Source: Gemmatimonadota bacterium
GTDB lineage: Bacteria; JBHIER01; G020348925
Direction: 5' to 3'
DNA length: 64,000 nucleotides
Assembly (NCBI GenBank): GCA_020348925.1
Contig: CP070758.1
Coordinates: 1,258,469-1,322,468, forward strand
A program made the position numbers and the translations under genes. Below are positions 1-64,000 of this stretch, piece by piece; the stretch's first letter is position 1, and each line of letters starts with the position of its first letter. The notes beneath the pieces were generated by a model. It was not told where the DNA came from. It did not search any database and saw nothing but the letters and a program-made list of their open reading frames with translations.

Positions 1-2
1 CC

Positions 3-1151
3 TGTAATCCTTTAACTGGTGGGTGTGAGCACATCAATACCTTCGATCCATGTGAAGAGGGCGATGCCTGTATTGCCATAACGAATGGTTTTTTAATCGA
101 CGGTACAGGTGCAGGGCCGATAGCAAATGCGATCATTATCATTGAGGGTGAGTATATTAAGTACGTAGGAACAGGATCGAGCTTGGAGATACCTGCCGGG
201 ACAGAGATAATTGACGTTCAGGGATCGTATATATTGCCGGGATTCATGAATACTCACGTCCATAGAGGATATGTTGAAAATAACCTCAGGGAGTGGGCGA
301 GATCCGGAGTCACAACAGTGCGCGATGTGGGTAATTCCGTCAATACTCCTGAAGAAGCTTTTACCATACGAGATGCGCTTCTCGAAGACAATAGAAATGC
401 CCGGCTTGTCGCCGCAGGACCGATTGTAACGACTGTGGGCGGCTATGGAAGTTATCCGGTTACATCACCGGATGATGCCGAAGAAGTAATAAATTGGCTG
501 ATAGATGTCGGAGCTGATATCATTAAGATTGCCATCGAGGATAATCTCCAGGGTCGGACATGGCCTATGCTCTCTATGGAGGAAATTACGAGGGTCGTTG
601 ATACCGCACATAGCAGAGGGAAACTGGTCACTGCTCATATAAGCCGATCTCATCAACTTGATATGGCCATTCAAGGCGGAGTGGACGATGTCAATCACAT
701 GGTTATCAATTACGTGCCTGATGAGCTCATTACGTCTATGATTGAGGATGATATGTATTGGGTACCGACGCTTGAACTCTGGGACGGCGTGAGCCAGATG
801 TACAACTTGAATTGGGATACCGTAGCGAAGAATAATCTTCGGCGTTTTGTTCAGGCAGGAGGTAAAGTCGCTTTGGGTACTGACTATGATGGATATACAA
901 CTCCGTTTGATTTGGGTATGCCGATTACCGAAATTCAATTGATGACTGAAGCGGGAATGACACCCATTCAGATCATTGTTGCTGGGACGAAGCATGCTGC
1001 TCATGTTTGTGATCTTGAAGATGAATTGGGAACCATTGGGCCGTGCAAGATTGCCGATATACTTATAGTGAACGGTAATCCTCTTGAGGACCTGGAATAT
1101 CTGTTGGATGTCCGAATAGTAATTCACAATGGGGAGATTATTAGAAATTAG
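3..1151 (+). CDS. Metal-dependent amidohydrolase family protein, 5'-partial, preceded by a Cys-rich segment
   Basis: Frame is open from position 3 (CNPLTGGCEHINTFDPCEEGDACIAITNGFLIDGTG...). Motifs LPGFMNTHVH, GVTTVRD, VTAH, LGTD and ADILIVNGNPL are typical of the amidohydrolase superfamily. Confidence 0.88.
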   Translation, partial: CNPLTGGCEHINTFDPCEEGDACIAITNGFLIDGTGAGPIANAIIIIEGEYIKYVGTGSSLEIPAGTEIIDVQGSYILPGFMNTHVHRGYVENNLREWARSGVTTVRDVGNSVNTPEEAFTIRDALLEDNRNARLVAAGPIVTTVGGYGSYPVTSPDDAEEVINWLIDVGADIIKIAIEDNLQGRTWPMLSMEEITRVVDTAHSRGKLVTAHISRSHQLDMAIQGGVDDVNHMVINYVPDELITSMIEDDMYWVPTLELWDGVSQMYNLNWDTVAKNNLRRFVQAGGKVALGTDYDGYTTPFDLGMPITEIQLMTEAGMTPIQIIVAGTKHAAHVCDLEDELGTIGPCKIADILIVNGNPLEDLEYLLDVRIVIHNGEIIRN

Positions 1152-1264
1152 AGAATAATACAATTGGTTGGACAATTACGAATGGTTGCGGTTACTTGAA
1201 AATATCCAGAGATATGCCTGTTGTGAGATGCTCTGGGTGCAACTTCGACATCTGGAGAATGGAG

Positions 1265-1393
1265 ATGAATCAGAAAAAAGGTGCTACGATTCTCAATCCC
1301 ACCGTTTTTCTTTTAGCCGGAACGTTGGTTGTTTTGACGATATTCCTGTCTTTGGAAGCAGTGGCCCAGAGTATTCAGTCATCAACCGAGTAA
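1265..1393 (+). pseudogene. Orphan signal-peptide-like fragment, possibly a truncated secreted-protein gene
   Basis: GGAG lies upstream of the ATG. MNQKKGATILNPTVFLLAGTLVVLTIFLSLEAVAQ reads as a Sec signal with an AxA cleavage site, and the ORF stops about 8 codons later. Confidence 0.3.
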
Positions 1394-1711
1394 CCGAGGG
1401 GGCTTATAGATAAGGAAATTTCCAAAAGAGCGCTGACTTTTATGCGCTTACCATTCAGTCGGTTGTCGATATCCTAACACCCACTATAATGCAGTTTGAA
1501 GCTTTGCGTTTTCTGGTTAAAAGAGAATCTAATTGGGATTACTCCAAAACAGACTGAGGTTGTGAGGAAGTTAAAGAGGAAACGAAATAAGTATGGTGTC
1601 CATCTATTCCACGCTATTACCTGATAGACGGTAATATGGCTGAACTGAGAAGACACCAAGCAGACAGTCCGGTTCTGTGAGGTCCATTAGCGACCAAAGG
1701 AGGCTGAAAAA

Positions 1712-2635
1712 ATGTTTACTCGACACAAACGTATTTTACTGTTATGCGGCGTCCTTCTTCTTGTGGGAGGTTTCATCCAAATCGTTTGGAATTCTGTCTC
1801 AACTCCTGGTGTGCACTCCTCACCCTTTGCCTGCACGAGCTTTGCTGTTTACGCCGAAAGAACACTCTACGGGATGAATTTCGATTATTCCGATGTTGCA
1901 GTTAGATTTACAATTCGTTCAAAAGGAGACCTGAAGGTTTTTCAGATGGAGTTCCAGCAGGAAGATATTTTTCTACCGACCGTTGGCATGAACAGTGAAG
2001 GATTTTTCGCTTCCCTTCAGATGTTGTTTCCCGAGATGGAGTACACTGAAAGCTCAGGCGAAGATGAGGTTTACACTGGGCAACTGTTCGGAGAATCGCT
2101 GTTTCGTTTTAACACCGTTGGAGAGGTGAATGAGTTCATCCGGGATAAAAGAGTTATTCACTGGTATATGACATTGCATTCCTTGTTTGCCGACACGCTG
2201 GGTGATGCCATGATCGTGGAGCCAGGAGACAGGGAGAACGACATTACGAGAATCGAAAATAATTTCATCGTCATGACGAACTTTCCTGTCGGGCAATTTA
2301 GGGGAAGAAGTTATACGGAAGTGGAAGGATCGGGTGCGAAAAGGTATAAGACCGCATATCAGCACATTCTGGACCACTTCGAGACATTCGATCTGAATCG
2401 AGCATTGGAGACCCTGGAAAAGAGCGTTTTGACGACAGAGAATTTTTCTACGCAGTGCTCAATGGTGTTCGATCCTGAGGGGGGAGAAGTATTCATTGCT
2501 TTGAAGAGGGATTTCAAGAGAATATGGAAAGTGTCTTTAGGAGGTGGAACGATAAAAACCTATTCAGGATTTGATGAAGTCAGAAAATTGCCTCTGGATT
2601 CCTTAGGAGTCTTGGCGTCTGAGATAGTGGAATAG
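1712..2635 (+). CDS. Exported Ntn-hydrolase (choloylglycine hydrolase / linear amide C-N hydrolase-like)
   Basis: AGGAGG RBS, hydrophobic N-terminus, then ACTSFAV (Cys nucleophile), YGMNFDY, GMNSEG and MTNF. Confidence 0.75.
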   Translation: MFTRHKRILLLCGVLLLVGGFIQIVWNSVSTPGVHSSPFACTSFAVYAERTLYGMNFDYSDVAVRFTIRSKGDLKVFQMEFQQEDIFLPTVGMNSEGFFASLQMLFPEMEYTESSGEDEVYTGQLFGESLFRFNTVGEVNEFIRDKRVIHWYMTLHSLFADTLGDAMIVEPGDRENDITRIENNFIVMTNFPVGQFRGRSYTEVEGSGAKRYKTAYQHILDHFETFDLNRALETLEKSVLTTENFSTQCSMVFDPEGGEVFIALKRDFKRIWKVSLGGGTIKTYSGFDEVRKLPLDSLGVLASEIVE

Positions 2636-2724
2636 GCCGGGCATTTCGCAGTGTACAACAAAGGATCAGCGCAGAAGTGTGGGGACAGATTCTATACCAT
2701 AGGAGCATAAAAGGAGAATAAGGA

Positions 2725-2933
2725 GGGACATTCCTTACAATGCATTTTTCCATATAAGGTTATGTATCTATTTTTCATTAAAGATATCGACATTCTCTCC
2801 ACATATGCGTGGTTCAAGGATAATCATAACTGATCTTAGAGTCTGGAATCATTAGTTTTTATCTTGGTCTCATGATGATACGAAAAATGAACACATTATT
2901 TATTGTGTCGTAATCGGTTGCAAGGAGTGTCCC
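2725..2933. repeat. MITE/REP-like element with 16-bp imperfect terminal inverted repeats
   Basis: GGGACATTCCTTACAA (2725-2740) and TTGCAAGGAGTGTCCC (2918-2933) are 14/16 complementary and enclose an AT-rich non-coding interior. Confidence 0.55.
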
Positions 2934-3010
2934 CGAGGGATTTGTGACACAGGGACATTGTGGCTACGACTCAATCCCCCTCGGTTCCCTTTGAAAAAAA
3001 GAGATGTCAG

Positions 3011-3937
3011 TTAATCGACTGGAAATTCTTTGATATTCAACTTCTTCAAATTTGCCTCACCCACACCAAGCTCATAGGCCATTTGGATATGGGGCACGTC
3101 CCGCGGTGTCAAATTGAACAGTGTTGCAGTATAGGTATCGACAGCGACCTGGTCGGTGCCGGCGATGACGGTTTTGTCCTCTCTCGTTTGACCGGGCCCT
3201 CCCGGACCGTTCGTCAGTAAAATACGATTGGCATCCATAATAATGAGATCAGGTTTGACAACAGTGCTCAGGTCGGCAATACCCTGGTCCAACCCGTTCT
3301 GATGAAAGTATCCCCGGTTCCAGTTGATGCCCATCAGGTTTTTCATGCCGAGAGTCAACCGCGATCCTGCATGGTCCTTGGCGATGGGCATGTTGATGAA
3401 GACATCCGCATCCAGGACATCTTTGATAATTTCTTCATTACGTAGTAATCGGCCCCGCAGAACGGGCACGGCCTGATAGAGATCTCTGCTGGTTGCGGCC
3501 ACGACGCTGGCTCCGGCTCTGGAGGCGGCATCCACGGTACCATTGCCCTGAAAGCTTGATAAAGGGTCGTGGCTGACGACAACCACTTCACGAGCCCCGA
3601 CTCGCAGACACAACCTGGCCACGGTTTCCACGACATCGGGGTGCGTGTTGATGGCGGCTTCGGGTGGATTCGTCCCGACGGGATTGGGCTTGAGCACCAC
3701 CTTGTCACCTTTTTTCACGAATCGCTCGATGCCGCCGAGGGCCTCAATGGCTTTTATGGTATTACCGGCCGGGTCGCCTCCCACGGCTACGGCCAGATCC
3801 AATGGGCCCGATACTGTAGGACCGATCATGGCTTTCAATGCTTGAGGTGTTGAGAGCAGACTCATACCTGCACAGGCCAAGCCGAGACCAGCCCCCTGTT
3901 TCAAAAAGTCTCTACGCGATACGTTTTTCTTTTTCAT
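3011..3937 (-). CDS. Tat-exported DUF362 domain protein
   Basis: SRRDFLK twin-arginine signal. GGIERFVKKGDKVVLKPN, NTHPDVV, INMPIAKDH, TLGMKNLMG and GTDQVAVD are DUF362-type motifs. Confidence 0.85.
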   Translation of the reverse strand: MKKKNVSRRDFLKQGAGLGLACAGMSLLSTPQALKAMIGPTVSGPLDLAVAVGGDPAGNTIKAIEALGGIERFVKKGDKVVLKPNPVGTNPPEAAINTHPDVVETVARLCLRVGAREVVVVSHDPLSSFQGNGTVDAASRAGASVVAATSRDLYQAVPVLRGRLLRNEEIIKDVLDADVFINMPIAKDHAGSRLTLGMKNLMGINWNRGYFHQNGLDQGIADLSTVVKPDLIIMDANRILLTNGPGGPGQTREDKTVIAGTDQVAVDTYTATLFNLTPRDVPHIQMAYELGVGEANLKKLNIKEFPVD

Positions 3938-4063
3938 GATTGCTCCTCTCTTCATGAGAATGTTGATCTCAAAACGAAAAGTTACTTATTATTGTTTGAA
4001 GTTGCTTTCCCCGAATCAAGTCCGGTATCGCAACGGCATTTTACAGTTCGCATTTTTTCCTTA

Positions 4064-5578
4064 CTATTGTTCACTTGGAGTTGCAGAGGTTGGCTTCAAT
4101 TGCACCAATCGCATCTGAGCATTCGGAGCCCAGAAGCCACCGGGATCGAGCTCGAGATATTTCTCCAAGTGTTCCACAGCTTTTTCTTTGTTGTCCAGCT
4201 CGTGAAAAATTCTTCCCAACATGAAGTACGGGTTCGTGAAGCTGGAGTCCGTGGCCAGAGATTTCTGATAAAAATGAATAGCCATGGTCGTGTCCCCTTT
4301 TTGATAACATCCCTCGGCCATACTGTCGTACGAATTGGGATTTTTGGGGTTGATTTCAATGAGTTTTTGAAAGGCGGACAGAGCCTCGTCGTATTCCTGG
4401 GCACCGAGATAACAATATCCCAGCATATTACATGCGTTCGGTGTGTTCGGGGCAATCTCAATGGCCTTTTTGAGAACTTCAACTCCAGGCTTGAATGCTT
4501 GGGTTTGATAGTAGAACTGGCTCAGGCGCACGTAGAGGCCGACATCATCTGGGGTGGATTGCAGGGCTTCCTGTGTACTCACAATGCCTCCCAGAAAAGA
4601 GTTGAGTCGATCCTGAGGGACACCTGCGAGGCCGTAAGGGTACTTCTCTCGGTCAGGCGTCAGTTTCTCCATGAGAGCAGCGGCATCGCCGGTTTTCCGA
4701 TATTCGATGAGATGTTTCTGGATTGTAGCACCTGTGGCCATTGGGGTATTCGGTTTGATTTTGATAACCTCATCGAATCTGGCGAGGGCCTCCTCGTACT
4801 GCCCTGTCTGACCGAGCACCATGGCCGACTGAAAGGTGGTATATGATGTCCAGTCGTAACTCAGCTCAGAAGTCAGGAGGTCGGCCTGTTGTGATTGAAC
4901 TTGCTGCGCGTAATTTGAAGCGGGATACCGCTCCACTAAGAGGCTGAAATTTTCTGCGGCATTCTTGGAATTGTCCACAACCAGATACGCTTGAGCCAAT
5001 TGGAATTGATCCTCGGCGGTAGAGGGGGCAGCGGGATTTTCTGTCAATATATCCTGGTACATATGAATGATGCTGTTATAATCGTTCATATTTTGATAGC
5101 ACGCAAGGGTTCTTCTCCTGAAACCATTGATCCTGCCCTGTGTCTCGGCATCGGTATCGGCGGCAGACATTTTCTGTGTCGCGGTTTGGAAGACCTTCAC
5201 GGCTTTTCCCCAGTCCTCCTGTTCCTCAAAGACGCTGCCCAACCGGTCGTACCCATAGAACTCCCAATCCGTATCAGGATTTTCAATGACTATTCCCTGG
5301 AAAAGCCTGGCGGCCTTTTCATAATCTTTATCGATGTCCATGAGAATATTGGCCATGGTCCATTTCGCTGCGGGTGTCAGGCGATGTTCGGGATTCTCCT
5401 TCACAAAGGTCTCGAAGGCAGTCAATGCTCCTGAGTACTTCTGTTCTAATAGGAGATCGTTCCCTCGCTTGAACATGGCGCTATCGTCCGCCCACAGAGC
5501 GCAAACGTAAAAATGGCTCAGAAGCATGATAAGAATAATGGATATCCTATTGCATCGAACAATCATCGCTTTTTTCAT
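4064..5578 (-). CDS. Exported tetratricopeptide-repeat protein
   Basis: N-terminal signal peptide and multiple TPR-like helical repeats (e.g. NMLGYCYLGAQEYDEALSAFQKLIEINPKNP). GAGG RBS. Confidence 0.85.
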   Translation of the reverse strand: MKKAMIVRCNRISIILIMLLSHFYVCALWADDSAMFKRGNDLLLEQKYSGALTAFETFVKENPEHRLTPAAKWTMANILMDIDKDYEKAARLFQGIVIENPDTDWEFYGYDRLGSVFEEQEDWGKAVKVFQTATQKMSAADTDAETQGRINGFRRRTLACYQNMNDYNSIIHMYQDILTENPAAPSTAEDQFQLAQAYLVVDNSKNAAENFSLLVERYPASNYAQQVQSQQADLLTSELSYDWTSYTTFQSAMVLGQTGQYEEALARFDEVIKIKPNTPMATGATIQKHLIEYRKTGDAAALMEKLTPDREKYPYGLAGVPQDRLNSFLGGIVSTQEALQSTPDDVGLYVRLSQFYYQTQAFKPGVEVLKKAIEIAPNTPNACNMLGYCYLGAQEYDEALSAFQKLIEINPKNPNSYDSMAEGCYQKGDTTMAIHFYQKSLATDSSFTNPYFMLGRIFHELDNKEKAVEHLEKYLELDPGGFWAPNAQMRLVQLKPTSATPSEQ

Positions 5579-5842
5579 AATTCGACCTCCCCTCAAAAGA
5601 AGATAAAAAAATCCGCTTCTCGATTATTTCTATTAGAGCAGAATTCCTTCGAGAATGTTTCGCGATTTGTGAGGATTAAGAATCACTCTCCCAGAGATTC
5701 TCCGTTTCAATGTTGTCAGAGACATCTATATGTAATATAATGACTTCTCATTGAGAAACAAATAAAAAATGGAGAGACTCAAGGAAGCTTGCTCCAACAC
5801 TGGTGCAATTGTGATGTGATTCAAATGCTATGATTATTCCTC

Positions 5843-5888
5843 TTGACTCTCTTGGGAGAGAGTGTTATTTTTTTGGAAAAGGTAACAC
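5843..5888 (+). promoter_or_regulatory. Sigma70-type promoter overlapped by a NikR-type operator
   Basis: TTGACT (5843-5848), 17 nt, TATTTT (5866-5871) with an extended TG. The palindrome GTGTTAT-N13-GTAACAC (5862-5888) covers the -10 box, directly upstream of nikR. Confidence 0.75.
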
Positions 5889-5964
5889 TATATGGCGGAG
5901 TGAAAAGTGGACGGAGAGGAACGTTTCGTTGGAAAACATACATTGTGTGAACGTGGAGGCTACT

Positions 5965-6384
5965 ATGGGTCAGGTGACGAGATTCGGCGTTTCGATGGAT
6001 GCGACTCTTTTGAAGAAGTTCGACGCGTTTATTCATCGGCGAGAGTATGCTAAGCGTTCCGAGGCTATTCGGGATCTTGTACGTAGTGCGCTTATTCGAG
6101 AAGAATGGAATACAAAAGATTCAGAGGTCGTCGGAACAATTACCATCATCTACGATCACCACGTCCGGGGATTGCAGGAAACGCTCACTGAGCTCCAGCA
6201 CGGGAGCCAGAAGTCGGTTCTTTCGACCATGCATATTCATTTGGATGCGCACAATTGCCTCGAAGTGTTGGCCGTCCGAGGGAAGGTCGGAGATATTCAA
6301 AACATTGCGGATCGATTGATCAGTCTGAAAGGGGTGAAGCACGGTAAGCTCGTCGCAACATCCACGGGAAAGGATTTGGCCTAA
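5965..6384 (+). CDS. nikR: Nickel-responsive transcriptional regulator NikR
   Basis: Ribbon-helix-helix N-terminus (TRFGVSMD...RSEAIRDLVR) and Ni-binding C-domain (YDHH, QH, STMHIHLDAHNCLEV). GGAGG RBS before the ATG at 5965. Confidence 0.95.
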   Translation: MGQVTRFGVSMDATLLKKFDAFIHRREYAKRSEAIRDLVRSALIREEWNTKDSEVVGTITIIYDHHVRGLQETLTELQHGSQKSVLSTMHIHLDAHNCLEVLAVRGKVGDIQNIADRLISLKGVKHGKLVATSTGKDLA

Positions 6385-6387
6385 AGT

Positions 6388-6894
6388 ATGATGTTCAGCA
6401 CCCGACAGATTGTCCTGGCGGCACTTTTCTGTGCTTTCGGAATTCTTTTTCCGTTCCTTTTTCATTTCATCGCCCTGGGCTCAGTCTTTCTTCCCATGTT
6501 TCTTCCCATACTCATTGTTGGGTTTTTAGTAGATCTGCCATTGGCATTCGTGGTCGGAGTCATGACCCCGATCATATCCTCTGTAACTACAGGTATGCCG
6601 CCTTTCTCGCCACCCATCGCTCCCCTCATGGCGATTGAGGGCGCAGTGCTTGCAGGCACTGCATCGATCCTGTACAGAAAAATTCATCTCAATATATGGA
6701 TGACGATGATTGTTGCCATTGCAGGTGAAAGGTTTGTACTTTTTGTTGCAGCTTTTTTCTTCGCTCCCGTGCTTGGCATTCCCGGGGAAGTTCTCTCACT
6801 TGTTTCGGTCGTCAAGGGTTTTCCAGGTGTTCTTATGCTCCTGATTGTCACGCCGATTGTTGTGAAAAAGGTTGAAAACATGTTGTCCATTTAA
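6388..6894 (+). CDS. ECF transporter S component
   Basis: 168-aa highly hydrophobic protein with ALFCAFGILFP..FH, FLPMFLP and TGMPP, as in ECF S components. Directly follows nikR. Confidence 0.75.
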   Translation: MMFSTRQIVLAALFCAFGILFPFLFHFIALGSVFLPMFLPILIVGFLVDLPLAFVVGVMTPIISSVTTGMPPFSPPIAPLMAIEGAVLAGTASILYRKIHLNIWMTMIVAIAGERFVLFVAAFFFAPVLGIPGEVLSLVSVVKGFPGVLMLLIVTPIVVKKVENMLSI

Positions 6895-6904
6895 AAAGAG
6901 AATA

Positions 6905-7498
6905 ATGACCTCAATTCAACACAGACAATACTTTAACGAACGCGCTGAGAGCTGGGATCGGACATCAGCGGGATCCGAGCGCCTTTCCGAAGTTGTTTCA
7001 CGGTGCGGTTTGCAATCAGGGCAGCGGGTTATTGACATCGGCTGCGGGACCGGGACCCTCATCCCTCATATCAAAAATTGTGTCGGAAAAGAAGGTACCG
7101 TGTACGCTCTTGATTTTGCCGAAGAGATGCTCAGAGTTTTAAAAACCGATACGGAGTTGTCGTCTGTCATACTCATCTGTGCAGATATTGTAAAAATTCC
7201 TGTATGTGATCATTTCTTTGATCATGTTCTATGCTTCGCAACCTTCCCTCATTTCAATGACAAACGTGCGGCTCTGTCGGAGATGCGTAGAATCTTAAAA
7301 ACGGGTGGCAAAATGACGATTGCCCACCTCATGGGCAGCCGGGAGATGAACCAATTTCATGGCCGCGCTGGGGGAGTGGTGCAGCATGATTATCTTCCAC
7401 ATGGGGAGGAGATGAAAGAGCTCTTGAGGCGATCACATTTCTCGGAAATCAACGTTGTCGATGAGCCAAACCTCTATCTGGCACAGGGCGTGAAATAA
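6905..7498 (+). CDS. Class I SAM-dependent methyltransferase
   Basis: VIDIGCGTG motif I, ALDFAEEML, FDHVLC and MRRILKTGG. Confidence 0.9.
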   Translation: MTSIQHRQYFNERAESWDRTSAGSERLSEVVSRCGLQSGQRVIDIGCGTGTLIPHIKNCVGKEGTVYALDFAEEMLRVLKTDTELSSVILICADIVKIPVCDHFFDHVLCFATFPHFNDKRAALSEMRRILKTGGKMTIAHLMGSREMNQFHGRAGGVVQHDYLPHGEEMKELLRRSHFSEINVVDEPNLYLAQGVK

Positions 7499-7600
7499 TC
7501 TCTATTTCTTTTAATGTGCTTCTTCCTGTGGACCTTGATCGATCCCATTATGTCTCATCCCGAAAAAACCCATATCTCTGTGAATTGCATCATGGATTGA

Positions 7601-8746
7601 TTAATAATCGTTTGACAGAAGATGCAGGTTGCCGATGTGGACCCTTTTCAGGCCGGCATCTATGGCTGCCTGCTGACATTCCTCGGCGTGTTTGAGCGAG
7701 GTCGTGGGAAGGTCAGGCATGTAGAAGTGAGGATAAAAGGCCAACAGGGAATAGGGAATTTCCGGATCACATGAAGCTATGAATTGCGCGATGCTTCTCA
7801 CTTCTCTGGCATCGATATATCCCGGAACCAAAAGGGTGCTGGCGATCAAAAGGGGCGGATCCGGTCTCTGTGCCATCTGCTCCGCAACCCATCTGAAATT
7901 TTTTAGTGTCTGCTTATTCGAGACTCCACACAGGGCTTTGTTAAGGTTCTCGTTGTGAGCTTTCAGGTCGAATTTGATACATCCTCCAGAATGCAGTGAC
8001 AGGTCGAGCATTTTTTGCAATAGCCCCGGATTCATGCTGCCGTTCGTCTCCCAACAGATTCTGAGAATGCGGTCACTATTTCGATTCAAGGCAGTCTTCG
8101 AGGCCTGTAAAGCATGGAAAAGTTGGGGTGTGGGATCGCCGCCGAAGTAGCATACACACGCGGTACGACGGTCCACCGAATTGGCTAGCTCCTGTGCAGT
8201 CCGATACCGCGGCGATGACCTTCGCTCCCGAAATTGCCAGTTTTGACAGTAGAGACAATCGAAGGTACAGGCTTCGTAAAAGACTGCAAGATTGAAATAT
8301 CCTAACTCAGGCCCTTTCTCGTATGAGAAATCGGGATACCCGGCGTTGCTCCCGGCAGGGCATACCCAACTGGCCACGCAATTTGTGGGCAACGGATCGT
8401 GGTACCAGGAAACTTTGCCCTTGTCGTGGGTACCACCGAGATGGATCAGTTTTTCAGCTTGATTCGTGCGGAGGCCGCAGTAGCCTAAAGAACTTTCCTT
8501 CATTCGGCATCGATTCGCGCAGAGGGTACATTCGACACCACCCTCATCGCAGGGAGGTTCCGCCGGAAGATCAAATCCATGTCTGCTCTGGACATGGGCC
8601 TGCCGAATAAAGGCTTGAGTTGAACCTATATTATTTCGAAAGCAGTCCCCACAAACCTTGAGAACTTCTGAGATGAGTCGACTGTTTTGACCACAGAGGG
8701 CACACTGTACTTCGGGAAGATTTCCTCTATTACCGAAAAAAGTCAT
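7601..8746 (-). CDS. Radical SAM protein (PFL-activase / AmmeMemoRadiSam-like) with a Cys-rich N-terminus
   Basis: CTFDCLYC motif, N-terminal CALC..CGDC and CTLCANRC..GYCGLR, FGGDPTP, WETNG, LLAFYPHF and VHIGN. Confidence 0.85.
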   Translation of the reverse strand: MTFFGNRGNLPEVQCALCGQNSRLISEVLKVCGDCFRNNIGSTQAFIRQAHVQSRHGFDLPAEPPCDEGGVECTLCANRCRMKESSLGYCGLRTNQAEKLIHLGGTHDKGKVSWYHDPLPTNCVASWVCPAGSNAGYPDFSYEKGPELGYFNLAVFYEACTFDCLYCQNWQFRERRSSPRYRTAQELANSVDRRTACVCYFGGDPTPQLFHALQASKTALNRNSDRILRICWETNGSMNPGLLQKMLDLSLHSGGCIKFDLKAHNENLNKALCGVSNKQTLKNFRWVAEQMAQRPDPPLLIASTLLVPGYIDAREVRSIAQFIASCDPEIPYSLLAFYPHFYMPDLPTTSLKHAEECQQAAIDAGLKRVHIGNLHLLSNDY

Positions 8747-8757
8747 GAATGTATCAC

Positions 8758-9651
8758 CTACCGCAATGTTTGCTGATCGATAACACCGAAGAAATATTTC
8801 AAACAATCTGCAAGATTTTTCACTAAGTCGGGTTTGCTGTTGATGATCATAATATTACCAGGTACGAGAAATATTCGGCCGTAGATTCTTTTCACCAGCT
8901 TTTTCCTCTTTTTAAATACCGGATATTTTGCCATCAGTCCCCAGCGGAACATCTTGGTGATCTTATCCTCCATCCTCAGATGGGTATCGACCAGATAGAT
9001 GGCCAAGTTGGGTTTGAGATCCTCCAGTCTCCCCAGAAACTCGTCAATCGTCTCCTGATGAATGTTTTTGGGTGGCGACGACTTTGTCTCGAGGTAGACC
9101 AGTTTCTGCTCGACCCGGGCGATGACGTCATAGTCACCTCCCAGATGTGTATTTAACACTTTCACGCCCCAAGAAGCGATGGAGCAGAATTCCCGTCGAA
9201 AGATCTGAGCCACGAGCCACTCCAGAGTTCCTCCGAAGCTGTCAAGGTTTTTCTTTGATACGGTATATCGTTGAGCCGTTTTTTTTGTAATAATGCCACT
9301 CTTAATCAGAAACGTGAGATACTCTTCCACCTTCTCGGCACTGCAGTAATGGAGCAAGTCGTCCTTCTCAAATCCGTCCTTGTACTTGATTATGTCACGC
9401 AGCACGATGCGGAAGGAGTATCTTTTCAGAAGCTCGTAATACTCGTCGATTGTTTTTGACCTGGGTCGTGATGGATACAAAAGATTATCCGTGGGGCAGT
9501 CATTCCCAAAGGTGAAACCCCGCCGGCGCAATGTATCGCCTATGGTGATCTCCCGAGCTTCTGCAAGAGCCTTTAGGCGTGTTACTTCCTTTTTCAATTT
9601 TTGAATTTCGCTCTGTGTATCTCTTGACGTGTCCATTTCTTGCCCCAGCAA
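8758..9651 (-). CDS. Hypothetical protein with a PD-(D/E)XK nuclease-like C-terminal domain
   Basis: FGGTLEWLVA...GGDYDVIA...LVYLETKSS fits an E..D..ExK pattern. The N-terminus looks like a coiled coil followed by a winged helix. Confidence 0.6.
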   Translation of the reverse strand: MLGQEMDTSRDTQSEIQKLKKEVTRLKALAEAREITIGDTLRRRGFTFGNDCPTDNLLYPSRPRSKTIDEYYELLKRYSFRIVLRDIIKYKDGFEKDDLLHYCSAEKVEEYLTFLIKSGIITKKTAQRYTVSKKNLDSFGGTLEWLVAQIFRREFCSIASWGVKVLNTHLGGDYDVIARVEQKLVYLETKSSPPKNIHQETIDEFLGRLEDLKPNLAIYLVDTHLRMEDKITKMFRWGLMAKYPVFKKRKKLVKRIYGRIFLVPGNIMIINSKPDLVKNLADCLKYFFGVIDQQTLR

Positions 9652-9799
9652 TAGTATATACCATTTTTTTTCAGATGTCTAGGAAAAATGGGTTTGAGGG
9701 AACAAATTTCCTTGATTGTCGTTTTTCTTTCGGTTAAGTTATTTATCATCATAAATATGTGAAGCTTTTATCTTTGACGTCTTGAGAGGTGATGTAAAA

Positions 9800-11077
9800 A
9801 TGAAAATGCGCATGTGGAATGTTATAGTCCTCTGTTGTATCATGCTTCTGACAACGGTCTCCCTTGTTGCCGCCGATCGAATTCTGATTTCCATGGATCT
9901 CCAGCAGACGGACCACCTGAAGGCGTACGGTGTCGCTTACTGGACATTGGAGCACGGCATTCATGTGGAATGGCTCCTCAACTACCGCGGTGGATCGTTC
10001 ATGATGGATTACGACGATGCCATAGCCCGGGAGGCACGCATCAGGGGCGTTGCGTTCTCCGTGATTGGGGGGGCGGATGTGGCCAGGATCTCCCATGAGA
10101 TCGAAGAAAATAATATGGAGATGGTTTTGCTGGAGAAAGCACCGGCTATTGCCATCTATGCCCCATCCTTTCGGAACGCCGAGGCCTGGGATGATGCTGT
10201 CAGCCTGGCCCTGGACTATGCCGAGATTCCGTACACCGTTCTCTGGGACGAAGAGGTCCTGAGGGGTGAACTGGAGGATTACGATTGGCTCCACCTCCAT
10301 CACGAGGACTTCACCGGCCAGTACGGAAAATTCTACGGCTCGTACCGGAATGCAGCCTGGTATCAGCGGCAGGTTCTGGAGAACGAGGCCATGGCCCGAA
10401 AGCTGGGATTTGAGAAGGTTTCGAAGCTGAAACTGGCCGTGGCCAAGATGATCAAAGAGTATGTGCTCAGAGGCGGGTTTGTCTTCGCCATGTGCTCGGC
10501 CACCGACAGCTATGACATCGCCCTGGCGGCCGAAAATACTGACATCGCCGAAAGCGTCTTTGACGGCGACCCCTCGGAGCCGGACTGTCAATCGAAGCTC
10601 GATTTCACGAAGACCTTCGCTTTCGAGGAGTTCACCTTAGTCAAGAATCCAATGGTCTACGAATTTTCGAACATCGATACGACCCCGCTTCGCCAGGCCC
10701 TGGGACCGGAGGTGGACTATTTCACCCTCTTCGAATTTTCGGCAAAATATGATCCCGTACCGACCATGTTAACGCAATGTCATGTGCCGGTCATCAATGG
10801 TTTCATGGGTCAGACTACGGGATTCAACCGCGAGACCATAAAAAAATCGGTGGTCCTTCTGGGCGAGATGGAGGGGACGAACGAGGTCAAGTATCTTCAC
10901 GGGAACGCAGGCCGCGGGACCTTTACATTTTTAGGTGGCCACGATCCTGAGGACTACACCCATCACGTTGGCGATCCGCCGACCAACCTGGCCCTGCATA
11001 AAAACTCTCCCGGCTATCGGCTTATTCTGAACAATATTCTCTTCCCCGCCGCCAGAAAGAAGGAGCGGAAGACGTAA
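9800..11077 (+). CDS. Conserved secreted protein (family often labelled 'asparagine synthetase B' in Bacteroidetes; function unknown)
   Basis: Signal peptide plus family motifs QTDHLKAYG, WLLNYRGGSF, WDDAV, DWLHLHHEDFTGQYGKFY, FAMCSATD and GGHDPEDY. Confidence 0.7.
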   Translation: MKMRMWNVIVLCCIMLLTTVSLVAADRILISMDLQQTDHLKAYGVAYWTLEHGIHVEWLLNYRGGSFMMDYDDAIAREARIRGVAFSVIGGADVARISHEIEENNMEMVLLEKAPAIAIYAPSFRNAEAWDDAVSLALDYAEIPYTVLWDEEVLRGELEDYDWLHLHHEDFTGQYGKFYGSYRNAAWYQRQVLENEAMARKLGFEKVSKLKLAVAKMIKEYVLRGGFVFAMCSATDSYDIALAAENTDIAESVFDGDPSEPDCQSKLDFTKTFAFEEFTLVKNPMVYEFSNIDTTPLRQALGPEVDYFTLFEFSAKYDPVPTMLTQCHVPVINGFMGQTTGFNRETIKKSVVLLGEMEGTNEVKYLHGNAGRGTFTFLGGHDPEDYTHHVGDPPTNLALHKNSPGYRLILNNILFPAARKKERKT

Positions 11078-11193
11078 AGAAATTACCAATTTCAAAACCC
11101 AAAGTACAGCGAATTTTCCAGTCTTGGTCAGGCCTTGTTAAGCAGTTGATTTCAATTTCGAAAATTCTATCCTGAAAAGATTTTCTTATCAGT

Positions 11194-11958
11194 ATGTCTC
11201 AGGACAAAATCATATTCTTAGGCACGGCCGGGGCTCGCATGGTCGTTGCCAAACAGATTCGGGCCTCGGGTGGTATGTGGCTCTCCCTGGATAATACGAA
11301 CCTCTACATCGATCCAGGTCCTGGAGCCCTTGTCAAATGCATGGCGCGAAAAGAGAAGCTTGATCCGAGGCAGTTAGACGGCATCCTTCTCTCCCACAAA
11401 CATATCGACCATTCCAACGACGTCAATATCATGATCGAAGCCATGACCGAGGGTGGCTTCAAGCCAAAGGGAGTTGTTTTCGCTCCGGCTGATGCACTCA
11501 ATGTGGATCCCGTCATTCTGAATTACGTGCGAGAGTTTGTGGACGACATTCAAATAATAAAAGAGGGTCAAACGTACTCGATAGGAAATATCACATTCTC
11601 TTCACCCATTCACCACGACCACAGCGATGTGGAAACGTATGGGATCAACTTTTTGAGCTCGAAGCATACTATTTCATACATCACCGATACAAAATATTTT
11701 CCCGAACTGAGCCAGCACTATCGGGGCGATGTGCTCATTATCAGCGTCGTTCGCCTCAAACACAGCCAGTACTATCATCTCTGCATTGACGAGGCACGCC
11801 GGATTATTGAGGACGTCAAACCCAAAGCGACCATTCTGACCCATTTCGGCATGACGATGATTCAGGCCAAGCCCTGGGAGGTGGCCGAAAGACTCTCCCA
11901 GGAGATCGGGATCAACATCATCGCTGCCAGGGACGGGATGACGTTTGAGTTGGACTAA
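11194..11958 (+). CDS. MBL-fold metallo-hydrolase
   Basis: FLGTAG, IDPGPG, SHKHIDHSND, YITDT and LTHFG. Confidence 0.9.
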   Translation: MSQDKIIFLGTAGARMVVAKQIRASGGMWLSLDNTNLYIDPGPGALVKCMARKEKLDPRQLDGILLSHKHIDHSNDVNIMIEAMTEGGFKPKGVVFAPADALNVDPVILNYVREFVDDIQIIKEGQTYSIGNITFSSPIHHDHSDVETYGINFLSSKHTISYITDTKYFPELSQHYRGDVLIISVVRLKHSQYYHLCIDEARRIIEDVKPKATILTHFGMTMIQAKPWEVAERLSQEIGINIIAARDGMTFELD

Positions 11959-12011
11959 GTTGAATAAAATTGTTAGAATTGAGCCGCATATAGCGTCCTT
12001 TCCTAAACTTG

Positions 12012-12136
12012 ATCGTCTCGGATATCTTATTCGTAGGTCGAGAGTTCGAATCTCTTTGGGCGTACTTTTTTTATGGGTTATCAATCCCCAGAATTTCGTC
12101 AATTTCCTTTTGTGACCGATTTGTGACCACAATTTT
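12012..12136 (+). mobile_element. Degenerate integrase attachment-like site: 3' half of a tRNA (probably Arg) plus arm-type direct repeats
   Basis: CGGATATCTTATTCG-TAGGTC-GAGAGTTCGAATCTCT-TTGGGCGTAC gives an anticodon-like stem, T-arm and acceptor 3' strand, with no tRNA 5' half. It is followed by TTGTGACCGATTTGTGACCA. Confidence 0.6.
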
Positions 12137-12352
12137 CCTGCTCATGTTGCGATAGCTTTTCTTTCAATCTCAGGGTAATGCGAACTTATTGACAAAAGAC
12201 GGTTTCATACGTTTCTCAAAATTCCTATAGAATGGCCCGAGATATCACTGTTTGGACCTTTCAGGATACGGATATATTTCTTGGATTATGTGAATTAGAA
12301 AATCTTGAAGTATTGGTGGAGAATGGCTGTCACAGCAAATTGAGGATTTTAC

Positions 12353-12462
12353 TTGACTTTCCAAAAAAAAGATGTATCTTTCTTTTGATTTTCGAAAAGA
12401 GTAATACCAGCGACATATAAAAGTGAGCGGTGATTAGTCCAATCGATCATCGCTCTTTTTTT
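12353..12462 (+). promoter_or_regulatory. Promoter and leader terminator-like hairpin upstream of the cold-shock gene
   Basis: TTGACT-N16-TATCTT (12353-12380). Hairpin GAGCGGTGAT/ATCATCGCTC followed by T7 (12425-12462), before the csp RBS. Confidence 0.55.
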
Positions 12463-12498
12463 ATATCGAAATTCCAAACGAAAGGAGGTGACATAGAA

Positions 12499-12699
12499 AT
12501 GCCTACAGGACACGTAAAATGGTTCAATGACCACAAGGGTTTTGGGTTTATTGGCCAGGAGTCTGGAGATGATGTCTTTGTCCACCATTCTGCTATTCAG
12601 ATGGAGGGGTTCAAAACACTGTATGAAGGTGAAGCAGTGGAATTTGAGCTCATTGAAGACGCAAAGGGTCTGAAAGCGGATAAAGTGGTGAAGTTATAA
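12499..12699 (+). CDS. csp: Cold-shock protein (CspA family)
   Basis: [29 protein letters not shown] and DVFVHHSAI (RNP1/RNP2). 66 aa. Confidence 0.95.
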
Positions 12700-12720
12700 A
12701 TCCAGCTTTTTAATGAACCA

Positions 12721-12757
12721 GGGCCTCTTTACCCTATCAAATGGGTATTTGAGGCCC
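12721..12757. terminator. Stem-loop after csp (terminator or RNA-stabilising hairpin)
   Basis: GGGCCTC..TACCC / GGGTA..GAGGCCC. No strong U-tract follows. Confidence 0.4.
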
Positions 12758-12779
12758 GTATCTGTACCAAGGAGGTTAA

Positions 12780-12872
12780 ATGAAGATGAAGTTACATTCA
12801 GTCATGTCGGTCAGAGTTGCTGATACTCGCTCTGGCAACCACGTGACTTTTTCAGATAAGGATTATTCATGA
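12780..12872 (+). CDS. Putative 30-aa leader ORF coupled to the helicase
   Basis: AAGGAGGT RBS at about 12769. MKMKLHSVMSVRVADTRSGNHVTFSDKDYS*, with the stop overlapping the helicase start as ATGA. Confidence 0.4.
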   Translation: MKMKLHSVMSVRVADTRSGNHVTFSDKDYS

Positions 12873-14107
12873 GTTTCAACACATTCAAATTAAATTCACG
12901 CTTACTACTGAACATCAACCGTGCGGGTTACATTACGCCGACTCCTATTCAATCGGCGGCTATTCCTGCAGCTCTTGCTGGGCACGACATCATCGCTACG
13001 GCGCAGACCGGCACGGGCAAGACCGCCGTGTTCGTTCTACCTATTCTCCACTATTTGCTTACCGTTCCTCGCGGTCACCCTCGGGCACTCATTATCACAC
13101 CAACCCGCGAGCTGGCTGAGCAAATTCACGAAACGATTCGTGTTCTCGGGGCAGGGACGAAGATCCGCAGCGTGACGATTTACGGAGGCATTAGCGCGAC
13201 GCCGCAGTTAAAGGCACTGCATGATGGGGTCGAGATTCTTGTGGCCTGCCCCGGGCGATTGCTGGATCATATCGAACATCGTCATGTCAACCTCGCCGGA
13301 TTGGAAGTGCTCGTGTTGGATGAAGCCGACCGCATGCTCGATATGGGATTCCTGCCGGATGTGCGTCGAATTCTCAAGCATGTCCCGAAAGAGCGACAGA
13401 CACTGCTGTTCGGTGCAACCCTCCCATTGGAAATTGAACAGCTTGCCACCCAGACGCTCACATCTCCCCAGCGCATCGCTATCGGACTGAGCCGTCCGGC
13501 ACATACCGTTACCCATGCATTCTTTCCAGTGGCACAACATTTGAAGACGCGATTATTATTGGCGATGCTCAAGAAGACACAAGCAGATTCGGTGTTGATT
13601 TTTACCCGCACCAAGCACCGCGCCGAGCGTCTGGCGAAGCAGATCGGACAAAAACGTTTCAAAGTCACCAGTTTGCACAGTAACCGTACGCAGAAACAGC
13701 GACAGTCGGCACTCAACGGATTCAAGGGCGGCACATATCAGGTCATGGTTGCCACTGACATCGCTTCGCGTGGTATTGATATTGATCGTGTCTCACACGT
13801 CATCAACTACGATATGCCCGATACAGCCGATACGTACATACATCGCATCGGTCGCACCGGAAGAGCCGAGCGGACAGGTGAAGCGTTCACGCTGATGACA
13901 CCGCAAGACGACGCGATGGTGCGGAGACTGGAGAAGATCATGGGGAAGCGCCTTCCGCGCGAGACGCTGCCGGATTTCGATTATGCCGCACGGCTCCCAA
14001 CCAGGACCGACAGCAGGATCAGCCGACCGATACATTCGATGCAGACGGAATCCGGCGGACGGAGATCCAGGCTAACAAGTCGGCGATCAGTGCGCGGCTA
14101 CAGGTAA
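12869..14107 (+). CDS. DEAD-box RNA helicase (RhlE-like)
   Basis: Q motif GYITPTPIQ, AQTGTGKT, PTRELA, DEAD, GAT (variant of SAT), RGID, HRIGRTGR and an Arg-rich tail. Confidence 0.95.
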   Translation: MSFNTFKLNSRLLLNINRAGYITPTPIQSAAIPAALAGHDIIATAQTGTGKTAVFVLPILHYLLTVPRGHPRALIITPTRELAEQIHETIRVLGAGTKIRSVTIYGGISATPQLKALHDGVEILVACPGRLLDHIEHRHVNLAGLEVLVLDEADRMLDMGFLPDVRRILKHVPKERQTLLFGATLPLEIEQLATQTLTSPQRIAIGLSRPAHTVTHAFFPVAQHLKTRLLLAMLKKTQADSVLIFTRTKHRAERLAKQIGQKRFKVTSLHSNRTQKQRQSALNGFKGGTYQVMVATDIASRGIDIDRVSHVINYDMPDTADTYIHRIGRTGRAERTGEAFTLMTPQDDAMVRRLEKIMGKRLPRETLPDFDYAARLPTRTDSRISRPIHSMQTESGGRRSRLTSRRSVRGYR

Positions 14108-14172
14108 ACGATGCAAAGCGAAAACAAGGTTCCGTCAACGTATTTTTATTTCACTTCAAAAGGAGACTCAGA

Positions 14173-14463
14173 ATGAATATCTATGTGGGAAATTTGCCAT
14201 ATGAACTCACCGATGAGGACCTGCAGTTAGCTTTCGAATCATACGGACAGGTTGAGTCCGCAAAAGTCATCAAAGACAAGTACAGTGGTGATTCAAAAGG
14301 ATTTGGATTCGTGGAGATGCCTACAAAGGCTGAAGCGCAGTCTGCTATCAACGGCCTGAATGGCAAAGAATTAAAGGGGAAAACGCTGACGGTGAATGAA
14401 GCGCGCCCCCGCTCCGATAGTCGCGGTGGTAGAGGAGGACGAGGGGGCGGCCGTCGTTTCTAA
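14173..14463 (+). CDS. RRM RNA-binding protein with a Gly/Arg tail
   Basis: MNIYVGNL (RNP2), KGFGFVEM (RNP1), VNEARPR and an RGG tail. AGGAG RBS. Confidence 0.95.
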   Translation: MNIYVGNLPYELTDEDLQLAFESYGQVESAKVIKDKYSGDSKGFGFVEMPTKAEAQSAINGLNGKELKGKTLTVNEARPRSDSRGGRGGRGGGRRF

Positions 14464-14627
14464 TCGTCGGCAATTAGACAGAAAGAATACGATCGCAGAC
14501 AAATACGCCCCCATTGGGCTTAAATTTGTTCGCTTTGTTCCGGGACCATATCTTTCTGTGATAAAGAAATTCTCTGGCTGTAGGTAAAAGCAACAAGCCA
14601 GATGATTAGCCAAGGGAAGAAATCCTA

Positions 14628-16109
14628 TTGAACGTTCTCTTGATATCCCCTGAGTATCCAGATACATTCTGGAGTTTCAAACACGCACTTAAATTCATAC
14701 ACAAGAAGGCCTCTGCCCCGCCGCTCGGCTTACTCACCGTTGCCGCAATGCTTCCTTCAGAGTGGAAAAAGCGTTTGGTCGATGTCAATGTGACAAAGCT
14801 CACCAGGAAATTGTTGAAGTGGGCTGACTGGGCATTTATCAGCAGCATGACGGTTCAACGAGAGTCTGCACGTCAAATCATCAAGCAGTGTAAAGAGGCA
14901 GGTATCAAAATCGTGGCCGGGGGACCACTCTTCACAGGCGAACACGAACGGTTTGAAGAAGTGGATCATTTTGTACTGAATGAAGCTGAAGTGACTCTGC
15001 CACCTTTTCTGGCGGATCTGGATCGGGGACACGCCAAAGACATCTACACAACATCCGAGTTCCCTGATATCCGGGAATCTCCAATTCCTTTGTGGGAATT
15101 GGTCGATGTGGACCGGTATGCCTTGATGAGCATCCAATTCTCGCGAGGGTGCCCTTACAATTGCGAGTTCTGCAATGTGACGGCGCTCTTTGGGCATAGT
15201 GTACGAATAAAAACATCCGATCAGGTCATCGCCGAGTTAGACAGTCTGTATGGACTGGGCTGGCGGAAGCGCATCTTTTTTGTAGACGACAACTTTATTG
15301 GGAATAAAAAGTTTCTCAAGAAAGAGCTGTTGCCTGCGCTCATCCAATGGCAAAAGGAAAAGGGAGGAATACCTTTCGAAACCGAAGTTTCAATTAATCT
15401 AACCGATGATGAGGAATTGATAGAAATGATGATGCAGGCAGGCTTTGATAAGGTTTTTATTGGGATTGAGACGCCTGATACGAACAGCCTGGCTGAATGT
15501 AGTAAAGTGCAAAACAAAGATCGCAACTTAATCGCAGATGTAAAACGTATGCAACGGAAAGGATTACAGGTTCAGGGCGGTTTTATTGTGGGCTTTGACA
15601 GTGATACACCCTCCATTTTTCAGCGGCAAATTGATTTTATACAGAAAAGTGGTATTGTGACGGCGATGGTAGGTCTGTTGCAAGCTCCTCCTGGTACGAA
15701 ACTTTACGAACGGCTGAAAAGAGAAGGTCGCCTAATTGGTCGAATGTCAGGGGACAATGCAGACAGCACGACGAACATTCTCCCGACCATGAATCTGGAA
15801 ACACTCCGTGAAGGATACAAAGATATATTGCGACATATCTATTCCCCTGAACACTACTATCAACGCGTAAAAACCTTCTTGCGAGAGTACAAGGCACCAA
15901 AGATCAAAGCTTCATATGACCTTGACGATATCATGGCGTTCTTTCGTTCCATCTACCACCTTGGCATCAGAGGTAAGGGGCGAGGCTATTATTGGAAGCT
16001 CTTTATATGGACTCTATTTCACCACCCCGAGTTTTTCCCACTGGCCATAACATTTGCCATTTATGGTCAGCATTTCCGTAAAATCTGCGAAATGCATATA
16101 GGGGTTTAG
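14628..16109 (+). CDS. B12-binding radical SAM protein (DUF4070-type C-terminus)
   Basis: PPLGLLTVAA cobalamin-binding domain, SRGCPYNCEFC, VDDNFIG, GIETP and GFIVGFDSD. TTG start. Confidence 0.9.
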   Translation: MNVLLISPEYPDTFWSFKHALKFIHKKASAPPLGLLTVAAMLPSEWKKRLVDVNVTKLTRKLLKWADWAFISSMTVQRESARQIIKQCKEAGIKIVAGGPLFTGEHERFEEVDHFVLNEAEVTLPPFLADLDRGHAKDIYTTSEFPDIRESPIPLWELVDVDRYALMSIQFSRGCPYNCEFCNVTALFGHSVRIKTSDQVIAELDSLYGLGWRKRIFFVDDNFIGNKKFLKKELLPALIQWQKEKGGIPFETEVSINLTDDEELIEMMMQAGFDKVFIGIETPDTNSLAECSKVQNKDRNLIADVKRMQRKGLQVQGGFIVGFDSDTPSIFQRQIDFIQKSGIVTAMVGLLQAPPGTKLYERLKREGRLIGRMSGDNADSTTNILPTMNLETLREGYKDILRHIYSPEHYYQRVKTFLREYKAPKIKASYDLDDIMAFFRSIYHLGIRGKGRGYYWKLFIWTLFHHPEFFPLAITFAIYGQHFRKICEMHIGV

Positions 16110-16249
16110 GAGTGTTCCCTGTTGTTAGAGAAAAGGAGAGGATGAAAGAAAAAGGGAAATCCATTTCCTGTATTTTAAATTGAAATAAGGAGTGACAGTT
16201 GATATCATAAAAGTACGGATTCTCTTTGAAAAGAATGAGGAGATACGCA

Positions 16250-16360
16250 ATGGGAGATAAGGGCAAGAAGGATAAAGACAAGAGTCGGAAACAGAAGGCA
16301 AAAAAACAGGAACAAGAGGCAAGAAAGAAACGGGAGAAGGAGCCCAAAAGAACCTCTTGA
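16250..16360 (+). CDS. Small Lys-rich protein (36 aa)
   Basis: GAGGAG RBS. MGDKGKKDKDKSRKQKAKKQEQEARKKREKEPKRTS*. Below the ORF-track length cutoff. Confidence 0.6.
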   Translation: MGDKGKKDKDKSRKQKAKKQEQEARKKREKEPKRTS

Positions 16361-16448
16361 CAAAAAGTATGGTGAGGCGTCCGCCTCACCCGCACGGTCA
16401 ACATCGTGATATCCCAGGGAACATCAAACCGGCTCTTCGAGTAATTGG

Positions 16449-16679
16449 TTGGGGGAGCTTTGGAGGTCTGTACTGAGTATAAACCAGAATCGTTTTCATG
16501 ATCCACTTGTAGAAGGCGACTCTGAAACCCAAACAGTTGGATGCCGGAAATACAACTCAGAATCCTGTGGGAACAACGGTTTGTTTGGGAAGTGTGCCTT
16601 TACACGAGAGGATGGAATGTGCCTACTTCCACCAAGGTCATGGAAAAAACAGTACGCCAAGCTTCGCCTTTCGGCATGA
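16449..16679 (+). CDS. Small Cys-containing hypothetical protein (start uncertain)
   Basis: FHDPL..GDSETQTVGCR..N.ESC.NN....CAF.REDGMCLLPPRSWKKQY.KL reads as a natural four-Cys protein. Confidence 0.45.
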   Translation: MGELWRSVLSINQNRFHDPLVEGDSETQTVGCRKYNSESCGNNGLFGKCAFTREDGMCLLPPRSWKKQYAKLRLSA

Positions 16680-16949
16680 AGCTCCGGGAATCAGCGGTGA
16701 TTATCTCCCTAATTTCCTCATCCAACATACTTACCATTTAATGGAACGATGTCCCGGTCACATGCCTTTACTTGGGAAATTATGTATGTTCAAAGATGGT
16801 TTGCCTGTGATCGGAAAATCATCGAGATCGAAATCCCAGAAGCAGAGGTCGACAACCAATACCGCTTGGGACACCAAGAGCTGCACTACTGTATGTTGCC
16901 TTCTTCTGTTACCTTCCAGCGTAGCTCCACAGGTCCCGGAACCAGGCAA

Positions 16950-17048
16950 GGGGCGCGGGCTGGCTTCAATGGTGACAGTAACATCAACGTCCTGAATGCG
17001 TTGGGCATTGTGAACGTGATTCTGTGTTTTGGCGAGTGTGAACCCTGA
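16950..17048 (+). pseudogene. Degenerate dockerin C-terminal remnant
   Basis: RAGFNGDSNINVLNALGIVNVILCFGECEP* matches the second half of intact dockerins (ADCNGDGDIDLLDLIGIANVILGLGECEP*) but has lost its Asp Ca ligands. Confidence 0.7.
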
Positions 17049-17130
17049 TTTCTGTGATTCTTGGGGAAATATATCGATATAGTTCAAGATCCGACTGTAT
17101 ATATTTACTTTGATATTCCGCACATTGAGA
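17046..17130 (+). repeat. ~85-bp conserved element, copy 1
   Basis: TGATTTCTGTGATTCTTGGGGAAA..GTTCAAGATCCGAC..CTTTGATATTCCGCACATTGA. Begins at the stop codon. Confidence 0.75.
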
Positions 17131-17225
17131 TTAGGAGTTTAGAGAGCCGATAGAAAGAACTCGTTTTTGTCAAAAAACTCGCATTAGCTCGGTATGAAAA
17201 AAGGGTCCGACCAATAAAGAAGTTG

Positions 17226-17340
17226 AAATTGATGGTCACAAATTAATCACAAGAATATTGGCAGTTTTTTATCGTTTTTGTAACTCTTTGATAGACAAGT
17301 AAAAAAGTACACCTTCGTTGACTCATTTCGAACTCTTCTG
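17226..17340 (-). mobile_element. Second att-like remnant, inverted relative to 12012-12136
   Basis: The minus strand reads GAGTTCGAA..GGTGTACTTTTTTA..TATCAAAGAGTTA (IHF consensus WATCAA-N4-TTR)..TTGTGATTAATTTGTGACCATCAATTT, colinear with 12041-12136. Confidence 0.55.
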
Positions 17341-17420
17341 ATGGCTCCAAATGAGGAAATTGAGGCGACAATTGGGGCTTTTCATCAATTGGCCCTAATT
17401 TGAGAAAAGAATTTATACTC

Positions 17421-17507
17421 AGTCCAAAAGTGAAGAATATCAAAACAAAACTTGACTTTTGATTTTGGTTGAAAAATCAATGTTATCTCCAAAACTCACA
17501 GAAATCA
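17421..17507 (-). repeat. ~85-bp conserved element, copy 2
   Basis: Minus strand TGATTTCTGTGAGTTTTGGAGATA..CAAAATC..TTTGATATTCTTCACTTTTGGA. Starts at the stop of the 17505-18827 gene. Confidence 0.7.
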
Positions 17508-18827
17508 GGGTACACATTCACCAATTTCCAAAATCACGTTTACAATACTCACTAAATCAAGAAGATTAATTTCTCCATCATCATTGCAATCGGCTGCTAA
17601 TATCCCATCTCCTTCTAACGGCTGAGTTCCCAATATATGATTGACAGTGGTCAATACATCCAGAAGATTGATAGATCCATCGCCATTTACATCACCACGA
17701 ATACCAGTTCCACTACCATATTTGTATAGTACAACAAAACCTGTGTCAGAAGTACTGGAATTAAGCGATGCTCCGGTTGCGAAATTGGAGCCCATGGAGA
17801 AACCTAAACCAGTAATTGTAATATACCTATAGCCATCATTAATGTCTGCGAAGGAAACACCTAGAGCACCATCAAGCGAATCATCAATGACATGTTTCGT
17901 CCACAAGGGTGATTCATACCACATTACTTCACTTCTTCTTTCATTAGTAGCAATTATATCAAGATCATTGTCGTTGTCCAAATCGGCAAGAGATAATCCC
18001 CAGGGATAATCAAATGTCGCAATTATATTTATTGTCCATGTTGGATTAACATACCACCTAATCTGACCAGTGGTGGCATCACCAATGACAACATCTAAAT
18101 CCCCGTCATCATCTATATCTCCAACGCACACACTGTTCGCGTCATATGGATTGTTCTCGATAACATGAAAAGTCCATGAGGGATTTTCATGCCACCCCAA
18201 TGCATTTCCATTCATATAACTGAGTATGTCAATATCATTGTCGGAGTCCATGTCCGCAACTTGTGGGAATGCATAAGCGTTATTTGCTAAAGTATGTTCG
18301 ATCCAAGAAGGTGCTTCATACCAAACAAGTCGTTGTGACCCCGCTGCAACTATATCCAAATCACCATCTTTATCAAGATCCGCTACATCAACCGCCATAG
18401 CTCTTTTCAATGTATCAACAACATGTCGGGTCCAATTCGGGGCTTCATACCAGACGACTTCTCCCGCATTTATATTCCCTGCTACAATATCAACTTTGTT
18501 ATCGTCGTTTACGTCGATAACTTTACTCGCCCAACTAAAATCATCATCTATGGTTTTTTTTGTCCAAGATGGACCTTCATATAGGATAATCTCGCCATCA
18601 ACAGGATCTTGGAGGCCATTTATCAAATCCTGGTAACTAACTCTGGGAACTAGTATGTCCAAATTTCCATTTCCTCCAATATCGGCAGGAATTGGTATGA
18701 AAGGAATGTGTCCTAAAGTATCAATATTTATCCTAGTCCACTGGGCAAAAGACACATTAGAACTTGAGAATGACAAAGTAATAATAAGAACCAGGCTCGG
18801 AACGAGATGCTTATTTAGAATAGTCAT
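17505..18827 (-). CDS. Secreted FG-GAP/VCBS-repeat protein with C-terminal dockerin
   Basis: Signal peptide and repeated ADxDxDGDLDI..WYExPxW units. C-terminus RGDVNGDGSINLLD...ADCNDDGEINLLD...GECVP. AGGAGG RBS. Confidence 0.88.
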   Translation of the reverse strand: MTILNKHLVPSLVLIITLSFSSSNVSFAQWTRINIDTLGHIPFIPIPADIGGNGNLDILVPRVSYQDLINGLQDPVDGEIILYEGPSWTKKTIDDDFSWASKVIDVNDDNKVDIVAGNINAGEVVWYEAPNWTRHVVDTLKRAMAVDVADLDKDGDLDIVAAGSQRLVWYEAPSWIEHTLANNAYAFPQVADMDSDNDIDILSYMNGNALGWHENPSWTFHVIENNPYDANSVCVGDIDDDGDLDVVIGDATTGQIRWYVNPTWTINIIATFDYPWGLSLADLDNDNDLDIIATNERRSEVMWYESPLWTKHVIDDSLDGALGVSFADINDGYRYITITGLGFSMGSNFATGASLNSSTSDTGFVVLYKYGSGTGIRGDVNGDGSINLLDVLTTVNHILGTQPLEGDGILAADCNDDGEINLLDLVSIVNVILEIGECVP

Positions 18828-18854
18828 TTCTATTCCTCCTTTCAGCTCGGGCTA

Positions 18855-19027
18855 CGTTACAATATTGATGTGGTTCAGGTGGTGCCAGTGACTGACAGGT
18901 GAACCGTTGATATTAAGACGATTATACTGAGAAGTATGACAAAAGAGGTGTCGAGCAAAGTCTAGCACGGCTCGCCTGCATATTGCTATTCATAGATTGA
19001 AGGTATAAAGCTATTTGTAAATGTCAA
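18855..19027 (-). promoter_or_regulatory. Promoter plus structured 5'-leader motif (copy B)
   Basis: TTGACA-N16-TACCTT, then TGCAGGCGAGC..TTGTCATACTTCTCA..GGTTCACCTGTCAGTCACTGGCACCACCTGAACC. Homologous to 47417-47589. Confidence 0.6.
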
Positions 19028-19189
19028 GTATTATTTTGATGATTGATCTCAGGAGACTATCCGAAAAATAGATTTCCTGCACAATTCCTATTTCTCCAAT
19101 TTATGACGGTAACATTGATTCTTCAATTGATAACCAGAGTGCATATTTGTTTTGAAAATATGCATTTTTCAGAGCTTTTTTTCAATCCA

Positions 19190-19276
19190 TCTCCAAAAAC
19201 TACATGTTAGCAAAGAAAAATGCAATTCCGGATTTTGAACGATTGTACTGTTTTTCTCCAAGATTCACAGTAATCT
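19190..19276 (-). repeat. ~85-bp conserved element, copy 3
   Basis: Minus strand GATTACTGTGAATCTTGGAGAAA..ATCGTTCAAAATCCGG..TCTTTGCTA..TTTTTGGAGA. A further partial copy lies at about 19070-19114. Confidence 0.7.
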
Positions 19277-19465
19277 TCAGCACCTCTATCGTTGGATAAA
19301 AGCACCGCAGGGCGGTTTGACAGGTACTCCTGATAGCCCCTATCGGTGGGCCAATTCTGTAAACACGAATGCGTCATGCTTACAGTCCACCATCTTCATT
19401 ATAGTTGATACATTAGCTGTAATGAGCAGTGTGCCTCTACTCACTAATGTATTCTTAGGGCGCAC

Positions 19466-20314
19466 TTAATCCCTGACACAGCGAACCGAAAACCCATCTT
19501 GCTTACTGAGGTGAAGACGGGAGACGCTTGAACTGTCGTAACGCAGGGCCCGGCTCCACGCGTTGTAATTATCGAGCTCCGTAGATGAGTTAAAGAGGGC
19601 GGTGTTGCCCATACCGCTGAAGTTGCCACCTCCGCCGCGGGTACCGCCAGGCAACGCGGTAAAACCGCTTTCGTTGGTGGCTCCAGTGTTAGGGCTTTGC
19701 CAGTGCAATGTTCCACTTTCTTTCATTTTACCACCGGCAACAGAATCACCACCAAGATAGTCAATTAACGTTTGCCACTCATCATCACTAGGCATATGCC
19801 AGCCTTCAGGTGCCAAGCCTCTCGAATCATTTACTGCACTCCAGTTATACAGCAGTCCATAGGTGGCAATGTTATTCTCATCATTATCATAACTGGTGGC
19901 ATAGCTTATATAATCGCCATTGCGGTAGTGGGTGACTTTCAGATTCTCAGCCATCCATACTTGTGTACCAATGGTTATGGTTTGGTACACATTTCCATCG
20001 ATGTCGGTAACAGTCGTGCTGGGACAGGAATCAATACCCAGAGTAATATTTGCGATTTTCACTATATCAAATAAGTCTACAGTACCATCACCATTGCAGT
20101 TTCCTACAGAGGCATTACAGTCAGCTCTCCAAAATTCATCATTATCAGGCGTTTGAGTGCCTAAAACAATATTAACCGTTTCTAAAATATCCAATAGGTC
20201 TACCGTTCCGTCATTATTAACATCACCTTTTTCACCTTCATACGGTTGAGCTAACAGAGTAATGGGAAGATAAACCAAAAGGGCTATCACTAATATAATT
20301 GATCTGTATATCAT
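19466..20314 (-). CDS. Secreted protein: dockerin plus FISUMP (Fibrobacter major paralogous domain)
   Basis: Signal peptide, KGDVNNDGTVDLLD..CNGDGTVDLFD, then VTDIDGNVYQTITIGTQVWMAENL, YGLLYNW, GWHMPSDDEW and GFSVRCVRD. Confidence 0.9.
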   Translation of the reverse strand: MIYRSIILVIALLVYLPITLLAQPYEGEKGDVNNDGTVDLLDILETVNIVLGTQTPDNDEFWRADCNASVGNCNGDGTVDLFDIVKIANITLGIDSCPSTTVTDIDGNVYQTITIGTQVWMAENLKVTHYRNGDYISYATSYDNDENNIATYGLLYNWSAVNDSRGLAPEGWHMPSDDEWQTLIDYLGGDSVAGGKMKESGTLHWQSPNTGATNESGFTALPGGTRGGGGNFSGMGNTALFNSSTELDNYNAWSRALRYDSSSVSRLHLSKQDGFSVRCVRD

Positions 20315-20544
20315 TGGCGCACCTCATGGTTCGAGTGTTATCATTATATACCAACTGGATGATGAATCGAGGTGTGTTGCTCAACAAATCAATAATAGGA
20401 ATTTCGGGGGTGATTGTCAAGGACTTTTAATGGTTTTAACAGGGTTTCCGAATATACGAATGACGCTTCGTGATGTCAAGGGTTTCATCAAACTTCAAGG
20501 TGGGATGTGGAGAGGACCACTACATGTATGACCGGGCTGGTAAA

Positions 20545-20629
20545 ATCAAAAGTGAATACTATCAAAGATAACAAACGCTGTCGGATTTTGAACGATGCAA
20601 TTTGATTTCACCAAAAATGACGGAAATCA
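20545..20629 (-). repeat. ~85-bp conserved element, copy 4
   Basis: Minus strand TGATTTCCGTCATTTTTGGTGAAA..ATCGTTCAAAATCCGACA..TCTTTGATAGTATTCACTTTTGA. Starts at the stop of the 20627 gene. Confidence 0.75.
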
Positions 20630-23600
20630 CTTTAGCAGCAACATCCGTCTTGTCTCAAAAAATTCGGCAGCTTTCATTTGGCAAAAATAGATACCACTTG
20701 CTACATTACTACCATTCCAATTGACTACGTGGTAGCCTGCCTCGATATCGGAGTCAATCAGCACGTTAATCATCTGACCTAAGATGTTATAGATGCTGAT
20801 TGTTACTTTGGAGTTCCTGGGTAGGCTAAACTTAATTTCCGTCTCCGGATTAAAGGGATTTGGATAGTTCTGATACAAGGCAAAAGTCCTCGGGACCTGA
20901 GATACAACGCCATCCTGAATTCCTGTTGGAAATGTTATAATAATATTCCATAGAATCCATATCGTTTGATGGGTGTCGGAAACTTCCAACTCAATGGAAT
21001 GCGCTCCTACCGACAATTCCGTCGTCCCGATGCGGAGAATATGTTCTAATGCTCCCTCTATCATGATGCCATCGAGGAACCATGTATACGATAGGACATC
21101 ATCATTCAAGTCATACGCGCTCACTTCGAAAAGGAGGCTATCTCCCTGGACAAACGACAAGGTATCGCGTGTATCCGGAATGGTCAATAATATTTGAGGA
21201 GGCTGATTCTCTCCCAGAACCAGTCGGAATACTCCTTCCCCCCAGGTGGCAGCATAGATGACATTGCCGTCGGAAGAGATGGCCAGCTCGTTGATAGTTC
21301 GCATGGTGAGACCCTCATTGGCCATCAGCCAAGTGTTTCCTCCATCACTGGAGACGTAAAATCCCGAATGGAAATCCGCCGCATACATTGTCTGAGAGTC
21401 TGTTGGATCAAAGACGATGTCCCGGATCGATGTCCAGGGTACGGAGGTGTATTCCCCTCCCAGGGGGATATCCGGTGCCGGTCCAAGAGACACTTTTAGA
21501 TCAGTTCGACCAACGGGAAGCAAATACGACGGACACTCAATTTTCAATCCCGTATTCATCACATTCCATTGGTTGCCGCCGTCCGTACTCTTGAAGATAC
21601 CGGTACCGTCTCCCATACCGGCGAAAATCACCTGCGGATTGTCCGGATTGATGGCCAGTGAGCGAACATCGAGAAGCGGAGAGGCAAGACCGTTGTTTTT
21701 CGGCACCCAGCTCCCTCCACCGTCCGTGGTCTTAAAAACACCGTCACGCCACGTACCGATGTAGACGATGTCAGGATTTGTCGGATGGATATCGATGGTG
21801 TTGATGTTGAGATAGGCTGTATTCAGACCAGTATTGATTTCAAACCAGTTATCCCCACCATCCGTTGACTTGTACATCCCGTAACTCTTTCTGAGCGTCG
21901 GGAAGGTACCGTCAATAATACCCCGTGATGCAGCCATCCCGGCATATACGGTATCAGGATTGGAAGGGGCATAGGCGATTACTTTGAATCCATCATAGCA
22001 CATTTGCTCACGGGGCTGAAGTATGCAACTGTAACCGGCATCCGGATGGTCAAAAACCTTTTTCCAGTTTCCTCCGCCATTTGTACTCTTAAGGATAACC
22101 CCTTCTTGTTCATCTGAAATGAGCAATTCCTGCGGCTCATTTGGGTTTATTGCGACGGCATACCATTCAGGATAGGATGCAGGACTGTATGACATGCCTT
22201 CCCAGTTACTGCCTCCGTTGAAGCTCCGGAAAGGTCCACTCCGGCCGATTGCATAAACGATGGCTGGATTAGAGGGATGGACCTCAATATCAATCATCTT
22301 GGCTCCCGTGTATCCCCTGCTGGCATCTACCCACGTTGAGCCGCCATCGACCGACTTGAAATTGCCACCCTGATAATTGTTGATGAAGATCGTCATCGGA
22401 TCATTGGGGTGCACGACTGCACCGATGGGAACCCCGGCCCTTACTCCGGGCGGTCCCCAGTTGTTTTCGTTCTCCTTTCGGAACTTCTTCCAGGTATCGC
22501 CCCCATTATCGCTCCTGTATACAAAGGATGCACTTCCAGCATAGATAACGTTCGGATTGGAAGGGCTGAACGTTACTATCGTAAAAATATCGTCCGCCAG
22601 TACTTTCGACCAGTTCTGACCGCCATTTGTGGTTCGAAAGACACCTCCGTTGCCCCACGTGTTGTTTCCGGAGGCAGCGAAGAGTATCTGGGGATTGGTG
22701 GGATGCATCTCCAAAAAGCCTGTGAACAGGTACCCCAAGCTATCCGGTATACCATTATTTATCTGGAACCAGTTGTCACCCCCATCGGTTGACTTTAGAA
22801 TACCTACACCGGCTCCTTTGTAAGATTGATCCTCCCAAGCCTCCCTGTCAAAGATACCGGTCGATGCGTACATGATCTGTGGATCCAAATAGTCAAAAAG
22901 GACGAATCTGACGAGACTCTCATCAAACCAGACGCTGGACCAATTTTCCCCCTTATCAGTTGTCTTATAGATTTTCCCCCGTACCTGGCCGAAGGCCTTT
23001 CCCCAGCGCCCTGTATTGATCTCTGCGCCAGCAAATACGATGTTTGAATTTGATGGATGAACACCAAAGCCGCGGAAGGAAATTTCGTTTCCCTCGGTAA
23101 CACCGTCATCCTTTTTTACCCAGCTTTCACCGCCATCAGTCGACCTGTAAATACCCTTGGCGTTTTGGGTTCCCGCCCAGATGTTGTTTGGATTGCTGGG
23201 ATCGATGGTCAGGGAGAAGATGGGAATCTCATCCATTGAGGAGCCCGTTCGGGTTACGATGTCTGTGTTTCGTTGAATCCAGTTCTCACCACCATCGTAG
23301 CTCTTGTTGACACCGCTGGGATTATCCGTCACAAACATGATATCGCTGTCGGTTGGATGGATGCGGACGTCGTAGCCCAATCCTCCGCTCGGTCCTCCCG
23401 TACGATACCAGTGATACCCCAAGGCCGCCGGGGTGACCGGCCCGTACACAGAGATGTCGTCGATGTAAACTTGAGAATCGTCCAGTGTTTCATAGGCAAA
23501 GCCACCGGATAGGATCGGTCTGCCCTCCGTGTCGACCACTTCCGCCTGGAGCTGCTCATCGATGTATACCTGAATGTTTGGTCCGACAACTTGGATGGCA

Positions 23601-24091
23601 ATAGTGTACCACATTTCAGGACTGAACTCAATATCCATGGCGTAGAGATCATAGAAATTCTGGTCCATTTGTTTTTTTACATATAACCGCCCGGCTTTCA
23701 AGCCGAGATAATACCTGAACATCACCCATTGGGTTTCCGAAACGTTCTGCATCGAATAGCGGAAATTGATATGAAGTGTTCCCTCGGTGATTTTAACATC
23801 CTGGACGATTTCATAGTCGGCCCAGCCTTCCACCATCGGTATGGCCCAAGTCCGGCTCATGCCGCTGAGAATACCTCCCCGACCCATCTCCTCGGTGACA
23901 AACCATCCCTCCCTCAAATCCCATCGGTCAAGAATCTGCTCTTCAAAATTCTCCTGGAAGAGTAACTCCCATTCCCTCTGGGCTTCGACCGTCGAAGAAA
24001 GGAGAAATCCCCAAACAAGCACCCACACCAAGGGGAAAAGAACAAGAGAACAACCAAAAAATTTCCTGCCCTGCACATTTCGTGTTTTCAT
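20627..24091 (-). CDS. Large secreted protein: ConA/LamG-like domain, BNR/VPS10-like Asp-box propellers, Ig-like domain and T9SS-type C-terminal sorting domain
   Basis: Many (K/R)STDGGxxW Asp-boxes. C-terminus LYQNYPNPFNPET..IYNILGQ..SGIYF..RRMLLLK. GGAGGA RBS before the ATG at 24091. Confidence 0.88.
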   Translation of the reverse strand: MKTRNVQGRKFFGCSLVLFPLVWVLVWGFLLSSTVEAQREWELLFQENFEEQILDRWDLREGWFVTEEMGRGGILSGMSRTWAIPMVEGWADYEIVQDVKITEGTLHINFRYSMQNVSETQWVMFRYYLGLKAGRLYVKKQMDQNFYDLYAMDIEFSPEMWYTIAIQVVGPNIQVYIDEQLQAEVVDTEGRPILSGGFAYETLDDSQVYIDDISVYGPVTPAALGYHWYRTGGPSGGLGYDVRIHPTDSDIMFVTDNPSGVNKSYDGGENWIQRNTDIVTRTGSSMDEIPIFSLTIDPSNPNNIWAGTQNAKGIYRSTDGGESWVKKDDGVTEGNEISFRGFGVHPSNSNIVFAGAEINTGRWGKAFGQVRGKIYKTTDKGENWSSVWFDESLVRFVLFDYLDPQIMYASTGIFDREAWEDQSYKGAGVGILKSTDGGDNWFQINNGIPDSLGYLFTGFLEMHPTNPQILFAASGNNTWGNGGVFRTTNGGQNWSKVLADDIFTIVTFSPSNPNVIYAGSASFVYRSDNGGDTWKKFRKENENNWGPPGVRAGVPIGAVVHPNDPMTIFINNYQGGNFKSVDGGSTWVDASRGYTGAKMIDIEVHPSNPAIVYAIGRSGPFRSFNGGSNWEGMSYSPASYPEWYAVAINPNEPQELLISDEQEGVILKSTNGGGNWKKVFDHPDAGYSCILQPREQMCYDGFKVIAYAPSNPDTVYAGMAASRGIIDGTFPTLRKSYGMYKSTDGGDNWFEINTGLNTAYLNINTIDIHPTNPDIVYIGTWRDGVFKTTDGGGSWVPKNNGLASPLLDVRSLAINPDNPQVIFAGMGDGTGIFKSTDGGNQWNVMNTGLKIECPSYLLPVGRTDLKVSLGPAPDIPLGGEYTSVPWTSIRDIVFDPTDSQTMYAADFHSGFYVSSDGGNTWLMANEGLTMRTINELAISSDGNVIYAATWGEGVFRLVLGENQPPQILLTIPDTRDTLSFVQGDSLLFEVSAYDLNDDVLSYTWFLDGIMIEGALEHILRIGTTELSVGAHSIELEVSDTHQTIWILWNIIITFPTGIQDGVVSQVPRTFALYQNYPNPFNPETEIKFSLPRNSKVTISIYNILGQMINVLIDSDIEAGYHVVNWNGSNVASGIYFCQMKAAEFFETRRMLLLK

Positions 24092-24176
24092 GATGACTCC
24101 TCCAATCGATAGGGGTAAAAGGGAACAATCGGTGCATCGGTCACACCGCATCACAGCCGCCAAAGTGCAACGCAAG

Positions 24177-25445
24177 TTACCTCAGGAGCACCATTCTCCT
24201 GGTATCAGAATAGGGGCCGGATTCGATTCTATACAGATAGACACCGCTGACGACCTGACTCCCAGCACTATTCCTCCCATCCCATGTAACAGTGTAATAT
24301 CCTGGCTGTTGAACCTCATCCACCAATGTCCGCACCTCCTGCCCGAGGATGTTGTAGATTTTCAGGGTTGTGTGAACAGGGGATCCACTCTCCCCAATCC
24401 CGTCCCGGGATCGGGACGGGGCCGGAATCTGGTATCTGATATCTGTTTTTGGATTAAAGGGATTTGGATAGTTCTGCGACAATGAGTAAGAGCTGGGCAT
24501 GAGGGAAGCGGCCACATCCTCTTCCTCCACCTTCACACCCTTTGTTATTTTAAACCGAAAATCCCATCCGACCCCGGCAGTATAGGTTGTCATATAATAA
24601 CCGACCAATTCAAAGTCTTTGTAGGCATACAGGCTGAATTCATAATGTTCATTGTCACTGCTTTCTTCAAGACTTGCGGAGTATGACGATGAGGAAACAT
24701 CCGCCCCCAAGGCCAGCTCAATAAGCCCGTACCCGCTTGGATGATCCGAATCCCGGTATTTATAAATTGAGATCTGATACCTCGTCGCAGAGGGAATCGA
24801 ATCCCACGAAAAGGTTACAGGACTCAAATACGCTGGATATGGCTCTCCCATTGAAAATTCCGTACTGTTGTTATCCCAGGGTTGCGTTACATGCATGATC
24901 TGTTGCAGCCTGATGTCATAATTTCTTCTCTCTGATTCTGAGAGAAGCGAAAGGTCTACTATTATCCAAGTGCGGTAGTTACCCGGGAGCGAATCTTCTG
25001 ATCCTGTGGTATGAAAAGAAATTGATATACCAATTTCCTTTGAGGGCAGGTTACTGAATGTGTAGTTACCGTTTGCGGAATTATAGGTTGTTGTCGCATC
25101 AGGATATTCCATTCCGGTTACTTCATCCCTGAACCAAAAAGAGGGCTGAACACTCGTCAGAGTCGACATAGGCGTTCCGGCGAAATGGAGTTGGCCCTCC
25201 AGGGTCAACTGAGACTCACTTGAATTTCCCTTTCTAACGACTGTGAATGTTGCGATTTTCATTGCATGTCTATCAGTCGAAGAATTGATTTCCCCCTTCG
25301 TCATTTCGGTTTCATAGCGGCCTAATTCTGTACCATCTCGAGTGCTAGCACTGGAACTCTCTGATTTTTTCTCCTGGGCATATAAAAAAGTCTGTACCAG
25401 AAGCAAAAGGACAATCCCTGCTATCCATAGTATCCTTCTTAACAT
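24177..25445 (-). CDS. Secreted protein with an FN3-like domain and a FlgD-Ig/T9SS-type C-terminal domain
   Basis: Signal peptide, TFSWDSIPSATRYQI and LSQNYPNPFNP..WDGRN..SGVYLY..RRMVLLR. Confidence 0.82.
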   Translation of the reverse strand: MLRRILWIAGIVLLLLVQTFLYAQEKKSESSSASTRDGTELGRYETEMTKGEINSSTDRHAMKIATFTVVRKGNSSESQLTLEGQLHFAGTPMSTLTSVQPSFWFRDEVTGMEYPDATTTYNSANGNYTFSNLPSKEIGISISFHTTGSEDSLPGNYRTWIIVDLSLLSESERRNYDIRLQQIMHVTQPWDNNSTEFSMGEPYPAYLSPVTFSWDSIPSATRYQISIYKYRDSDHPSGYGLIELALGADVSSSSYSASLEESSDNEHYEFSLYAYKDFELVGYYMTTYTAGVGWDFRFKITKGVKVEEEDVAASLMPSSYSLSQNYPNPFNPKTDIRYQIPAPSRSRDGIGESGSPVHTTLKIYNILGQEVRTLVDEVQQPGYYTVTWDGRNSAGSQVVSGVYLYRIESGPYSDTRRMVLLR

Positions 25446-25514
25446 AGCCCACCTCCTATTTTATAGTAGCGAAAGAGGGAGTAATTGCACTTATAAAATA
25501 TTATTGCAACGCTT

Positions 25515-25599
25515 TACTAAAGTGATGAAAATCAAAGATATTTTTAAGTGTCAGATTTTGAACAATATTGATAAAGTACCCCAAATATTTCAATAATCA
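25515..25599 (-). repeat. ~85-bp conserved element, copy 5
   Basis: Minus strand TGATTATTGAAATATTTGGGG..ATTGTTCAAAATCTGACA..TCTTTGATTTTCATCACTTTAG. Confidence 0.68.
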
Positions 25600-25673
25600 A
25601 GGTTCATATTCACCAATTCCTAGATTGTATTGAATAGTGTGCCTCTGCTCACTAATGTATACTCTGGGCATAA

Positions 25674-27479
25674 TCAATCCTTCACACACCGAACCGATAA
25701 CCCAGTTCGCTTATCGCTGCTGCCACCGCGGAAGACCATTGAATTAAAGTAACCCAGGGACCGGGACCAACCTTGATAACTATTGCTATCTGTCGAACAC
25801 CAGAAGGCGGCGAAGCTGCCCATAACAGCGAACTTCCCATCCCAGTGGCGGCTGCCACCAGGCAACGCGGAAAAACCGCTTTCGTTTGTGGCTCCGGTGT
25901 TAGGATCCTCCCAATGCGCTGTACCGGTTTCTTTCAGTTTGCCACCTTCATCTGTCCCACGCAATCCAGCAGCATCAGCTTCCTCCTGGCTCATACCCAA
26001 ATACATTTCCAGTTGCTTCCACTCATCATCACTGGGTACATGCCAACCACCGGGAGCAATATTTCCACTGTCGTTTACTGCATACCAGTTGTACAATCGC
26101 CCATATGTGGTTGCATTATTAGAATTGTTTTCATAATTGCAGTACGCCCCGGTTGACAGATTGCTCCAATCTGTGGAATCTGTGATTATGGGTATTGTCG
26201 CACCATTGCGGAAGCGGGTTACTTTCAGGTTCTCGGCCATCCATACTTGTGTACCAATAGTTACGGTTTGATATACATTTCCGTCTATGTCGGTTACGGT
26301 ATTGCCGCCTGTTGATATGGTGAAAGTTGAAATATTTGACCAGTAACCCCAATTGCCATGGTGTCCCTTAGCACGGACCTTCCAGTGATAAGTGTCGTTT
26401 GAAAGTGAAATGGGAGACAGATATATCGATTCTTCGAGATCACTTTGGTGGATTTCTGGATTGCTGCTAAAATCGTTGGTGTTGTCTACAATTAGCTCGT
26501 ACGCAATAGCGCCCACAATGTCATCCCATTCAAAGATGGGATTTATGTCACTTATTGTGCTCTCATTGGATGGTAAGATTAACTCAGGAGTTTTCGGTAC
26601 TGGAAATGTGACTATAATGCTACCAACAAGATCTCCATCAGGGCTACTCATTATGTGATAAACATCATAGTGATCAGGTTCTTCCCAGCCTGAAATCTCT
26701 CCCCATACATCACTTATTGTGCCTGCATAGTCTGAGATAGCACTTCCGAATGTTCCAACTCCTGCTAATTCCATTATGAAGAGATATATTTCGCTCTGAG
26801 CGTCAATTTCTTCCTTGGTGAATCTTCCTATCTCTATCCAGTTCTCACTATTTTCAGCATGTTCGATAAAATTTTGAATGGCTTGACCTTCATCAGACGA
26901 GTTTTCGATCACGCTAAATTCCGGTTCACAGGAAGTGTTCAATGAACAAACAGCAATATCGTGTGTGCTATTATGGGAATATATTTTTAAAGAGGCTTTG
27001 TAGTTAACGCTTTCATCTTCAACGATGAATACCTCGCAATCATCATAATCCCAAAACCATACATGCAAATCAGGAACCGGATCACCGCCAAGGTTTCTAA
27101 CGCGAACTTCAACTTGTTCGTCGGTAGAATTATCTGTAAAGTGTACTATCCCATCTTGGTCTGTGGTTCCTTCTTTGATTAACTTGCGACACTCATCATT
27201 CCCAAGAATGATATTTGCAATTTTCACTATATCAAGCAAGTCAACATTTCCATCTCCATTACAATTGCCCATTGATGCATTACAATCAGCTCTCCAAAAT
27301 TCATTGTTGTCAGGCGTTTTAGTTCCTAAAACAATGTTAACCGTTTCTAAAATATCCAAAAGGTCTACCGTTCCGTCATTATTAACATCACCTTTTTCGC
27401 CCTCGTACGGCTGAGCCAAGAGATTAATGGGGAGGCATACTAAAAGGGCAAATACGAGTACTATTGATTTGAAGATCAT
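25674..27479 (-). CDS. Secreted protein: dockerin, central region, FN3-like domain and FISUMP domain
   Basis: Signal and dockerin nearly identical to the 19466-20314 gene. PELILPSN..PIFEWD..YHWKVRAK FN3-like segment. FISUMP motifs end in GLSVRCVKD. Confidence 0.9.
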   Translation of the reverse strand: MIFKSIVLVFALLVCLPINLLAQPYEGEKGDVNNDGTVDLLDILETVNIVLGTKTPDNNEFWRADCNASMGNCNGDGNVDLLDIVKIANIILGNDECRKLIKEGTTDQDGIVHFTDNSTDEQVEVRVRNLGGDPVPDLHVWFWDYDDCEVFIVEDESVNYKASLKIYSHNSTHDIAVCSLNTSCEPEFSVIENSSDEGQAIQNFIEHAENSENWIEIGRFTKEEIDAQSEIYLFIMELAGVGTFGSAISDYAGTISDVWGEISGWEEPDHYDVYHIMSSPDGDLVGSIIVTFPVPKTPELILPSNESTISDINPIFEWDDIVGAIAYELIVDNTNDFSSNPEIHQSDLEESIYLSPISLSNDTYHWKVRAKGHHGNWGYWSNISTFTISTGGNTVTDIDGNVYQTVTIGTQVWMAENLKVTRFRNGATIPIITDSTDWSNLSTGAYCNYENNSNNATTYGRLYNWYAVNDSGNIAPGGWHVPSDDEWKQLEMYLGMSQEEADAAGLRGTDEGGKLKETGTAHWEDPNTGATNESGFSALPGGSRHWDGKFAVMGSFAAFWCSTDSNSYQGWSRSLGYFNSMVFRGGSSDKRTGLSVRCVKD

Positions 27480-27586
27480 TGGCACACCTCAACAAGTAAG
27501 AAATTTAATATTAGACAAAGAAGCCTGTACACAATCAAGAATAGTATAATTTCAGGAGTATGTCAAGGGGAAATAATAGCCCTACC

Positions 27587-27750
27587 AAAATTGTGACCAA
27601 TTTGTGACCATAACGATGTGAAAACATCGGAAAAGATGGGAAAAGACAAGAAAAGCAAATCCAAATTAAATCATTATGATTCTCTGTAGTTACATGAATC
27701 ACTTGGATTTATCGGAATCGTCTTTTTCGGATATCTTATCCGAGGCGATT
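27587..27750 (+). mobile_element. Third att-like remnant (arm repeats followed by a symmetric core)
   Basis: TTGTGACCAATTTGTGACCA (27591-27610), then ATCGTCT..TCGGATA-TCT-TATCCGA (about 27718-27744). The core is shared with 12012-12034. Confidence 0.55.
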
Positions 27751-28193
27751 AATTCAAAAATTTTACTGCTTATAGAAATGATATATTTTGATCATCAGGC
27801 CAAAGAACCTCTTTATTCTGGGGCAGAGGCCCAATAAAATTCTGCATTGGGATGTGCATCCCAGGATTATCTCATGAGATATTGTTGACTTCCTCAAGTA
27901 TTCTACTCGAGATGCGTTCTCGAGGTATACATGAATCCCCATCAATTTCAATGAATTCGCCTCAAGCCTCTTTTACAATATTTTCCTTGACAAACAATAA
28001 TAATAGCGCTTATTTAGTAAAGATATAGAAAAATCACCTTTTATAAATAGGGAGGTGATGTATATCCGATCTTTGTCAATGCTTACACCTTTTTTGTTCA
28101 CTTTACAGGATTTATCTTTGGGATTGTGTGCAGAACAAAACAATCCGGGAGAATTTTATCGTCACAATAATTCCTTCAATCAGGAGGTGTCTC

Positions 28194-30086
28194 ATGTTAA
28201 GAGTTTTTCTTATGTCTGCGGCAGTGGTCCTTTGCGCATCCGCTCTCGTTGCCCAGGATGCGATCTGGCAGCAGGAATATCAGGCCAGTCTTGAGGGGGA
28301 GATGACGTGTGCTTATTCCGGAGGATTCCAGTACGCCAAGCCGGTTTTGGTTGATATCGACGACGATGGTGATCTCGACCTCTTTGTCGGAGAGCGCTAT
28401 ATGGGTATCGATTTTATCCGTAATGACGGTGATGGGACGCATCCTCTGTGGACCTTTGTTGATAGGAGTTTTTTACCGCTTTACGGTGATTACTTTGCGC
28501 CGTCTTTTTGCGACATCGATGCGGACGGTGATCAGGATGCGTTCATCGGCAGCTGGGACGGCCAGATACGGTACTATCGGAACAACGGCAACAGCACTTC
28601 GCCGATCTGGACCCTGGAGACGGAAATGTTTGATTCCATAAAAGTGGAATATCATTCGACACCCACTTTCTGCGACATTGATGCTGACAGCGATTACGAT
28701 CTGTTTCTCGGAACGAACGAAGGAAATGTCCACTTCTACCGAAATGATGGCACGCCCGCGGTTTACTCCTTCACTCTTGTGGACGAATTCTACGTTACAG
28801 CCGCGTCAGGACAATACGGTCCTCCGACATTTGCCGATATAGACAATGATCTTGATTACGACCTGTTTGTCGGAACGAATCGGAATCTCTATTTCTTTCG
28901 AAATGAGGGCGATCCAATCAATAGCGCGATGACATTGGAGTCCACACGATATGCCGATATCAGGACAATGCATAACTGTTACGCAACTTTTGGGGATATT
29001 GACAGCGATGGGGATCTGGACTTGCTCCTGGGTGATGCCTTTGTGGGGCTCACGTACTATAAAAATATTGGAAATGCGGATTCGGCCGCCTGGCAGCTGG
29101 CCGATGAATTCTACGCGACTATCGACGTGACCTACCCTGGCTATCCTGCCATTGCGGACATTGACGGGGACAGTGATTTCGACCTGTTCATGGGGAGATA
29201 TTATGATGGCATTTACATGTTTACAAACGCGGGAACAAGGAGAGCCGAGGCCTGGGTCCTCCAACAGGACGTTATAGTGGAACAAGGGAGTCTCCCGGCA
29301 TTGTGTGATATTGACGGCGATGATGATCTCGACCTTTTTTGCGGTCACATCAATGGAACGCTCCTTTTCTATGAAAACATCGGTACCGTCCAGGAGCCGC
29401 TTTGGGCAGACGCTGTGGAAAATTATAACAGTATTAATACCGGGGATTATTGCTCGCCGGTATTCTGCGACATAAATGATGATGGTGATTTTGACCTCTT
29501 TGTCGGCAAAGGAGACGGCACGCTCAGTTATTACGAAAATACCGGAGATGCCACCTCCCCACAGTGGGCGGTAGCTGATCCCTTTTACTTCCAGATCGAT
29601 CCTGGGGCGAGAAGTAAACCCGAATTCTGTGATATCGATCGAGATGGAGACTTCGATCTTTTCATAGGAAAAAATGACGGAAGGATTTCCTTTTATAGAA
29701 ATGAAGGGAACGTGAGCTCACCCTCATTCACACTGGAAACCGCATACTATGATTCAATTCAATTTCAAGGACAACTGAAGCCGGTTTTCGCCGACATCGA
29801 TGGAGACGGTGATCAGGATCTTTTCGCAGGTGACGAAGATGGTGGCCTGCACTTCTGGCGGAATTTGATTTTGGAGCCTCAGGCGATAGCACGCGGCGAC
29901 TGCAACGGCGACGGGGATGTCGATCTTCTGGATATCATAACATCGGCCAACCACATTCTTGGATTCACGACCCTTGTGGGGGACGTCCTCTGGGCGGCCG
30001 ATTGCAACGATGACGGTGAAATCGATCTTTTCGATCTCATCGGCATTGCCAACGTGATTCTGGGTCTGGGCGAATGCGAGCCGTGA
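28194..30086 (+). CDS. Secreted FG-GAP/VCBS-repeat protein with C-terminal dockerin
   Basis: AGGAGG RBS, signal peptide, about 11 PxFxDIDxDGDxDLFxG..YxNxG repeats, and RGDCNGDGDVDLLD..ADCNDDGEIDLFD..GECEP. Confidence 0.9.
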   Translation: MLRVFLMSAAVVLCASALVAQDAIWQQEYQASLEGEMTCAYSGGFQYAKPVLVDIDDDGDLDLFVGERYMGIDFIRNDGDGTHPLWTFVDRSFLPLYGDYFAPSFCDIDADGDQDAFIGSWDGQIRYYRNNGNSTSPIWTLETEMFDSIKVEYHSTPTFCDIDADSDYDLFLGTNEGNVHFYRNDGTPAVYSFTLVDEFYVTAASGQYGPPTFADIDNDLDYDLFVGTNRNLYFFRNEGDPINSAMTLESTRYADIRTMHNCYATFGDIDSDGDLDLLLGDAFVGLTYYKNIGNADSAAWQLADEFYATIDVTYPGYPAIADIDGDSDFDLFMGRYYDGIYMFTNAGTRRAEAWVLQQDVIVEQGSLPALCDIDGDDDLDLFCGHINGTLLFYENIGTVQEPLWADAVENYNSINTGDYCSPVFCDINDDGDFDLFVGKGDGTLSYYENTGDATSPQWAVADPFYFQIDPGARSKPEFCDIDRDGDFDLFIGKNDGRISFYRNEGNVSSPSFTLETAYYDSIQFQGQLKPVFADIDGDGDQDLFAGDEDGGLHFWRNLILEPQAIARGDCNGDGDVDLLDIITSANHILGFTTLVGDVLWAADCNDDGEIDLFDLIGIANVILGLGECEP

Positions 30087-30172
30087 TATTCGGATTTCTT
30101 GTCGCGACAGAGTGTTTTCCGTACTAAGGTGAAACCATAAACCATGAGATATTAAACGAAAGGGGGTTTGTC

Positions 30173-31090
30173 ATGAGGAAACAAATTCTTGTCGTATCTC
30201 TCCTCATAGGAGTTTTTCTGCTTCACACGGGATTGTGGGGGCAATTGTTTGAAGAAAACTTTGATTACCTTGCAGGAGATGCGCTGACCGATCATGGCTG
30301 GACACAAATTCGATCGGGCACTCCGATAACAGTTTCAACTCCGGGTCTAACATATCCGGGTTATTCACTCTCAAGCATAGGTAATGCTGCCTCGCTAGTT
30401 ACGGGTAACGGACAAGAGGTAAAAAATACATTCACCGAGCAAACGAATGACAGTCTTTATGTCTCATTTCTGATCAATGTCGGTGAGGCAACTACTGCGA
30501 ACGATGGCATATACTTTTATTTAGGTCCAACAGATATAAGTATCTTTAGTCGGCGATTGACCGCTTACGTCAGAAAAGATACCTCGGACAACTTAGCCTT
30601 TGGTGTTGCAAAAAACAGTGGTATCGGCTTTACAGGTTTTTCGTATTCAATGAATACGACACATCTCATTGTGATGAAATACAAATTTAATCCCGATACA
30701 GATGATGACGAAGTAAGTTTGTGGGTGGATCCGTTATTATCAGGTTCAGAACCTCCTCCGGATCGAACGATATCAAGCGGGAGTGATGCATCGGAGCTTG
30801 CAGAGATTGTACTCTCTCAACTCACAGCGAGTAACACTGCCCCGACAGCAGAGGTAGATGGTATACGAATAACCACCAGCTGGTTTGAAGGCCAAAGAGG
30901 CGACTGCAACGGTGACGGGGATGTCGATCTCCTGGATATTATTACGGCGGTGAATCACATTCTGGGGGTTACGGTTCTTGAGGGGGTTGATCTCTGGGCG
31001 GCCGATTGCAACGGCGACGGTGACATCGACCTCCTGGATCTCATCGGCATTGCCAACGTGATTCTGGGCCTGGGCGAATGCGAGCCGTGA
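30173..31090 (+). CDS. Secreted beta-sandwich (ConA-like) protein with C-terminal dockerin
   Basis: Signal peptide, LFEENFDY..LIVMKY..VSLWVDP..VDGIRITTSW, and a dockerin ending GECEP. Confidence 0.85.
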   Translation: MRKQILVVSLLIGVFLLHTGLWGQLFEENFDYLAGDALTDHGWTQIRSGTPITVSTPGLTYPGYSLSSIGNAASLVTGNGQEVKNTFTEQTNDSLYVSFLINVGEATTANDGIYFYLGPTDISIFSRRLTAYVRKDTSDNLAFGVAKNSGIGFTGFSYSMNTTHLIVMKYKFNPDTDDDEVSLWVDPLLSGSEPPPDRTISSGSDASELAEIVLSQLTASNTAPTAEVDGIRITTSWFEGQRGDCNGDGDVDLLDIITAVNHILGVTVLEGVDLWAADCNGDGDIDLLDLIGIANVILGLGECEP

Positions 31091-31177
31091 TTTTTTGTGA
31101 TTTTCGAGTCGAACCTCAGAAGGGCTCAATATTGGGGGTGAAAATTCTGAAGAAGGTCTTGTAATGGAGGATCCCTT

Positions 31178-31969
31178 GTGAAACGGTTCTTTATCCCTTT
31201 CCAGATGGTCTTAGCTATCGTTGTGATTGTAACGTGCCCTGTACGGGATGCTGGGGCCACCAATGCACTCTCTGTTGTGAGCAATACTTATCCTTCGGGG
31301 ACGAGGGCAATTGAGGTCGCCGTAACCCTGACCAATGACGACGCCGTCTGGGGGGTTCAATTTTATCTCCGCGATACACCGGATGTATTTACTGGGGATT
31401 CGGTATTGTCATTACTGGAGGATGATGATTTTGTGGTTCAAGGGAATGATGTTGGCGGTGTGTATCGTGTCATCTTCCTCAACATCTCGCTGAACGATAT
31501 ACCATCAGGATCTTTTCAGACGATTTGTACAGTACAATATACTGTGGAGCCGGAATTTCAAGGGGCCGTGGAGTTGGATCTTTCGAATATTGAATTGATA
31601 AACAGGCACGGTCAATATATGGATGTGGTGACTTCAAAGGGAGTGATCACCATTGGTGGTAGTACGTATCTCACCGAGGACATAACCATCGGAGAACATT
31701 TCCCAGCATCCTTCTTGCTTATGCAGAATGCACCGAATCCATTCAATTCCGAAACAAGCATCACTTTCGGGTTGCCTGTGAGTACAAGGGTAACGCTCAC
31801 GATATACAACCTCTTGGGTCAGGCGATGCAGACGTTGGTCGATTCAGAATTGACCCCCGGTTATTTTACCATCCCTTGGAATGTCCAGGATACTCCAAGT
31901 GGTGTCTACCTGTACACGATGAAAGCAAACGGTTTTCAAGAGACAAAAAGAATGCTCCTGCTGAGATGA
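31178..31969 (+). CDS. Secreted cohesin-like domain plus T9SS-type C-terminal sorting domain (mini-scaffoldin candidate)
   Basis: GGAGG RBS, GTG start and signal peptide. IEVAVTLTNDDAVWGVQFYL..IPSGS..ICTVQYTV..LDLSNIEL..SKGVITIG follows the cohesin beta-sandwich pattern. QNAPNPFN..KRMLLLR. Confidence 0.7.
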   Translation: MKRFFIPFQMVLAIVVIVTCPVRDAGATNALSVVSNTYPSGTRAIEVAVTLTNDDAVWGVQFYLRDTPDVFTGDSVLSLLEDDDFVVQGNDVGGVYRVIFLNISLNDIPSGSFQTICTVQYTVEPEFQGAVELDLSNIELINRHGQYMDVVTSKGVITIGGSTYLTEDITIGEHFPASFLLMQNAPNPFNSETSITFGLPVSTRVTLTIYNLLGQAMQTLVDSELTPGYFTIPWNVQDTPSGVYLYTMKANGFQETKRMLLLR

Positions 31970-32053
31970 TTCCTCCTCAATTTGGTTGAATCCGTAGAAC
32001 TTTCCATGATGTTGTGAATACCTCAATACTCTTTGAAATCCTTCCCCTTTGAC
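31967..32053 (+). repeat. ~85-bp conserved element, degenerate copy 6
   Basis: TGATTCCTCCTCAATTTGGTTGAAT..TCTTTGAAATCCTTCCCCTTTGA. Starts at the stop codon, with the second sub-site 67 nt later. Confidence 0.5.
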
Positions 32054-32370
32054 AACCATCGGTCTTTAAGTTCGCATTTTCGAATTCATAAAATTACCCG
32101 GACGTCAGGTTCCAAGTGAGTCGATTTGAACTCACTTTTTCCGTTTGTGTGTCCAAAAGGATTCTCTATGATTCTTTTGAATGCCGTATTGTATGGTGGC
32201 CACGAGATGAGATGTTTCTTCTAATATGTTGCAATAGAGAGCATTCGGTTAATGATCTTAAATAGTGTTCTGACGAAAATGGACTGGCATGCTATTTGCA
32301 AATAGTTTTTCGTTACGACGCGGTTTTGAACAACAAGAGGGAAAAAACGTGAAATGGTAAGGAGGTCCAC

Positions 32371-35109
32371 GTGAAAAGATGTGCTTATTTCGTCCTCAGT
32401 GTGGTGCTGATTTCGAACCTCAGTACAGTCTCTGTGGCGCAGGATAGCTTGAACGTCAAACTGCTCGGCGAAGTTCACCACTTTGTCGAGCAATCCTACA
32501 ACGTCGCCGTGTCGGGTGACTACGCATACATTGCCTCAGGAACAGCCTCCGGTCTTCGCGTCCTGGATCTGTCCGATCCTGCCGTGCCTCTGGAAGTGGG
32601 GTATTCCATCAACAGCGATCCGTGCCCTGACGTTTACATGTGGATGGCCTATAAGGTCAAGGTATCAGGGAATTATGCCTACGTACTCTACTTCGACGGC
32701 ACTTGGTCCTTTCTGAGTTTCAGGTTGTACGTGTACGACGTATCGGCTCCCAGTGCGCCTCAGCAGATGGGATATGTCTCTTTGCCGGACAACTGCACCG
32801 ATCTGTTTGTCGAAGGGGATTATGTCTACGTTACTGCCTATAATTTCGGTGGCTTCGCCGGTGTTGTCGTGGTTGATGTGTCCGATCCCATGCAGCCGGT
32901 TGAAGCCGGTTCTTTCCAGACATGGGGAATGCCGGAAGAGGTGTATGTACTCGACAATATCGCTTACGTTGCCCATAACGACGCGCTCCTCGTGTATGAT
33001 GTGGCCGATCCCTGTTCACCAACAGAACTCGGCAGGTACTCTCCGGATGCCGAGATAGTTTTTGTTCATCACGTCGCGGTGCAAGGTGAATATGTCTACA
33101 TCCTCGACTCGGCCTTCGGCCTGCGTGTTTTAGATGCTTCCGATTTCTCCCGGATCGAAGAAGTGAGCTCGTTCCCTCACAACCAGGGGGATGCGTACTT
33201 TTCATCCATGGTCGTCTCCGGCGATCTTCTCTATTACCTGCAGAATGGTGATATTTCGGATAAACGACTGATCATACTCGATGTGTCCGACCCGACGGCC
33301 CCCGAGGAAGTGGGCTCGTACGATATGCCGGGATTCTGGTGGTTTTACGGCTTTGATTGTGATTGTGAGCGTGGATACGCCTGCGTTGCTGGGGGGTCCC
33401 ACGGGCTACGAGTGGTGGAGGTTTCGGATCCCGGTTCAATTGAGGAAGTCGGCTTCTACGATCCGCACAGCCCTACCCTCGGATTGGCGGTGTCCGGGGA
33501 CTACGCTTTTCTCTCAACGAACAGTGACACTGAAAACCTGTTGGTCTACGATGTGTTCGATCCCTCATGGCCGATAGAGGTGAATTCTTTGACTTTTGAG
33601 GGGCGGCCGAAATGGATTTCGATCTGGGAAGACTATCTTTACGTGCCCGGTGTGGATGTCGATCTGGTCTTCGGCGTGAGTGTGCTGGACATTTCGGATC
33701 CGCAGGACCCGGAGGAAATCGGATGCTGGCTCATTCCTGAGGGAAGCTTTGGAGTTCCCCTCAGCGTGGAGCGGTACGAAAATTACGCCTATGTCGCGAC
33801 AGCGTACGGAGGCGTTCAGATCTACGAAGTCTCAGAGCCAGATCAGCCCATAACACTGGACAATTGGACGCTCTGGGATCCATTAATAAACCAGGACTTC
33901 GGGGTTCGCAATGTGGCGGTCTCGTGGCCGTACCTCTTCGCACCGGACCAAGCCTATGGCCTCTATGTCCTCGATGTCTCGGATCCGACAGACATCGCTG
34001 AGGTGGCCAGCTACCAGACGCCGGGCGAGGCCTTTTGGGTCGATCTCTCCACTGACAATACCTGTCTGTATCTAGCGGATTTTTCCGGCGGTCTTCGCAT
34101 CTTTGACGTGTCAGACCCATCAGCACCGGCGGAGGTCGGATGTGTCACTGAGAATTTGGAAAGGGCCAATCATGTTCTGATCTCCGGGGATTCTCTTTAC
34201 GTGACGGACGCCCTGGGCATTGGCCTCCATATCTTCGATGTGTCCGATCCAACGGCACCCAAAGAAGTTGCCTATCACAAAACACCAGGGGTGAACGTCA
34301 CCGATATCGCCTTGGCCAATGGCTTGATCTATATTTCCGATTGGACCCATTTCGAGATCTTCGAAATGATCCCGGAGCCTTCACCTGTCGTGGATTCCGA
34401 TGGGGATGGAGTCATCGACAGTGAGGACAACTGCCCGAATGTGTACAATCCCGAGCAGGCTCCGGTTGACAGGGGCGACGTCGACTGCGAAGGCGGGATC
34501 AACGTACTCGATGTCGTGGCTGTCGTCAACCACATTTTGAACACGGAGCCCTTGATCGGTGAACCCCTTGACCGGGCAGACTGCAACGGTGACGGGTATA
34601 CCGATGTCCTGGATGTGGTTGGCCTAGTGAACGTCATTCTGGGTATTGTTCCGGAATGTCAGGGGGGCGGTTACAGACCTGGGACCAGCTTTGAAATGAT
34701 GGAATTCTTCACGGTACTGCAAGACTATCTCACGGCTGAAGATTTTGTTCGGTTCATGGCTCTCGTCAGATCCGAAGTGCAACTTCCGGCGGAGCACCGT
34801 CTCCTGCAGAATTATCCAAACCCCTTCAATCCGACGACGGATATTAGATATCAGATATCGGATGTGAGATACAATAAGCAAGGAGAGGCAGGCAAGATGA
34901 CTGCCCGTACGACGTTGAAGGTATACAACATACTAGGACAGGAGATACGGGCGTTAGTCGATGAGCCGCAGGGACCGGGTTGTTACAGCATCGTTTGGGA
35001 TGGTCGAAATGAAAGGGGGAACGAAGTTCCCGGCGGCGTTTACTTTTATACGTTGTCGGTGAACAGTGGTCAGTGGTCGGAAACAAGACGCATGGTGCTA
35101 TTAAAGTAA
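32371..35109 (+). CDS. Secreted LVIVD-repeat propeller protein with TSP3 repeat, dockerin and FlgD-Ig/T9SS-type C-terminal domain
   Basis: AGGAGG RBS and GTG start. Many VxGxYAY..GLxVxDVSDPxxP repeats, DSDGDGVIDSEDNCPNVYNPEQ, RGDVDCEGGINVLD..ADCNGDG, and QNYPNPFNP..RRMVLLK. Confidence 0.9.
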   Translation: MKRCAYFVLSVVLISNLSTVSVAQDSLNVKLLGEVHHFVEQSYNVAVSGDYAYIASGTASGLRVLDLSDPAVPLEVGYSINSDPCPDVYMWMAYKVKVSGNYAYVLYFDGTWSFLSFRLYVYDVSAPSAPQQMGYVSLPDNCTDLFVEGDYVYVTAYNFGGFAGVVVVDVSDPMQPVEAGSFQTWGMPEEVYVLDNIAYVAHNDALLVYDVADPCSPTELGRYSPDAEIVFVHHVAVQGEYVYILDSAFGLRVLDASDFSRIEEVSSFPHNQGDAYFSSMVVSGDLLYYLQNGDISDKRLIILDVSDPTAPEEVGSYDMPGFWWFYGFDCDCERGYACVAGGSHGLRVVEVSDPGSIEEVGFYDPHSPTLGLAVSGDYAFLSTNSDTENLLVYDVFDPSWPIEVNSLTFEGRPKWISIWEDYLYVPGVDVDLVFGVSVLDISDPQDPEEIGCWLIPEGSFGVPLSVERYENYAYVATAYGGVQIYEVSEPDQPITLDNWTLWDPLINQDFGVRNVAVSWPYLFAPDQAYGLYVLDVSDPTDIAEVASYQTPGEAFWVDLSTDNTCLYLADFSGGLRIFDVSDPSAPAEVGCVTENLERANHVLISGDSLYVTDALGIGLHIFDVSDPTAPKEVAYHKTPGVNVTDIALANGLIYISDWTHFEIFEMIPEPSPVVDSDGDGVIDSEDNCPNVYNPEQAPVDRGDVDCEGGINVLDVVAVVNHILNTEPLIGEPLDRADCNGDGYTDVLDVVGLVNVILGIVPECQGGGYRPGTSFEMMEFFTVLQDYLTAEDFVRFMALVRSEVQLPAEHRLLQNYPNPFNPTTDIRYQISDVRYNKQGEAGKMTARTTLKVYNILGQEIRALVDEPQGPGCYSIVWDGRNERGNEVPGGVYFYTLSVNSGQWSETRRMVLLK

Positions 35110-35639
35110 AGGTCTGTTATTTCCACTGAAAGAGCCCCCTGTGGTTTCATCAGAGGCGGTCTCGTCTGTTGGTCCATGCAAGGAAGGGAGGTTTCTGTAA
35201 ATATTTGATGATCATTTGTGTTCCCTTATATTACGAACAAAGTGACGGTTGTCAAAGAACTTCACTTCCACACCATCACGGAAAGCTGGATATTCTAACG
35301 AAAGGTGGAAGAATTCTTTTTAATTGAGTACGTTAACATGATTACTGGCAGTTCAGATCTTCTGGGTATCAAGAACACCCCGGCACTTCCAAGACAATGA
35401 AGCGATGAGATTATCTGATGGACAACTTCATACATGAAATCACAGGCAGGATCGATGAGGACAAATGTTCCATGCTCAGGGCCATACTCGATCCCATGCG
35501 GATGAAAGCATGCGGGTGTTCCCAATTCAAGGTAAACGAATCTCCGAAGCTCAATCCAGTGCCTTTACTGAACCATATACCATTGTTAGTATAAAGATTT
35601 TAAGAAACCTTAGTTTAAACATTACCTCCTCTTCGTGTT

Positions 35640-37440
35640 TTAAGATTCCAGCTGTCTCATATATTCTTTTAGTTCTTTTTGCCTACTCATTGCAATNNNN
35701 NNNNNNNNNNNNNNNNNNNNNNNNNNNNNNNNNNNNNNNNNNNNNNNNNNNNNNNNNNNNNNNNNNNNNNNNNNNNNNNNNNNNNNNNNNNNNNNNCACA
35801 CCGATTAACTTCTCTTTCTTATTTTTCCACACGACGCGATATTCAATTTCCAGCCACACCAGTAAAGCGGCAGCAACGATGGGACCGGTGAGACCTGGTT
35901 TACAGGTAGCAGCCCCGATACCGAGGAACGGAGGGAATGCCACACAGAATGTAACAGCGCTTGCCTCGGCCACCAGGCTGGCAATGGCAAGAGCCTCGCT
36001 GTATTTATAGAAATTTTCTTCCGTCCAGACATAGGGATCATTGTCTAAATCAGACGATGTCATGCCTTCTACCCGACCGCGGGCCTTGCTGTTGCTGCCG
36101 AGAAAAGAGAGGTAGCGGTTGGCAGTACCAGGGGGTTTGGCGTTGATCTTAATGCCTATCCCATCACCAGTATCAACATTTGTATTTTCAAAGCGTGCGA
36201 TATGCCCCGAAGAGGATCCGCTGACATGCAATTGATACGTTGTTGGAGCAACCGCTCCGATTCCCACGGAGCCTCCCACATGGCAGTTTCCACCGGTAGC
36301 GGCCGTGCATACCGGACAGGCCGAATCAGCCTCAGCCGGACTGCTTCCCCCAATCCAGGCCCACTCGGAACTTCCGGGTCCAGAAACCCGGAGAGTATCA
36401 CAATCAAGTCTCGGTCCACATACTCCGCCTTTGATACCGACCTTTCCATTGGGATCGATATACATGACCGTATCCGGCCTTTGCATGGCACTGCCCGCAG
36501 TAAACAGAAGCCAGCCATGGCCCAGTCTGATACGGGACGTCCCCCGGCCCATTCCACTATTATCGTAGAGTTCAGTTCCTGTCGGATCGACATGGTAGTT
36601 ATAGCCGACATCCATGGCGTCTATGCTGTCCAGGGGTTTCGGTCCGTACAGCCAGCCCCAGGCTTGAGATCCCGGCAGTTTGAGATGGTGATAATCGGTC
36701 CCACTGAGACCCAGTTGTCCGTCGCCATTGAGCGTCACATTCCCGTCGAACTGCCCTGCAATGCTGTCAGGATGAACCGCCTGGGCGAAAACTGACGTAT
36801 CTCCTGCCTGGGACGCCAGGCCAAGGACACCGATTTTACCGGCGCCTGTTACACCCGTTCCGGTGAGACATTTTCCATCGATAGCGACGCCATCACAGTC
36901 GTTGATGACGGTGAGCATAGGGATCGTATTCCTGCACCGATCGGCTTTTCCCACCGTATCCAGTCCCACCGCCGAATCGGGATGGACAGAGCTGATGAAC
37001 TCCGAGGCATCACGACCGTCAATCATATCAGCATGAATCGTGTATCCCACCGTTGCGATCCGCTCCCTCGGCTGCATCTCGGAGTCACCGATGACCGTGA
37101 TTCCGAGCCAGCGATCTCCACCCAGCCTCACAACCTCATTAAAACTCACTGAATCATAGAAGACCTCCTGCGGTATGGGTCCCAGCATGATATCATAGAC
37201 ACCACCCCATACCAAAACGGACAGGGTATCACCCCATAGTAATTCCCCTCCCGTTGGATCGGTATAGATGCAGAAGGCCATATCCCTGTTGCCATGTATC
37301 AGAGTTCCATCGGGTTCCACCAGCCTCCCCTGGGCATTGATCAAACCGGGTCGGGCATTTTTCCCGAAAGCCACACCTGAAAAGAGAAATGGTATTGCGA
37401 GAGTCACGATGAGCCAACACATCACAGTTTTTAATTTCAT
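35640..37440 (-). CDS. Secreted tail-fibre-like protein (paralog 1), interrupted by an N-gap
   Basis: Signal peptide and PGLINAQGRL..F.IY...GG.LLW N-domain, colinear with 37505-39739 up to ..IGV at the gap. After the gap, a coiled-coil-like end IAMSRQKELKEYMRQLES* stops at 35640. Confidence 0.7.
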
Positions 37441-37504
37441 TTTCGTTCTACCCTTTCACTTGAGTTTCAATCATATATATAATACTATGCGAATTACATT
37501 CTGA

Positions 37505-39739
37505 TCATTCCTGTCTATCATCAATCTTCTTTTCACGTGTGACCGTAAAAGGCGAAGGCGATATCGGGTCATCTTCCAGGGTTGCTTTCAAAGTAGAAAG
37601 TTTTCTGTCGAGTTCCATCAGTTGAGTCAGCTTTGATTTCAATTCTTCCACTCTGTCTCTGATCATTTTAGTCCTCAGGGTCTGTTTTCCAAGAGTCAGA
37701 GCAACATCATAGGCGTTGAGGCCAATGGCAACATTTACCATTTTCACCGATTGAGCATGTGAACCACTCCAGGCTCTGCCCACAACTCTTGAAAATTCCG
37801 CGGCCGTCATCAATTCCGGTGAAACGGCGACACCGGTTCCATCCTCAAAACCGGATGGGATGATATAATCCCCCTCTTTCACCGCTCCTATCACCTTGAC
37901 AGGAACCTGTCCCATAAAGGTCACCTTTTCATAATCAGGCAACTCATCCGGGGAGGGCATATTCCCCAGGACGACGGGCGCGGTGGAAATGACCAGGTAT
38001 TGCTGGGCAAATTCGGTGCTTTTACTGATCTCGCCACCGCGGATACCGACAATATCTCCCGGCTCCATCAATTCACCCGGATCCATCCGTTTCAACCATT
38101 CCGCGTAGTCACTATCTCCGGAATTGTAGGAGACACCGATATGATTCTTCATATAGTCTACAAATTTATCCCTATACACCCCATAGAGAACTCCCCAGGT
38201 TATCGCGTAAGCTATTTTCGAAGGGGCTGGTGCACAAATCGCAAACCCCACTCCCCCACACACATTGAAGGAAGCGGCAATGCCTACAACCCCGATGGCC
38301 AATTTAGCCGCTTCGTAATCCCACCGAATCTTCCACAACTTATAGAACTGACTATGGCTGGTCAGATCGCTCCAGCTCGACTGTCCTTCGATCCTTCCAC
38401 GTACATCGCCGGATCGGTCCAGAAAAGAGACAAAATCATTTGAATGACTGGGTATTCCGTTGCTCAGTTTGATCGCAATGCCATCGCCCTGGTGGGACGA
38501 GAGTGTATCCTCAAAGTAAGCAATATGTTTTAAAGCGGGACCTTTTACGTGTAGCTTCATGCTTGTCGGCGCTGGGGCGCCGATACCGACAGAGCCTGTG
38601 ACTTTCAGTTTCTGGTTCACGAAGCAGGTATCGGGAACGTAGAGGGTGTCCACTTTGAACATGGGTGTGGCAATGGGCCCGTAAAAGATGACTCCGTTGG
38701 TATCGATAATCACACGGCTCAGCGGTTCAAGAGGAGATCCGTTCGTACTGAGCTCGATGAAACCGTCACTCAGTCGTATTCGAGACGTACCCATCCCGGA
38801 GCTCGAATTATCTACACTATCTGTCCCTGTTCCGTCTTCATGAAAGTTAAAAGCCATGTCCATACCGCTCGGTTGGGGAGAAGTGCCTGCACCAGGTGAA
38901 TAGAAATATCCCCAGGCATCTTTCCCTGCAATCCTGAAGGAATGGTAATCGGCCATGGTGAGACCAACCTGGGCATCTCCATTGACAATCACATTACCAT
39001 GAAAATATCCGGCCTGTGTCCCGGGATTCAGCGCATTTCCGTGCACCGGGATACCCGCGGTGATTGACGTCGATCCGTACACACCTTTCTCACCTGCACC
39101 GATCACACCTTTCCCGGTGGGACATTCCCCCAGAACGGCTCCCCCATCACAATCGTTGTTCACAGTCAACATGGGTACTGTATCGCTGCACCCGTCGACT
39201 CCCTCCATGGTATCTGGATGAACCGAGCTGACAAATTCTGCCCCCTGCCGGCCGTCGAGCACATCCGCATGATACGCATACGCCACGGTCGTGATCCGTT
39301 TCCTGGGGATCAACTCAGAATTCCCGCTAACCCTATCACCCCACCCGGAATCCCCGTTGACCTTACCACCACAGATAGAATCCCCCATCACCTCCACACC
39401 CAGCCACCTGTCCCCTCCAAGCCGCACCACCGAAGCGGGCACTGAATCCCAGAAAATAGCCGCTGGAATCGGTTCCCGACTTCCAAGCAGCACATTATAG
39501 ACCCCGCCCCAGACGATGACAGCGGGGAGGGCCTCCGACCACATGGCTGTACCACCCGACGAGACATTGTAAATACTGAATTTCATGGAGAGCGTATCCT
39601 GGACCAGTTTTCCCTGAGAGTCAACCAGACTTCCCTTGTAATAGATCAGGCCCGGTTGAGCAATCTGAGCGTTACCCGAAATTGTCCTGACAAGTACAGT
39701 CAACATGCTCATTGTCAATACCAATTTTATTATCTTCAT
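37505..39739 (-). CDS. Secreted tail-fibre-like protein with peptidase-G2/intramolecular-chaperone-like C-terminal domain and coiled coil
   Basis: Signal peptide and Gly-rich beta repeats. GDSDYAEWL..EPGDIVG..VISTAP.VLGN..FMGQVPVKVIG.VKEGDYIIPSG..DGTG..VVGRA, followed by a heptad tail. Confidence 0.75.
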   Translation of the reverse strand: MKIIKLVLTMSMLTVLVRTISGNAQIAQPGLIYYKGSLVDSQGKLVQDTLSMKFSIYNVSSGGTAMWSEALPAVIVWGGVYNVLLGSREPIPAAIFWDSVPASVVRLGGDRWLGVEVMGDSICGGKVNGDSGWGDRVSGNSELIPRKRITTVAYAYHADVLDGRQGAEFVSSVHPDTMEGVDGCSDTVPMLTVNNDCDGGAVLGECPTGKGVIGAGEKGVYGSTSITAGIPVHGNALNPGTQAGYFHGNVIVNGDAQVGLTMADYHSFRIAGKDAWGYFYSPGAGTSPQPSGMDMAFNFHEDGTGTDSVDNSSSGMGTSRIRLSDGFIELSTNGSPLEPLSRVIIDTNGVIFYGPIATPMFKVDTLYVPDTCFVNQKLKVTGSVGIGAPAPTSMKLHVKGPALKHIAYFEDTLSSHQGDGIAIKLSNGIPSHSNDFVSFLDRSGDVRGRIEGQSSWSDLTSHSQFYKLWKIRWDYEAAKLAIGVVGIAASFNVCGGVGFAICAPAPSKIAYAITWGVLYGVYRDKFVDYMKNHIGVSYNSGDSDYAEWLKRMDPGELMEPGDIVGIRGGEISKSTEFAQQYLVISTAPVVLGNMPSPDELPDYEKVTFMGQVPVKVIGAVKEGDYIIPSGFEDGTGVAVSPELMTAAEFSRVVGRAWSGSHAQSVKMVNVAIGLNAYDVALTLGKQTLRTKMIRDRVEELKSKLTQLMELDRKLSTLKATLEDDPISPSPFTVTREKKIDDRQE

Positions 39740-39841
39740 CTTTTCAGTTCCCTTTCAAAGATCTTGCTTCTACATGTTTTCTGATTCACTCGTTTTTCGT
39801 CTTTATGTATGCACACTTTCATATATTTATCTCAAATTTTA

Positions 39842-40219
39842 TTAGTTGTTGAACGTACTCTTTTCAAGCTCATGTTTACTGTTTTTGTGATTCATGATCT
39901 CTTCAAATTCAGAAATCTTTTGACGATAGGTCTCCATATCCAGGGTCTGCATCTCCAACTGCTCCAGCAGCGCTTCGAGTTCCCGGTTCTTTCTCTCAGT
40001 TTTTTCAAGAAAAACGGCTACATCCTTCATATTCAATCCAACAGCACAGTTCACAAGTTTCTCCAAGAAATTGTTTGAATCTTCCCATGATCGGCCAACG
40101 ACTCTGGTGTACTCCTCGGCTGTCATCAGTTCCGGGGGTACCGCGATACCTGTACCATCTTCAAATCCGGACGGAATGATGTAATCCCCTTCCCGCACTG
40201 ATCCGATGACCCTGACCGG
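39842..40219 (-). CDS. C-terminal fragment of a third tail-fibre-like paralog
   Basis: PVRVIGSVREGDYIIPSGFEDGTGIAVPPELMTAEEY.RVVGR is nearly identical to the C-terminus of 37505-39739. The 5' part is missing. Confidence 0.75.
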   Translation of the reverse strand, partial: PVRVIGSVREGDYIIPSGFEDGTGIAVPPELMTAEEYTRVVGRSWEDSNNFLEKLVNCAVGLNMKDVAVFLEKTERKNRELEALLEQLEMQTLDMETYRQKISEFEEIMNHKNSKHELEKSTFNN

Positions 40220-40345
40220 CTCCATCGGTTCTATCACCATGAAGCCCAATCTGAAGGGATTGTACGACAAGCTCGGTATAAGCTATGATTTTGTAACCAA
40301 GGGACCTATGGCGCTCATGTATTCCGACTACCGAAACTTTTCTCC
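40209..40345 (+). CDS. sppA: Internal fragment of signal peptide peptidase SppA (S49)
   Basis: TLTGSIGSITMKPNLKGLYDKLGISYDFVTKGPMALMYSDYRNFS follows the S49 TGSIG..K..L..KLGI pattern. Ends at the N-gap. Confidence 0.65.
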
Positions 40346-40451
40346 NNNNNNNNNNNNNNNNNNNNNNNNNNNNNNNNNNNNNNNNNNNNNNNNNNNNNNN
40401 NNNNNNNNNNNNNNNNNNNNNNNNNNNNNNNNNNNNNNNNNNNNNATAGAA

Positions 40452-42278
40452 ATGAGAGCGTTCAATTTAATACATATATCCGCTTTCCTGGCACTTTTCA
40501 TGTGGGTGTCTCCTGTCTCAACCCAGGGGATACCCCAAGGGAAGGATGAGGTGCAGAGCAAGCTCGATCGTGCCAGACAGCTGGAGCGAGTGAACAGGTA
40601 TGAGGATGCGCTCGAGATTCACGAGAGCCTTTTCCGTGATCATCCTGACAATCCTCAGGTATTGAATGGCTTGGAGCGGGATCTCTTGCATTTGAAGAGA
40701 TATCCCGAACTGATCGATCTCCTCCGGGTTCTTTTACAGAGGAAGCCCAATGATCGGTCCCTCTCGGAGAAATTGGGAAACGCGCTTTACAAATCCGGGC
40801 AGGAGGAGGAAGCCGAGGAAATGTGGAGGGGCGTTATTCACCAGGATCCCGATAATCAAGCCACTTACTCTGGAGTGGCTCGGCAATACCTGTACAACGG
40901 AGTCGTTGACAAAGCCATAGCGACCTACCTTCGGGGCAGGGAAAGGCTCGGCAAATCGAGTCTTTTCGCCAAAGACTTGGCCCGTCTCTACGAATCCCAA
41001 ATGGAATACGGGGATGCTGCGAGGGAGTATCTATGTCTCCTTGAGGAGGATCCCAGGCAATTCTCCTACGTGGAAAATATGATCAGTCGATTCAAGCGAA
41101 CCGGGGAGGGAGACGAAGAAGTGACCGAGGTGCTGGAGAACGCCGTTGCGAATAATCCCAACAACTCACACATCAGAAAACTCTTGGGCGGCCTGTATCT
41201 TCGCCTGGCCCAGCCTGAGAGTGCCTTCGGGCAGTATAGGGAGGTGGATGTGATTGAAGGCTCCCGAGGCGGCACCCTGATCGATTTTGCCGACTGGTCG
41301 TATCGCGAAGGTTTTTACTCGACAGCGCTGAAAGCTTACGAGCACATCTCCGAGAGTTATCCGGAATCGCCGATAAAGCCGAAGGCGCTGCAGGGCACAG
41401 GTCGTGCTCTGGCAAAATTGGGCCGTTTCCAGGAGGCGATTTTGGCTTACAAATCTTTAGTCTCCCAGTATCCCAATTCAAAAGAGATGGAAAGCGCACT
41501 CTTCGAAATTGGGAGGGTGCAGCTGCAGGAAGGGGGAGAGGTGGATTCGGCATTAAGCACCTTCAGAAATCTGGTGCTTGCGCGAAAACGGGGCCCCCAT
41601 TATTTCGGCGCGATGTTTTACATCGGTGAATGCCAGCTTGTCAAAGATGATCTCAACAGTGCCCTGCAGGAGTATGAGACTATACAGAACGAGGCGAGAC
41701 AATCGCCTGAAATAGCCGAGGAAGCCTCCTATAAGACTGCTGAAATAAAATTTTTCCGGGGCGATTTCGACGGGGCGCTCGAAGAATTTGAGAATATGAC
41801 TCAGTCATACCCAAAGGGAATGTTTGTCAATGATGCGTTGACCTTGATGGTCTTCATAGAGGAAAACCGATTGTCAGGTGATGATGCGCTCAAGGCTTTT
41901 GCCCACGCTGCTCTGCGCGAGCGTCAGAACCGATCGCAGGAAGCGATAGAAACCTATGAACGGATTCGCACCTCTTATCCTCATTCCTTTCTGGCCGACG
42001 ATGCCCTTTTGAAAATTGGAGATATCCAGAACCAGGAGGGCAACTTTGAGACGGCCATCGAAACCTTCGAAAATCTTGTCGCCAAATACCCTTCCAGTGA
42101 TCTGTGCGATGAGGCACAGAGACGTATCGGTGAAATCTATGAGATCGGTTTGCAGGATGTTCCCAAGGCCATTGAGGCCTACGAGGAGATCCTCTCAAAA
42201 TATCCTGAAAGCCTTCTGTATGATTCGGTCAGAAAACGAATCCGTGAGCTCCAGGGAAAGACGAGTGCTCCCGGTTGA
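40452..42278 (+). CDS. Exported TPR protein
   Basis: The ATG after the gap begins a signal peptide (MRAFNLIHISAFLALFMWVSPVSTQ). Repeated YPxSxxxxxA TPR units follow. Confidence 0.85.
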   Translation: MRAFNLIHISAFLALFMWVSPVSTQGIPQGKDEVQSKLDRARQLERVNRYEDALEIHESLFRDHPDNPQVLNGLERDLLHLKRYPELIDLLRVLLQRKPNDRSLSEKLGNALYKSGQEEEAEEMWRGVIHQDPDNQATYSGVARQYLYNGVVDKAIATYLRGRERLGKSSLFAKDLARLYESQMEYGDAAREYLCLLEEDPRQFSYVENMISRFKRTGEGDEEVTEVLENAVANNPNNSHIRKLLGGLYLRLAQPESAFGQYREVDVIEGSRGGTLIDFADWSYREGFYSTALKAYEHISESYPESPIKPKALQGTGRALAKLGRFQEAILAYKSLVSQYPNSKEMESALFEIGRVQLQEGGEVDSALSTFRNLVLARKRGPHYFGAMFYIGECQLVKDDLNSALQEYETIQNEARQSPEIAEEASYKTAEIKFFRGDFDGALEEFENMTQSYPKGMFVNDALTLMVFIEENRLSGDDALKAFAHAALRERQNRSQEAIETYERIRTSYPHSFLADDALLKIGDIQNQEGNFETAIETFENLVAKYPSSDLCDEAQRRIGEIYEIGLQDVPKAIEAYEEILSKYPESLLYDSVRKRIRELQGKTSAPG

Positions 42279-42373
42279 GATCACTTCCTGTCGATTTGAA
42301 AATCTTCTGAAATCCAACTGTTTTGAAAATTTCATAGAGTACGTCTTGTTGACGCGTTTGAGGGAGGAAGAAA

Positions 42374-43261
42374 ATGGGTGAACATACCTTCTCTATTGTG
42401 GACGTATTTGCCGAACGGAAATACGCCGGAAACCAATTGGCCGTGTTCGAAGATGCACAGGACCTTTCGGATTCTGAAATGCAGCGCTTCGCAAAGGAGA
42501 TGAACTACTCGGAGACGACGTTCATCCTATCAGGGGAGAGGGGAGATGGGGGATATGATGTCCGCATTTTCACGCCGGAAGAGGAAATCCCCTTTGCCGG
42601 CCACCCGACGCTGGGGACCGCTTTCGTCATACAACATGAAATTATGAAAAAGCCTGTTGAACAAATTATTCTGAACCTGCAGGTCGGACAGATTCCGGTA
42701 ACGTTCGATTACAGAGGTGGAGAGCCGGATATGTTGCGGATGAAGCAGAAGGAGCCGGTCTTTGGTGAAGTCTTCGACCGACGAGACGTGGTGGACATAC
42801 TCGGCCTTCGTGAGGACGATATCGATGACAGATTTCCTGTTCAGACCGTTTCCACGGGGCTCCCCTTTATGATCGTTCCCATGAAGAATCTGGCGTCAGT
42901 CAAAAAATCGTGTATCGTTCAAGACAAATACTTTGAACTTATCAGAGATAGTGAGGCGAAGGATATACTCATCTTCTGCCCTGAGACATACAGTCGTGAT
43001 AACGACCTGAACGTTCGAGTCTTCGCCGGCTATCACGGCGTCCCTGAAGATCCGGCGACAGGGAGTGCGAACGGGTGTCTTGCGGGGTATCTGGTCAAGC
43101 ACCGCTATCTGGGTGAAGATCGCATCGACCTTCGAGTCGAGCAGGGCTACGAGATGGGCAGACCGTCTCTGCTCTTTTTGAATGCGGAGGAGAAGAAAAG
43201 CGGCATTGAGGTTTTTGTGGGTGGAAGGGTCTTCATGGTGGCCAGGGGAAAGTTTGTGTAA
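42374..43261 (+). CDS. PhzF family isomerase/epimerase
   Basis: VDVFAE..YAGNQLAV, EMNYSETTF, RIFTP.EEIPFAGHPTLG, EDPATGSA and EQGYEMGRPS. Confidence 0.93.
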   Translation: MGEHTFSIVDVFAERKYAGNQLAVFEDAQDLSDSEMQRFAKEMNYSETTFILSGERGDGGYDVRIFTPEEEIPFAGHPTLGTAFVIQHEIMKKPVEQIILNLQVGQIPVTFDYRGGEPDMLRMKQKEPVFGEVFDRRDVVDILGLREDDIDDRFPVQTVSTGLPFMIVPMKNLASVKKSCIVQDKYFELIRDSEAKDILIFCPETYSRDNDLNVRVFAGYHGVPEDPATGSANGCLAGYLVKHRYLGEDRIDLRVEQGYEMGRPSLLFLNAEEKKSGIEVFVGGRVFMVARGKFV

Positions 43262-44100
43262 TGGCGGTGAACGAATTGGATACGATTTTAAACGACTTCT
43301 CTCAGCCGAAAGTCGAGAGGGCCATTGAACGAAATATCATCGAACAGTACCCCTTCATCTTCTCTTCACTCCCGGATTTTGAGATGATTGATACAGGGAG
43401 ACTGGTCTGGTTCGTCACCGGTCTTAACTCTTCGTATCTCAATTATGTCCTCCTCGGACAATTCAAACTTGAAGAGATCGATACAGGCATCGAAACGACA
43501 CTTCAAGAATTCAGAACGCGCCGTGTCCCCATGACCTGGTCCGTCGGACCATCGACCGAACCAATCAATATCGGGAAACATCTCGTGTCTCATGGCCTGG
43601 TCCACACAAGAACCGAGACAGGTATGGCCGTCGATCTCCAAGAGATGAAGGAGAATTTTCCCGCTCCTCCCGGTTTGAGCATTGAGCAGATCCGCGATGA
43701 GGACGGATTGCAAAAATGGTTTCGTGTCGTCGCTGCGAGTTTTGCATACCAAAATACCGTTGTGCATATCCTGTCGAATCTCTATTCACGTCTGGCATGC
43801 AACCGGCAGCGGTATTGGCAACTCTTCACGGGTTTTGTTGACCAAAAACCTGTCGGGGCATCCAGGCTATTTACAGGGGCCGGTGTGGCAGGCATCTACC
43901 ATGTTGCGACGGTTCCTGAAATGAGAGGTCGAGGCATAGGGACAGCCATGACGTTGGCCCCGCTGCGAGAGGCCCGTGATCTGGGCTACCGAATCGGAGT
44001 CCTGAGAGCAGCAGAAAGGGCCCTCGGAGTATACAAACGGATTGGCTTTCAAGAGATTTGCTCTTTTCACTTTTATCTCTATTCGGGAGGTAGGGGATGA
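43261..44100 (+). CDS. GNAT family N-acetyltransferase
   Basis: AGIYHVATVPEMRGRGIGTAM acetyl-CoA motif and VYKRIGF. The start overlaps the PhzF stop. Confidence 0.9.
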   Translation: MAVNELDTILNDFSQPKVERAIERNIIEQYPFIFSSLPDFEMIDTGRLVWFVTGLNSSYLNYVLLGQFKLEEIDTGIETTLQEFRTRRVPMTWSVGPSTEPINIGKHLVSHGLVHTRTETGMAVDLQEMKENFPAPPGLSIEQIRDEDGLQKWFRVVAASFAYQNTVVHILSNLYSRLACNRQRYWQLFTGFVDQKPVGASRLFTGAGVAGIYHVATVPEMRGRGIGTAMTLAPLREARDLGYRIGVLRAAERALGVYKRIGFQEICSFHFYLYSGGRG

Positions 44101-44386
44101 GAATGTGGTGCGGTCCGATACCACCGGTTTCGATTTCATACATCAGTTCCTTTGATATCCCTCAATCGTAATATCATGAGAAGCTGCAAAAGACCGACGA
44201 CAAATAAAACGAGCGAAAGATGCAGTCGAAAAATATGATTTGTCTTTCGACGTTCTTCTCATTAAATTAAAAAGACAGAAATCGTTTACAGAAATCAAAT
44301 CGCACGTATCGATTGAATTCTCAATGAACCTCACCCAGAGGCAGGAAGTCTTTGTGTATTGAGAAGAAAGAGTGAGAGGGAGAATT

Positions 44387-45547
44387 ATGAAAAAATCAGA
44401 CAGGGAATCCGATTTCAGAAAAAAGAAATTCTTAAAAGCACTCATGGGCAGAGAGGTCGATGATCTGAAGATTTGCGTTCTGGGAGCCGGGCACGGCGGA
44501 TTGGCCATGGCGGGCCATATTGCTGCTATGGGCTTCAATGTGAATCTGTACAACAGAAGCCGAAAGAAAATCCGGCCAGTGAGCGCCAGAAAAGAGATCA
44601 AGGTCGAGGGAGAGGTTCAGGGGGTGGGCAGGATTGACCTCGCTTCGAACAATATAGAAGAGTGTCTTTCGGGTGTGGATATCCTCATGGTTGCTGTCCC
44701 CGCCAACGGTCATCGATTCATAGCGCGAACCTGTGCTCCGCATTTGAAGGAGAATCAGATCGTCGTTTTGAATCCGGGTCGGACAGGGGGAGCGATTGAG
44801 TTCTTTCATACCCTCAGGGAGGAGGGCCTGGAATATTTTCCTTTCATTGCAGAAGCCCAGACATTTTTATACGCCTCAAGGGTTTTGGGGCCTGCTCATG
44901 CAAAGATCTTTTCAATAAAGAATGCCGTCCCTCTGGCCACGCTCCCGGCCTATTGGATTCCGGGAGTTTTAAAGGTCATTAATAAGGTTTTTCCCCAGTT
45001 CGTACCAGGGGATAATGTTTTTAAGACCAGTTTTGACAATATTGGGGCAGTTTTTCATCCCGCACTCACCGTTCTCTGTGCCTCCTGGATCGAAGAGACC
45101 CATGGTGATTTCGAATACTACATTCAGGGGGCGAGCGAATCGGTGGCCAAGGTTTTGGAAAAGCTCGATAGGGAACGACTCGAAGTGGCGGCGGCCTTGG
45201 GATTCAAGGCTATGAGCGCGAAGGACTGGCTCTACACCGCCTACAGCTCAACAGGCAAGAACCTGCACGAGGCCATTCTTGATAATCCGGGGTATCATGG
45301 GATCAAGGCCCCGGACAGGCTTCATCATCGCTATATCGATGAAGATGTCCCTATGAGTCTCGTACCATTGGCATCGATTGGGGAGATGTTGAAGGTCGAA
45401 ACCCCAACCATACATTCCATTGTTCACCTCGCCTCGATAATGAGGGGAAAAGACTTTTGGGAGGTTGGGAGGACCGTTGACAAGCTCGGGATCAAGGGCA
45501 TGTCCATCAGGGACATCCGCCTTTTAGCTGTGAGAGGGATTGAATAA
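44387..45547 (+). CDS. NAD/NADP octopine/nopaline dehydrogenase family protein
   Basis: VLGAGHGGLAMA Rossmann motif, LNPGRTGGA, NIGAVFHP, LDRERL.VA, and HRYIDEDVPMSLVP. Confidence 0.9.
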   Translation: MKKSDRESDFRKKKFLKALMGREVDDLKICVLGAGHGGLAMAGHIAAMGFNVNLYNRSRKKIRPVSARKEIKVEGEVQGVGRIDLASNNIEECLSGVDILMVAVPANGHRFIARTCAPHLKENQIVVLNPGRTGGAIEFFHTLREEGLEYFPFIAEAQTFLYASRVLGPAHAKIFSIKNAVPLATLPAYWIPGVLKVINKVFPQFVPGDNVFKTSFDNIGAVFHPALTVLCASWIEETHGDFEYYIQGASESVAKVLEKLDRERLEVAAALGFKAMSAKDWLYTAYSSTGKNLHEAILDNPGYHGIKAPDRLHHRYIDEDVPMSLVPLASIGEMLKVETPTIHSIVHLASIMRGKDFWEVGRTVDKLGIKGMSIRDIRLLAVRGIE

Positions 45548-45548
45548 G

Positions 45549-47198
45549 ATGACGGCCTTTCTCAAGAAAAAAATCTTGGGTGCCTCCCTGGGACATTGTG
45601 TCCACGTGGCCGGAATATTGAGCTTTCTCAATGCGGCTGAACGGTACGATTACACGACACATTTCCTCGGCCCCGCGACTTCCATTGAAAAACTCACACA
45701 GGCTATTCTGGATGAGGATCCTGATATTATTGCTCTCAGCTATCGATTGACGCCTGAGGTTCTGAAAGAATTACTGGTGTCATTGCAAAAAGAGATTGAA
45801 GAAAAGAGTATAGGGAAGAAGACTTTTATTTTCGGTGGCACTCCACCGGCGGCGGAGGTGGCGCGCCAAAGCGGGCTCTTTGACGCCGTATTCGTCGGCG
45901 GCGAGTCCCCGGAGGAGATCACAGACTTCCTCAAGGGCCAGGTTGAAGAAGCCCGGCAGGTGGAAATGCCGCCCCAGAATCTTGTTGACCGGATTGCACA
46001 CGCCAGCCCATACCCCATCCTTCGCCACCACTTCGGCCGGCCAACCGTGGCGGAGACAGTCGAGGGAGCAAGAGAAATAGCTCTTTCGGAGACGATCGGC
46101 GTCATCTCGATCGGACCGGATCAAAATGCCCAGGAAAGTTTTTTTCGTCCGGGTGAAATGAAGAGAGGTCAGGACGGCGCCGGCGGCGTTCCTCTCAGAA
46201 AACCAGAGGACCTTGAGGCCATATACGCCGCAACCCGCTGCGGCAACTACCCCCTCTTACGATGCTATTCCGGGACGAGAGACCTCATCCGATGGGCGGA
46301 AATGTCTCAAAAAACGATCAACATTGCCTGGGGGGCTGTGCCCCTCTTGTGGTACAACCGGCTCGACGGTCGATCCGAGAGAACGCCGGTGGAATCGATT
46401 CGAGAAAATCAGGAGACCATGCGATGGTATGCGGAGCACGATATTCCTTTGGAGGTGAACGAATCCCACCACTGGAGCTTGCGGGATGCACCGGACGTCG
46501 TAGCCGTAGCCACAGCTTTTTTGGCGGCCTGCAACGCTAAAAAAATGGGGGTCAGAAACTATATCTCCCAGTACATGTTCAACACGCCGGCCAAAACATC
46601 CCCCTCGATGGACCTGGCAAAGATGCTGGCGAAGATCGAGTTGATCGAGTCCCTCCACGACGAACACTTTACCTCGATGCGGCAGACAAGAGCGGGATTG
46701 ACGAGCCTTTCCACAGATCCGGATGTGGCCAAGGGGCAGCTCGCTGCATCCTGTTACTACCAGCTGGCCTTAGAGCCAAAAATAGTCCACATCGTCGGGT
46801 TCTGCGAAGCGGATCATGCCGCGACGCCCGCTGATGTGATCGAGAGTGCGAAGATCGTTCAGGGGGTTCTGAAAAACTATTTCTTGGATCCGCTCCCCAT
46901 GATCAATGATGAGAGGATCGGAAAGAGAAAGGAGAGGCTCGTTGAAGAGGCGAAACATCTGTTGGAGGCTATTCGACGCATAGCTCCCGACGAAGTGGAT
47001 GAACCCTGGACAGATCCGGAAAACCTTGCCCGGGCGGTCAAGGTGGGACTTCTCGATGCGCCTCACCTCTGTGGAAATCCGCATGCGTCGGGGAAGATTT
47101 TCACTCGGGTCATAGACGGCGTCTGTGTTGCGGTTGATCTTGAAAAAGGGAACGTTTTGTCCGAGAAGGACAGGATTTCGCAAATTCTCAATTCCTGA
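45549..47198 (+). CDS. Cobalamin-binding domain fused to a putative mutase-like catalytic domain
   Basis: N-terminal ASLGHCVHVAG (variant of DxHxxG), LGPA, ALSYRLTP and IFGGTP. There is no CxxxCxxC motif, so it is not a radical SAM. A large C-terminal domain follows. Confidence 0.75.
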   Translation: MTAFLKKKILGASLGHCVHVAGILSFLNAAERYDYTTHFLGPATSIEKLTQAILDEDPDIIALSYRLTPEVLKELLVSLQKEIEEKSIGKKTFIFGGTPPAAEVARQSGLFDAVFVGGESPEEITDFLKGQVEEARQVEMPPQNLVDRIAHASPYPILRHHFGRPTVAETVEGAREIALSETIGVISIGPDQNAQESFFRPGEMKRGQDGAGGVPLRKPEDLEAIYAATRCGNYPLLRCYSGTRDLIRWAEMSQKTINIAWGAVPLLWYNRLDGRSERTPVESIRENQETMRWYAEHDIPLEVNESHHWSLRDAPDVVAVATAFLAACNAKKMGVRNYISQYMFNTPAKTSPSMDLAKMLAKIELIESLHDEHFTSMRQTRAGLTSLSTDPDVAKGQLAASCYYQLALEPKIVHIVGFCEADHAATPADVIESAKIVQGVLKNYFLDPLPMINDERIGKRKERLVEEAKHLLEAIRRIAPDEVDEPWTDPENLARAVKVGLLDAPHLCGNPHASGKIFTRVIDGVCVAVDLEKGNVLSEKDRISQILNS

Positions 47199-47416
47199 CC
47201 CCAATAATTCAGCTTTCATTCTCACCACCCCCCCACTCCTTTTTGCCACCCCATCCCGACCACTATAGACGATTCAAGAGTGCTTGTTCTCAAAGATAAT
47301 ATTGACTTTTGATTAAAGCATAGAATTGAATATTTCTGCCACAAAATGGAGAAATAAGGTTTCCACAGAAAAATCTATTTTCGAATTGCCTCCAGAAATC
47401 AATCATAAAATATTGC

Positions 47417-47700
47417 TTGACATAGAATAAAATACGTGTACTTTTAATACAAGATAGAATTGTGCAGGAGAGCTGTAATTGGTTTAGGTCGATCCATCAT
47501 TGTCATACTTCTCATCCTGAAATTACTGACATCTACAGTTTGCCTGTCGGAACCGACACCCAAGAAACGCCTTTATAGTAATTTGCAGGTCAAGACTATT
47601 CTTAGAATTAGAAATAGTCACGGGTGCGACATGTCAATCAAAAATCACGATGCCCTCTTGGTGCTCATTGAATAAATGAGCAAGGGGGCATTTTTTATTT
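47417..47700 (+). promoter_or_regulatory. Promoter, structured 5'-leader motif (copy A) and leader intrinsic terminator
   Basis: TTGACA-N16-TACTTT (47417-47444). Motif at 47463-47589. Hairpin TGCCCTCTTG/CAAGGGGGCA plus T6 at 47651-47696, upstream of the 47780 start. Confidence 0.65.
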
Positions 47701-47779
47701 GAAAGTGGAGTAATGTAAAGACTACTGTTCCACTGTTTATCAATTCACTGTTTTCTCAGGCAGTACTAAGGCGAGAATC

Positions 47780-49186
47780 ATGTTACACTCTGTTCAAGAT
47801 TTGTTGTCACGCATAGAACTGCGTAAGGTGGCCTTCGTTATGGGAGCCTTTATTGTTTTATTCTTTACCCAAACAGCTTCCTATGCTCAGGATTACGTCG
47901 GTAGTTTTGAATTCGATGGATATACCAGAGAATACGAAGTCTATCTACCGCAAAATATCCAAGCCAATATGCCGTTAGTGCTAAGTTTACATGGAATTTG
48001 GAATACCATTGGCTGGTATAAAACCTATACCTTGATGCACGAAGTTGCAGATACGATGGGATTTGTTATCGTTTATCCAGAGGGAATACCAACTCCTACC
48101 ACTGGCTGCTCCTGGAATAGCGGGCTTGTTGATCCAAGCAAATGGTTTCCTGATACCGATGACGTTAGTTTTTTATCCGCTCTGATAGACACCATGAAAA
48201 GCAAATGGGACATAGATTTGTCCCGTGTATATTGCTGCGGATTTTCTCTTGGTGGTCAAATGAGTTTTCGGATGGCCGGTGAATGCGGATACCGCTTTGC
48301 TGCCGTAGCTGCAGTTTGCAGTCCATTATTTGGCTTGGCGGATACATGGCATCTCGTTCGACCCATGCCGGTACTACATATGGCGGGTACAGCAGACCCG
48401 ATGCTTCCCTGGGAAGGTTTTGGCGACAAGTGGTCTATGGAAGAATTGATAGAATATTGGGTTGAGAAGAACCAATGTACACTACCAGCTGATACAGTTT
48501 CTTTGCCCGATATTGTTCCGAGTGATAATTGTACTGTTGAAAAGATCAGCTATCGCAATTGTTCGGGTGAGAGTGAAGTAATTCATTACAAGATAATTGG
48601 TGGAGGACATAACTGGCCGAGCTCAGCATTTCCCAATCCTTTTGGAGGCAATAGAAATATGGATATTAATGCCAATTTGGAAATCCTGAATTTTTTTAAG
48701 AACTATAGTATACAGATATTTAATGTATTGAATATGGAGATTCTTACACCCTCAACTGGTGATCAAGTCTCCGGTCAGACTACCATCTCATGGTCGTTTG
48801 AGGACCAGCCGGAATCTCATGCCATTACAATATCCTGGAGTAATAATGCCGGCCGAACATGGCAGAAACTCTGGACCGTCCAGAGTGGCGATAACACGTA
48901 TTTGTGGGACACACAACTGGTACCAGACGGGACGAAATACATGCTTCGCCTTGTGGCAGTTGGAGACTCGACTTATGCCTGGACACAATCTGCCGGCACT
49001 TTCACTGTCAACAACCCGGGACCTGCACTTCCTGAGATCGAACTCATTGATCCACAGAATGGTGAGGTGATTAGCGGAGAGTTTGATATCACCTGGAGCG
49101 CTGCGGATGCCGATGGCGATCTGCTGCTTATTTCTTTGAATGCAAGCAGTGACGATGGTTCTTCGTGGATATCAGTGTTGAGTGAT
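47780..49186 (+). CDS. Secreted PHB-depolymerase/LpqC-like esterase with C-terminal Ig-like domains, truncated by a gap
   Basis: PLVLSLHG, VYPEG, DDVSFL, GFSLGG nucleophile elbow, GTADP and GGGHNWP, then PxxGxxxSG..ISW Ig-like repeats. Confidence 0.85.
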
Positions 49187-49286
49187 NNNNNNNNNNNNNN
49201 NNNNNNNNNNNNNNNNNNNNNNNNNNNNNNNNNNNNNNNNNNNNNNNNNNNNNNNNNNNNNNNNNNNNNNNNNNNNNNNNNNNNNN

Positions 49287-49598
49287 AAAGCCAGCTTCGT
49301 TTAATATTTCCCAGATTGTGGGCATTGAACAGTACTCTGCACTGACAATCTGCGCCGATTGGTGAGGGCGGTTCCAATGATAAGATCCCCAGATACCGTG
49401 ATATCCGGGGTTAGCACCGGTATAGATCGAGGGCCAGGACACCAAGGTATCGGGGGGAATCGTCGAATTCAGGCATCCGAAGTTGCCGGCCTGAGCTAAA
49501 GCCTGCAGGTGGGGTAAGAGCCCTCGATGCATCCAGCGGATCATCAAGTGATAGTCGGCACCGTATAAACCGATTACGTATACACGACTGTGTTTCAT
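49287..49598 (-). CDS. Alkaline-phosphatase-superfamily (type I phosphodiesterase-like) protein, N-terminal part, truncated by a gap
   Basis: VYVIGLYGA, LPHL, L.STIPP.T..SW.SIYTGANPGYHGI and PTIWEIL. Confidence 0.7.
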
Positions 49599-49804
49599 GA
49601 GGCTGGTTCTCCGAGTTTTGATTTCTCCTTCTGGAAGCGACGAGAATTAACCGAAGATACCGTCTTCAAAGCAGTACCTCAGGGCGTTTAAGCAGAGCTT
49701 CCCCGGTTTTCATCCAGACCATGTGTTCCTCTTTAATGAATGAGAAATAAAAAGGTACCCTCAGCATCTTAGCATATCCGCAACCGCTTATTCAGACGAA
49801 CCTC

Positions 49805-51286
49805 CTATAAATGGTGGGGTGGATCTGTTGATAATTTGTGTCTTAGATTTCTTAAAAAACTGTAATTGAAAACCTTCTTAAACCGTGCGTTTATTTTCGG
49901 ATCGATAAACATGAACTCGCGAATTGCCCTGGCTGCTATCATGTAGAAGGGGAGTCGACCTCTGTAAACGTGGTAATAAAATAAAATAAATTCGCGTTGA
50001 ATTTGTTTTTTAGAGAAACCCGGAAGATCAGGTCTTGAGATTTTTCTTTCTGCAGTAGGATTTACAAGATCCTCTGAAAGGAGATTCATATTCCTGGCCA
50101 TGTTATACAGCTTGGTCCCCGGGTATGGGTAGAAGATAAAGGGAGTAACATGTTGGGGATTACAGTCGCGAACACAGGCGATGGTCTCCTGGAAATCGGA
50201 GAGTGTTTCGCCCGGGATACCTATTAGAACGTTCAGTTTGACATGCATCCCAACAGTCCTCGCTAAGTTACAGAAATCAATGATGTCCCTATTCGTATAT
50301 CGTGGTCTTTTCAAGATTTCGTTGCGTACTTTTTCTGAACCGGATTCCAAGCCGATAGAAATGTTGTCAATGCCCGCTGATTTCAACCTGTAGAGAAACT
50401 CCTTGTCGGTTAATAGCCCCTTGCCGGGAGAGAGATTAATTTGAAAGCTTAAGGGGTATTTTAATCCGGCATTGAACTCCTTTAACCTGTCGCATAATGC
50501 GTAAGTATATTCAAGGTTGATGCTGAGCGTCTCTGCCTGTAAACGAACGTATCGCACGGTAGGGTAGTCTATAATAATACGATTTATTTCCTCGATAATA
50601 TTGTCGGGAGACCGGAAACGTACATATTTTCCTCCGCAAAGCTTTGCCAGTGCGTGATTGGAGCAATATGTGCACGTATTCGGGCATCCTCTTCCGATTA
50701 AAACTTGCGCGACCCGCGTCGTATGTGCGATCCATCTGTCCCACATTTTAATGTCCATAAAGGGAAGCCCGTCCAGATCTTGAATAAATGGATGTGAATC
50801 ATTCTGCTCTACAGTGCCATTCTCTTTGTCCCTTATCCAGAGATTATGAATTTGAGAGGGTGTTTTTCCATCTTGTATTTGCGAAGCGTATTCGACAACA
50901 GAGAATTCACCTTCCCCAATGCATAGAGCGTCAAAGCACGGTTCCTTAATAGTCGCCTCCGGGTTCAAGGATGCGTGGTGACCGCCTAAAAGGAGATATA
51001 TCGAGTCATCAATCGAACGCACAGTTCTTGCGATGTCACGGATTAAAGGATATTGTGAACTCACCGAAGTCAGGCAGAAAAGTCGAGGATGATGTTCTTC
51101 AATGTAACCTTTTATCGTCCTCCTGATATCAGTCTCAGGAGTAATGACCAATATTTGAACATCGTACCCGCTATTTTTTAACGAGGTCGCAATAAAGGAG
51201 ATCCCAAAAGGTATTTTCACGAGACTCACTAATGGTTTTTTACCCGCAATATAGTTGTCGGTGGTGTACACACAACATATATTCAT
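49805..51286 (-). CDS. B12-binding radical SAM protein
   Basis: PFGISFIA..LK, LGGHHAS, IGEGE, GRGCPNTCTYC, GLESGS, IGIPGET and PYPGT. Confidence 0.9.
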   Translation of the reverse strand: MNICCVYTTDNYIAGKKPLVSLVKIPFGISFIATSLKNSGYDVQILVITPETDIRRTIKGYIEEHHPRLFCLTSVSSQYPLIRDIARTVRSIDDSIYLLLGGHHASLNPEATIKEPCFDALCIGEGEFSVVEYASQIQDGKTPSQIHNLWIRDKENGTVEQNDSHPFIQDLDGLPFMDIKMWDRWIAHTTRVAQVLIGRGCPNTCTYCSNHALAKLCGGKYVRFRSPDNIIEEINRIIIDYPTVRYVRLQAETLSINLEYTYALCDRLKEFNAGLKYPLSFQINLSPGKGLLTDKEFLYRLKSAGIDNISIGLESGSEKVRNEILKRPRYTNRDIIDFCNLARTVGMHVKLNVLIGIPGETLSDFQETIACVRDCNPQHVTPFIFYPYPGTKLYNMARNMNLLSEDLVNPTAERKISRPDLPGFSKKQIQREFILFYYHVYRGRLPFYMIAARAIREFMFIDPKINARFKKVFNYSFLRNLRHKLSTDPPHHL

Positions 51287-51330
51287 ACTTAACTCCATTG
51301 ACAACATTGAAGAACTGTATATTTATCCAT

Positions 51331-52233
51331 TCACTGTCGGCTTAAAATTTTTAACAGGCCCGCAGAATACCAAACCTTTCCAATTGCGGAAGCAGTCAAT
51401 AGGATCGGAGTTTCCCAGAAATGCAACCGGAGTTCTTTGCGAAAACGGAAAACGTTTTTTATGTCTTGCAAAAGTCTGACAGATGGAAAAAAGCAGGCGG
51501 CCAGTAATGGGTATTTCAGCCACTTCGCACCACGTATCGAAGGATCGAGCTGTCTGATCGTTATACTTGTCTGAGCTGAATACTGTGCGAACCGCCTGAG
51601 ATATCCTTTAAAATCGGGTGATATGTGGAATACTCCTATGCGAGGCTCATAGAGAACTGACAAACCCTGTCTTTTCAACTCCTCGGCCAGTAGGGCCGAA
51701 CCAGCTGAATCGTTTACGATTTGATCGACCGGTAATTTTTGCAGGAGTCCACGAAGAACCTTCTTTTTTATGGCAAAATTGTCATCCTCGACATAGTGAA
51801 CCTTGTGTTTTGCGTGTGACAGGAATGCCGCTTCAAGCGTTAGGCCGGTCAATTTAGCCATAAATGAATTTCCCTTGAACAGTGGACCGGTTACAATGGA
51901 AATTTCTGGATCCGACTCAAAGGATGCCACAATTGTCCTGAGCCACTGCGGATCGGCAGCGACACAATGTGGATCGAAGAATATGATGATGTCCTCTCTC
52001 GCCGCTTCACAGGCTTTCAGAAGTAGATGAAACCATCCCAATGATTTCGGGCTGGTCACAACAGTAACGCGATCTGCAAACGCCTTTCGTACAATTTCAA
52101 CGGTGTCGTCCTGAGAAGCATCGTCAAGAACAGTAATTTCAAAACTTCGGTCGTAGTCCTGGTCGACCACTGACTGGATGCATTGCTTGACATGTTCGCG
52201 TTGATCTTTGGTCGTAATAAACACGCTAACCAT
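51331..52233 (-). CDS. Glycosyltransferase family 2
   Basis: VSVFI...CIQSV..Q, VLDDASQDDT and FFDPHC. Confidence 0.8.
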   Translation of the reverse strand: MVSVFITTKDQREHVKQCIQSVVDQDYDRSFEITVLDDASQDDTVEIVRKAFADRVTVVTSPKSLGWFHLLLKACEAAREDIIIFFDPHCVAADPQWLRTIVASFESDPEISIVTGPLFKGNSFMAKLTGLTLEAAFLSHAKHKVHYVEDDNFAIKKKVLRGLLQKLPVDQIVNDSAGSALLAEELKRQGLSVLYEPRIGVFHISPDFKGYLRRFAQYSAQTSITIRQLDPSIRGAKWLKYPLLAACFFPSVRLLQDIKNVFRFRKELRLHFWETPILLTASAIGKVWYSAGLLKILSRQ

Positions 52234-52250
52234 AGGCTGTGTTCCTCTTT

Positions 52251-53276
52251 TCAGAAGTTGTTATTTAATAAACGGCACATTTCTTGGCAACGTTTTATCT
52301 TCCCCCGGATTATCCGTGCTCTCCGAGATGTCCATATTCTTCTGAGGTCATCCCTCCGGATATTTCCTATCGGTTCAAAGCCGTAACATAAATGCACCAT
52401 TCCGTAAGGATCAATATACACATTTGAGCCACTTAAGCATAGCATTCTTTTCACGGATTCTGGATTGGAGTAGTATCGGATCATTGCCTTCAGCTGTTTT
52501 TTTGAATTAAGGATGGGGAAACCTCGTTGTTTTTTTTTCAGCAAAAGTTGGATCACACGTGAGATTTTCACCGTGTCTTTAATCCAGAAGCGATCCGTCT
52601 TGTACCAATTCTGAGGTACAGTATCCATGTGATCATCGACAAATGGATAGTGTACCCTCGCATCAGCCAACACCTGAAATGAAATGCCATGCAAGCGATG
52701 TTTCTTAGCAAGCTCGGCCAAAGGGAGAATCTCATCGACGTTTGTGTCCATGAGGATTGTCTGGAGATCCGTTTTTATGTTATACTTGTGCAAGGTAGGA
52801 AGTACATTCATGATGCGTGTGTAACTTTCGCGAACGCCTCGAGTGTTGTCGTGAGTGCGTTCATTGGTACCGTTGAGCGAAATGACGAGAGTGTCGAGAC
52901 GAACCTTCTCCAATCGTACTAAAATATCCTTCGTTAATAAAAATCCGTTTGTAAGGAGGGAAACATGAAATCCCTTGTGTTTTGCATATTCGATAGTGTC
53001 AAAAAGATCGCTTCGCAATAACGGTTCTCCACCGCTGATGGTAATTCTTTTGCTCACTATTTTGCCCTGTAATTTATCCAGTGTATGCTTCCATTCGTCA
53101 GTATCCAACTCTCTATCGGGATCGACGGATGTCTTCCACTTCGAACATGTCGGGCATAAAAAATTGCATCGATCCGTGATTTCTATGCTGACTCGCAATG
53201 GGTATGGAAGGACACCGATATAATATTCTGTATATTTTAATAGCTGGGCAAGTTTTTTTAAAATAAAGGTCTTCAT
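52251..53276 (-). CDS. Radical SAM/SPASM-twitch protein
   Basis: ITDRCNFLCPTC, SGGEPLLR, LTNG, HDNTRG and C-terminal C..IDPYG.V..C..C..C...N. Confidence 0.9.
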   Translation of the reverse strand: MKTFILKKLAQLLKYTEYYIGVLPYPLRVSIEITDRCNFLCPTCSKWKTSVDPDRELDTDEWKHTLDKLQGKIVSKRITISGGEPLLRSDLFDTIEYAKHKGFHVSLLTNGFLLTKDILVRLEKVRLDTLVISLNGTNERTHDNTRGVRESYTRIMNVLPTLHKYNIKTDLQTILMDTNVDEILPLAELAKKHRLHGISFQVLADARVHYPFVDDHMDTVPQNWYKTDRFWIKDTVKISRVIQLLLKKKQRGFPILNSKKQLKAMIRYYSNPESVKRMLCLSGSNVYIDPYGMVHLCYGFEPIGNIRRDDLRRIWTSRRARIIRGKIKRCQEMCRLLNNNF

Positions 53277-53688
53277 GTTTGCAAACGTTTAATCACCGGC
53301 CACAGACTTCGGATCTCGCGATCCCCATCTTACGGCTGGCTCAGGACGGATCGTATACATGCGACGGCACTGCCGACCGGGTTCTTCGTCGTAATAATAA
53401 TTCTGATGATCGGGATGTTTGAACCTCCCTAATGATCGATTGTGCGAGTTGAGACACCGGAACATAGAATTGCACATGAAGATAGTTCTTATATTTTCTT
53501 TTTCCCTGGAGTTTCATATATTACTAATATGATTACCCCGAACGTTTCCTGCCGTTCCCAGTCCATGACACAGGTACGGAGAGTCATTGGATCAAACAAA
53601 TGTTGCAACTGGTTAGGCACAAGAGTGCTTGACTGATAAAATTATGTGTTTTAAACTGTACATACAATTAAATATAGAGATGCCTGGC

Positions 53689-54615
53689 CTATTCTTTTTT
53701 TAAACCTCTGCCAGATCTCAATCCGCGGTATGCACCCAAACACCAAGTTATTTTAAGCATGTATACCAGAGGTGCTGTCCAGAACAGTTTGGCTATGTTG
53801 ACGTTACTCAAATAAATTTGAAAAGTTACTTTTAAAGCAATAAGAGGAGCTAGGAGCAGAAGGAGAGGGGCTGAACGAAGAATAAAAGGGGTTCGCAAAA
53901 GCGATCGGTACCGATTTCGAAGGGAGATTGTTACAGCTGCGTGTTTAAAAGTATGCCTGAAAATACTTGCAACTGTCGTTCGTTCGGGGTCATGAAGGAC
54001 AATTGCATTCGGACTAAAAAGTATTTTGAGACCGCTGTGGCGTGCTCGGAGAATGAGCTCAATGTCTTGAGCAATTCTCAGGCTATTCTGGAAGCCCCGC
54101 AACTCCTCAAGGACTCTTCGATGAAAACCCATGTTCGCACCGGCAATGAATGGTGTGGTGTTACTCTTTCGACCTGGCATGTAAGCGTGAAAAGAAGATA
54201 TATTGTGGCATAGCTTCATATAGTTGTTCACAGGGCTTGTTACGGCACCGGCCACAATTGGTGCTCTATCAAGGTCAGCACACAAGCGCTCCAGCCAATC
54301 TGTAGCCGGAATGCAATCGTCATCAGTGAAGATAATGTAATTCCCGGAAGCCGCCTTGATTCCTACATTACGAGCATGAGCCAGACCAAGATTGGATCCT
54401 GTTGATATGTATCTCAGATGGGGTAATTTTTTTCGCAACATCTCGCAAACCGTGGGGGTCTCATCCCGTGATCCATCGTCCACGACGATGATCTCAAACT
54501 GATCGGGTTTCAGGGTTTGATGTACGAGAGAGGATAAGGCGCGTCTCAGAAGATGCGATCGGTCATATGTACAGATGATGACAGTAACGATCATTTTATG
54601 ATTCGAAATATTCAT
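53689..54615 (-). CDS. Glycosyltransferase family 2
   Basis: VTVIICTYDR, VVDDGS, ARNVG, FTDDDC, GANM and QDIEL. Confidence 0.92.
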   Translation of the reverse strand: MNISNHKMIVTVIICTYDRSHLLRRALSSLVHQTLKPDQFEIIVVDDGSRDETPTVCEMLRKKLPHLRYISTGSNLGLAHARNVGIKAASGNYIIFTDDDCIPATDWLERLCADLDRAPIVAGAVTSPVNNYMKLCHNISSFHAYMPGRKSNTTPFIAGANMGFHRRVLEELRGFQNSLRIAQDIELILRARHSGLKILFSPNAIVLHDPERTTVASIFRHTFKHAAVTISLRNRYRSLLRTPFILRSAPLLLLLAPLIALKVTFQIYLSNVNIAKLFWTAPLVYMLKITWCLGAYRGLRSGRGLKKE

Positions 54616-54786
54616 ATCGTCCGGCCTTCAGCAATGAGTGCACGTTATTTCTTTCCGTTCTCGACAGATTCCTCAATAACCTCAAACGTGTTATTTCAAG
54701 AGGATCGTGCCCTCTCCACGGCGCCATCTCGAGAAAATTCTAAAAAAGTTCGGTGCCGTGTTGCTGATTTCACGGCATCATTCAAT

Positions 54787-56358
54787 TTACTTTCGATGTT
54801 TTCTTCCCTTTCTGTCAGACATCTTTTTCTTTTCCGGCTCGACGGTTGCAGCTAGAAAAAACTTGACGAGCATATAACCGGAAATGGACAGGCTGAGAAT
54901 GAGAATATAGAATGACATACTTACCCAGGATGGAGCCTCACTCCCCCATTGAAGTTTAAAATACGTTAATTTGCTTTCAGTCAAGTAACCATGATACATG
55001 AAATCTGTATTCCCTGAGCGAAGTAAATTTATATTCTGCGTAATTAAATTCCACTTGGGAAATACATTCATCATCCTGCGGGCAATCCCATCATCCTCAG
55101 GTGTATTGTAGTTCTTCTCTAAATAGTGTTGAGTATCCTGATAACTTCTACTCGCTCCTATGAATTGGAAAAACGCCGAAAGAACGAAAACAGCAACAAA
55201 AATCTTAAAAATCCGATTTCTATGTTTCATGATTCTCTCAACGAAGATTCCCATGATAATCACCATAAAGCTGGTCATCGGAACCATATATCGAATACCC
55301 CAAGAACCGCCGCCTGGAAAACTGCTCGGACCCCGATTTGAGTAGACGATTACATGTGGAATAAATATGATTCCAATTATGAGCAACTCGTATCTATACT
55401 TTTTCCAAAAATCTGTCAAAGCAAAAAAAATGAAGATTAATACAGGATTAATGAAAAACATGCTTCTGCATGGAATGATCCACATTCCGGCAAACCCCAA
55501 TAAAGTATCAGTCATACTTCTCACTCTGAATGGGCTCTCGTACCCTTTACTATCCAATTCTTGCCGCCCTTTTGTTGAATACCCTGACTCGAATATATTC
55601 CCAAATCTTGCATGATTATAATACGCATACACACCAAAGAAAAAAACGAGAGGTGTTAGAAAGAGCACACCCTCCCTTACGATAGCATCCAACTTCTTCC
55701 TGCCGTCCCGGTATTGAGTATAGAACACCACCACCACCCCAACGATCATGCCAAGTATAAAAAGGGGTGCATCTGGTCGGACGATGATGGACAATCCTGT
55801 AAAACATCCGCATAGAAAAAGCCAAGTGACTTTATTCTTATTCTTATATTTGAGCAGAAACAGAAAGGCGGTCAAATACACCAAAGTGGTTAAGGGCTCT
55901 GGCATGAGATACCGCGAATGTACCAGTGCCATTGTTCCGATTCCATAGATCAAAGAGAGAACAAGAGACACTTTTTTTGAGTATTTAAATTCTCTGCTAA
56001 CATAGAAAAGAATGAGACAGGCGAGAGCTGTCAAAATTTGATTTGTGAATAGAACGCCATTTGGAGACATTCCAAGCAATTTCGAAATGGCAGCAAAGAT
56101 GGTAACAGCCAAGATAAATGCCAATCCCTCATAGGTGTAATATTTGCCATCTTTCCCAATTCCTGTTTCGAGAGTAGCTTTCTCTAAAGAAAGGTTGCCT
56201 TCCTCGACGAAGCTTTTTGCTGTGAGAGCGGCAGTAACACCCATGGATGTTGCTGGATATCCTGCTGCCATAAGCATATAAAGGCTTGCTAGAAACACGA
56301 AAAGCATCACCTGAGTTTTCTGACCGGTTTTTTTGAGGTTTGTAACTTTTGATTCCAT
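54787..56358 (-). CDS. Polytopic membrane protein, GT-C fold (PMT/ArnT, GT39-like) glycosyltransferase candidate
   Basis: About 11-12 hydrophobic segments. HSRYLMPEP, VRPD, YNHARFG and WGIRYMVP resemble GT-C membrane transferases. Confidence 0.65.
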   Translation of the reverse strand: MESKVTNLKKTGQKTQVMLFVFLASLYMLMAAGYPATSMGVTAALTAKSFVEEGNLSLEKATLETGIGKDGKYYTYEGLAFILAVTIFAAISKLLGMSPNGVLFTNQILTALACLILFYVSREFKYSKKVSLVLSLIYGIGTMALVHSRYLMPEPLTTLVYLTAFLFLLKYKNKNKVTWLFLCGCFTGLSIIVRPDAPLFILGMIVGVVVVFYTQYRDGRKKLDAIVREGVLFLTPLVFFFGVYAYYNHARFGNIFESGYSTKGRQELDSKGYESPFRVRSMTDTLLGFAGMWIIPCRSMFFINPVLIFIFFALTDFWKKYRYELLIIGIIFIPHVIVYSNRGPSSFPGGGSWGIRYMVPMTSFMVIIMGIFVERIMKHRNRIFKIFVAVFVLSAFFQFIGASRSYQDTQHYLEKNYNTPEDDGIARRMMNVFPKWNLITQNINLLRSGNTDFMYHGYLTESKLTYFKLQWGSEAPSWVSMSFYILILSLSISGYMLVKFFLAATVEPEKKKMSDRKGRKHRK

Positions 56359-56523
56359 ATTATGTTTCCTCAAAATTGGAGCGCTCGCTCTTATTCCGAC
56401 AGACCCGATCGTTCGAATTTAGCCTGGCCTCTCTCGCTGCATTTGTCACAATGAAATTCCTTCTTACCTGAGGGTCCTCCGATACAACTGAAGTGTCAAG
56501 CCGGATTTGAAGTCTCATATATT

Positions 56524-57726
56524 TTATGTAATGTTTTTTGTAGTACCTATCAACCCTGATGTAATCTTTCCACCTTGCCGGTAATGAAATCTCAGGAAAT
56601 TCTGTAAAGTCTTAAACAAATATGTTGGACTGTGGAGTATATTCGAATACGCCTGGTTGGCCAATACACAGGCGCAATTTCTGTCTTTAATATATTTCCT
56701 TACCACGTTTGCCCGATCAGAATGCCAGACTTTTTGAAAGTCATAGTTCTGTTCCCTTAAAAATCCCAAGGGTTTCTTATATCCCAAAACACAACAAGGC
56801 CATACTTCGCCATCATAATTTATATGAGCATTGGAAATACCACCGTAGCATGGGATGACTTGTCTCTCTTCTCGCAAGATTTTAACCGCTAAATCGTAGT
56901 AAACCAATCTGAAGGATTCGGTAATTTTTGTGAAACGTTTTTTATTAATTACGGTTTCCCTTATCTTTCGCACGAATCCTCTGATTAATCTTTCGTAGGT
57001 ATCTGCATTTGGTGTAATAGGATCATTTAAATTAAAAAACTCTGTTCTCTGCTCAGCGATTTCGTGGCGATAGCTCTCAATACCCAATGAGTGAACGTAA
57101 TCCTCTATCTCTGAGAGATGATCGATATTAAAATTGGATATTATGGTACCCAGTTCAATGTGCAAGTTAGAATATTCCTTTCCAATATCTTTCAAGTACG
57201 AAAGAGTTTTTTCAAGTTGCTTGAAATTATCTCTAACTCCTCTGATTTCATCGTGAACATCACCCACTCCATCTACTGAGGGTTTGAGTGTAAAAGGAAT
57301 GCTTGAATCGTAGGACTCATTGATAATTTCAAGGCATTGAATTGTCAGATCGCGAATCCTTTCAGAGGAAATGGCATTGGTCGATACATGGATTATCCTG
57401 GGTTTCAGATAGCGGCATGCAAGTTCGATAATTTTTGGCAAGTCGTCACGCAAAAAAGGCTCCCCACCACTGATATTAAAAAAATAGACATGTCCCAGAG
57501 TGATGAAAATTTTCTCTAACTCTTCGACTTTAAGATCCTTTTCTTTACTCGTCGGATCTTGCTTATATTTTAATCCGATGTGACACGTCTTGCATTGAGA
57601 TTGGCAGGCAGCCGTGACCGAATAGGTTAATGTTATAGGGTTGCCAGGCTTTAACAATTTGAACCTGGAGGCTCTGTATTGGAGCGTCTTCGGGAACAAA
57701 TAGGTTAAGTAATCTTTAGCATTCAT
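56524..57726 (-). CDS. Radical SAM/SPASM-twitch protein
   Basis: VTAACQSQCKTC, SGGEPFLR, DGVG..HDEIRG, PCYGG..DGEVWPCC and CAC.LAN. Confidence 0.9.
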   Translation of the reverse strand: MNAKDYLTYLFPKTLQYRASRFKLLKPGNPITLTYSVTAACQSQCKTCHIGLKYKQDPTSKEKDLKVEELEKIFITLGHVYFFNISGGEPFLRDDLPKIIELACRYLKPRIIHVSTNAISSERIRDLTIQCLEIINESYDSSIPFTLKPSVDGVGDVHDEIRGVRDNFKQLEKTLSYLKDIGKEYSNLHIELGTIISNFNIDHLSEIEDYVHSLGIESYRHEIAEQRTEFFNLNDPITPNADTYERLIRGFVRKIRETVINKKRFTKITESFRLVYYDLAVKILREERQVIPCYGGISNAHINYDGEVWPCCVLGYKKPLGFLREQNYDFQKVWHSDRANVVRKYIKDRNCACVLANQAYSNILHSPTYLFKTLQNFLRFHYRQGGKITSGLIGTTKNIT

Positions 57727-57932
57727 CGTCTTCCAAATAACCAGGTGATCATCCTGGGTCTGAAGTTTCAGAGCACCAAGAATAAACAGAACTCGAGATA
57801 TGAAGCCAGAGAACATTCCTCGACCTCAAAAAATTAATTTCTCCTTTCTTCCATTTCAATAATGGGAGTTCTTTGTTTTTCGAAAGGTGGTTGCTTTTCT
57901 TCATTTTGGAATATTACGGGCATAGACCTTAT

Positions 57933-59168
57933 TTACCAGGATACGCTGGCTCCATGGATTTTCTTTTCCACAGCCTGGACAATTAAGTCGAAGTATCGAG
58001 AGGCCAGGTCTGCCTGCTGCTGTTTTATAATGTTGAGATTTTGCTGAATGGATTCTCTATTACGATAGAGCTGTTCCCACTTGTGTTTTAGAAGTTCAAA
58101 GGACAACTCTTCAATTTGTATTACGTATTCCTCCAGGCCAACTTCTTTCATGAACTTGTAAGCTTTTTCTTCGTAAGATATCGCAAGCACAGGCACGTTT
58201 TGTTGTGTGGCCAAGAGAACCGAATGAAAGCGGGTTCCAAGGAATAGATCACATTGAGCAATCTGTGACTTTAATTCGGAGAAATTCTGGCATCTATATA
58301 TCTCAATGCGGATGGAATGAGGCTCTAACTTCGAACTCAGCTTATCGTATGCCGGGAAATCGCTCTGATGTTCCTCTTCACAGAAGGGGAAAAAAATGAA
58401 TTTGCAGCCATAAGTTGAATTGATCCATTTGCACCAAGAAATCAATGAATCATAGTAATTCTTGATTATATTCTCTGGAAAATGTTTATAAGAAAAGTGG
58501 CGTGCGCTTAACCCAATTATGCTTGGAGCCATTGTTCTCTCATTCTCTGGGAAAGATGGCAGGATCGTCTCACAGAAGCTCAGATCAGCAAGCGATATAA
58601 CTTTAGGGCCATCTATCCCTAACTCACTGAGTTTCTCCGCTGATACCAAATCTCTTGCGGATATAAATACCGCTCTATTGCCGAATATTTTAAAAAAACA
58701 CCTCGAGACCCTCCATGTTACGTTACCTACTCCTACCCCAATATATGCATAAGGTGTTTTTAATAAATAAGCTATAACAGCCCTTGATAAATAAAAGAGT
58801 AATTTAAAGCGATTTGTATCATCTTTTATTGGATTACCAGGACCGATAAGCAACAAATCGCTCCTGTGTATCCACCGAAAGGTTTGAAAAATCCATAATA
58901 TTGACAACAAAGGTGGGCTTTCCGGTTCAAAAAGGCCCCATCTTCCTGAATAAACGGTTCTCACCGATTCAGGTTCTATGCCTTCTCGAACAAGAAGTCT
59001 CTCGGTATTCTTTCTGTTTGCAGTAAAAGCTACGATAGTACAGTCATGCAACCTTGCTCTTATGCCACGGACTAAGGCCATGAACAGAATATCATCACCT
59101 ATGTTATTCTCGCCATAGCAACCTGAAATAGAAATAATAACCTGTCTGTTTTCTTTTGACCGCCTCAT
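57933..59168 (-). CDS. Polysaccharide pyruvyl transferase family protein
   Basis: GCYGENNIGDD, GVGVG, ARDLVS, ADL, GTRFHS and ISYEEK. Confidence 0.9.
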   Translation of the reverse strand: MRRSKENRQVIISISGCYGENNIGDDILFMALVRGIRARLHDCTIVAFTANRKNTERLLVREGIEPESVRTVYSGRWGLFEPESPPLLSILWIFQTFRWIHRSDLLLIGPGNPIKDDTNRFKLLFYLSRAVIAYLLKTPYAYIGVGVGNVTWRVSRCFFKIFGNRAVFISARDLVSAEKLSELGIDGPKVISLADLSFCETILPSFPENERTMAPSIIGLSARHFSYKHFPENIIKNYYDSLISWCKWINSTYGCKFIFFPFCEEEHQSDFPAYDKLSSKLEPHSIRIEIYRCQNFSELKSQIAQCDLFLGTRFHSVLLATQQNVPVLAISYEEKAYKFMKEVGLEEYVIQIEELSFELLKHKWEQLYRNRESIQQNLNIIKQQQADLASRYFDLIVQAVEKKIHGASVSW

Positions 59169-59237
59169 ACAGATGTATACTCGCCCTTCCAATAACCGGA
59201 AGCGTTTACTTGAATACAATATATCTTTCCCATGCGA

Positions 59238-60311
59238 CTATCTATCCCGGTCCGTTATGATCCTATCAAGCTGTACCATAGTCTGAACCGTGGCCAATCC
59301 GTCCTCAGCAGGAATTGGGACTGGATTGCCGCTGCGTATTGCGCTGTAAAAGGTCTGGATGAGTGCACGATGTCCCGGCCGCCGTTTCAATTGCCCGGTC
59401 ACGATACGAACCGAGTTACTCAACGTCTGCCACATTCTTTGAAAGGACTGTTCGACCGTCGATCCCATGCGTGCTGCTACCAACGGAAGGTTGCCGCGGA
59501 TTCGTTCAATACTAAATGTAAGATCCATCATATTTATATGGGCCGCTGCCCGAGTCCCATAAAGATCGATGTTGAAATGCCCGTAAGGCATGCAGTCTAT
59601 CAGAAGAATCCTCCCGATAGCATTACGAAAGCGGAGTTGTACGGCGAAACTTTTGCGCTGATATTCCTCTCCTGGAGTTGAACGAGCTGTCTCTTCCATG
59701 AGCTGTAATTCTCTACATGGTCCCAAAAAAGATTGGAGCAAATAAATTGTGTGAGGCATGAATTCACCGGCAATCCCGCTCTTCAGTGTATGGACCCAGT
59801 GATCCGGACGATCTAAATGTTCCTGAGCCATCTTCTCCATATCCAGAAAATACTGCCCCTCACCATATATCAATTCACCCAACTTCCCATTCTGCACCGC
59901 CCGCCGCATCTTTTGGATAGGCGGATCAAACATATGGTTGTGCATCATACAGAGCTCACTTCCAGAGCAATCTCTGGCTTCAAGAATCCGCTTGGCCTCC
60001 TCAACGGTTGTTGCCATCGGTTTTTCGAGCAAAACGTGACACCCGGACTTTAATGCGCTTATACTGAAGTCGGCATGGGTATGGGGCGGAGTGCAAACAT
60101 GAATGACATTCGGCTTTGCATCGCTGAGAAGCCTTTCAAAATCATCCCCTATTGTGCCTTCCTTTCCCCATAGTTTCATGGCTCTGTGAGCCGAGATTTC
60201 GTTCTTATCACAAAACCAGAGAATCTGAACATTCGGCACAGATTTCAGGGCGTGTATATGAAGGACACTGGCAACACCACATCCGACAAACCCGATACGA
60301 ATCTTATCCAT
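59238..60311 (-). CDS. Gfo/Idh/MocA family oxidoreductase
   Basis: IGFVGCG, CTPPHTH and HVLLEKPMA. Confidence 0.92.
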   Translation of the reverse strand: MDKIRIGFVGCGVASVLHIHALKSVPNVQILWFCDKNEISAHRAMKLWGKEGTIGDDFERLLSDAKPNVIHVCTPPHTHADFSISALKSGCHVLLEKPMATTVEEAKRILEARDCSGSELCMMHNHMFDPPIQKMRRAVQNGKLGELIYGEGQYFLDMEKMAQEHLDRPDHWVHTLKSGIAGEFMPHTIYLLQSFLGPCRELQLMEETARSTPGEEYQRKSFAVQLRFRNAIGRILLIDCMPYGHFNIDLYGTRAAAHINMMDLTFSIERIRGNLPLVAARMGSTVEQSFQRMWQTLSNSVRIVTGQLKRRPGHRALIQTFYSAIRSGNPVPIPAEDGLATVQTMVQLDRIITDRDR

Positions 60312-61422
60312 TCCGTAATCTCACGTTCGAAAGGTTAAAACCTTTGACTAATACCTTGTTGGTTGCAGGATCGTGATAGCACCTTAAGCAACGGACATTT
60401 ATACACTTCTCCTTGATTATCTTTTTTTTATCCCTATTTATCGCGCCCACGGGGCACACCAAGGAGAGGTGGTGGAGCTCTTCAGGGGTAACTGAGCCTA
60501 AAGCCGGATGAAGCCCAAAATGCCAATGCGCTGCCGGGATGACAGACTTTCCGCCAAGGGTGTTGTGTTTCATGTCATCTAAATAGTACAGCGTCCTATA
60601 AAGCATTCTATGGAGGCCTTTCCTCAAAAAATGTTTATCTGAAGAGTGCGGCAATTGGTCCGGCACAGGTCCCTCGACATCGTATGCGTCAGTTCCTCTG
60701 AGATATTTGACACTTTCAGGGTCTATCCCGATGAGTTTTGAGCCGAAGTGATCCAGCGCAAAAGCATTCAGGCCGGCCAGGCAGACTCCTAACGCCCTCG
60801 ATTCTCCAAAGACGGAGCGGTTCAAGGGATTCCTGGCATCCAAGAGATGAAGAACGCCCTTAAATTTTCGACCGAGAGCAGTTATTCCATCTTCTAACCG
60901 ATGGCAATGAAGATATCTCCTGCTCGGTTTTGATAAAAATCCAATTAGATTCTTAACCGCCCCGCTTATTTCTGTCAGTGTGTGTTCCTTCAGAACCGCA
61001 AGATTTATGATTAATCTTGCCTCAAATGCTGCCGTAGTGATCTCGACCCAACCTAACCCATTATCGAGTTGAATTTTCTTGTATTGTGCGTCCTCAAAAT
61101 TGATGAGTTCTACGTTCCTGTCCCTCGCAAATTGTTTGACTCCAAGTATCTGGAATGTGATATCGGTGTCAAACTCAAAGCCACTTGATTCACCGATGAC
61201 AGGCGTGGCTCCAACCTGGCGTATTTTTTTTATCAGGACGTCAATAAACTTAAGATCTGTCGTGGCTTTTCGGAAAGGAGCAACGAGATTGGGCTTTATT
61301 AAAACTCTATCCCCGGAAGAGACCCTCTGAGATAATCCGCCCATCTTGTTGAGAAGATATTCAACAATTTGAGATGGATCATCGTCCGATTGTGTTTTAT
61401 ACGAGTATACAATACTATTCAT
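60304..61422 (-). CDS. DUF362 domain protein with a degenerate C-terminal ferredoxin-like motif
   Basis: GDRVLIKPNLV, IGESS, LKEH..T.ISGAVKNLIG, and C-terminal VCPVGAI..KC...CLRC. Confidence 0.82.
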   Translation of the reverse strand: MNSIVYSYKTQSDDDPSQIVEYLLNKMGGLSQRVSSGDRVLIKPNLVAPFRKATTDLKFIDVLIKKIRQVGATPVIGESSGFEFDTDITFQILGVKQFARDRNVELINFEDAQYKKIQLDNGLGWVEITTAAFEARLIINLAVLKEHTLTEISGAVKNLIGFLSKPSRRYLHCHRLEDGITALGRKFKGVLHLLDARNPLNRSVFGESRALGVCLAGLNAFALDHFGSKLIGIDPESVKYLRGTDAYDVEGPVPDQLPHSSDKHFLRKGLHRMLYRTLYYLDDMKHNTLGGKSVIPAAHWHFGLHPALGSVTPEELHHLSLVCPVGAINRDKKKIIKEKCINVRCLRCYHDPATNKVLVKGFNLSNVRLRNG

Positions 61423-61482
61423 ACAAGGTGTCCCAGAGTCTCAAACCTCTCTATCGTCTCGTGTTCAATCTTTCCATATATA

Positions 61483-62478
61483 TCAAGTTAATAAATCATT
61501 TGTCTGAAACCATGCAACGGTTTCCTGTATACCCCGCCTCAGATCTTCATTTGGATGATAAGATAGTTCGGTTTGTGCTTTATGGATATCAAATACTCGT
61601 CCTGTCACGGTTGAAATAATATTTTTTCGCGAGACGATGGGATCTCTTCTATATATTGTTGATACTCCCTCCAACAAAAAAGCTCCCATATATCCTATCC
61701 AGAGGGGGACGTAGAAATAAGGTCGTTTTATCTTGAGTGCTTGAGCAATGAATTTATGTATATCCACTAAGGGGGGAGAGGTTTCTGATGCAATCAGATA
61801 AATTTCTCCCGGTTTTCCCTTAAAAAGAGCACGAACGGCAGCTTGCACCACATCATTGACGTGAACTATGGGTGTCAGATTCTCTCCCAAACCGACCCTC
61901 GGAAAAATTCCTTTTTTGATCAACCTGCAAAAATTTAAGAACTGTCCTTTTCCGCCCGGTCCGTATACCATGCAGGGGCGCAGAACAATAACTTCCATTC
62001 CAAACTTGCCGCCCGCTTCAAAGGCTGCCAGTTCACTTTCATATTTACTTTTCTGATAAGGTGTCTTGGGTTGGCATGGCGCTGTTTCATCAATCTTGGG
62101 GAGCTTAATCAATCCCATGGCCGCTGTGCTGCTGAAATGAATAAACCGCTTGACACCATTTTGTCCACAGGTTTCAGCAATATTTTTTGTCCCTTGAACG
62201 TTAAGGCTGAAAAAAGCCTTGTAACTCTCTTTGGAGACCGATGTCACATGGCCTGCAGCTGCCAGATGATACGCTACATCGATACCCTTTGCCATACGCA
62301 TGAGAGTTCCAGGTTTGGTGACATCTCCTTGAAATAGTCGAACGTTAGAATTGTTGAAGAGTTCATCTTTATTAACAAGACTTCGTACCAGACAGCGGCA
62401 GTGATGCCCTTCTTGTATGAGTTGTTTCAGGAGGTGTCTGCCAATGAATCCTGTTGCCCCGGTAATCAAAATGTTCAT
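61483..62478 (-). CDS. NAD-dependent epimerase/dehydratase
   Basis: ITGATGFIG, HLAA, YQKSK (YxxxK), RP..VYGPG and VHVNDV. Confidence 0.93.
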   Translation of the reverse strand: MNILITGATGFIGRHLLKQLIQEGHHCRCLVRSLVNKDELFNNSNVRLFQGDVTKPGTLMRMAKGIDVAYHLAAAGHVTSVSKESYKAFFSLNVQGTKNIAETCGQNGVKRFIHFSSTAAMGLIKLPKIDETAPCQPKTPYQKSKYESELAAFEAGGKFGMEVIVLRPCMVYGPGGKGQFLNFCRLIKKGIFPRVGLGENLTPIVHVNDVVQAAVRALFKGKPGEIYLIASETSPPLVDIHKFIAQALKIKRPYFYVPLWIGYMGAFLLEGVSTIYRRDPIVSRKNIISTVTGRVFDIHKAQTELSYHPNEDLRRGIQETVAWFQTNDLLT

Positions 62479-62528
62479 CTTGCGTTGGTTCAAAGATTGA
62501 TGGAATGCAATATGATTTCATGTGGATT

Positions 62529-63653
62529 TTAGGAAAAAGCCAATTCTTCAATGGCACCAACCAGAAAATCCCATGAGAATCTGAAATTTTCTTTTTTGAC
62601 ATTTTCCCGAAACGCTTCGTCCTTTTTACTCTGAAAGAATTTGACAATAACATTGGCTATTTCTGCGGCAGATCCGGGAGAGACCAGATAACCAGTTTTG
62701 CCGTCCTCAATAACCTCGGGCAAGCATCCGACATTCGTAGCGACTACAGGTTTATTGAAAGCAAAGGCAATTTGAACAATCCCACTCCCCGTGCCTGAGA
62801 CATAGGGCAGAACAACAATGTCACTCGCTGCAAAATAGATCCCAACATCTTCATTCGGTACATATTCGTCAACAATCTTTATTTTGTCAATTATTCCTAA
62901 CCTTTTAATAATTCTTATGTAATGTTCTTTGTTCTCCCAAAACTCCCCAACCACCAGCAAAGTGACATCCAATCTCTCCAAGATGAGCGGCAGAGCTTCG
63001 ATGAGATACCTCAGTCCCTTGTACGGCCGCACAAAACCGAAGAACAACAATATGTTTCCGTCCACATTTAATCGCCGTTGTGCATATTCTTTGCTTATAT
63101 TTCTGAAGTGAAACACATCGTACGTCGGATGAAATGTCTTCTTAACATTTGCATTCGGCAGGGCACTTTTCAGATTCTTCAAATCTTCATTAGAGTGGAC
63201 AATAAAATAGTCACCTCTGTTTAAAACCAATTTTGTAAACAACCCATCCATTACTCTCGACTCATGAGCGATAACATTGTGACAGATGAAAAGAACTTTT
63301 GCTTTGGTATAACGACGAACAAGTGATGCTATTGTGCCAAATTGAAGCGTCCAAAAGGATACCCACCAGGGGAAAATCACCAGATCCGGATTGACCTTTT
63401 TTATCCGCCGAAATACATTCCACCAAGAGAGAGGATTCAAAGAGTCCAATATCTTTTCAATTCCCTCCTCGTTGATAACCGTCACGCTTTTGTCCACATC
63501 CGTTCTTCCGGGAAACATCCATCTCGGATATTGTCTTTTGAACGCGTAGAATGTCACGTCGTGTTTTTTTCGAAGATTTCTGTAAAGGAGAGTTGTGTGG
63601 TGGGCAATCCCTCCTCGAAAAGGGTAGGAAGGACCGATGAGACAGATTTTCAC
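62529..63653 (-). CDS. Glycosyltransferase family 4
   Basis: PFRGGIAH, FFGFVRPYKGL, LPY....SG and PVVATNVG.LPEV. Confidence 0.93.
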   Translation of the reverse strand: MKICLIGPSYPFRGGIAHHTTLLYRNLRKKHDVTFYAFKRQYPRWMFPGRTDVDKSVTVINEEGIEKILDSLNPLSWWNVFRRIKKVNPDLVIFPWWVSFWTLQFGTIASLVRRYTKAKVLFICHNVIAHESRVMDGLFTKLVLNRGDYFIVHSNEDLKNLKSALPNANVKKTFHPTYDVFHFRNISKEYAQRRLNVDGNILLFFGFVRPYKGLRYLIEALPLILERLDVTLLVVGEFWENKEHYIRIIKRLGIIDKIKIVDEYVPNEDVGIYFAASDIVVLPYVSGTGSGIVQIAFAFNKPVVATNVGCLPEVIEDGKTGYLVSPGSAAEIANVIVKFFQSKKDEAFRENVKKENFRFSWDFLVGAIEELAFS

Positions 63654-64000
63654 GCGAGCGGTTCCTTCTTGTCCGAAGACAGCTCCAATTTTCTCATTCT
63701 GTACGATAAATCTTCAATCAGTCTTCGGTTCGTAGAGATGAGATCAGCCAATAAACCGATCAAACCCAACAGAAAACCTATGATTGTGAGTATTGCCGCA
63801 AAAACGACTGACTGTATGTGGCCCTCTCCATTTCCAGTAAGATAAAAATAGAGGAACCGAACACCGAGGGCAATGCCGGCTGCCAGCATCAAGCCTCCCA
63901 TACCAAAGAAAATTCTGAGAGGCTCATACGTGGCGTAGGTCCGGATTATTGTGCTGGCCGATTTTTTGAGGAAAACAAAAGTGCTGGAATACAGACGTGG
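63650..64000 (-). CDS. Glycosyltransferase family 2 (DPM-synthase-like), C-terminal part; gene extends beyond the window
   Basis: ..YEPLRIFF, two TM helices, GHIQS and GLLADLI..NRRLIED. Confidence 0.75.
   Translation of the reverse strand, partial: PRLYSSTFVFLKKSASTIIRTYATYEPLRIFFGMGGLMLAAGIALGVRFLYFYLTGNGEGHIQSVVFAAILTIIGFLLGLIGLLADLISTNRRLIEDLSYRMRKLELSSDKKEPLA

Follow-up and report, generated by a model that had tools for sequence, protein, structure and literature searches.

ERIC/IRU (127 bp) and YPAL/RU-2 (168 bp) are intergenic repeat units of the enterobacteria. In the sections of the review by Delihas (2008; PMC2229807) that describe them, YPAL has internal inverted repeats and no TA termini, and its mobility has been inferred without experimental proof. 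The repeat analyzed here resembles both of them, and MITEs, in being non-coding, shorter than 200 bp, present in tens of copies and almost always intergenic, often near gene ends, and in having a long imperfect-palindrome form, here of 188-190 bp (PMC2229807). Compared with those elements as described there, most of our copies are single arms, with no terminal inverted repeats, target duplication or stable stem-loop, and abutment to a stop codon is found almost only in two classes of secreted-protein genes. The repeat is short, non-coding, multi-copy and intergenic as a MITE should be, and has no target duplication; it resembles MITE and ERIC elements, yet formally it qualifies as neither.

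Other repeats offer partial parallels. The CerM-associated CIR repeat of Caulobacter is described in the same review as partially MITE-like, never located inside genes and provided with conserved motifs, its mobility mechanism being unknown; its sequence is unrelated to ours, and its exposed GANTC methylation motif and armed RNA fold are absent here (PMC2229807). REP/BIME repeats, which go with RAYT/Y1 transposases, are also dispersed, extragenic and palindromic, often located at gene 3' ends and in inverted pairs, but REPs are stable palindromes of 20-40 bp whereas the palindromes found here are AT-rich and weak (PMC3733652). We found no 20-40-bp stable palindrome and no cognate RAYT flanked by the element. 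The Correia/NEMIS units of Neisseria (~100-155 bp) are likewise located near gene ends, and they are co-transcribed with genes; the 26-bp terminal inverted repeats, TA target duplication and long RNA hairpins that the review gives for Correia were not found here (PMC2229807). The 155-bp Correia form carries an IHF motif (PMC2229807), a precedent for protein-binding sites inside such repeats.

We read our repeat, with a probability of about one half, as a lineage-specific interspersed family that spread non-autonomously, that is a candidate protein-bound site in double-stranded DNA and whose link to gene tails is historical.

The repeat in the window and in the genome

The window, i.e., the whole stretch of 64,000 nucleotides, was scanned without filters with a sequence-only covariance model built from 45 copies. 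The features were the following (E values are those of the model).

16749-17048: dockerin-tail remnant of 99 codons, ending in ...NVILCFGECEP
17045-17130 (+): copy 1, E 3.7e-19; its TGA ends the 99-codon dockerin-tail remnant
17423-17508 (-): copy 2, E 1.1e-17; its TGA is the stop of the gene at 17505-18827 (-)
17505-18827 (-): FG-GAP/Dockerin_1 gene, 440 aa, Dockerin_1 C-terminal; its stop is the first triplet of copy 2
19090-19173 (+): inverted, more decayed partner arm of copy 3, E 3.4e-8
19191-19276 (-): copy 3, one arm of a tail-to-tail dimer, E 4.6e-16
20545-20630 (-): copy 4, E 7.8e-21; its TGA is the stop of the gene at 20627-24175 (-)
20627-24175 (-): Sortilin/BNR protein with Por_Secre_tail, 1182 aa; its stop is the first triplet of copy 4
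25515-25601 (-): copy 5, E 1.2e-14; 75 nt past the Fib_succ_major gene at 25674-27485 (-)
31088-31115 (+): possible 5'-block remnant, seen by eye, directly past the stop of the 30173-31090 dockerin gene
31178-31969 (+): Por_Secre_tail protein gene, 263 aa; its stop is the TGA of the relic at 31967
31967-32053 (+): decayed relic, claimed earlier as copy 6; by eye, block order kept and middle longer
47274-47357 (-): additional copy, outside the range covered earlier, E 1.4e-9 over the model match 47274-47345; genome position 1305821 (-)

The original prediction had listed six full and two partial copies. Five of the six match the model strongly (E 8e-21 to 1e-14), while in the relic at 31967 the model finds only a fragment (32029-32052, E 0.58; 5'-block score 6.9) that is not significant alone. 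A 17-mer core gave 4 matches at <=3 mismatches against 0.41 expected, a number reached by 0 of 100 shuffles. One of the partial copies, at 19070-19114, belongs in fact to the near-full inverted copy at 19090-19173 (+); the other, at 31088, is not significant (model match 31092-31115 at E 0.92; 5'-block score -13). The TGA of the element does serve as stop codon, as had been claimed, in the genes at 17505-18827 (-), 20627-24175 (-) and 31178-31969 (+) and in the 99-codon remnant, which has no Pfam match. The rule that every copy follows a dockerin or sorting-domain gene, on the other hand, breaks down already in the window. Copies 3 and 5 follow Fib_succ_major genes in which the dockerin is N-terminal, copy 3 at 190 nt past the stop of the gene at 19466-20314 (-) and copy 5 directly adjoining an 8-residue dockerin-tail remnant (LGIGEYEP). 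It fails also over the genome, where ~47 copies are located in unrelated intergenic DNA in either orientation.

The ~82-nt element is real and is not local to the window. An iterated nhmmer profile detected 75 copies at E<=1e-3 in the 5.04-Mb genome, and a covariance model, R1, detected 70. Copies occur as single units and as tail-to-tail dimers, all six of those measured being 188-190 bp long. The unit starts with TGA or, in 8 of the 75 copies including two at stops of intact genes, TAA. Its 5' block, TGAWTTCTGTnAnTyTTGG..GAAA, is an imperfect palindrome; the middle exists in at least two versions, and a second imperfect palindrome forms the 3' block, AAAGTG-N4-TTnTC-TTT-GAnAA-N4-CACTTTTGG. 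The 65-nt distance that had been predicted between sub-sites was borne out: of 67 copies, 51 have precisely this spacing and 7 have 64 nt. The ends are sharp: many unrelated loci become homologous within ~3 nt of the TGA and cease to be so near +80-90, or near +189 in the dimers. Inverted ends are confined to the dimers (6-8 units, ~20 of the 75 arms); in single units the two end blocks are direct, not inverted, repeats of each other (11 of 19 nt, by eye on the consensus). A reading frame running on through the unit (+1 frame) was rejected by eye on the alignment, as TAA or TGA closes it in many copies.

On the chromosome, copies are spread widely and occur on both strands, 29 of the 75 between convergent genes, 19+13 between tandem and 14 between divergent ones. 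There is an orientation bias (48 of 75, p 0.02) that drops to 35 of 62 (p 0.37) once stop-abutting copies are removed. We rejected a role as chromosome-organising site: 58 of the 75 copies are located within 1.5 Mb of the skew-inferred origin, but there is neither strand polarity nor depletion at the terminus.

The family is lineage-specific. The one genome of the same taxonomic family that was compared (G001, sister genus) has a few weak copies, with the 5' block within 1-2 nt of the stop after a dockerin tail and after a T9SS-like tail, and the 3' block alone at a third site. Beyond the source genome and this genus we found none, bar two apparent chance matches, one partial in a single genome and one in a metagenome contig. 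A degenerate 24-nt pattern of the 5' block had 0 matches in genome contigs and 1 in metagenome contigs, the latter without the rest of the unit and taken as chance, and the 36 loci that encode relatives of the copy-2 gene gave no R1 match at E<=1.

Stop codons of T9SS and dockerin genes

In 13 intact genes the stop codon is provided by a copy of the element, and every one of these genes has a T9SS sorting domain or a dockerin at its end; among stop-abutting cases as a whole, 17 of 19 fall in these two secreted-protein classes. Seen from the genes the association is much looser, with an element at the stop of 10 of the 156 T9SS-tail genes and 7 of the 38 dockerin-tail genes. By hand count, tail-coding sequence is attached to 28 of the 75 copies, including tail fragments without a gene, and not to the other ~47. 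In a group of four T9SS paralogues with tails 80-91% identical, the full unit is kept in two and its first 25-36 nt in the other two, and after a dockerin paralogue with a tail 84% identical the copy is colinear but decayed. Element identity is independent of the class of the upstream gene, which speaks against a passive flank only: it was 0.639 between T9SS-linked copies, 0.638 between dockerin-linked copies and 0.635 across classes, and in 0 of 7 cases tested was the nearest neighbour of a T9SS-linked copy another T9SS-linked one.

We suggest that early members of these two expanding gene families acquired the unit at their stop codons, that it would then have been copied along with the tail, and that it may have decayed since after most paralogues. 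The 12 T9SS genes with an element or remnant at the stop require 9 state changes on a FastTree phylogeny of the 156 sorting domains, against 10-12 in 299 of 300 trials with shuffled labels, so that a purely historical account needs very many losses or repeated gains exactly at the stop codon. The precision with which the stop codon is hit counts against such an account. Full-text searches (main texts) for a repeat tied to the ends of T9SS or dockerin genes retrieved only general reviews of small bacterial repeats.

In conservation the element equals the coding tail next to it, whereas the flank farther away is at random level. Among tail paralogues the last 84 coding nt had an identity of 0.64 (T9SS) or 0.66 (dockerin), the 84-nt element 0.66 in both classes and the next 84 nt 0.47-0.51, compared with 0.48 for random 84-mers. 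The element is more than the passive, uniformly decaying 3' flank of duplicated genes that the original prediction had set out as one of the findings that would speak against it. Mean pairwise identity among copies is ~64%, and 19 columns that are at least 90% invariant are interspersed with columns that lack a majority base, a block pattern that is partly an ascertainment effect because profile searches favour copies in which the conserved blocks are kept. It is on this pattern that a neutral explanation could be built, namely an old MITE-like or segmentally duplicated sequence that now has no function, its blocks resulting from subfamily structure together with the bias of the search. Decayed and truncated copies do stand beside intact ones, the mean identity is low, no partner enzyme was found and the distribution over intergenic classes is typical of selfish repeats. 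We consider this explanation quite unlikely, given the random level already reached by the flank 95 nt downstream of a well conserved element, the near absence of indels in copies with ~36% substitutions and the presence of recognisable blocks, in the same context, in another genus.

Slightly less probable still is a functional cis-element, read by a lineage-specific factor, that serves as a 3' boundary mark of surface-protein genes. One option is an anchor, of homology and of protein binding, by which C-terminal sorting tails (T9SS domain or dockerin) would be swapped or copied between genes; the other is a stop-adjacent signal that would couple translation termination or mRNA fate to export. 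Under both options the numerous free copies would have arisen as a side effect of this same copying. Should the constraint prove real, we would be dealing with a cis-element that is compact, bipartite and not hairpin-based, found only in an FCB-type lineage from sediments that has been poorly sampled, and its register with the stop codon would be fixed in two unrelated classes of secreted-protein genes. This would point to a new DNA- or RNA-binding factor and perhaps to the route along which sorting tails, with their 3' flanks, came to be distributed over large families of surface proteins. As a mere relic, the repeat would still be of use as a marker in strain typing, and it is known to break assemblies of these genomes; otherwise it would be ordinary.

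RNA, protein binding and promoters

The unit might act instead in RNA, as a 3'-UTR module transcribed with the upstream gene, the free copies being strays. An RNA-binding protein or an RNase would then recognise a weak hairpin 1-2 nt past the stop and/or the conserved single-stranded blocks, and in this way the stability of the mRNA or the termination-coupled translation of secreted-protein genes would be set. There is a precedent in E. coli, in which REP hairpins within ~15 nt of the stop codon reportedly lower translation. The 13 copies at stops of intact genes are by definition co-oriented with them and share one fixed register, and the arrangement of tail plus 5' block recurs in the second genus. 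Moreover, G-U pairs abound in the 5' palindrome, whose U-G/U-A alternations keep the pairing on the sense strand only (-5.03 kcal/mol in sense vs. -3.93 in antisense); whole units fold at -15.2 in sense and -12.8 in antisense. This better folding of the sense strand fits an RNA role in gene-attached copies and counts against a reading in terms of DNA only.

The tests for RNA structure, which the original prediction had offered as the alternative, revealed no compensatory base changes, and the arms of one copy pair no better with each other than with those of other copies (n=54). In the two palindromes 70.3% of the cells were paired, vs. 69.6 +/- 0.7 with shuffled partners (89 of 500 shuffles reach the observed value) and 37-46% with the partner slid. 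The covariation score was 0.161 vs. 0.148 when shuffled, with 33 of 500 shuffles as high, and from the profile alignment RNAalifold derived no consensus structure. The hairpins are weak, with mean energies of -3.9 and -4.6 kcal/mol (z ~ -0.6 to -1.1), and that of the 3' palindrome reaches -8 kcal/mol or lower in only 6 of 58 copies. At E<=1, Rfam 15 gave for the window only a sub-threshold group-II-intron match overlapping copy 3 (26 bits, gathering score 36), and for five other loci nothing relevant. To this must be added that 27 of the 75 copies point away from the upstream gene and 14 lie between divergent genes; the anti-oriented copies are not significantly more decayed (37.7 vs. 41.8 bits, p 0.12). 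On balance an RNA-level module seems unlikely, although it is the alternative that we rank highest.

Two more specific roles in RNA were rejected. TTTT follows 29 of 58 copies, but the hairpins are too weak, and AT-rich instead of G+C-rich, for an intrinsic terminator. Canonical terminators are in use in this organism behind other T9SS genes; they were found within 100 nt of 29 of 147 element-free T9SS genes and of 0 of the 14 carrier genes, a difference in small numbers that goes in favour of the RNA module. Selenocysteine recoding (UGA followed by a hairpin, with the dockerin tail read as C-E-P-U) conflicts with the 8 of 75 units that start with TAA and with T9SS tails, which have no cysteine at that position.

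With no covariation of the RNA type, a candidate protein-bound site in double-stranded DNA is the most economical reading. The conserved blocks and the fixed 65-bp spacing would have been kept by a protein that binds there, the candidates being an architectural or regulatory factor of the host or, in the past, a transposase. Protein binding had been part of the original prediction, and the fixed spacing with a variable interior on which it was based is real and looks constrained; the further identification of the site with that of a recombinase or with a transposon end is unsupported.

A further possibility is a promoter or operator region upstream of small ORFs, non-coding RNAs or the next gene, with transcription starting shortly after the 3' block. 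Suggestive of it, ~38 of the 75 copies (hand count) precede in fixed polarity one of three recurrent partners: a module of ~110-200 nt (8 copies) that includes an AAGGAG box and a frame of 20 codons, a module of ~45 nt containing TATATAGTG (~10 copies) or an inverted copy. One copy is located ~270 nt upstream of a tRNA gene and two ~220 nt before an AGGAGG-ATG gene start. We regard this possibility as improbable, since only 33 of the 75 copies have a co-oriented downstream gene (at 50-1263 nt), the two arms of tail-to-tail dimers would drive transcription toward each other, and good TTGACA-17-TATATT promoters are found beyond copy 4, not within it. Judged by eye against consensus sequences, a weak comparison, there was no convincing fit to sigma-70, sigma-54, ECF or Bacteroidota-type promoters, nor any consistent -35/-10 or -33/-7 pair, and none to operator motifs of CRP/FNR, Fur, IHF, DnaA box or parS/Noc.

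Mobility and recombination

We infer past mobility from two features, the sharp boundaries and the dispersal. In our preferred reading the family spread in an ancestor as a non-autonomous mobile or duplicative unit and would now be largely immobile. The flanks of 6-8 dimers had no direct repeat that could represent a target-site duplication, and the sole candidate for an empty paralogous site was a decayed copy, so that no filled/empty pair was found. The four transposase families searched are represented in the genome by 2 Y1_Tnp, 2 DDE_Tnp_1, 2-3 rve and 0 DDE_3 matches, none with matching ends, and by coordinate comparison ~7 kb separate the nearest of them from a copy. The repeats that flank the two Y1_Tnp loci are different ones, one of them with 14 copies in the genome, and R1 matches there no better than E 0.38. 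The link to Y1 transposases was rejected, as these flanking repeats share with the 3' block only the word ATCTTTGAT, taken as chance.

The res sites of the Tn3 family and the attC sites of integrons span ~60-120 bp and contain several imperfect inverted repeats at fixed spacing, and attC sites are located directly after cassette ORFs in gene sense. They need an adjacent resolvase or integron integrase and occur once per element or in one-directional arrays; attC function depends on a folded single strand with conserved extrahelical bases. The repeat described here has no adjacent enzyme, one-directional array or folded strand of this kind. The original prediction had proposed a res/att-like recombination site or transposon end that moves surface-protein gene cassettes and assembles them in arrays, an idea that is not supported and that we consider highly improbable. 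The only 2 Phage_integrase matches and 1 Resolvase match of the genome are each at least 36 kb from any copy, and no element is found at the stop of 146 of the 156 T9SS-tail and 31 of the 38 dockerin-tail genes. Same-direction gene cassettes bounded by copies were not found, the copies being dispersed over the four intergenic classes and both strands. We compared positions 14001-34000 with contigs of four other metagenome runs, which are short and mixed with relatives. The joints found there link two Fib_succ_major paralogues, two dockerin ends or two repeat copies, as expected for any repeats, and do not show rearrangement. What is left in favour of a recombination site is its general form, a unit about as large as a res site with two palindromic blocks a fixed distance apart, the tail-coding sequence attached to 28 of the 75 copies, and one contig of a related strain (run X5) that departs from the reference at 17118, where copy 1 has its 3' end.

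Copies in the window, in the host genome and in a sister genus

When up to 3 mismatches are allowed, the 17-nt core of the original prediction has four matches in the window, where 0.41 would be expected. Of the six full copies claimed, an alignment showed five to be plainly similar and the sixth to be far weaker. We built a sequence-only covariance model from 45 copies (R1) and scanned the whole window with it without filters. The same five copies were recovered, with E values from 8e-21 to 1e-14, together with one copy that had gone unnoticed and an inverted, nearly full one at what had been described as a partial copy (19070-19114):

17045-17130, plus strand, copy 1
17423-17508, minus strand, copy 2
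19191-19276, minus strand, copy 3
20545-20630, minus strand, copy 4
25515-25601, minus strand, copy 5
47274-47345, minus strand, additional copy
19090-19173, plus strand, nearly full inverted copy

At 31967, the claimed sixth copy, R1 found only a fragment (E 0.58), and the same was true of the supposed partial copy at 31088 (E 0.92). Judged by eye, the 31967 sequence is a unit that has decayed and whose middle is longer. Pfam detected Dockerin_1 at the C-terminus of the 440-aa gene product, and Por_Secre_tail in both the 1182-aa and the 263-aa products; the genes preceding copies 3 and 5 are Fib_succ_major genes, with the dockerin at the N-terminus. Rfam also matched group-II-D1D4-2 to a stretch overlapping copy 3 and its upstream DNA (19247-19352, minus strand; 26 bits against a gathering score of 36, E 0.11), a sub-threshold match that was taken as chance.

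The host genome is closed and has 5.04 Mb. An nhmmer profile seeded with the five window copies and iterated over it gave successively 37, 60 and 68 matches at E<=1e-4 and, in the last round with E<=1e-3, 75; R1 gave 70. The consensus unit is about 82 nt long and has three parts:

5' block, TGAWTTCTGTnAnTyTTGG..GAAA
middle, of which there are two versions or more (ATCGTTCAAAATCCGnCAGTG in one, GAAACAttGAC... in another)
3' block, AAAGTG-N4-TTnTC-TTT-GAnAA-N4-CACTTTTGG

At unrelated loci the shared sequence starts at most a few bases from the TGA and stops near +80-90. Of 67 copies, 51 have their two TGA-containing sub-sites exactly 65 nt apart and 7 have them 64 nt apart, despite about 36% substitutions. 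Some 20 units are arranged tail to tail over a conserved spacer of about 30 nt; the resulting dimer measures 188-190 bp in six cases, and at all six a flanking direct repeat is absent. The copies are enriched near the origin, 58/75 lying no more than 1.5 Mb from the skew minimum, and we found no strand polarity along the chromosome. By cumulative GC skew the origin is close to coordinate 0 and the terminus close to 2.66 Mb. Over the 3 Mb nearest the origin, repeat density is three to four times that of the stretch from 1.5 to 4.0 Mb.

We searched 60 other genomes with R1, among them a single member of the same family, the 87% complete draft genome of a sister genus (G001). This draft had two matches at E<=1e-3 and five at E<=1, and one unrelated genome had a weak partial match. 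Scanning with the exact pattern gave no match in the genome collection and one in the metagenome collection, taken as chance, and at 36 loci coding for remote relatives of the copy-2 gene R1 gave no match. In G001 a dockerin tail and a T9SS-like (sorting-domain) tail each have a 5' block 1-2 nt past the stop, and a third site has a solitary 3' block. On its contig C422 (L069, 1560-2648, minus strand) the dockerin tail before the 5' block is out of frame with the upstream 236-codon ORF, which points to a frameshift or to faulty assembly of the draft.

Association with the stop codons of secreted-protein genes

For gene context we used a crude set of our own, made up of 3446 ORFs that do not overlap and have 100 codons or more. 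In 48 of the 75 copies the element has the same orientation as the gene on its 5' side, and the intergenic regions were convergent (29), tandem co-oriented (19), tandem anti-oriented (13) or divergent (14). In 13 copies the first triplet of the element (TGA, in two cases TAA) is itself the stop codon that closes an open frame, 165 to 2000 codons long, and all 13 frames have a tail of one of two kinds, eight T9SS-type and five dockerin-type. When the frames upstream of every copy were inspected by eye, 11 had a T9SS tail (9 clear, 2 degenerate) and 17 a dockerin tail (12 clear, 5 short or degenerate). By this count tail-coding sequence is attached to 28/75 copies, many of them gene-less fragments.

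With tail classes assigned by our own regular expressions and a score of at least 8 required, the 5' block was found exactly at the stop of 10/156 T9SS-tail and 7/38 dockerin-tail genes against 2/3252 other genes, so that stop abutment is almost exclusive to these two classes. The claim that every copy follows a dockerin or sorting-domain gene nevertheless fails genome-wide, since most copies lie elsewhere. Most genes of both classes are without the element. The patterns themselves (156 T9SS-type and 38 G-x-C-x-P dockerin tails genome-wide) show that TGA is the stop of 25/38 dockerin tails vs 1466/3446 of all ORFs, and 29/147 element-free T9SS genes have a strong canonical terminator no more than 100 nt away, vs 0/33 element-free dockerin-tail genes.

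The element could be just a passive 3' flank of duplicated genes, which the original prediction named as its refutation, and this holds in part. In a group of four T9SS paralogues with tails 80-91% identical, the unit is complete after two genes and reduced to its first 25-36 nt after the other two, and a dockerin paralogue with a tail 84% identical to that of a carrier (a gene whose stop codon is the first triplet of the element) is followed by a colinear but decayed copy. Four results speak against the flank being no more than passive. Copies are as alike between gene classes (0.635) as within them (0.639 and 0.638), and of the 7 T9SS-linked copies tested none had another as nearest neighbour. 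In carriers the unit is as conserved as the coding tail, with an identity of 0.66 vs 0.64-0.66 for the last 84 coding bases, and the 84 nt starting 95 nt downstream fall to 0.47-0.51 vs 0.48 for random 84-mers. The fixed 65-nt spacing and the 5' and 3' blocks of the sister genus are the other two. On a FastTree tree of the last 80 residues of 156 T9SS tails, the 12 genes with an element or remnant at the stop required 9 changes of state, against 10-12 in 299/300 trials with shuffled labels. This slight clustering implies that the unit was lost in many lineages or gained repeatedly.

The most unusual trait is this exact stop-codon register, which two unrelated secreted-protein gene classes share and which is preserved in both genera. 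We give about even odds to a historical origin, in which the unit would have been placed early at a stop codon, then co-duplicated with the tails, and would have decayed after most paralogues.

Level of constraint, mobility and kind of repeat

Element loci gave no Rfam match above threshold, RNAalifold on the profile alignment found no consensus structure, and the whole unit folds weakly (mean -15.2 kcal/mol, z -0.46; n=58, 30 mononucleotide shuffles each). Both blocks are imperfect palindromes with 70.3% of cells paired, vs 37-46% for a slid partner. With partners shuffled between copies, 69.6 +/- 0.7% still paired, so the pairing stems from the consensus and not from compensation. An alignment-free comparison (n=54) agreed, a copy's own arms pairing no better than those of other copies (e.g., -4.80 vs -4.63 and -5.03 vs -4.71 kcal/mol). 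Hairpin means were -3.9 and -4.6 kcal/mol, with just 6/58 reaching -8; canonical G+C-rich terminators do occur after other T9SS genes of this genome. The orientation bias disappeared once the 13 stop-abutting copies were removed (35/62, p 0.37), and anti-oriented copies were not significantly more decayed. The missing Rfam match, the weak folding, and the lack of compensation and of orientation bias in free copies favour a constraint acting on double-stranded DNA. One observation points the other way: the 5' palindrome, with its many U-G pairs, folds more stably as the sense strand, so that gene-attached copies may have an RNA role.

A recombination site or transposon end had been proposed, with a co-occurring recombinase or transposase as one check. 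The host genome has two Phage_integrase matches (open frames of 301 and 328 codons), one Resolvase, two DDE_Tnp_1, two or three rve, no DDE_3 and two Y1_Tnp matches, and by comparison of coordinates none lies within about 7 kb of any copy. Contigs of four other sediment metagenome runs showed only the joints expected of repeats and paralogues. Each Y1_Tnp gene is flanked by inverted repeats of its own, and R1 found no element around them. These repeats (loci at about 1.246 Mb and 4.954 Mb of the genome; local coordinates) are:

L002, 584-683 and 2027-2133
L001, 872-911 and 1997-2036

The Y1_Tnp frames (IS200/RAYT-type) have 323-338 codons, the genes with their repeats have a layout like that of a REP-transposase unit, and a 29-nt repeat at the first locus has 14 genome copies.

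The element behaves like the small interspersed repeats of other bacteria such as ERIC/IRU, YPAL, Correia, CIR and REP/BIME (PMC2229807, PMC3184786, PMC3733652). Unlike a MITE it has no target duplication, and its single units have no terminal inverted repeats; unlike REP it has neither a stable palindrome nor a cognate RAYT. It also failed formal tests as a structured RNA and as a res/att/attC site. We therefore class it as a kind of interspersed repeat.

Modules adjoining the repeat

By our own count, some 38 of the units have one of three partners after them, in a fixed polarity: an inverted unit, a module of about 110-200 nt (8 copies) or one of about 45 nt (about 10 copies). Intergenic DNA of the host is thus a mosaic of reused modules. 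The longer module (E 1e-16 to 9e-59) mostly adjoins the 3' block directly. Its copies are, in local coordinates of extracted loci:

L043, 603-783
L044, 571-752
L045, 581-778
L046, 563-760
L047, 700-830, minus strand

and, in genome coordinates (the first five being these loci in the same order, followed by three further copies):

964402
973370
4839480
181862
4261629
601842
463514
1791129

It carries an AAGGAG box followed by a 20-codon frame with a GTG start, whose length and stop are preserved, by eye, in 3/5 aligned copies. It gave no Rfam match and no covariation, and one copy has a tRNA gene about 70 nt downstream.

The shorter module (...GTAyCnATCTyCCCyAATATATAGTGCTCTTCTC) lies about 35-45 nt past the element, at genome positions:

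50001, minus strand
2831634, plus strand
4316637, minus strand
1131515, plus strand
647657, minus strand
4272891, plus strand
4309315, plus strand
777001, plus strand
2755060, minus strand
4320270, plus strand

It may be a promoter or leader region. Two of its copies have an AGGAGG-ATG gene start about 170-220 nt further downstream.
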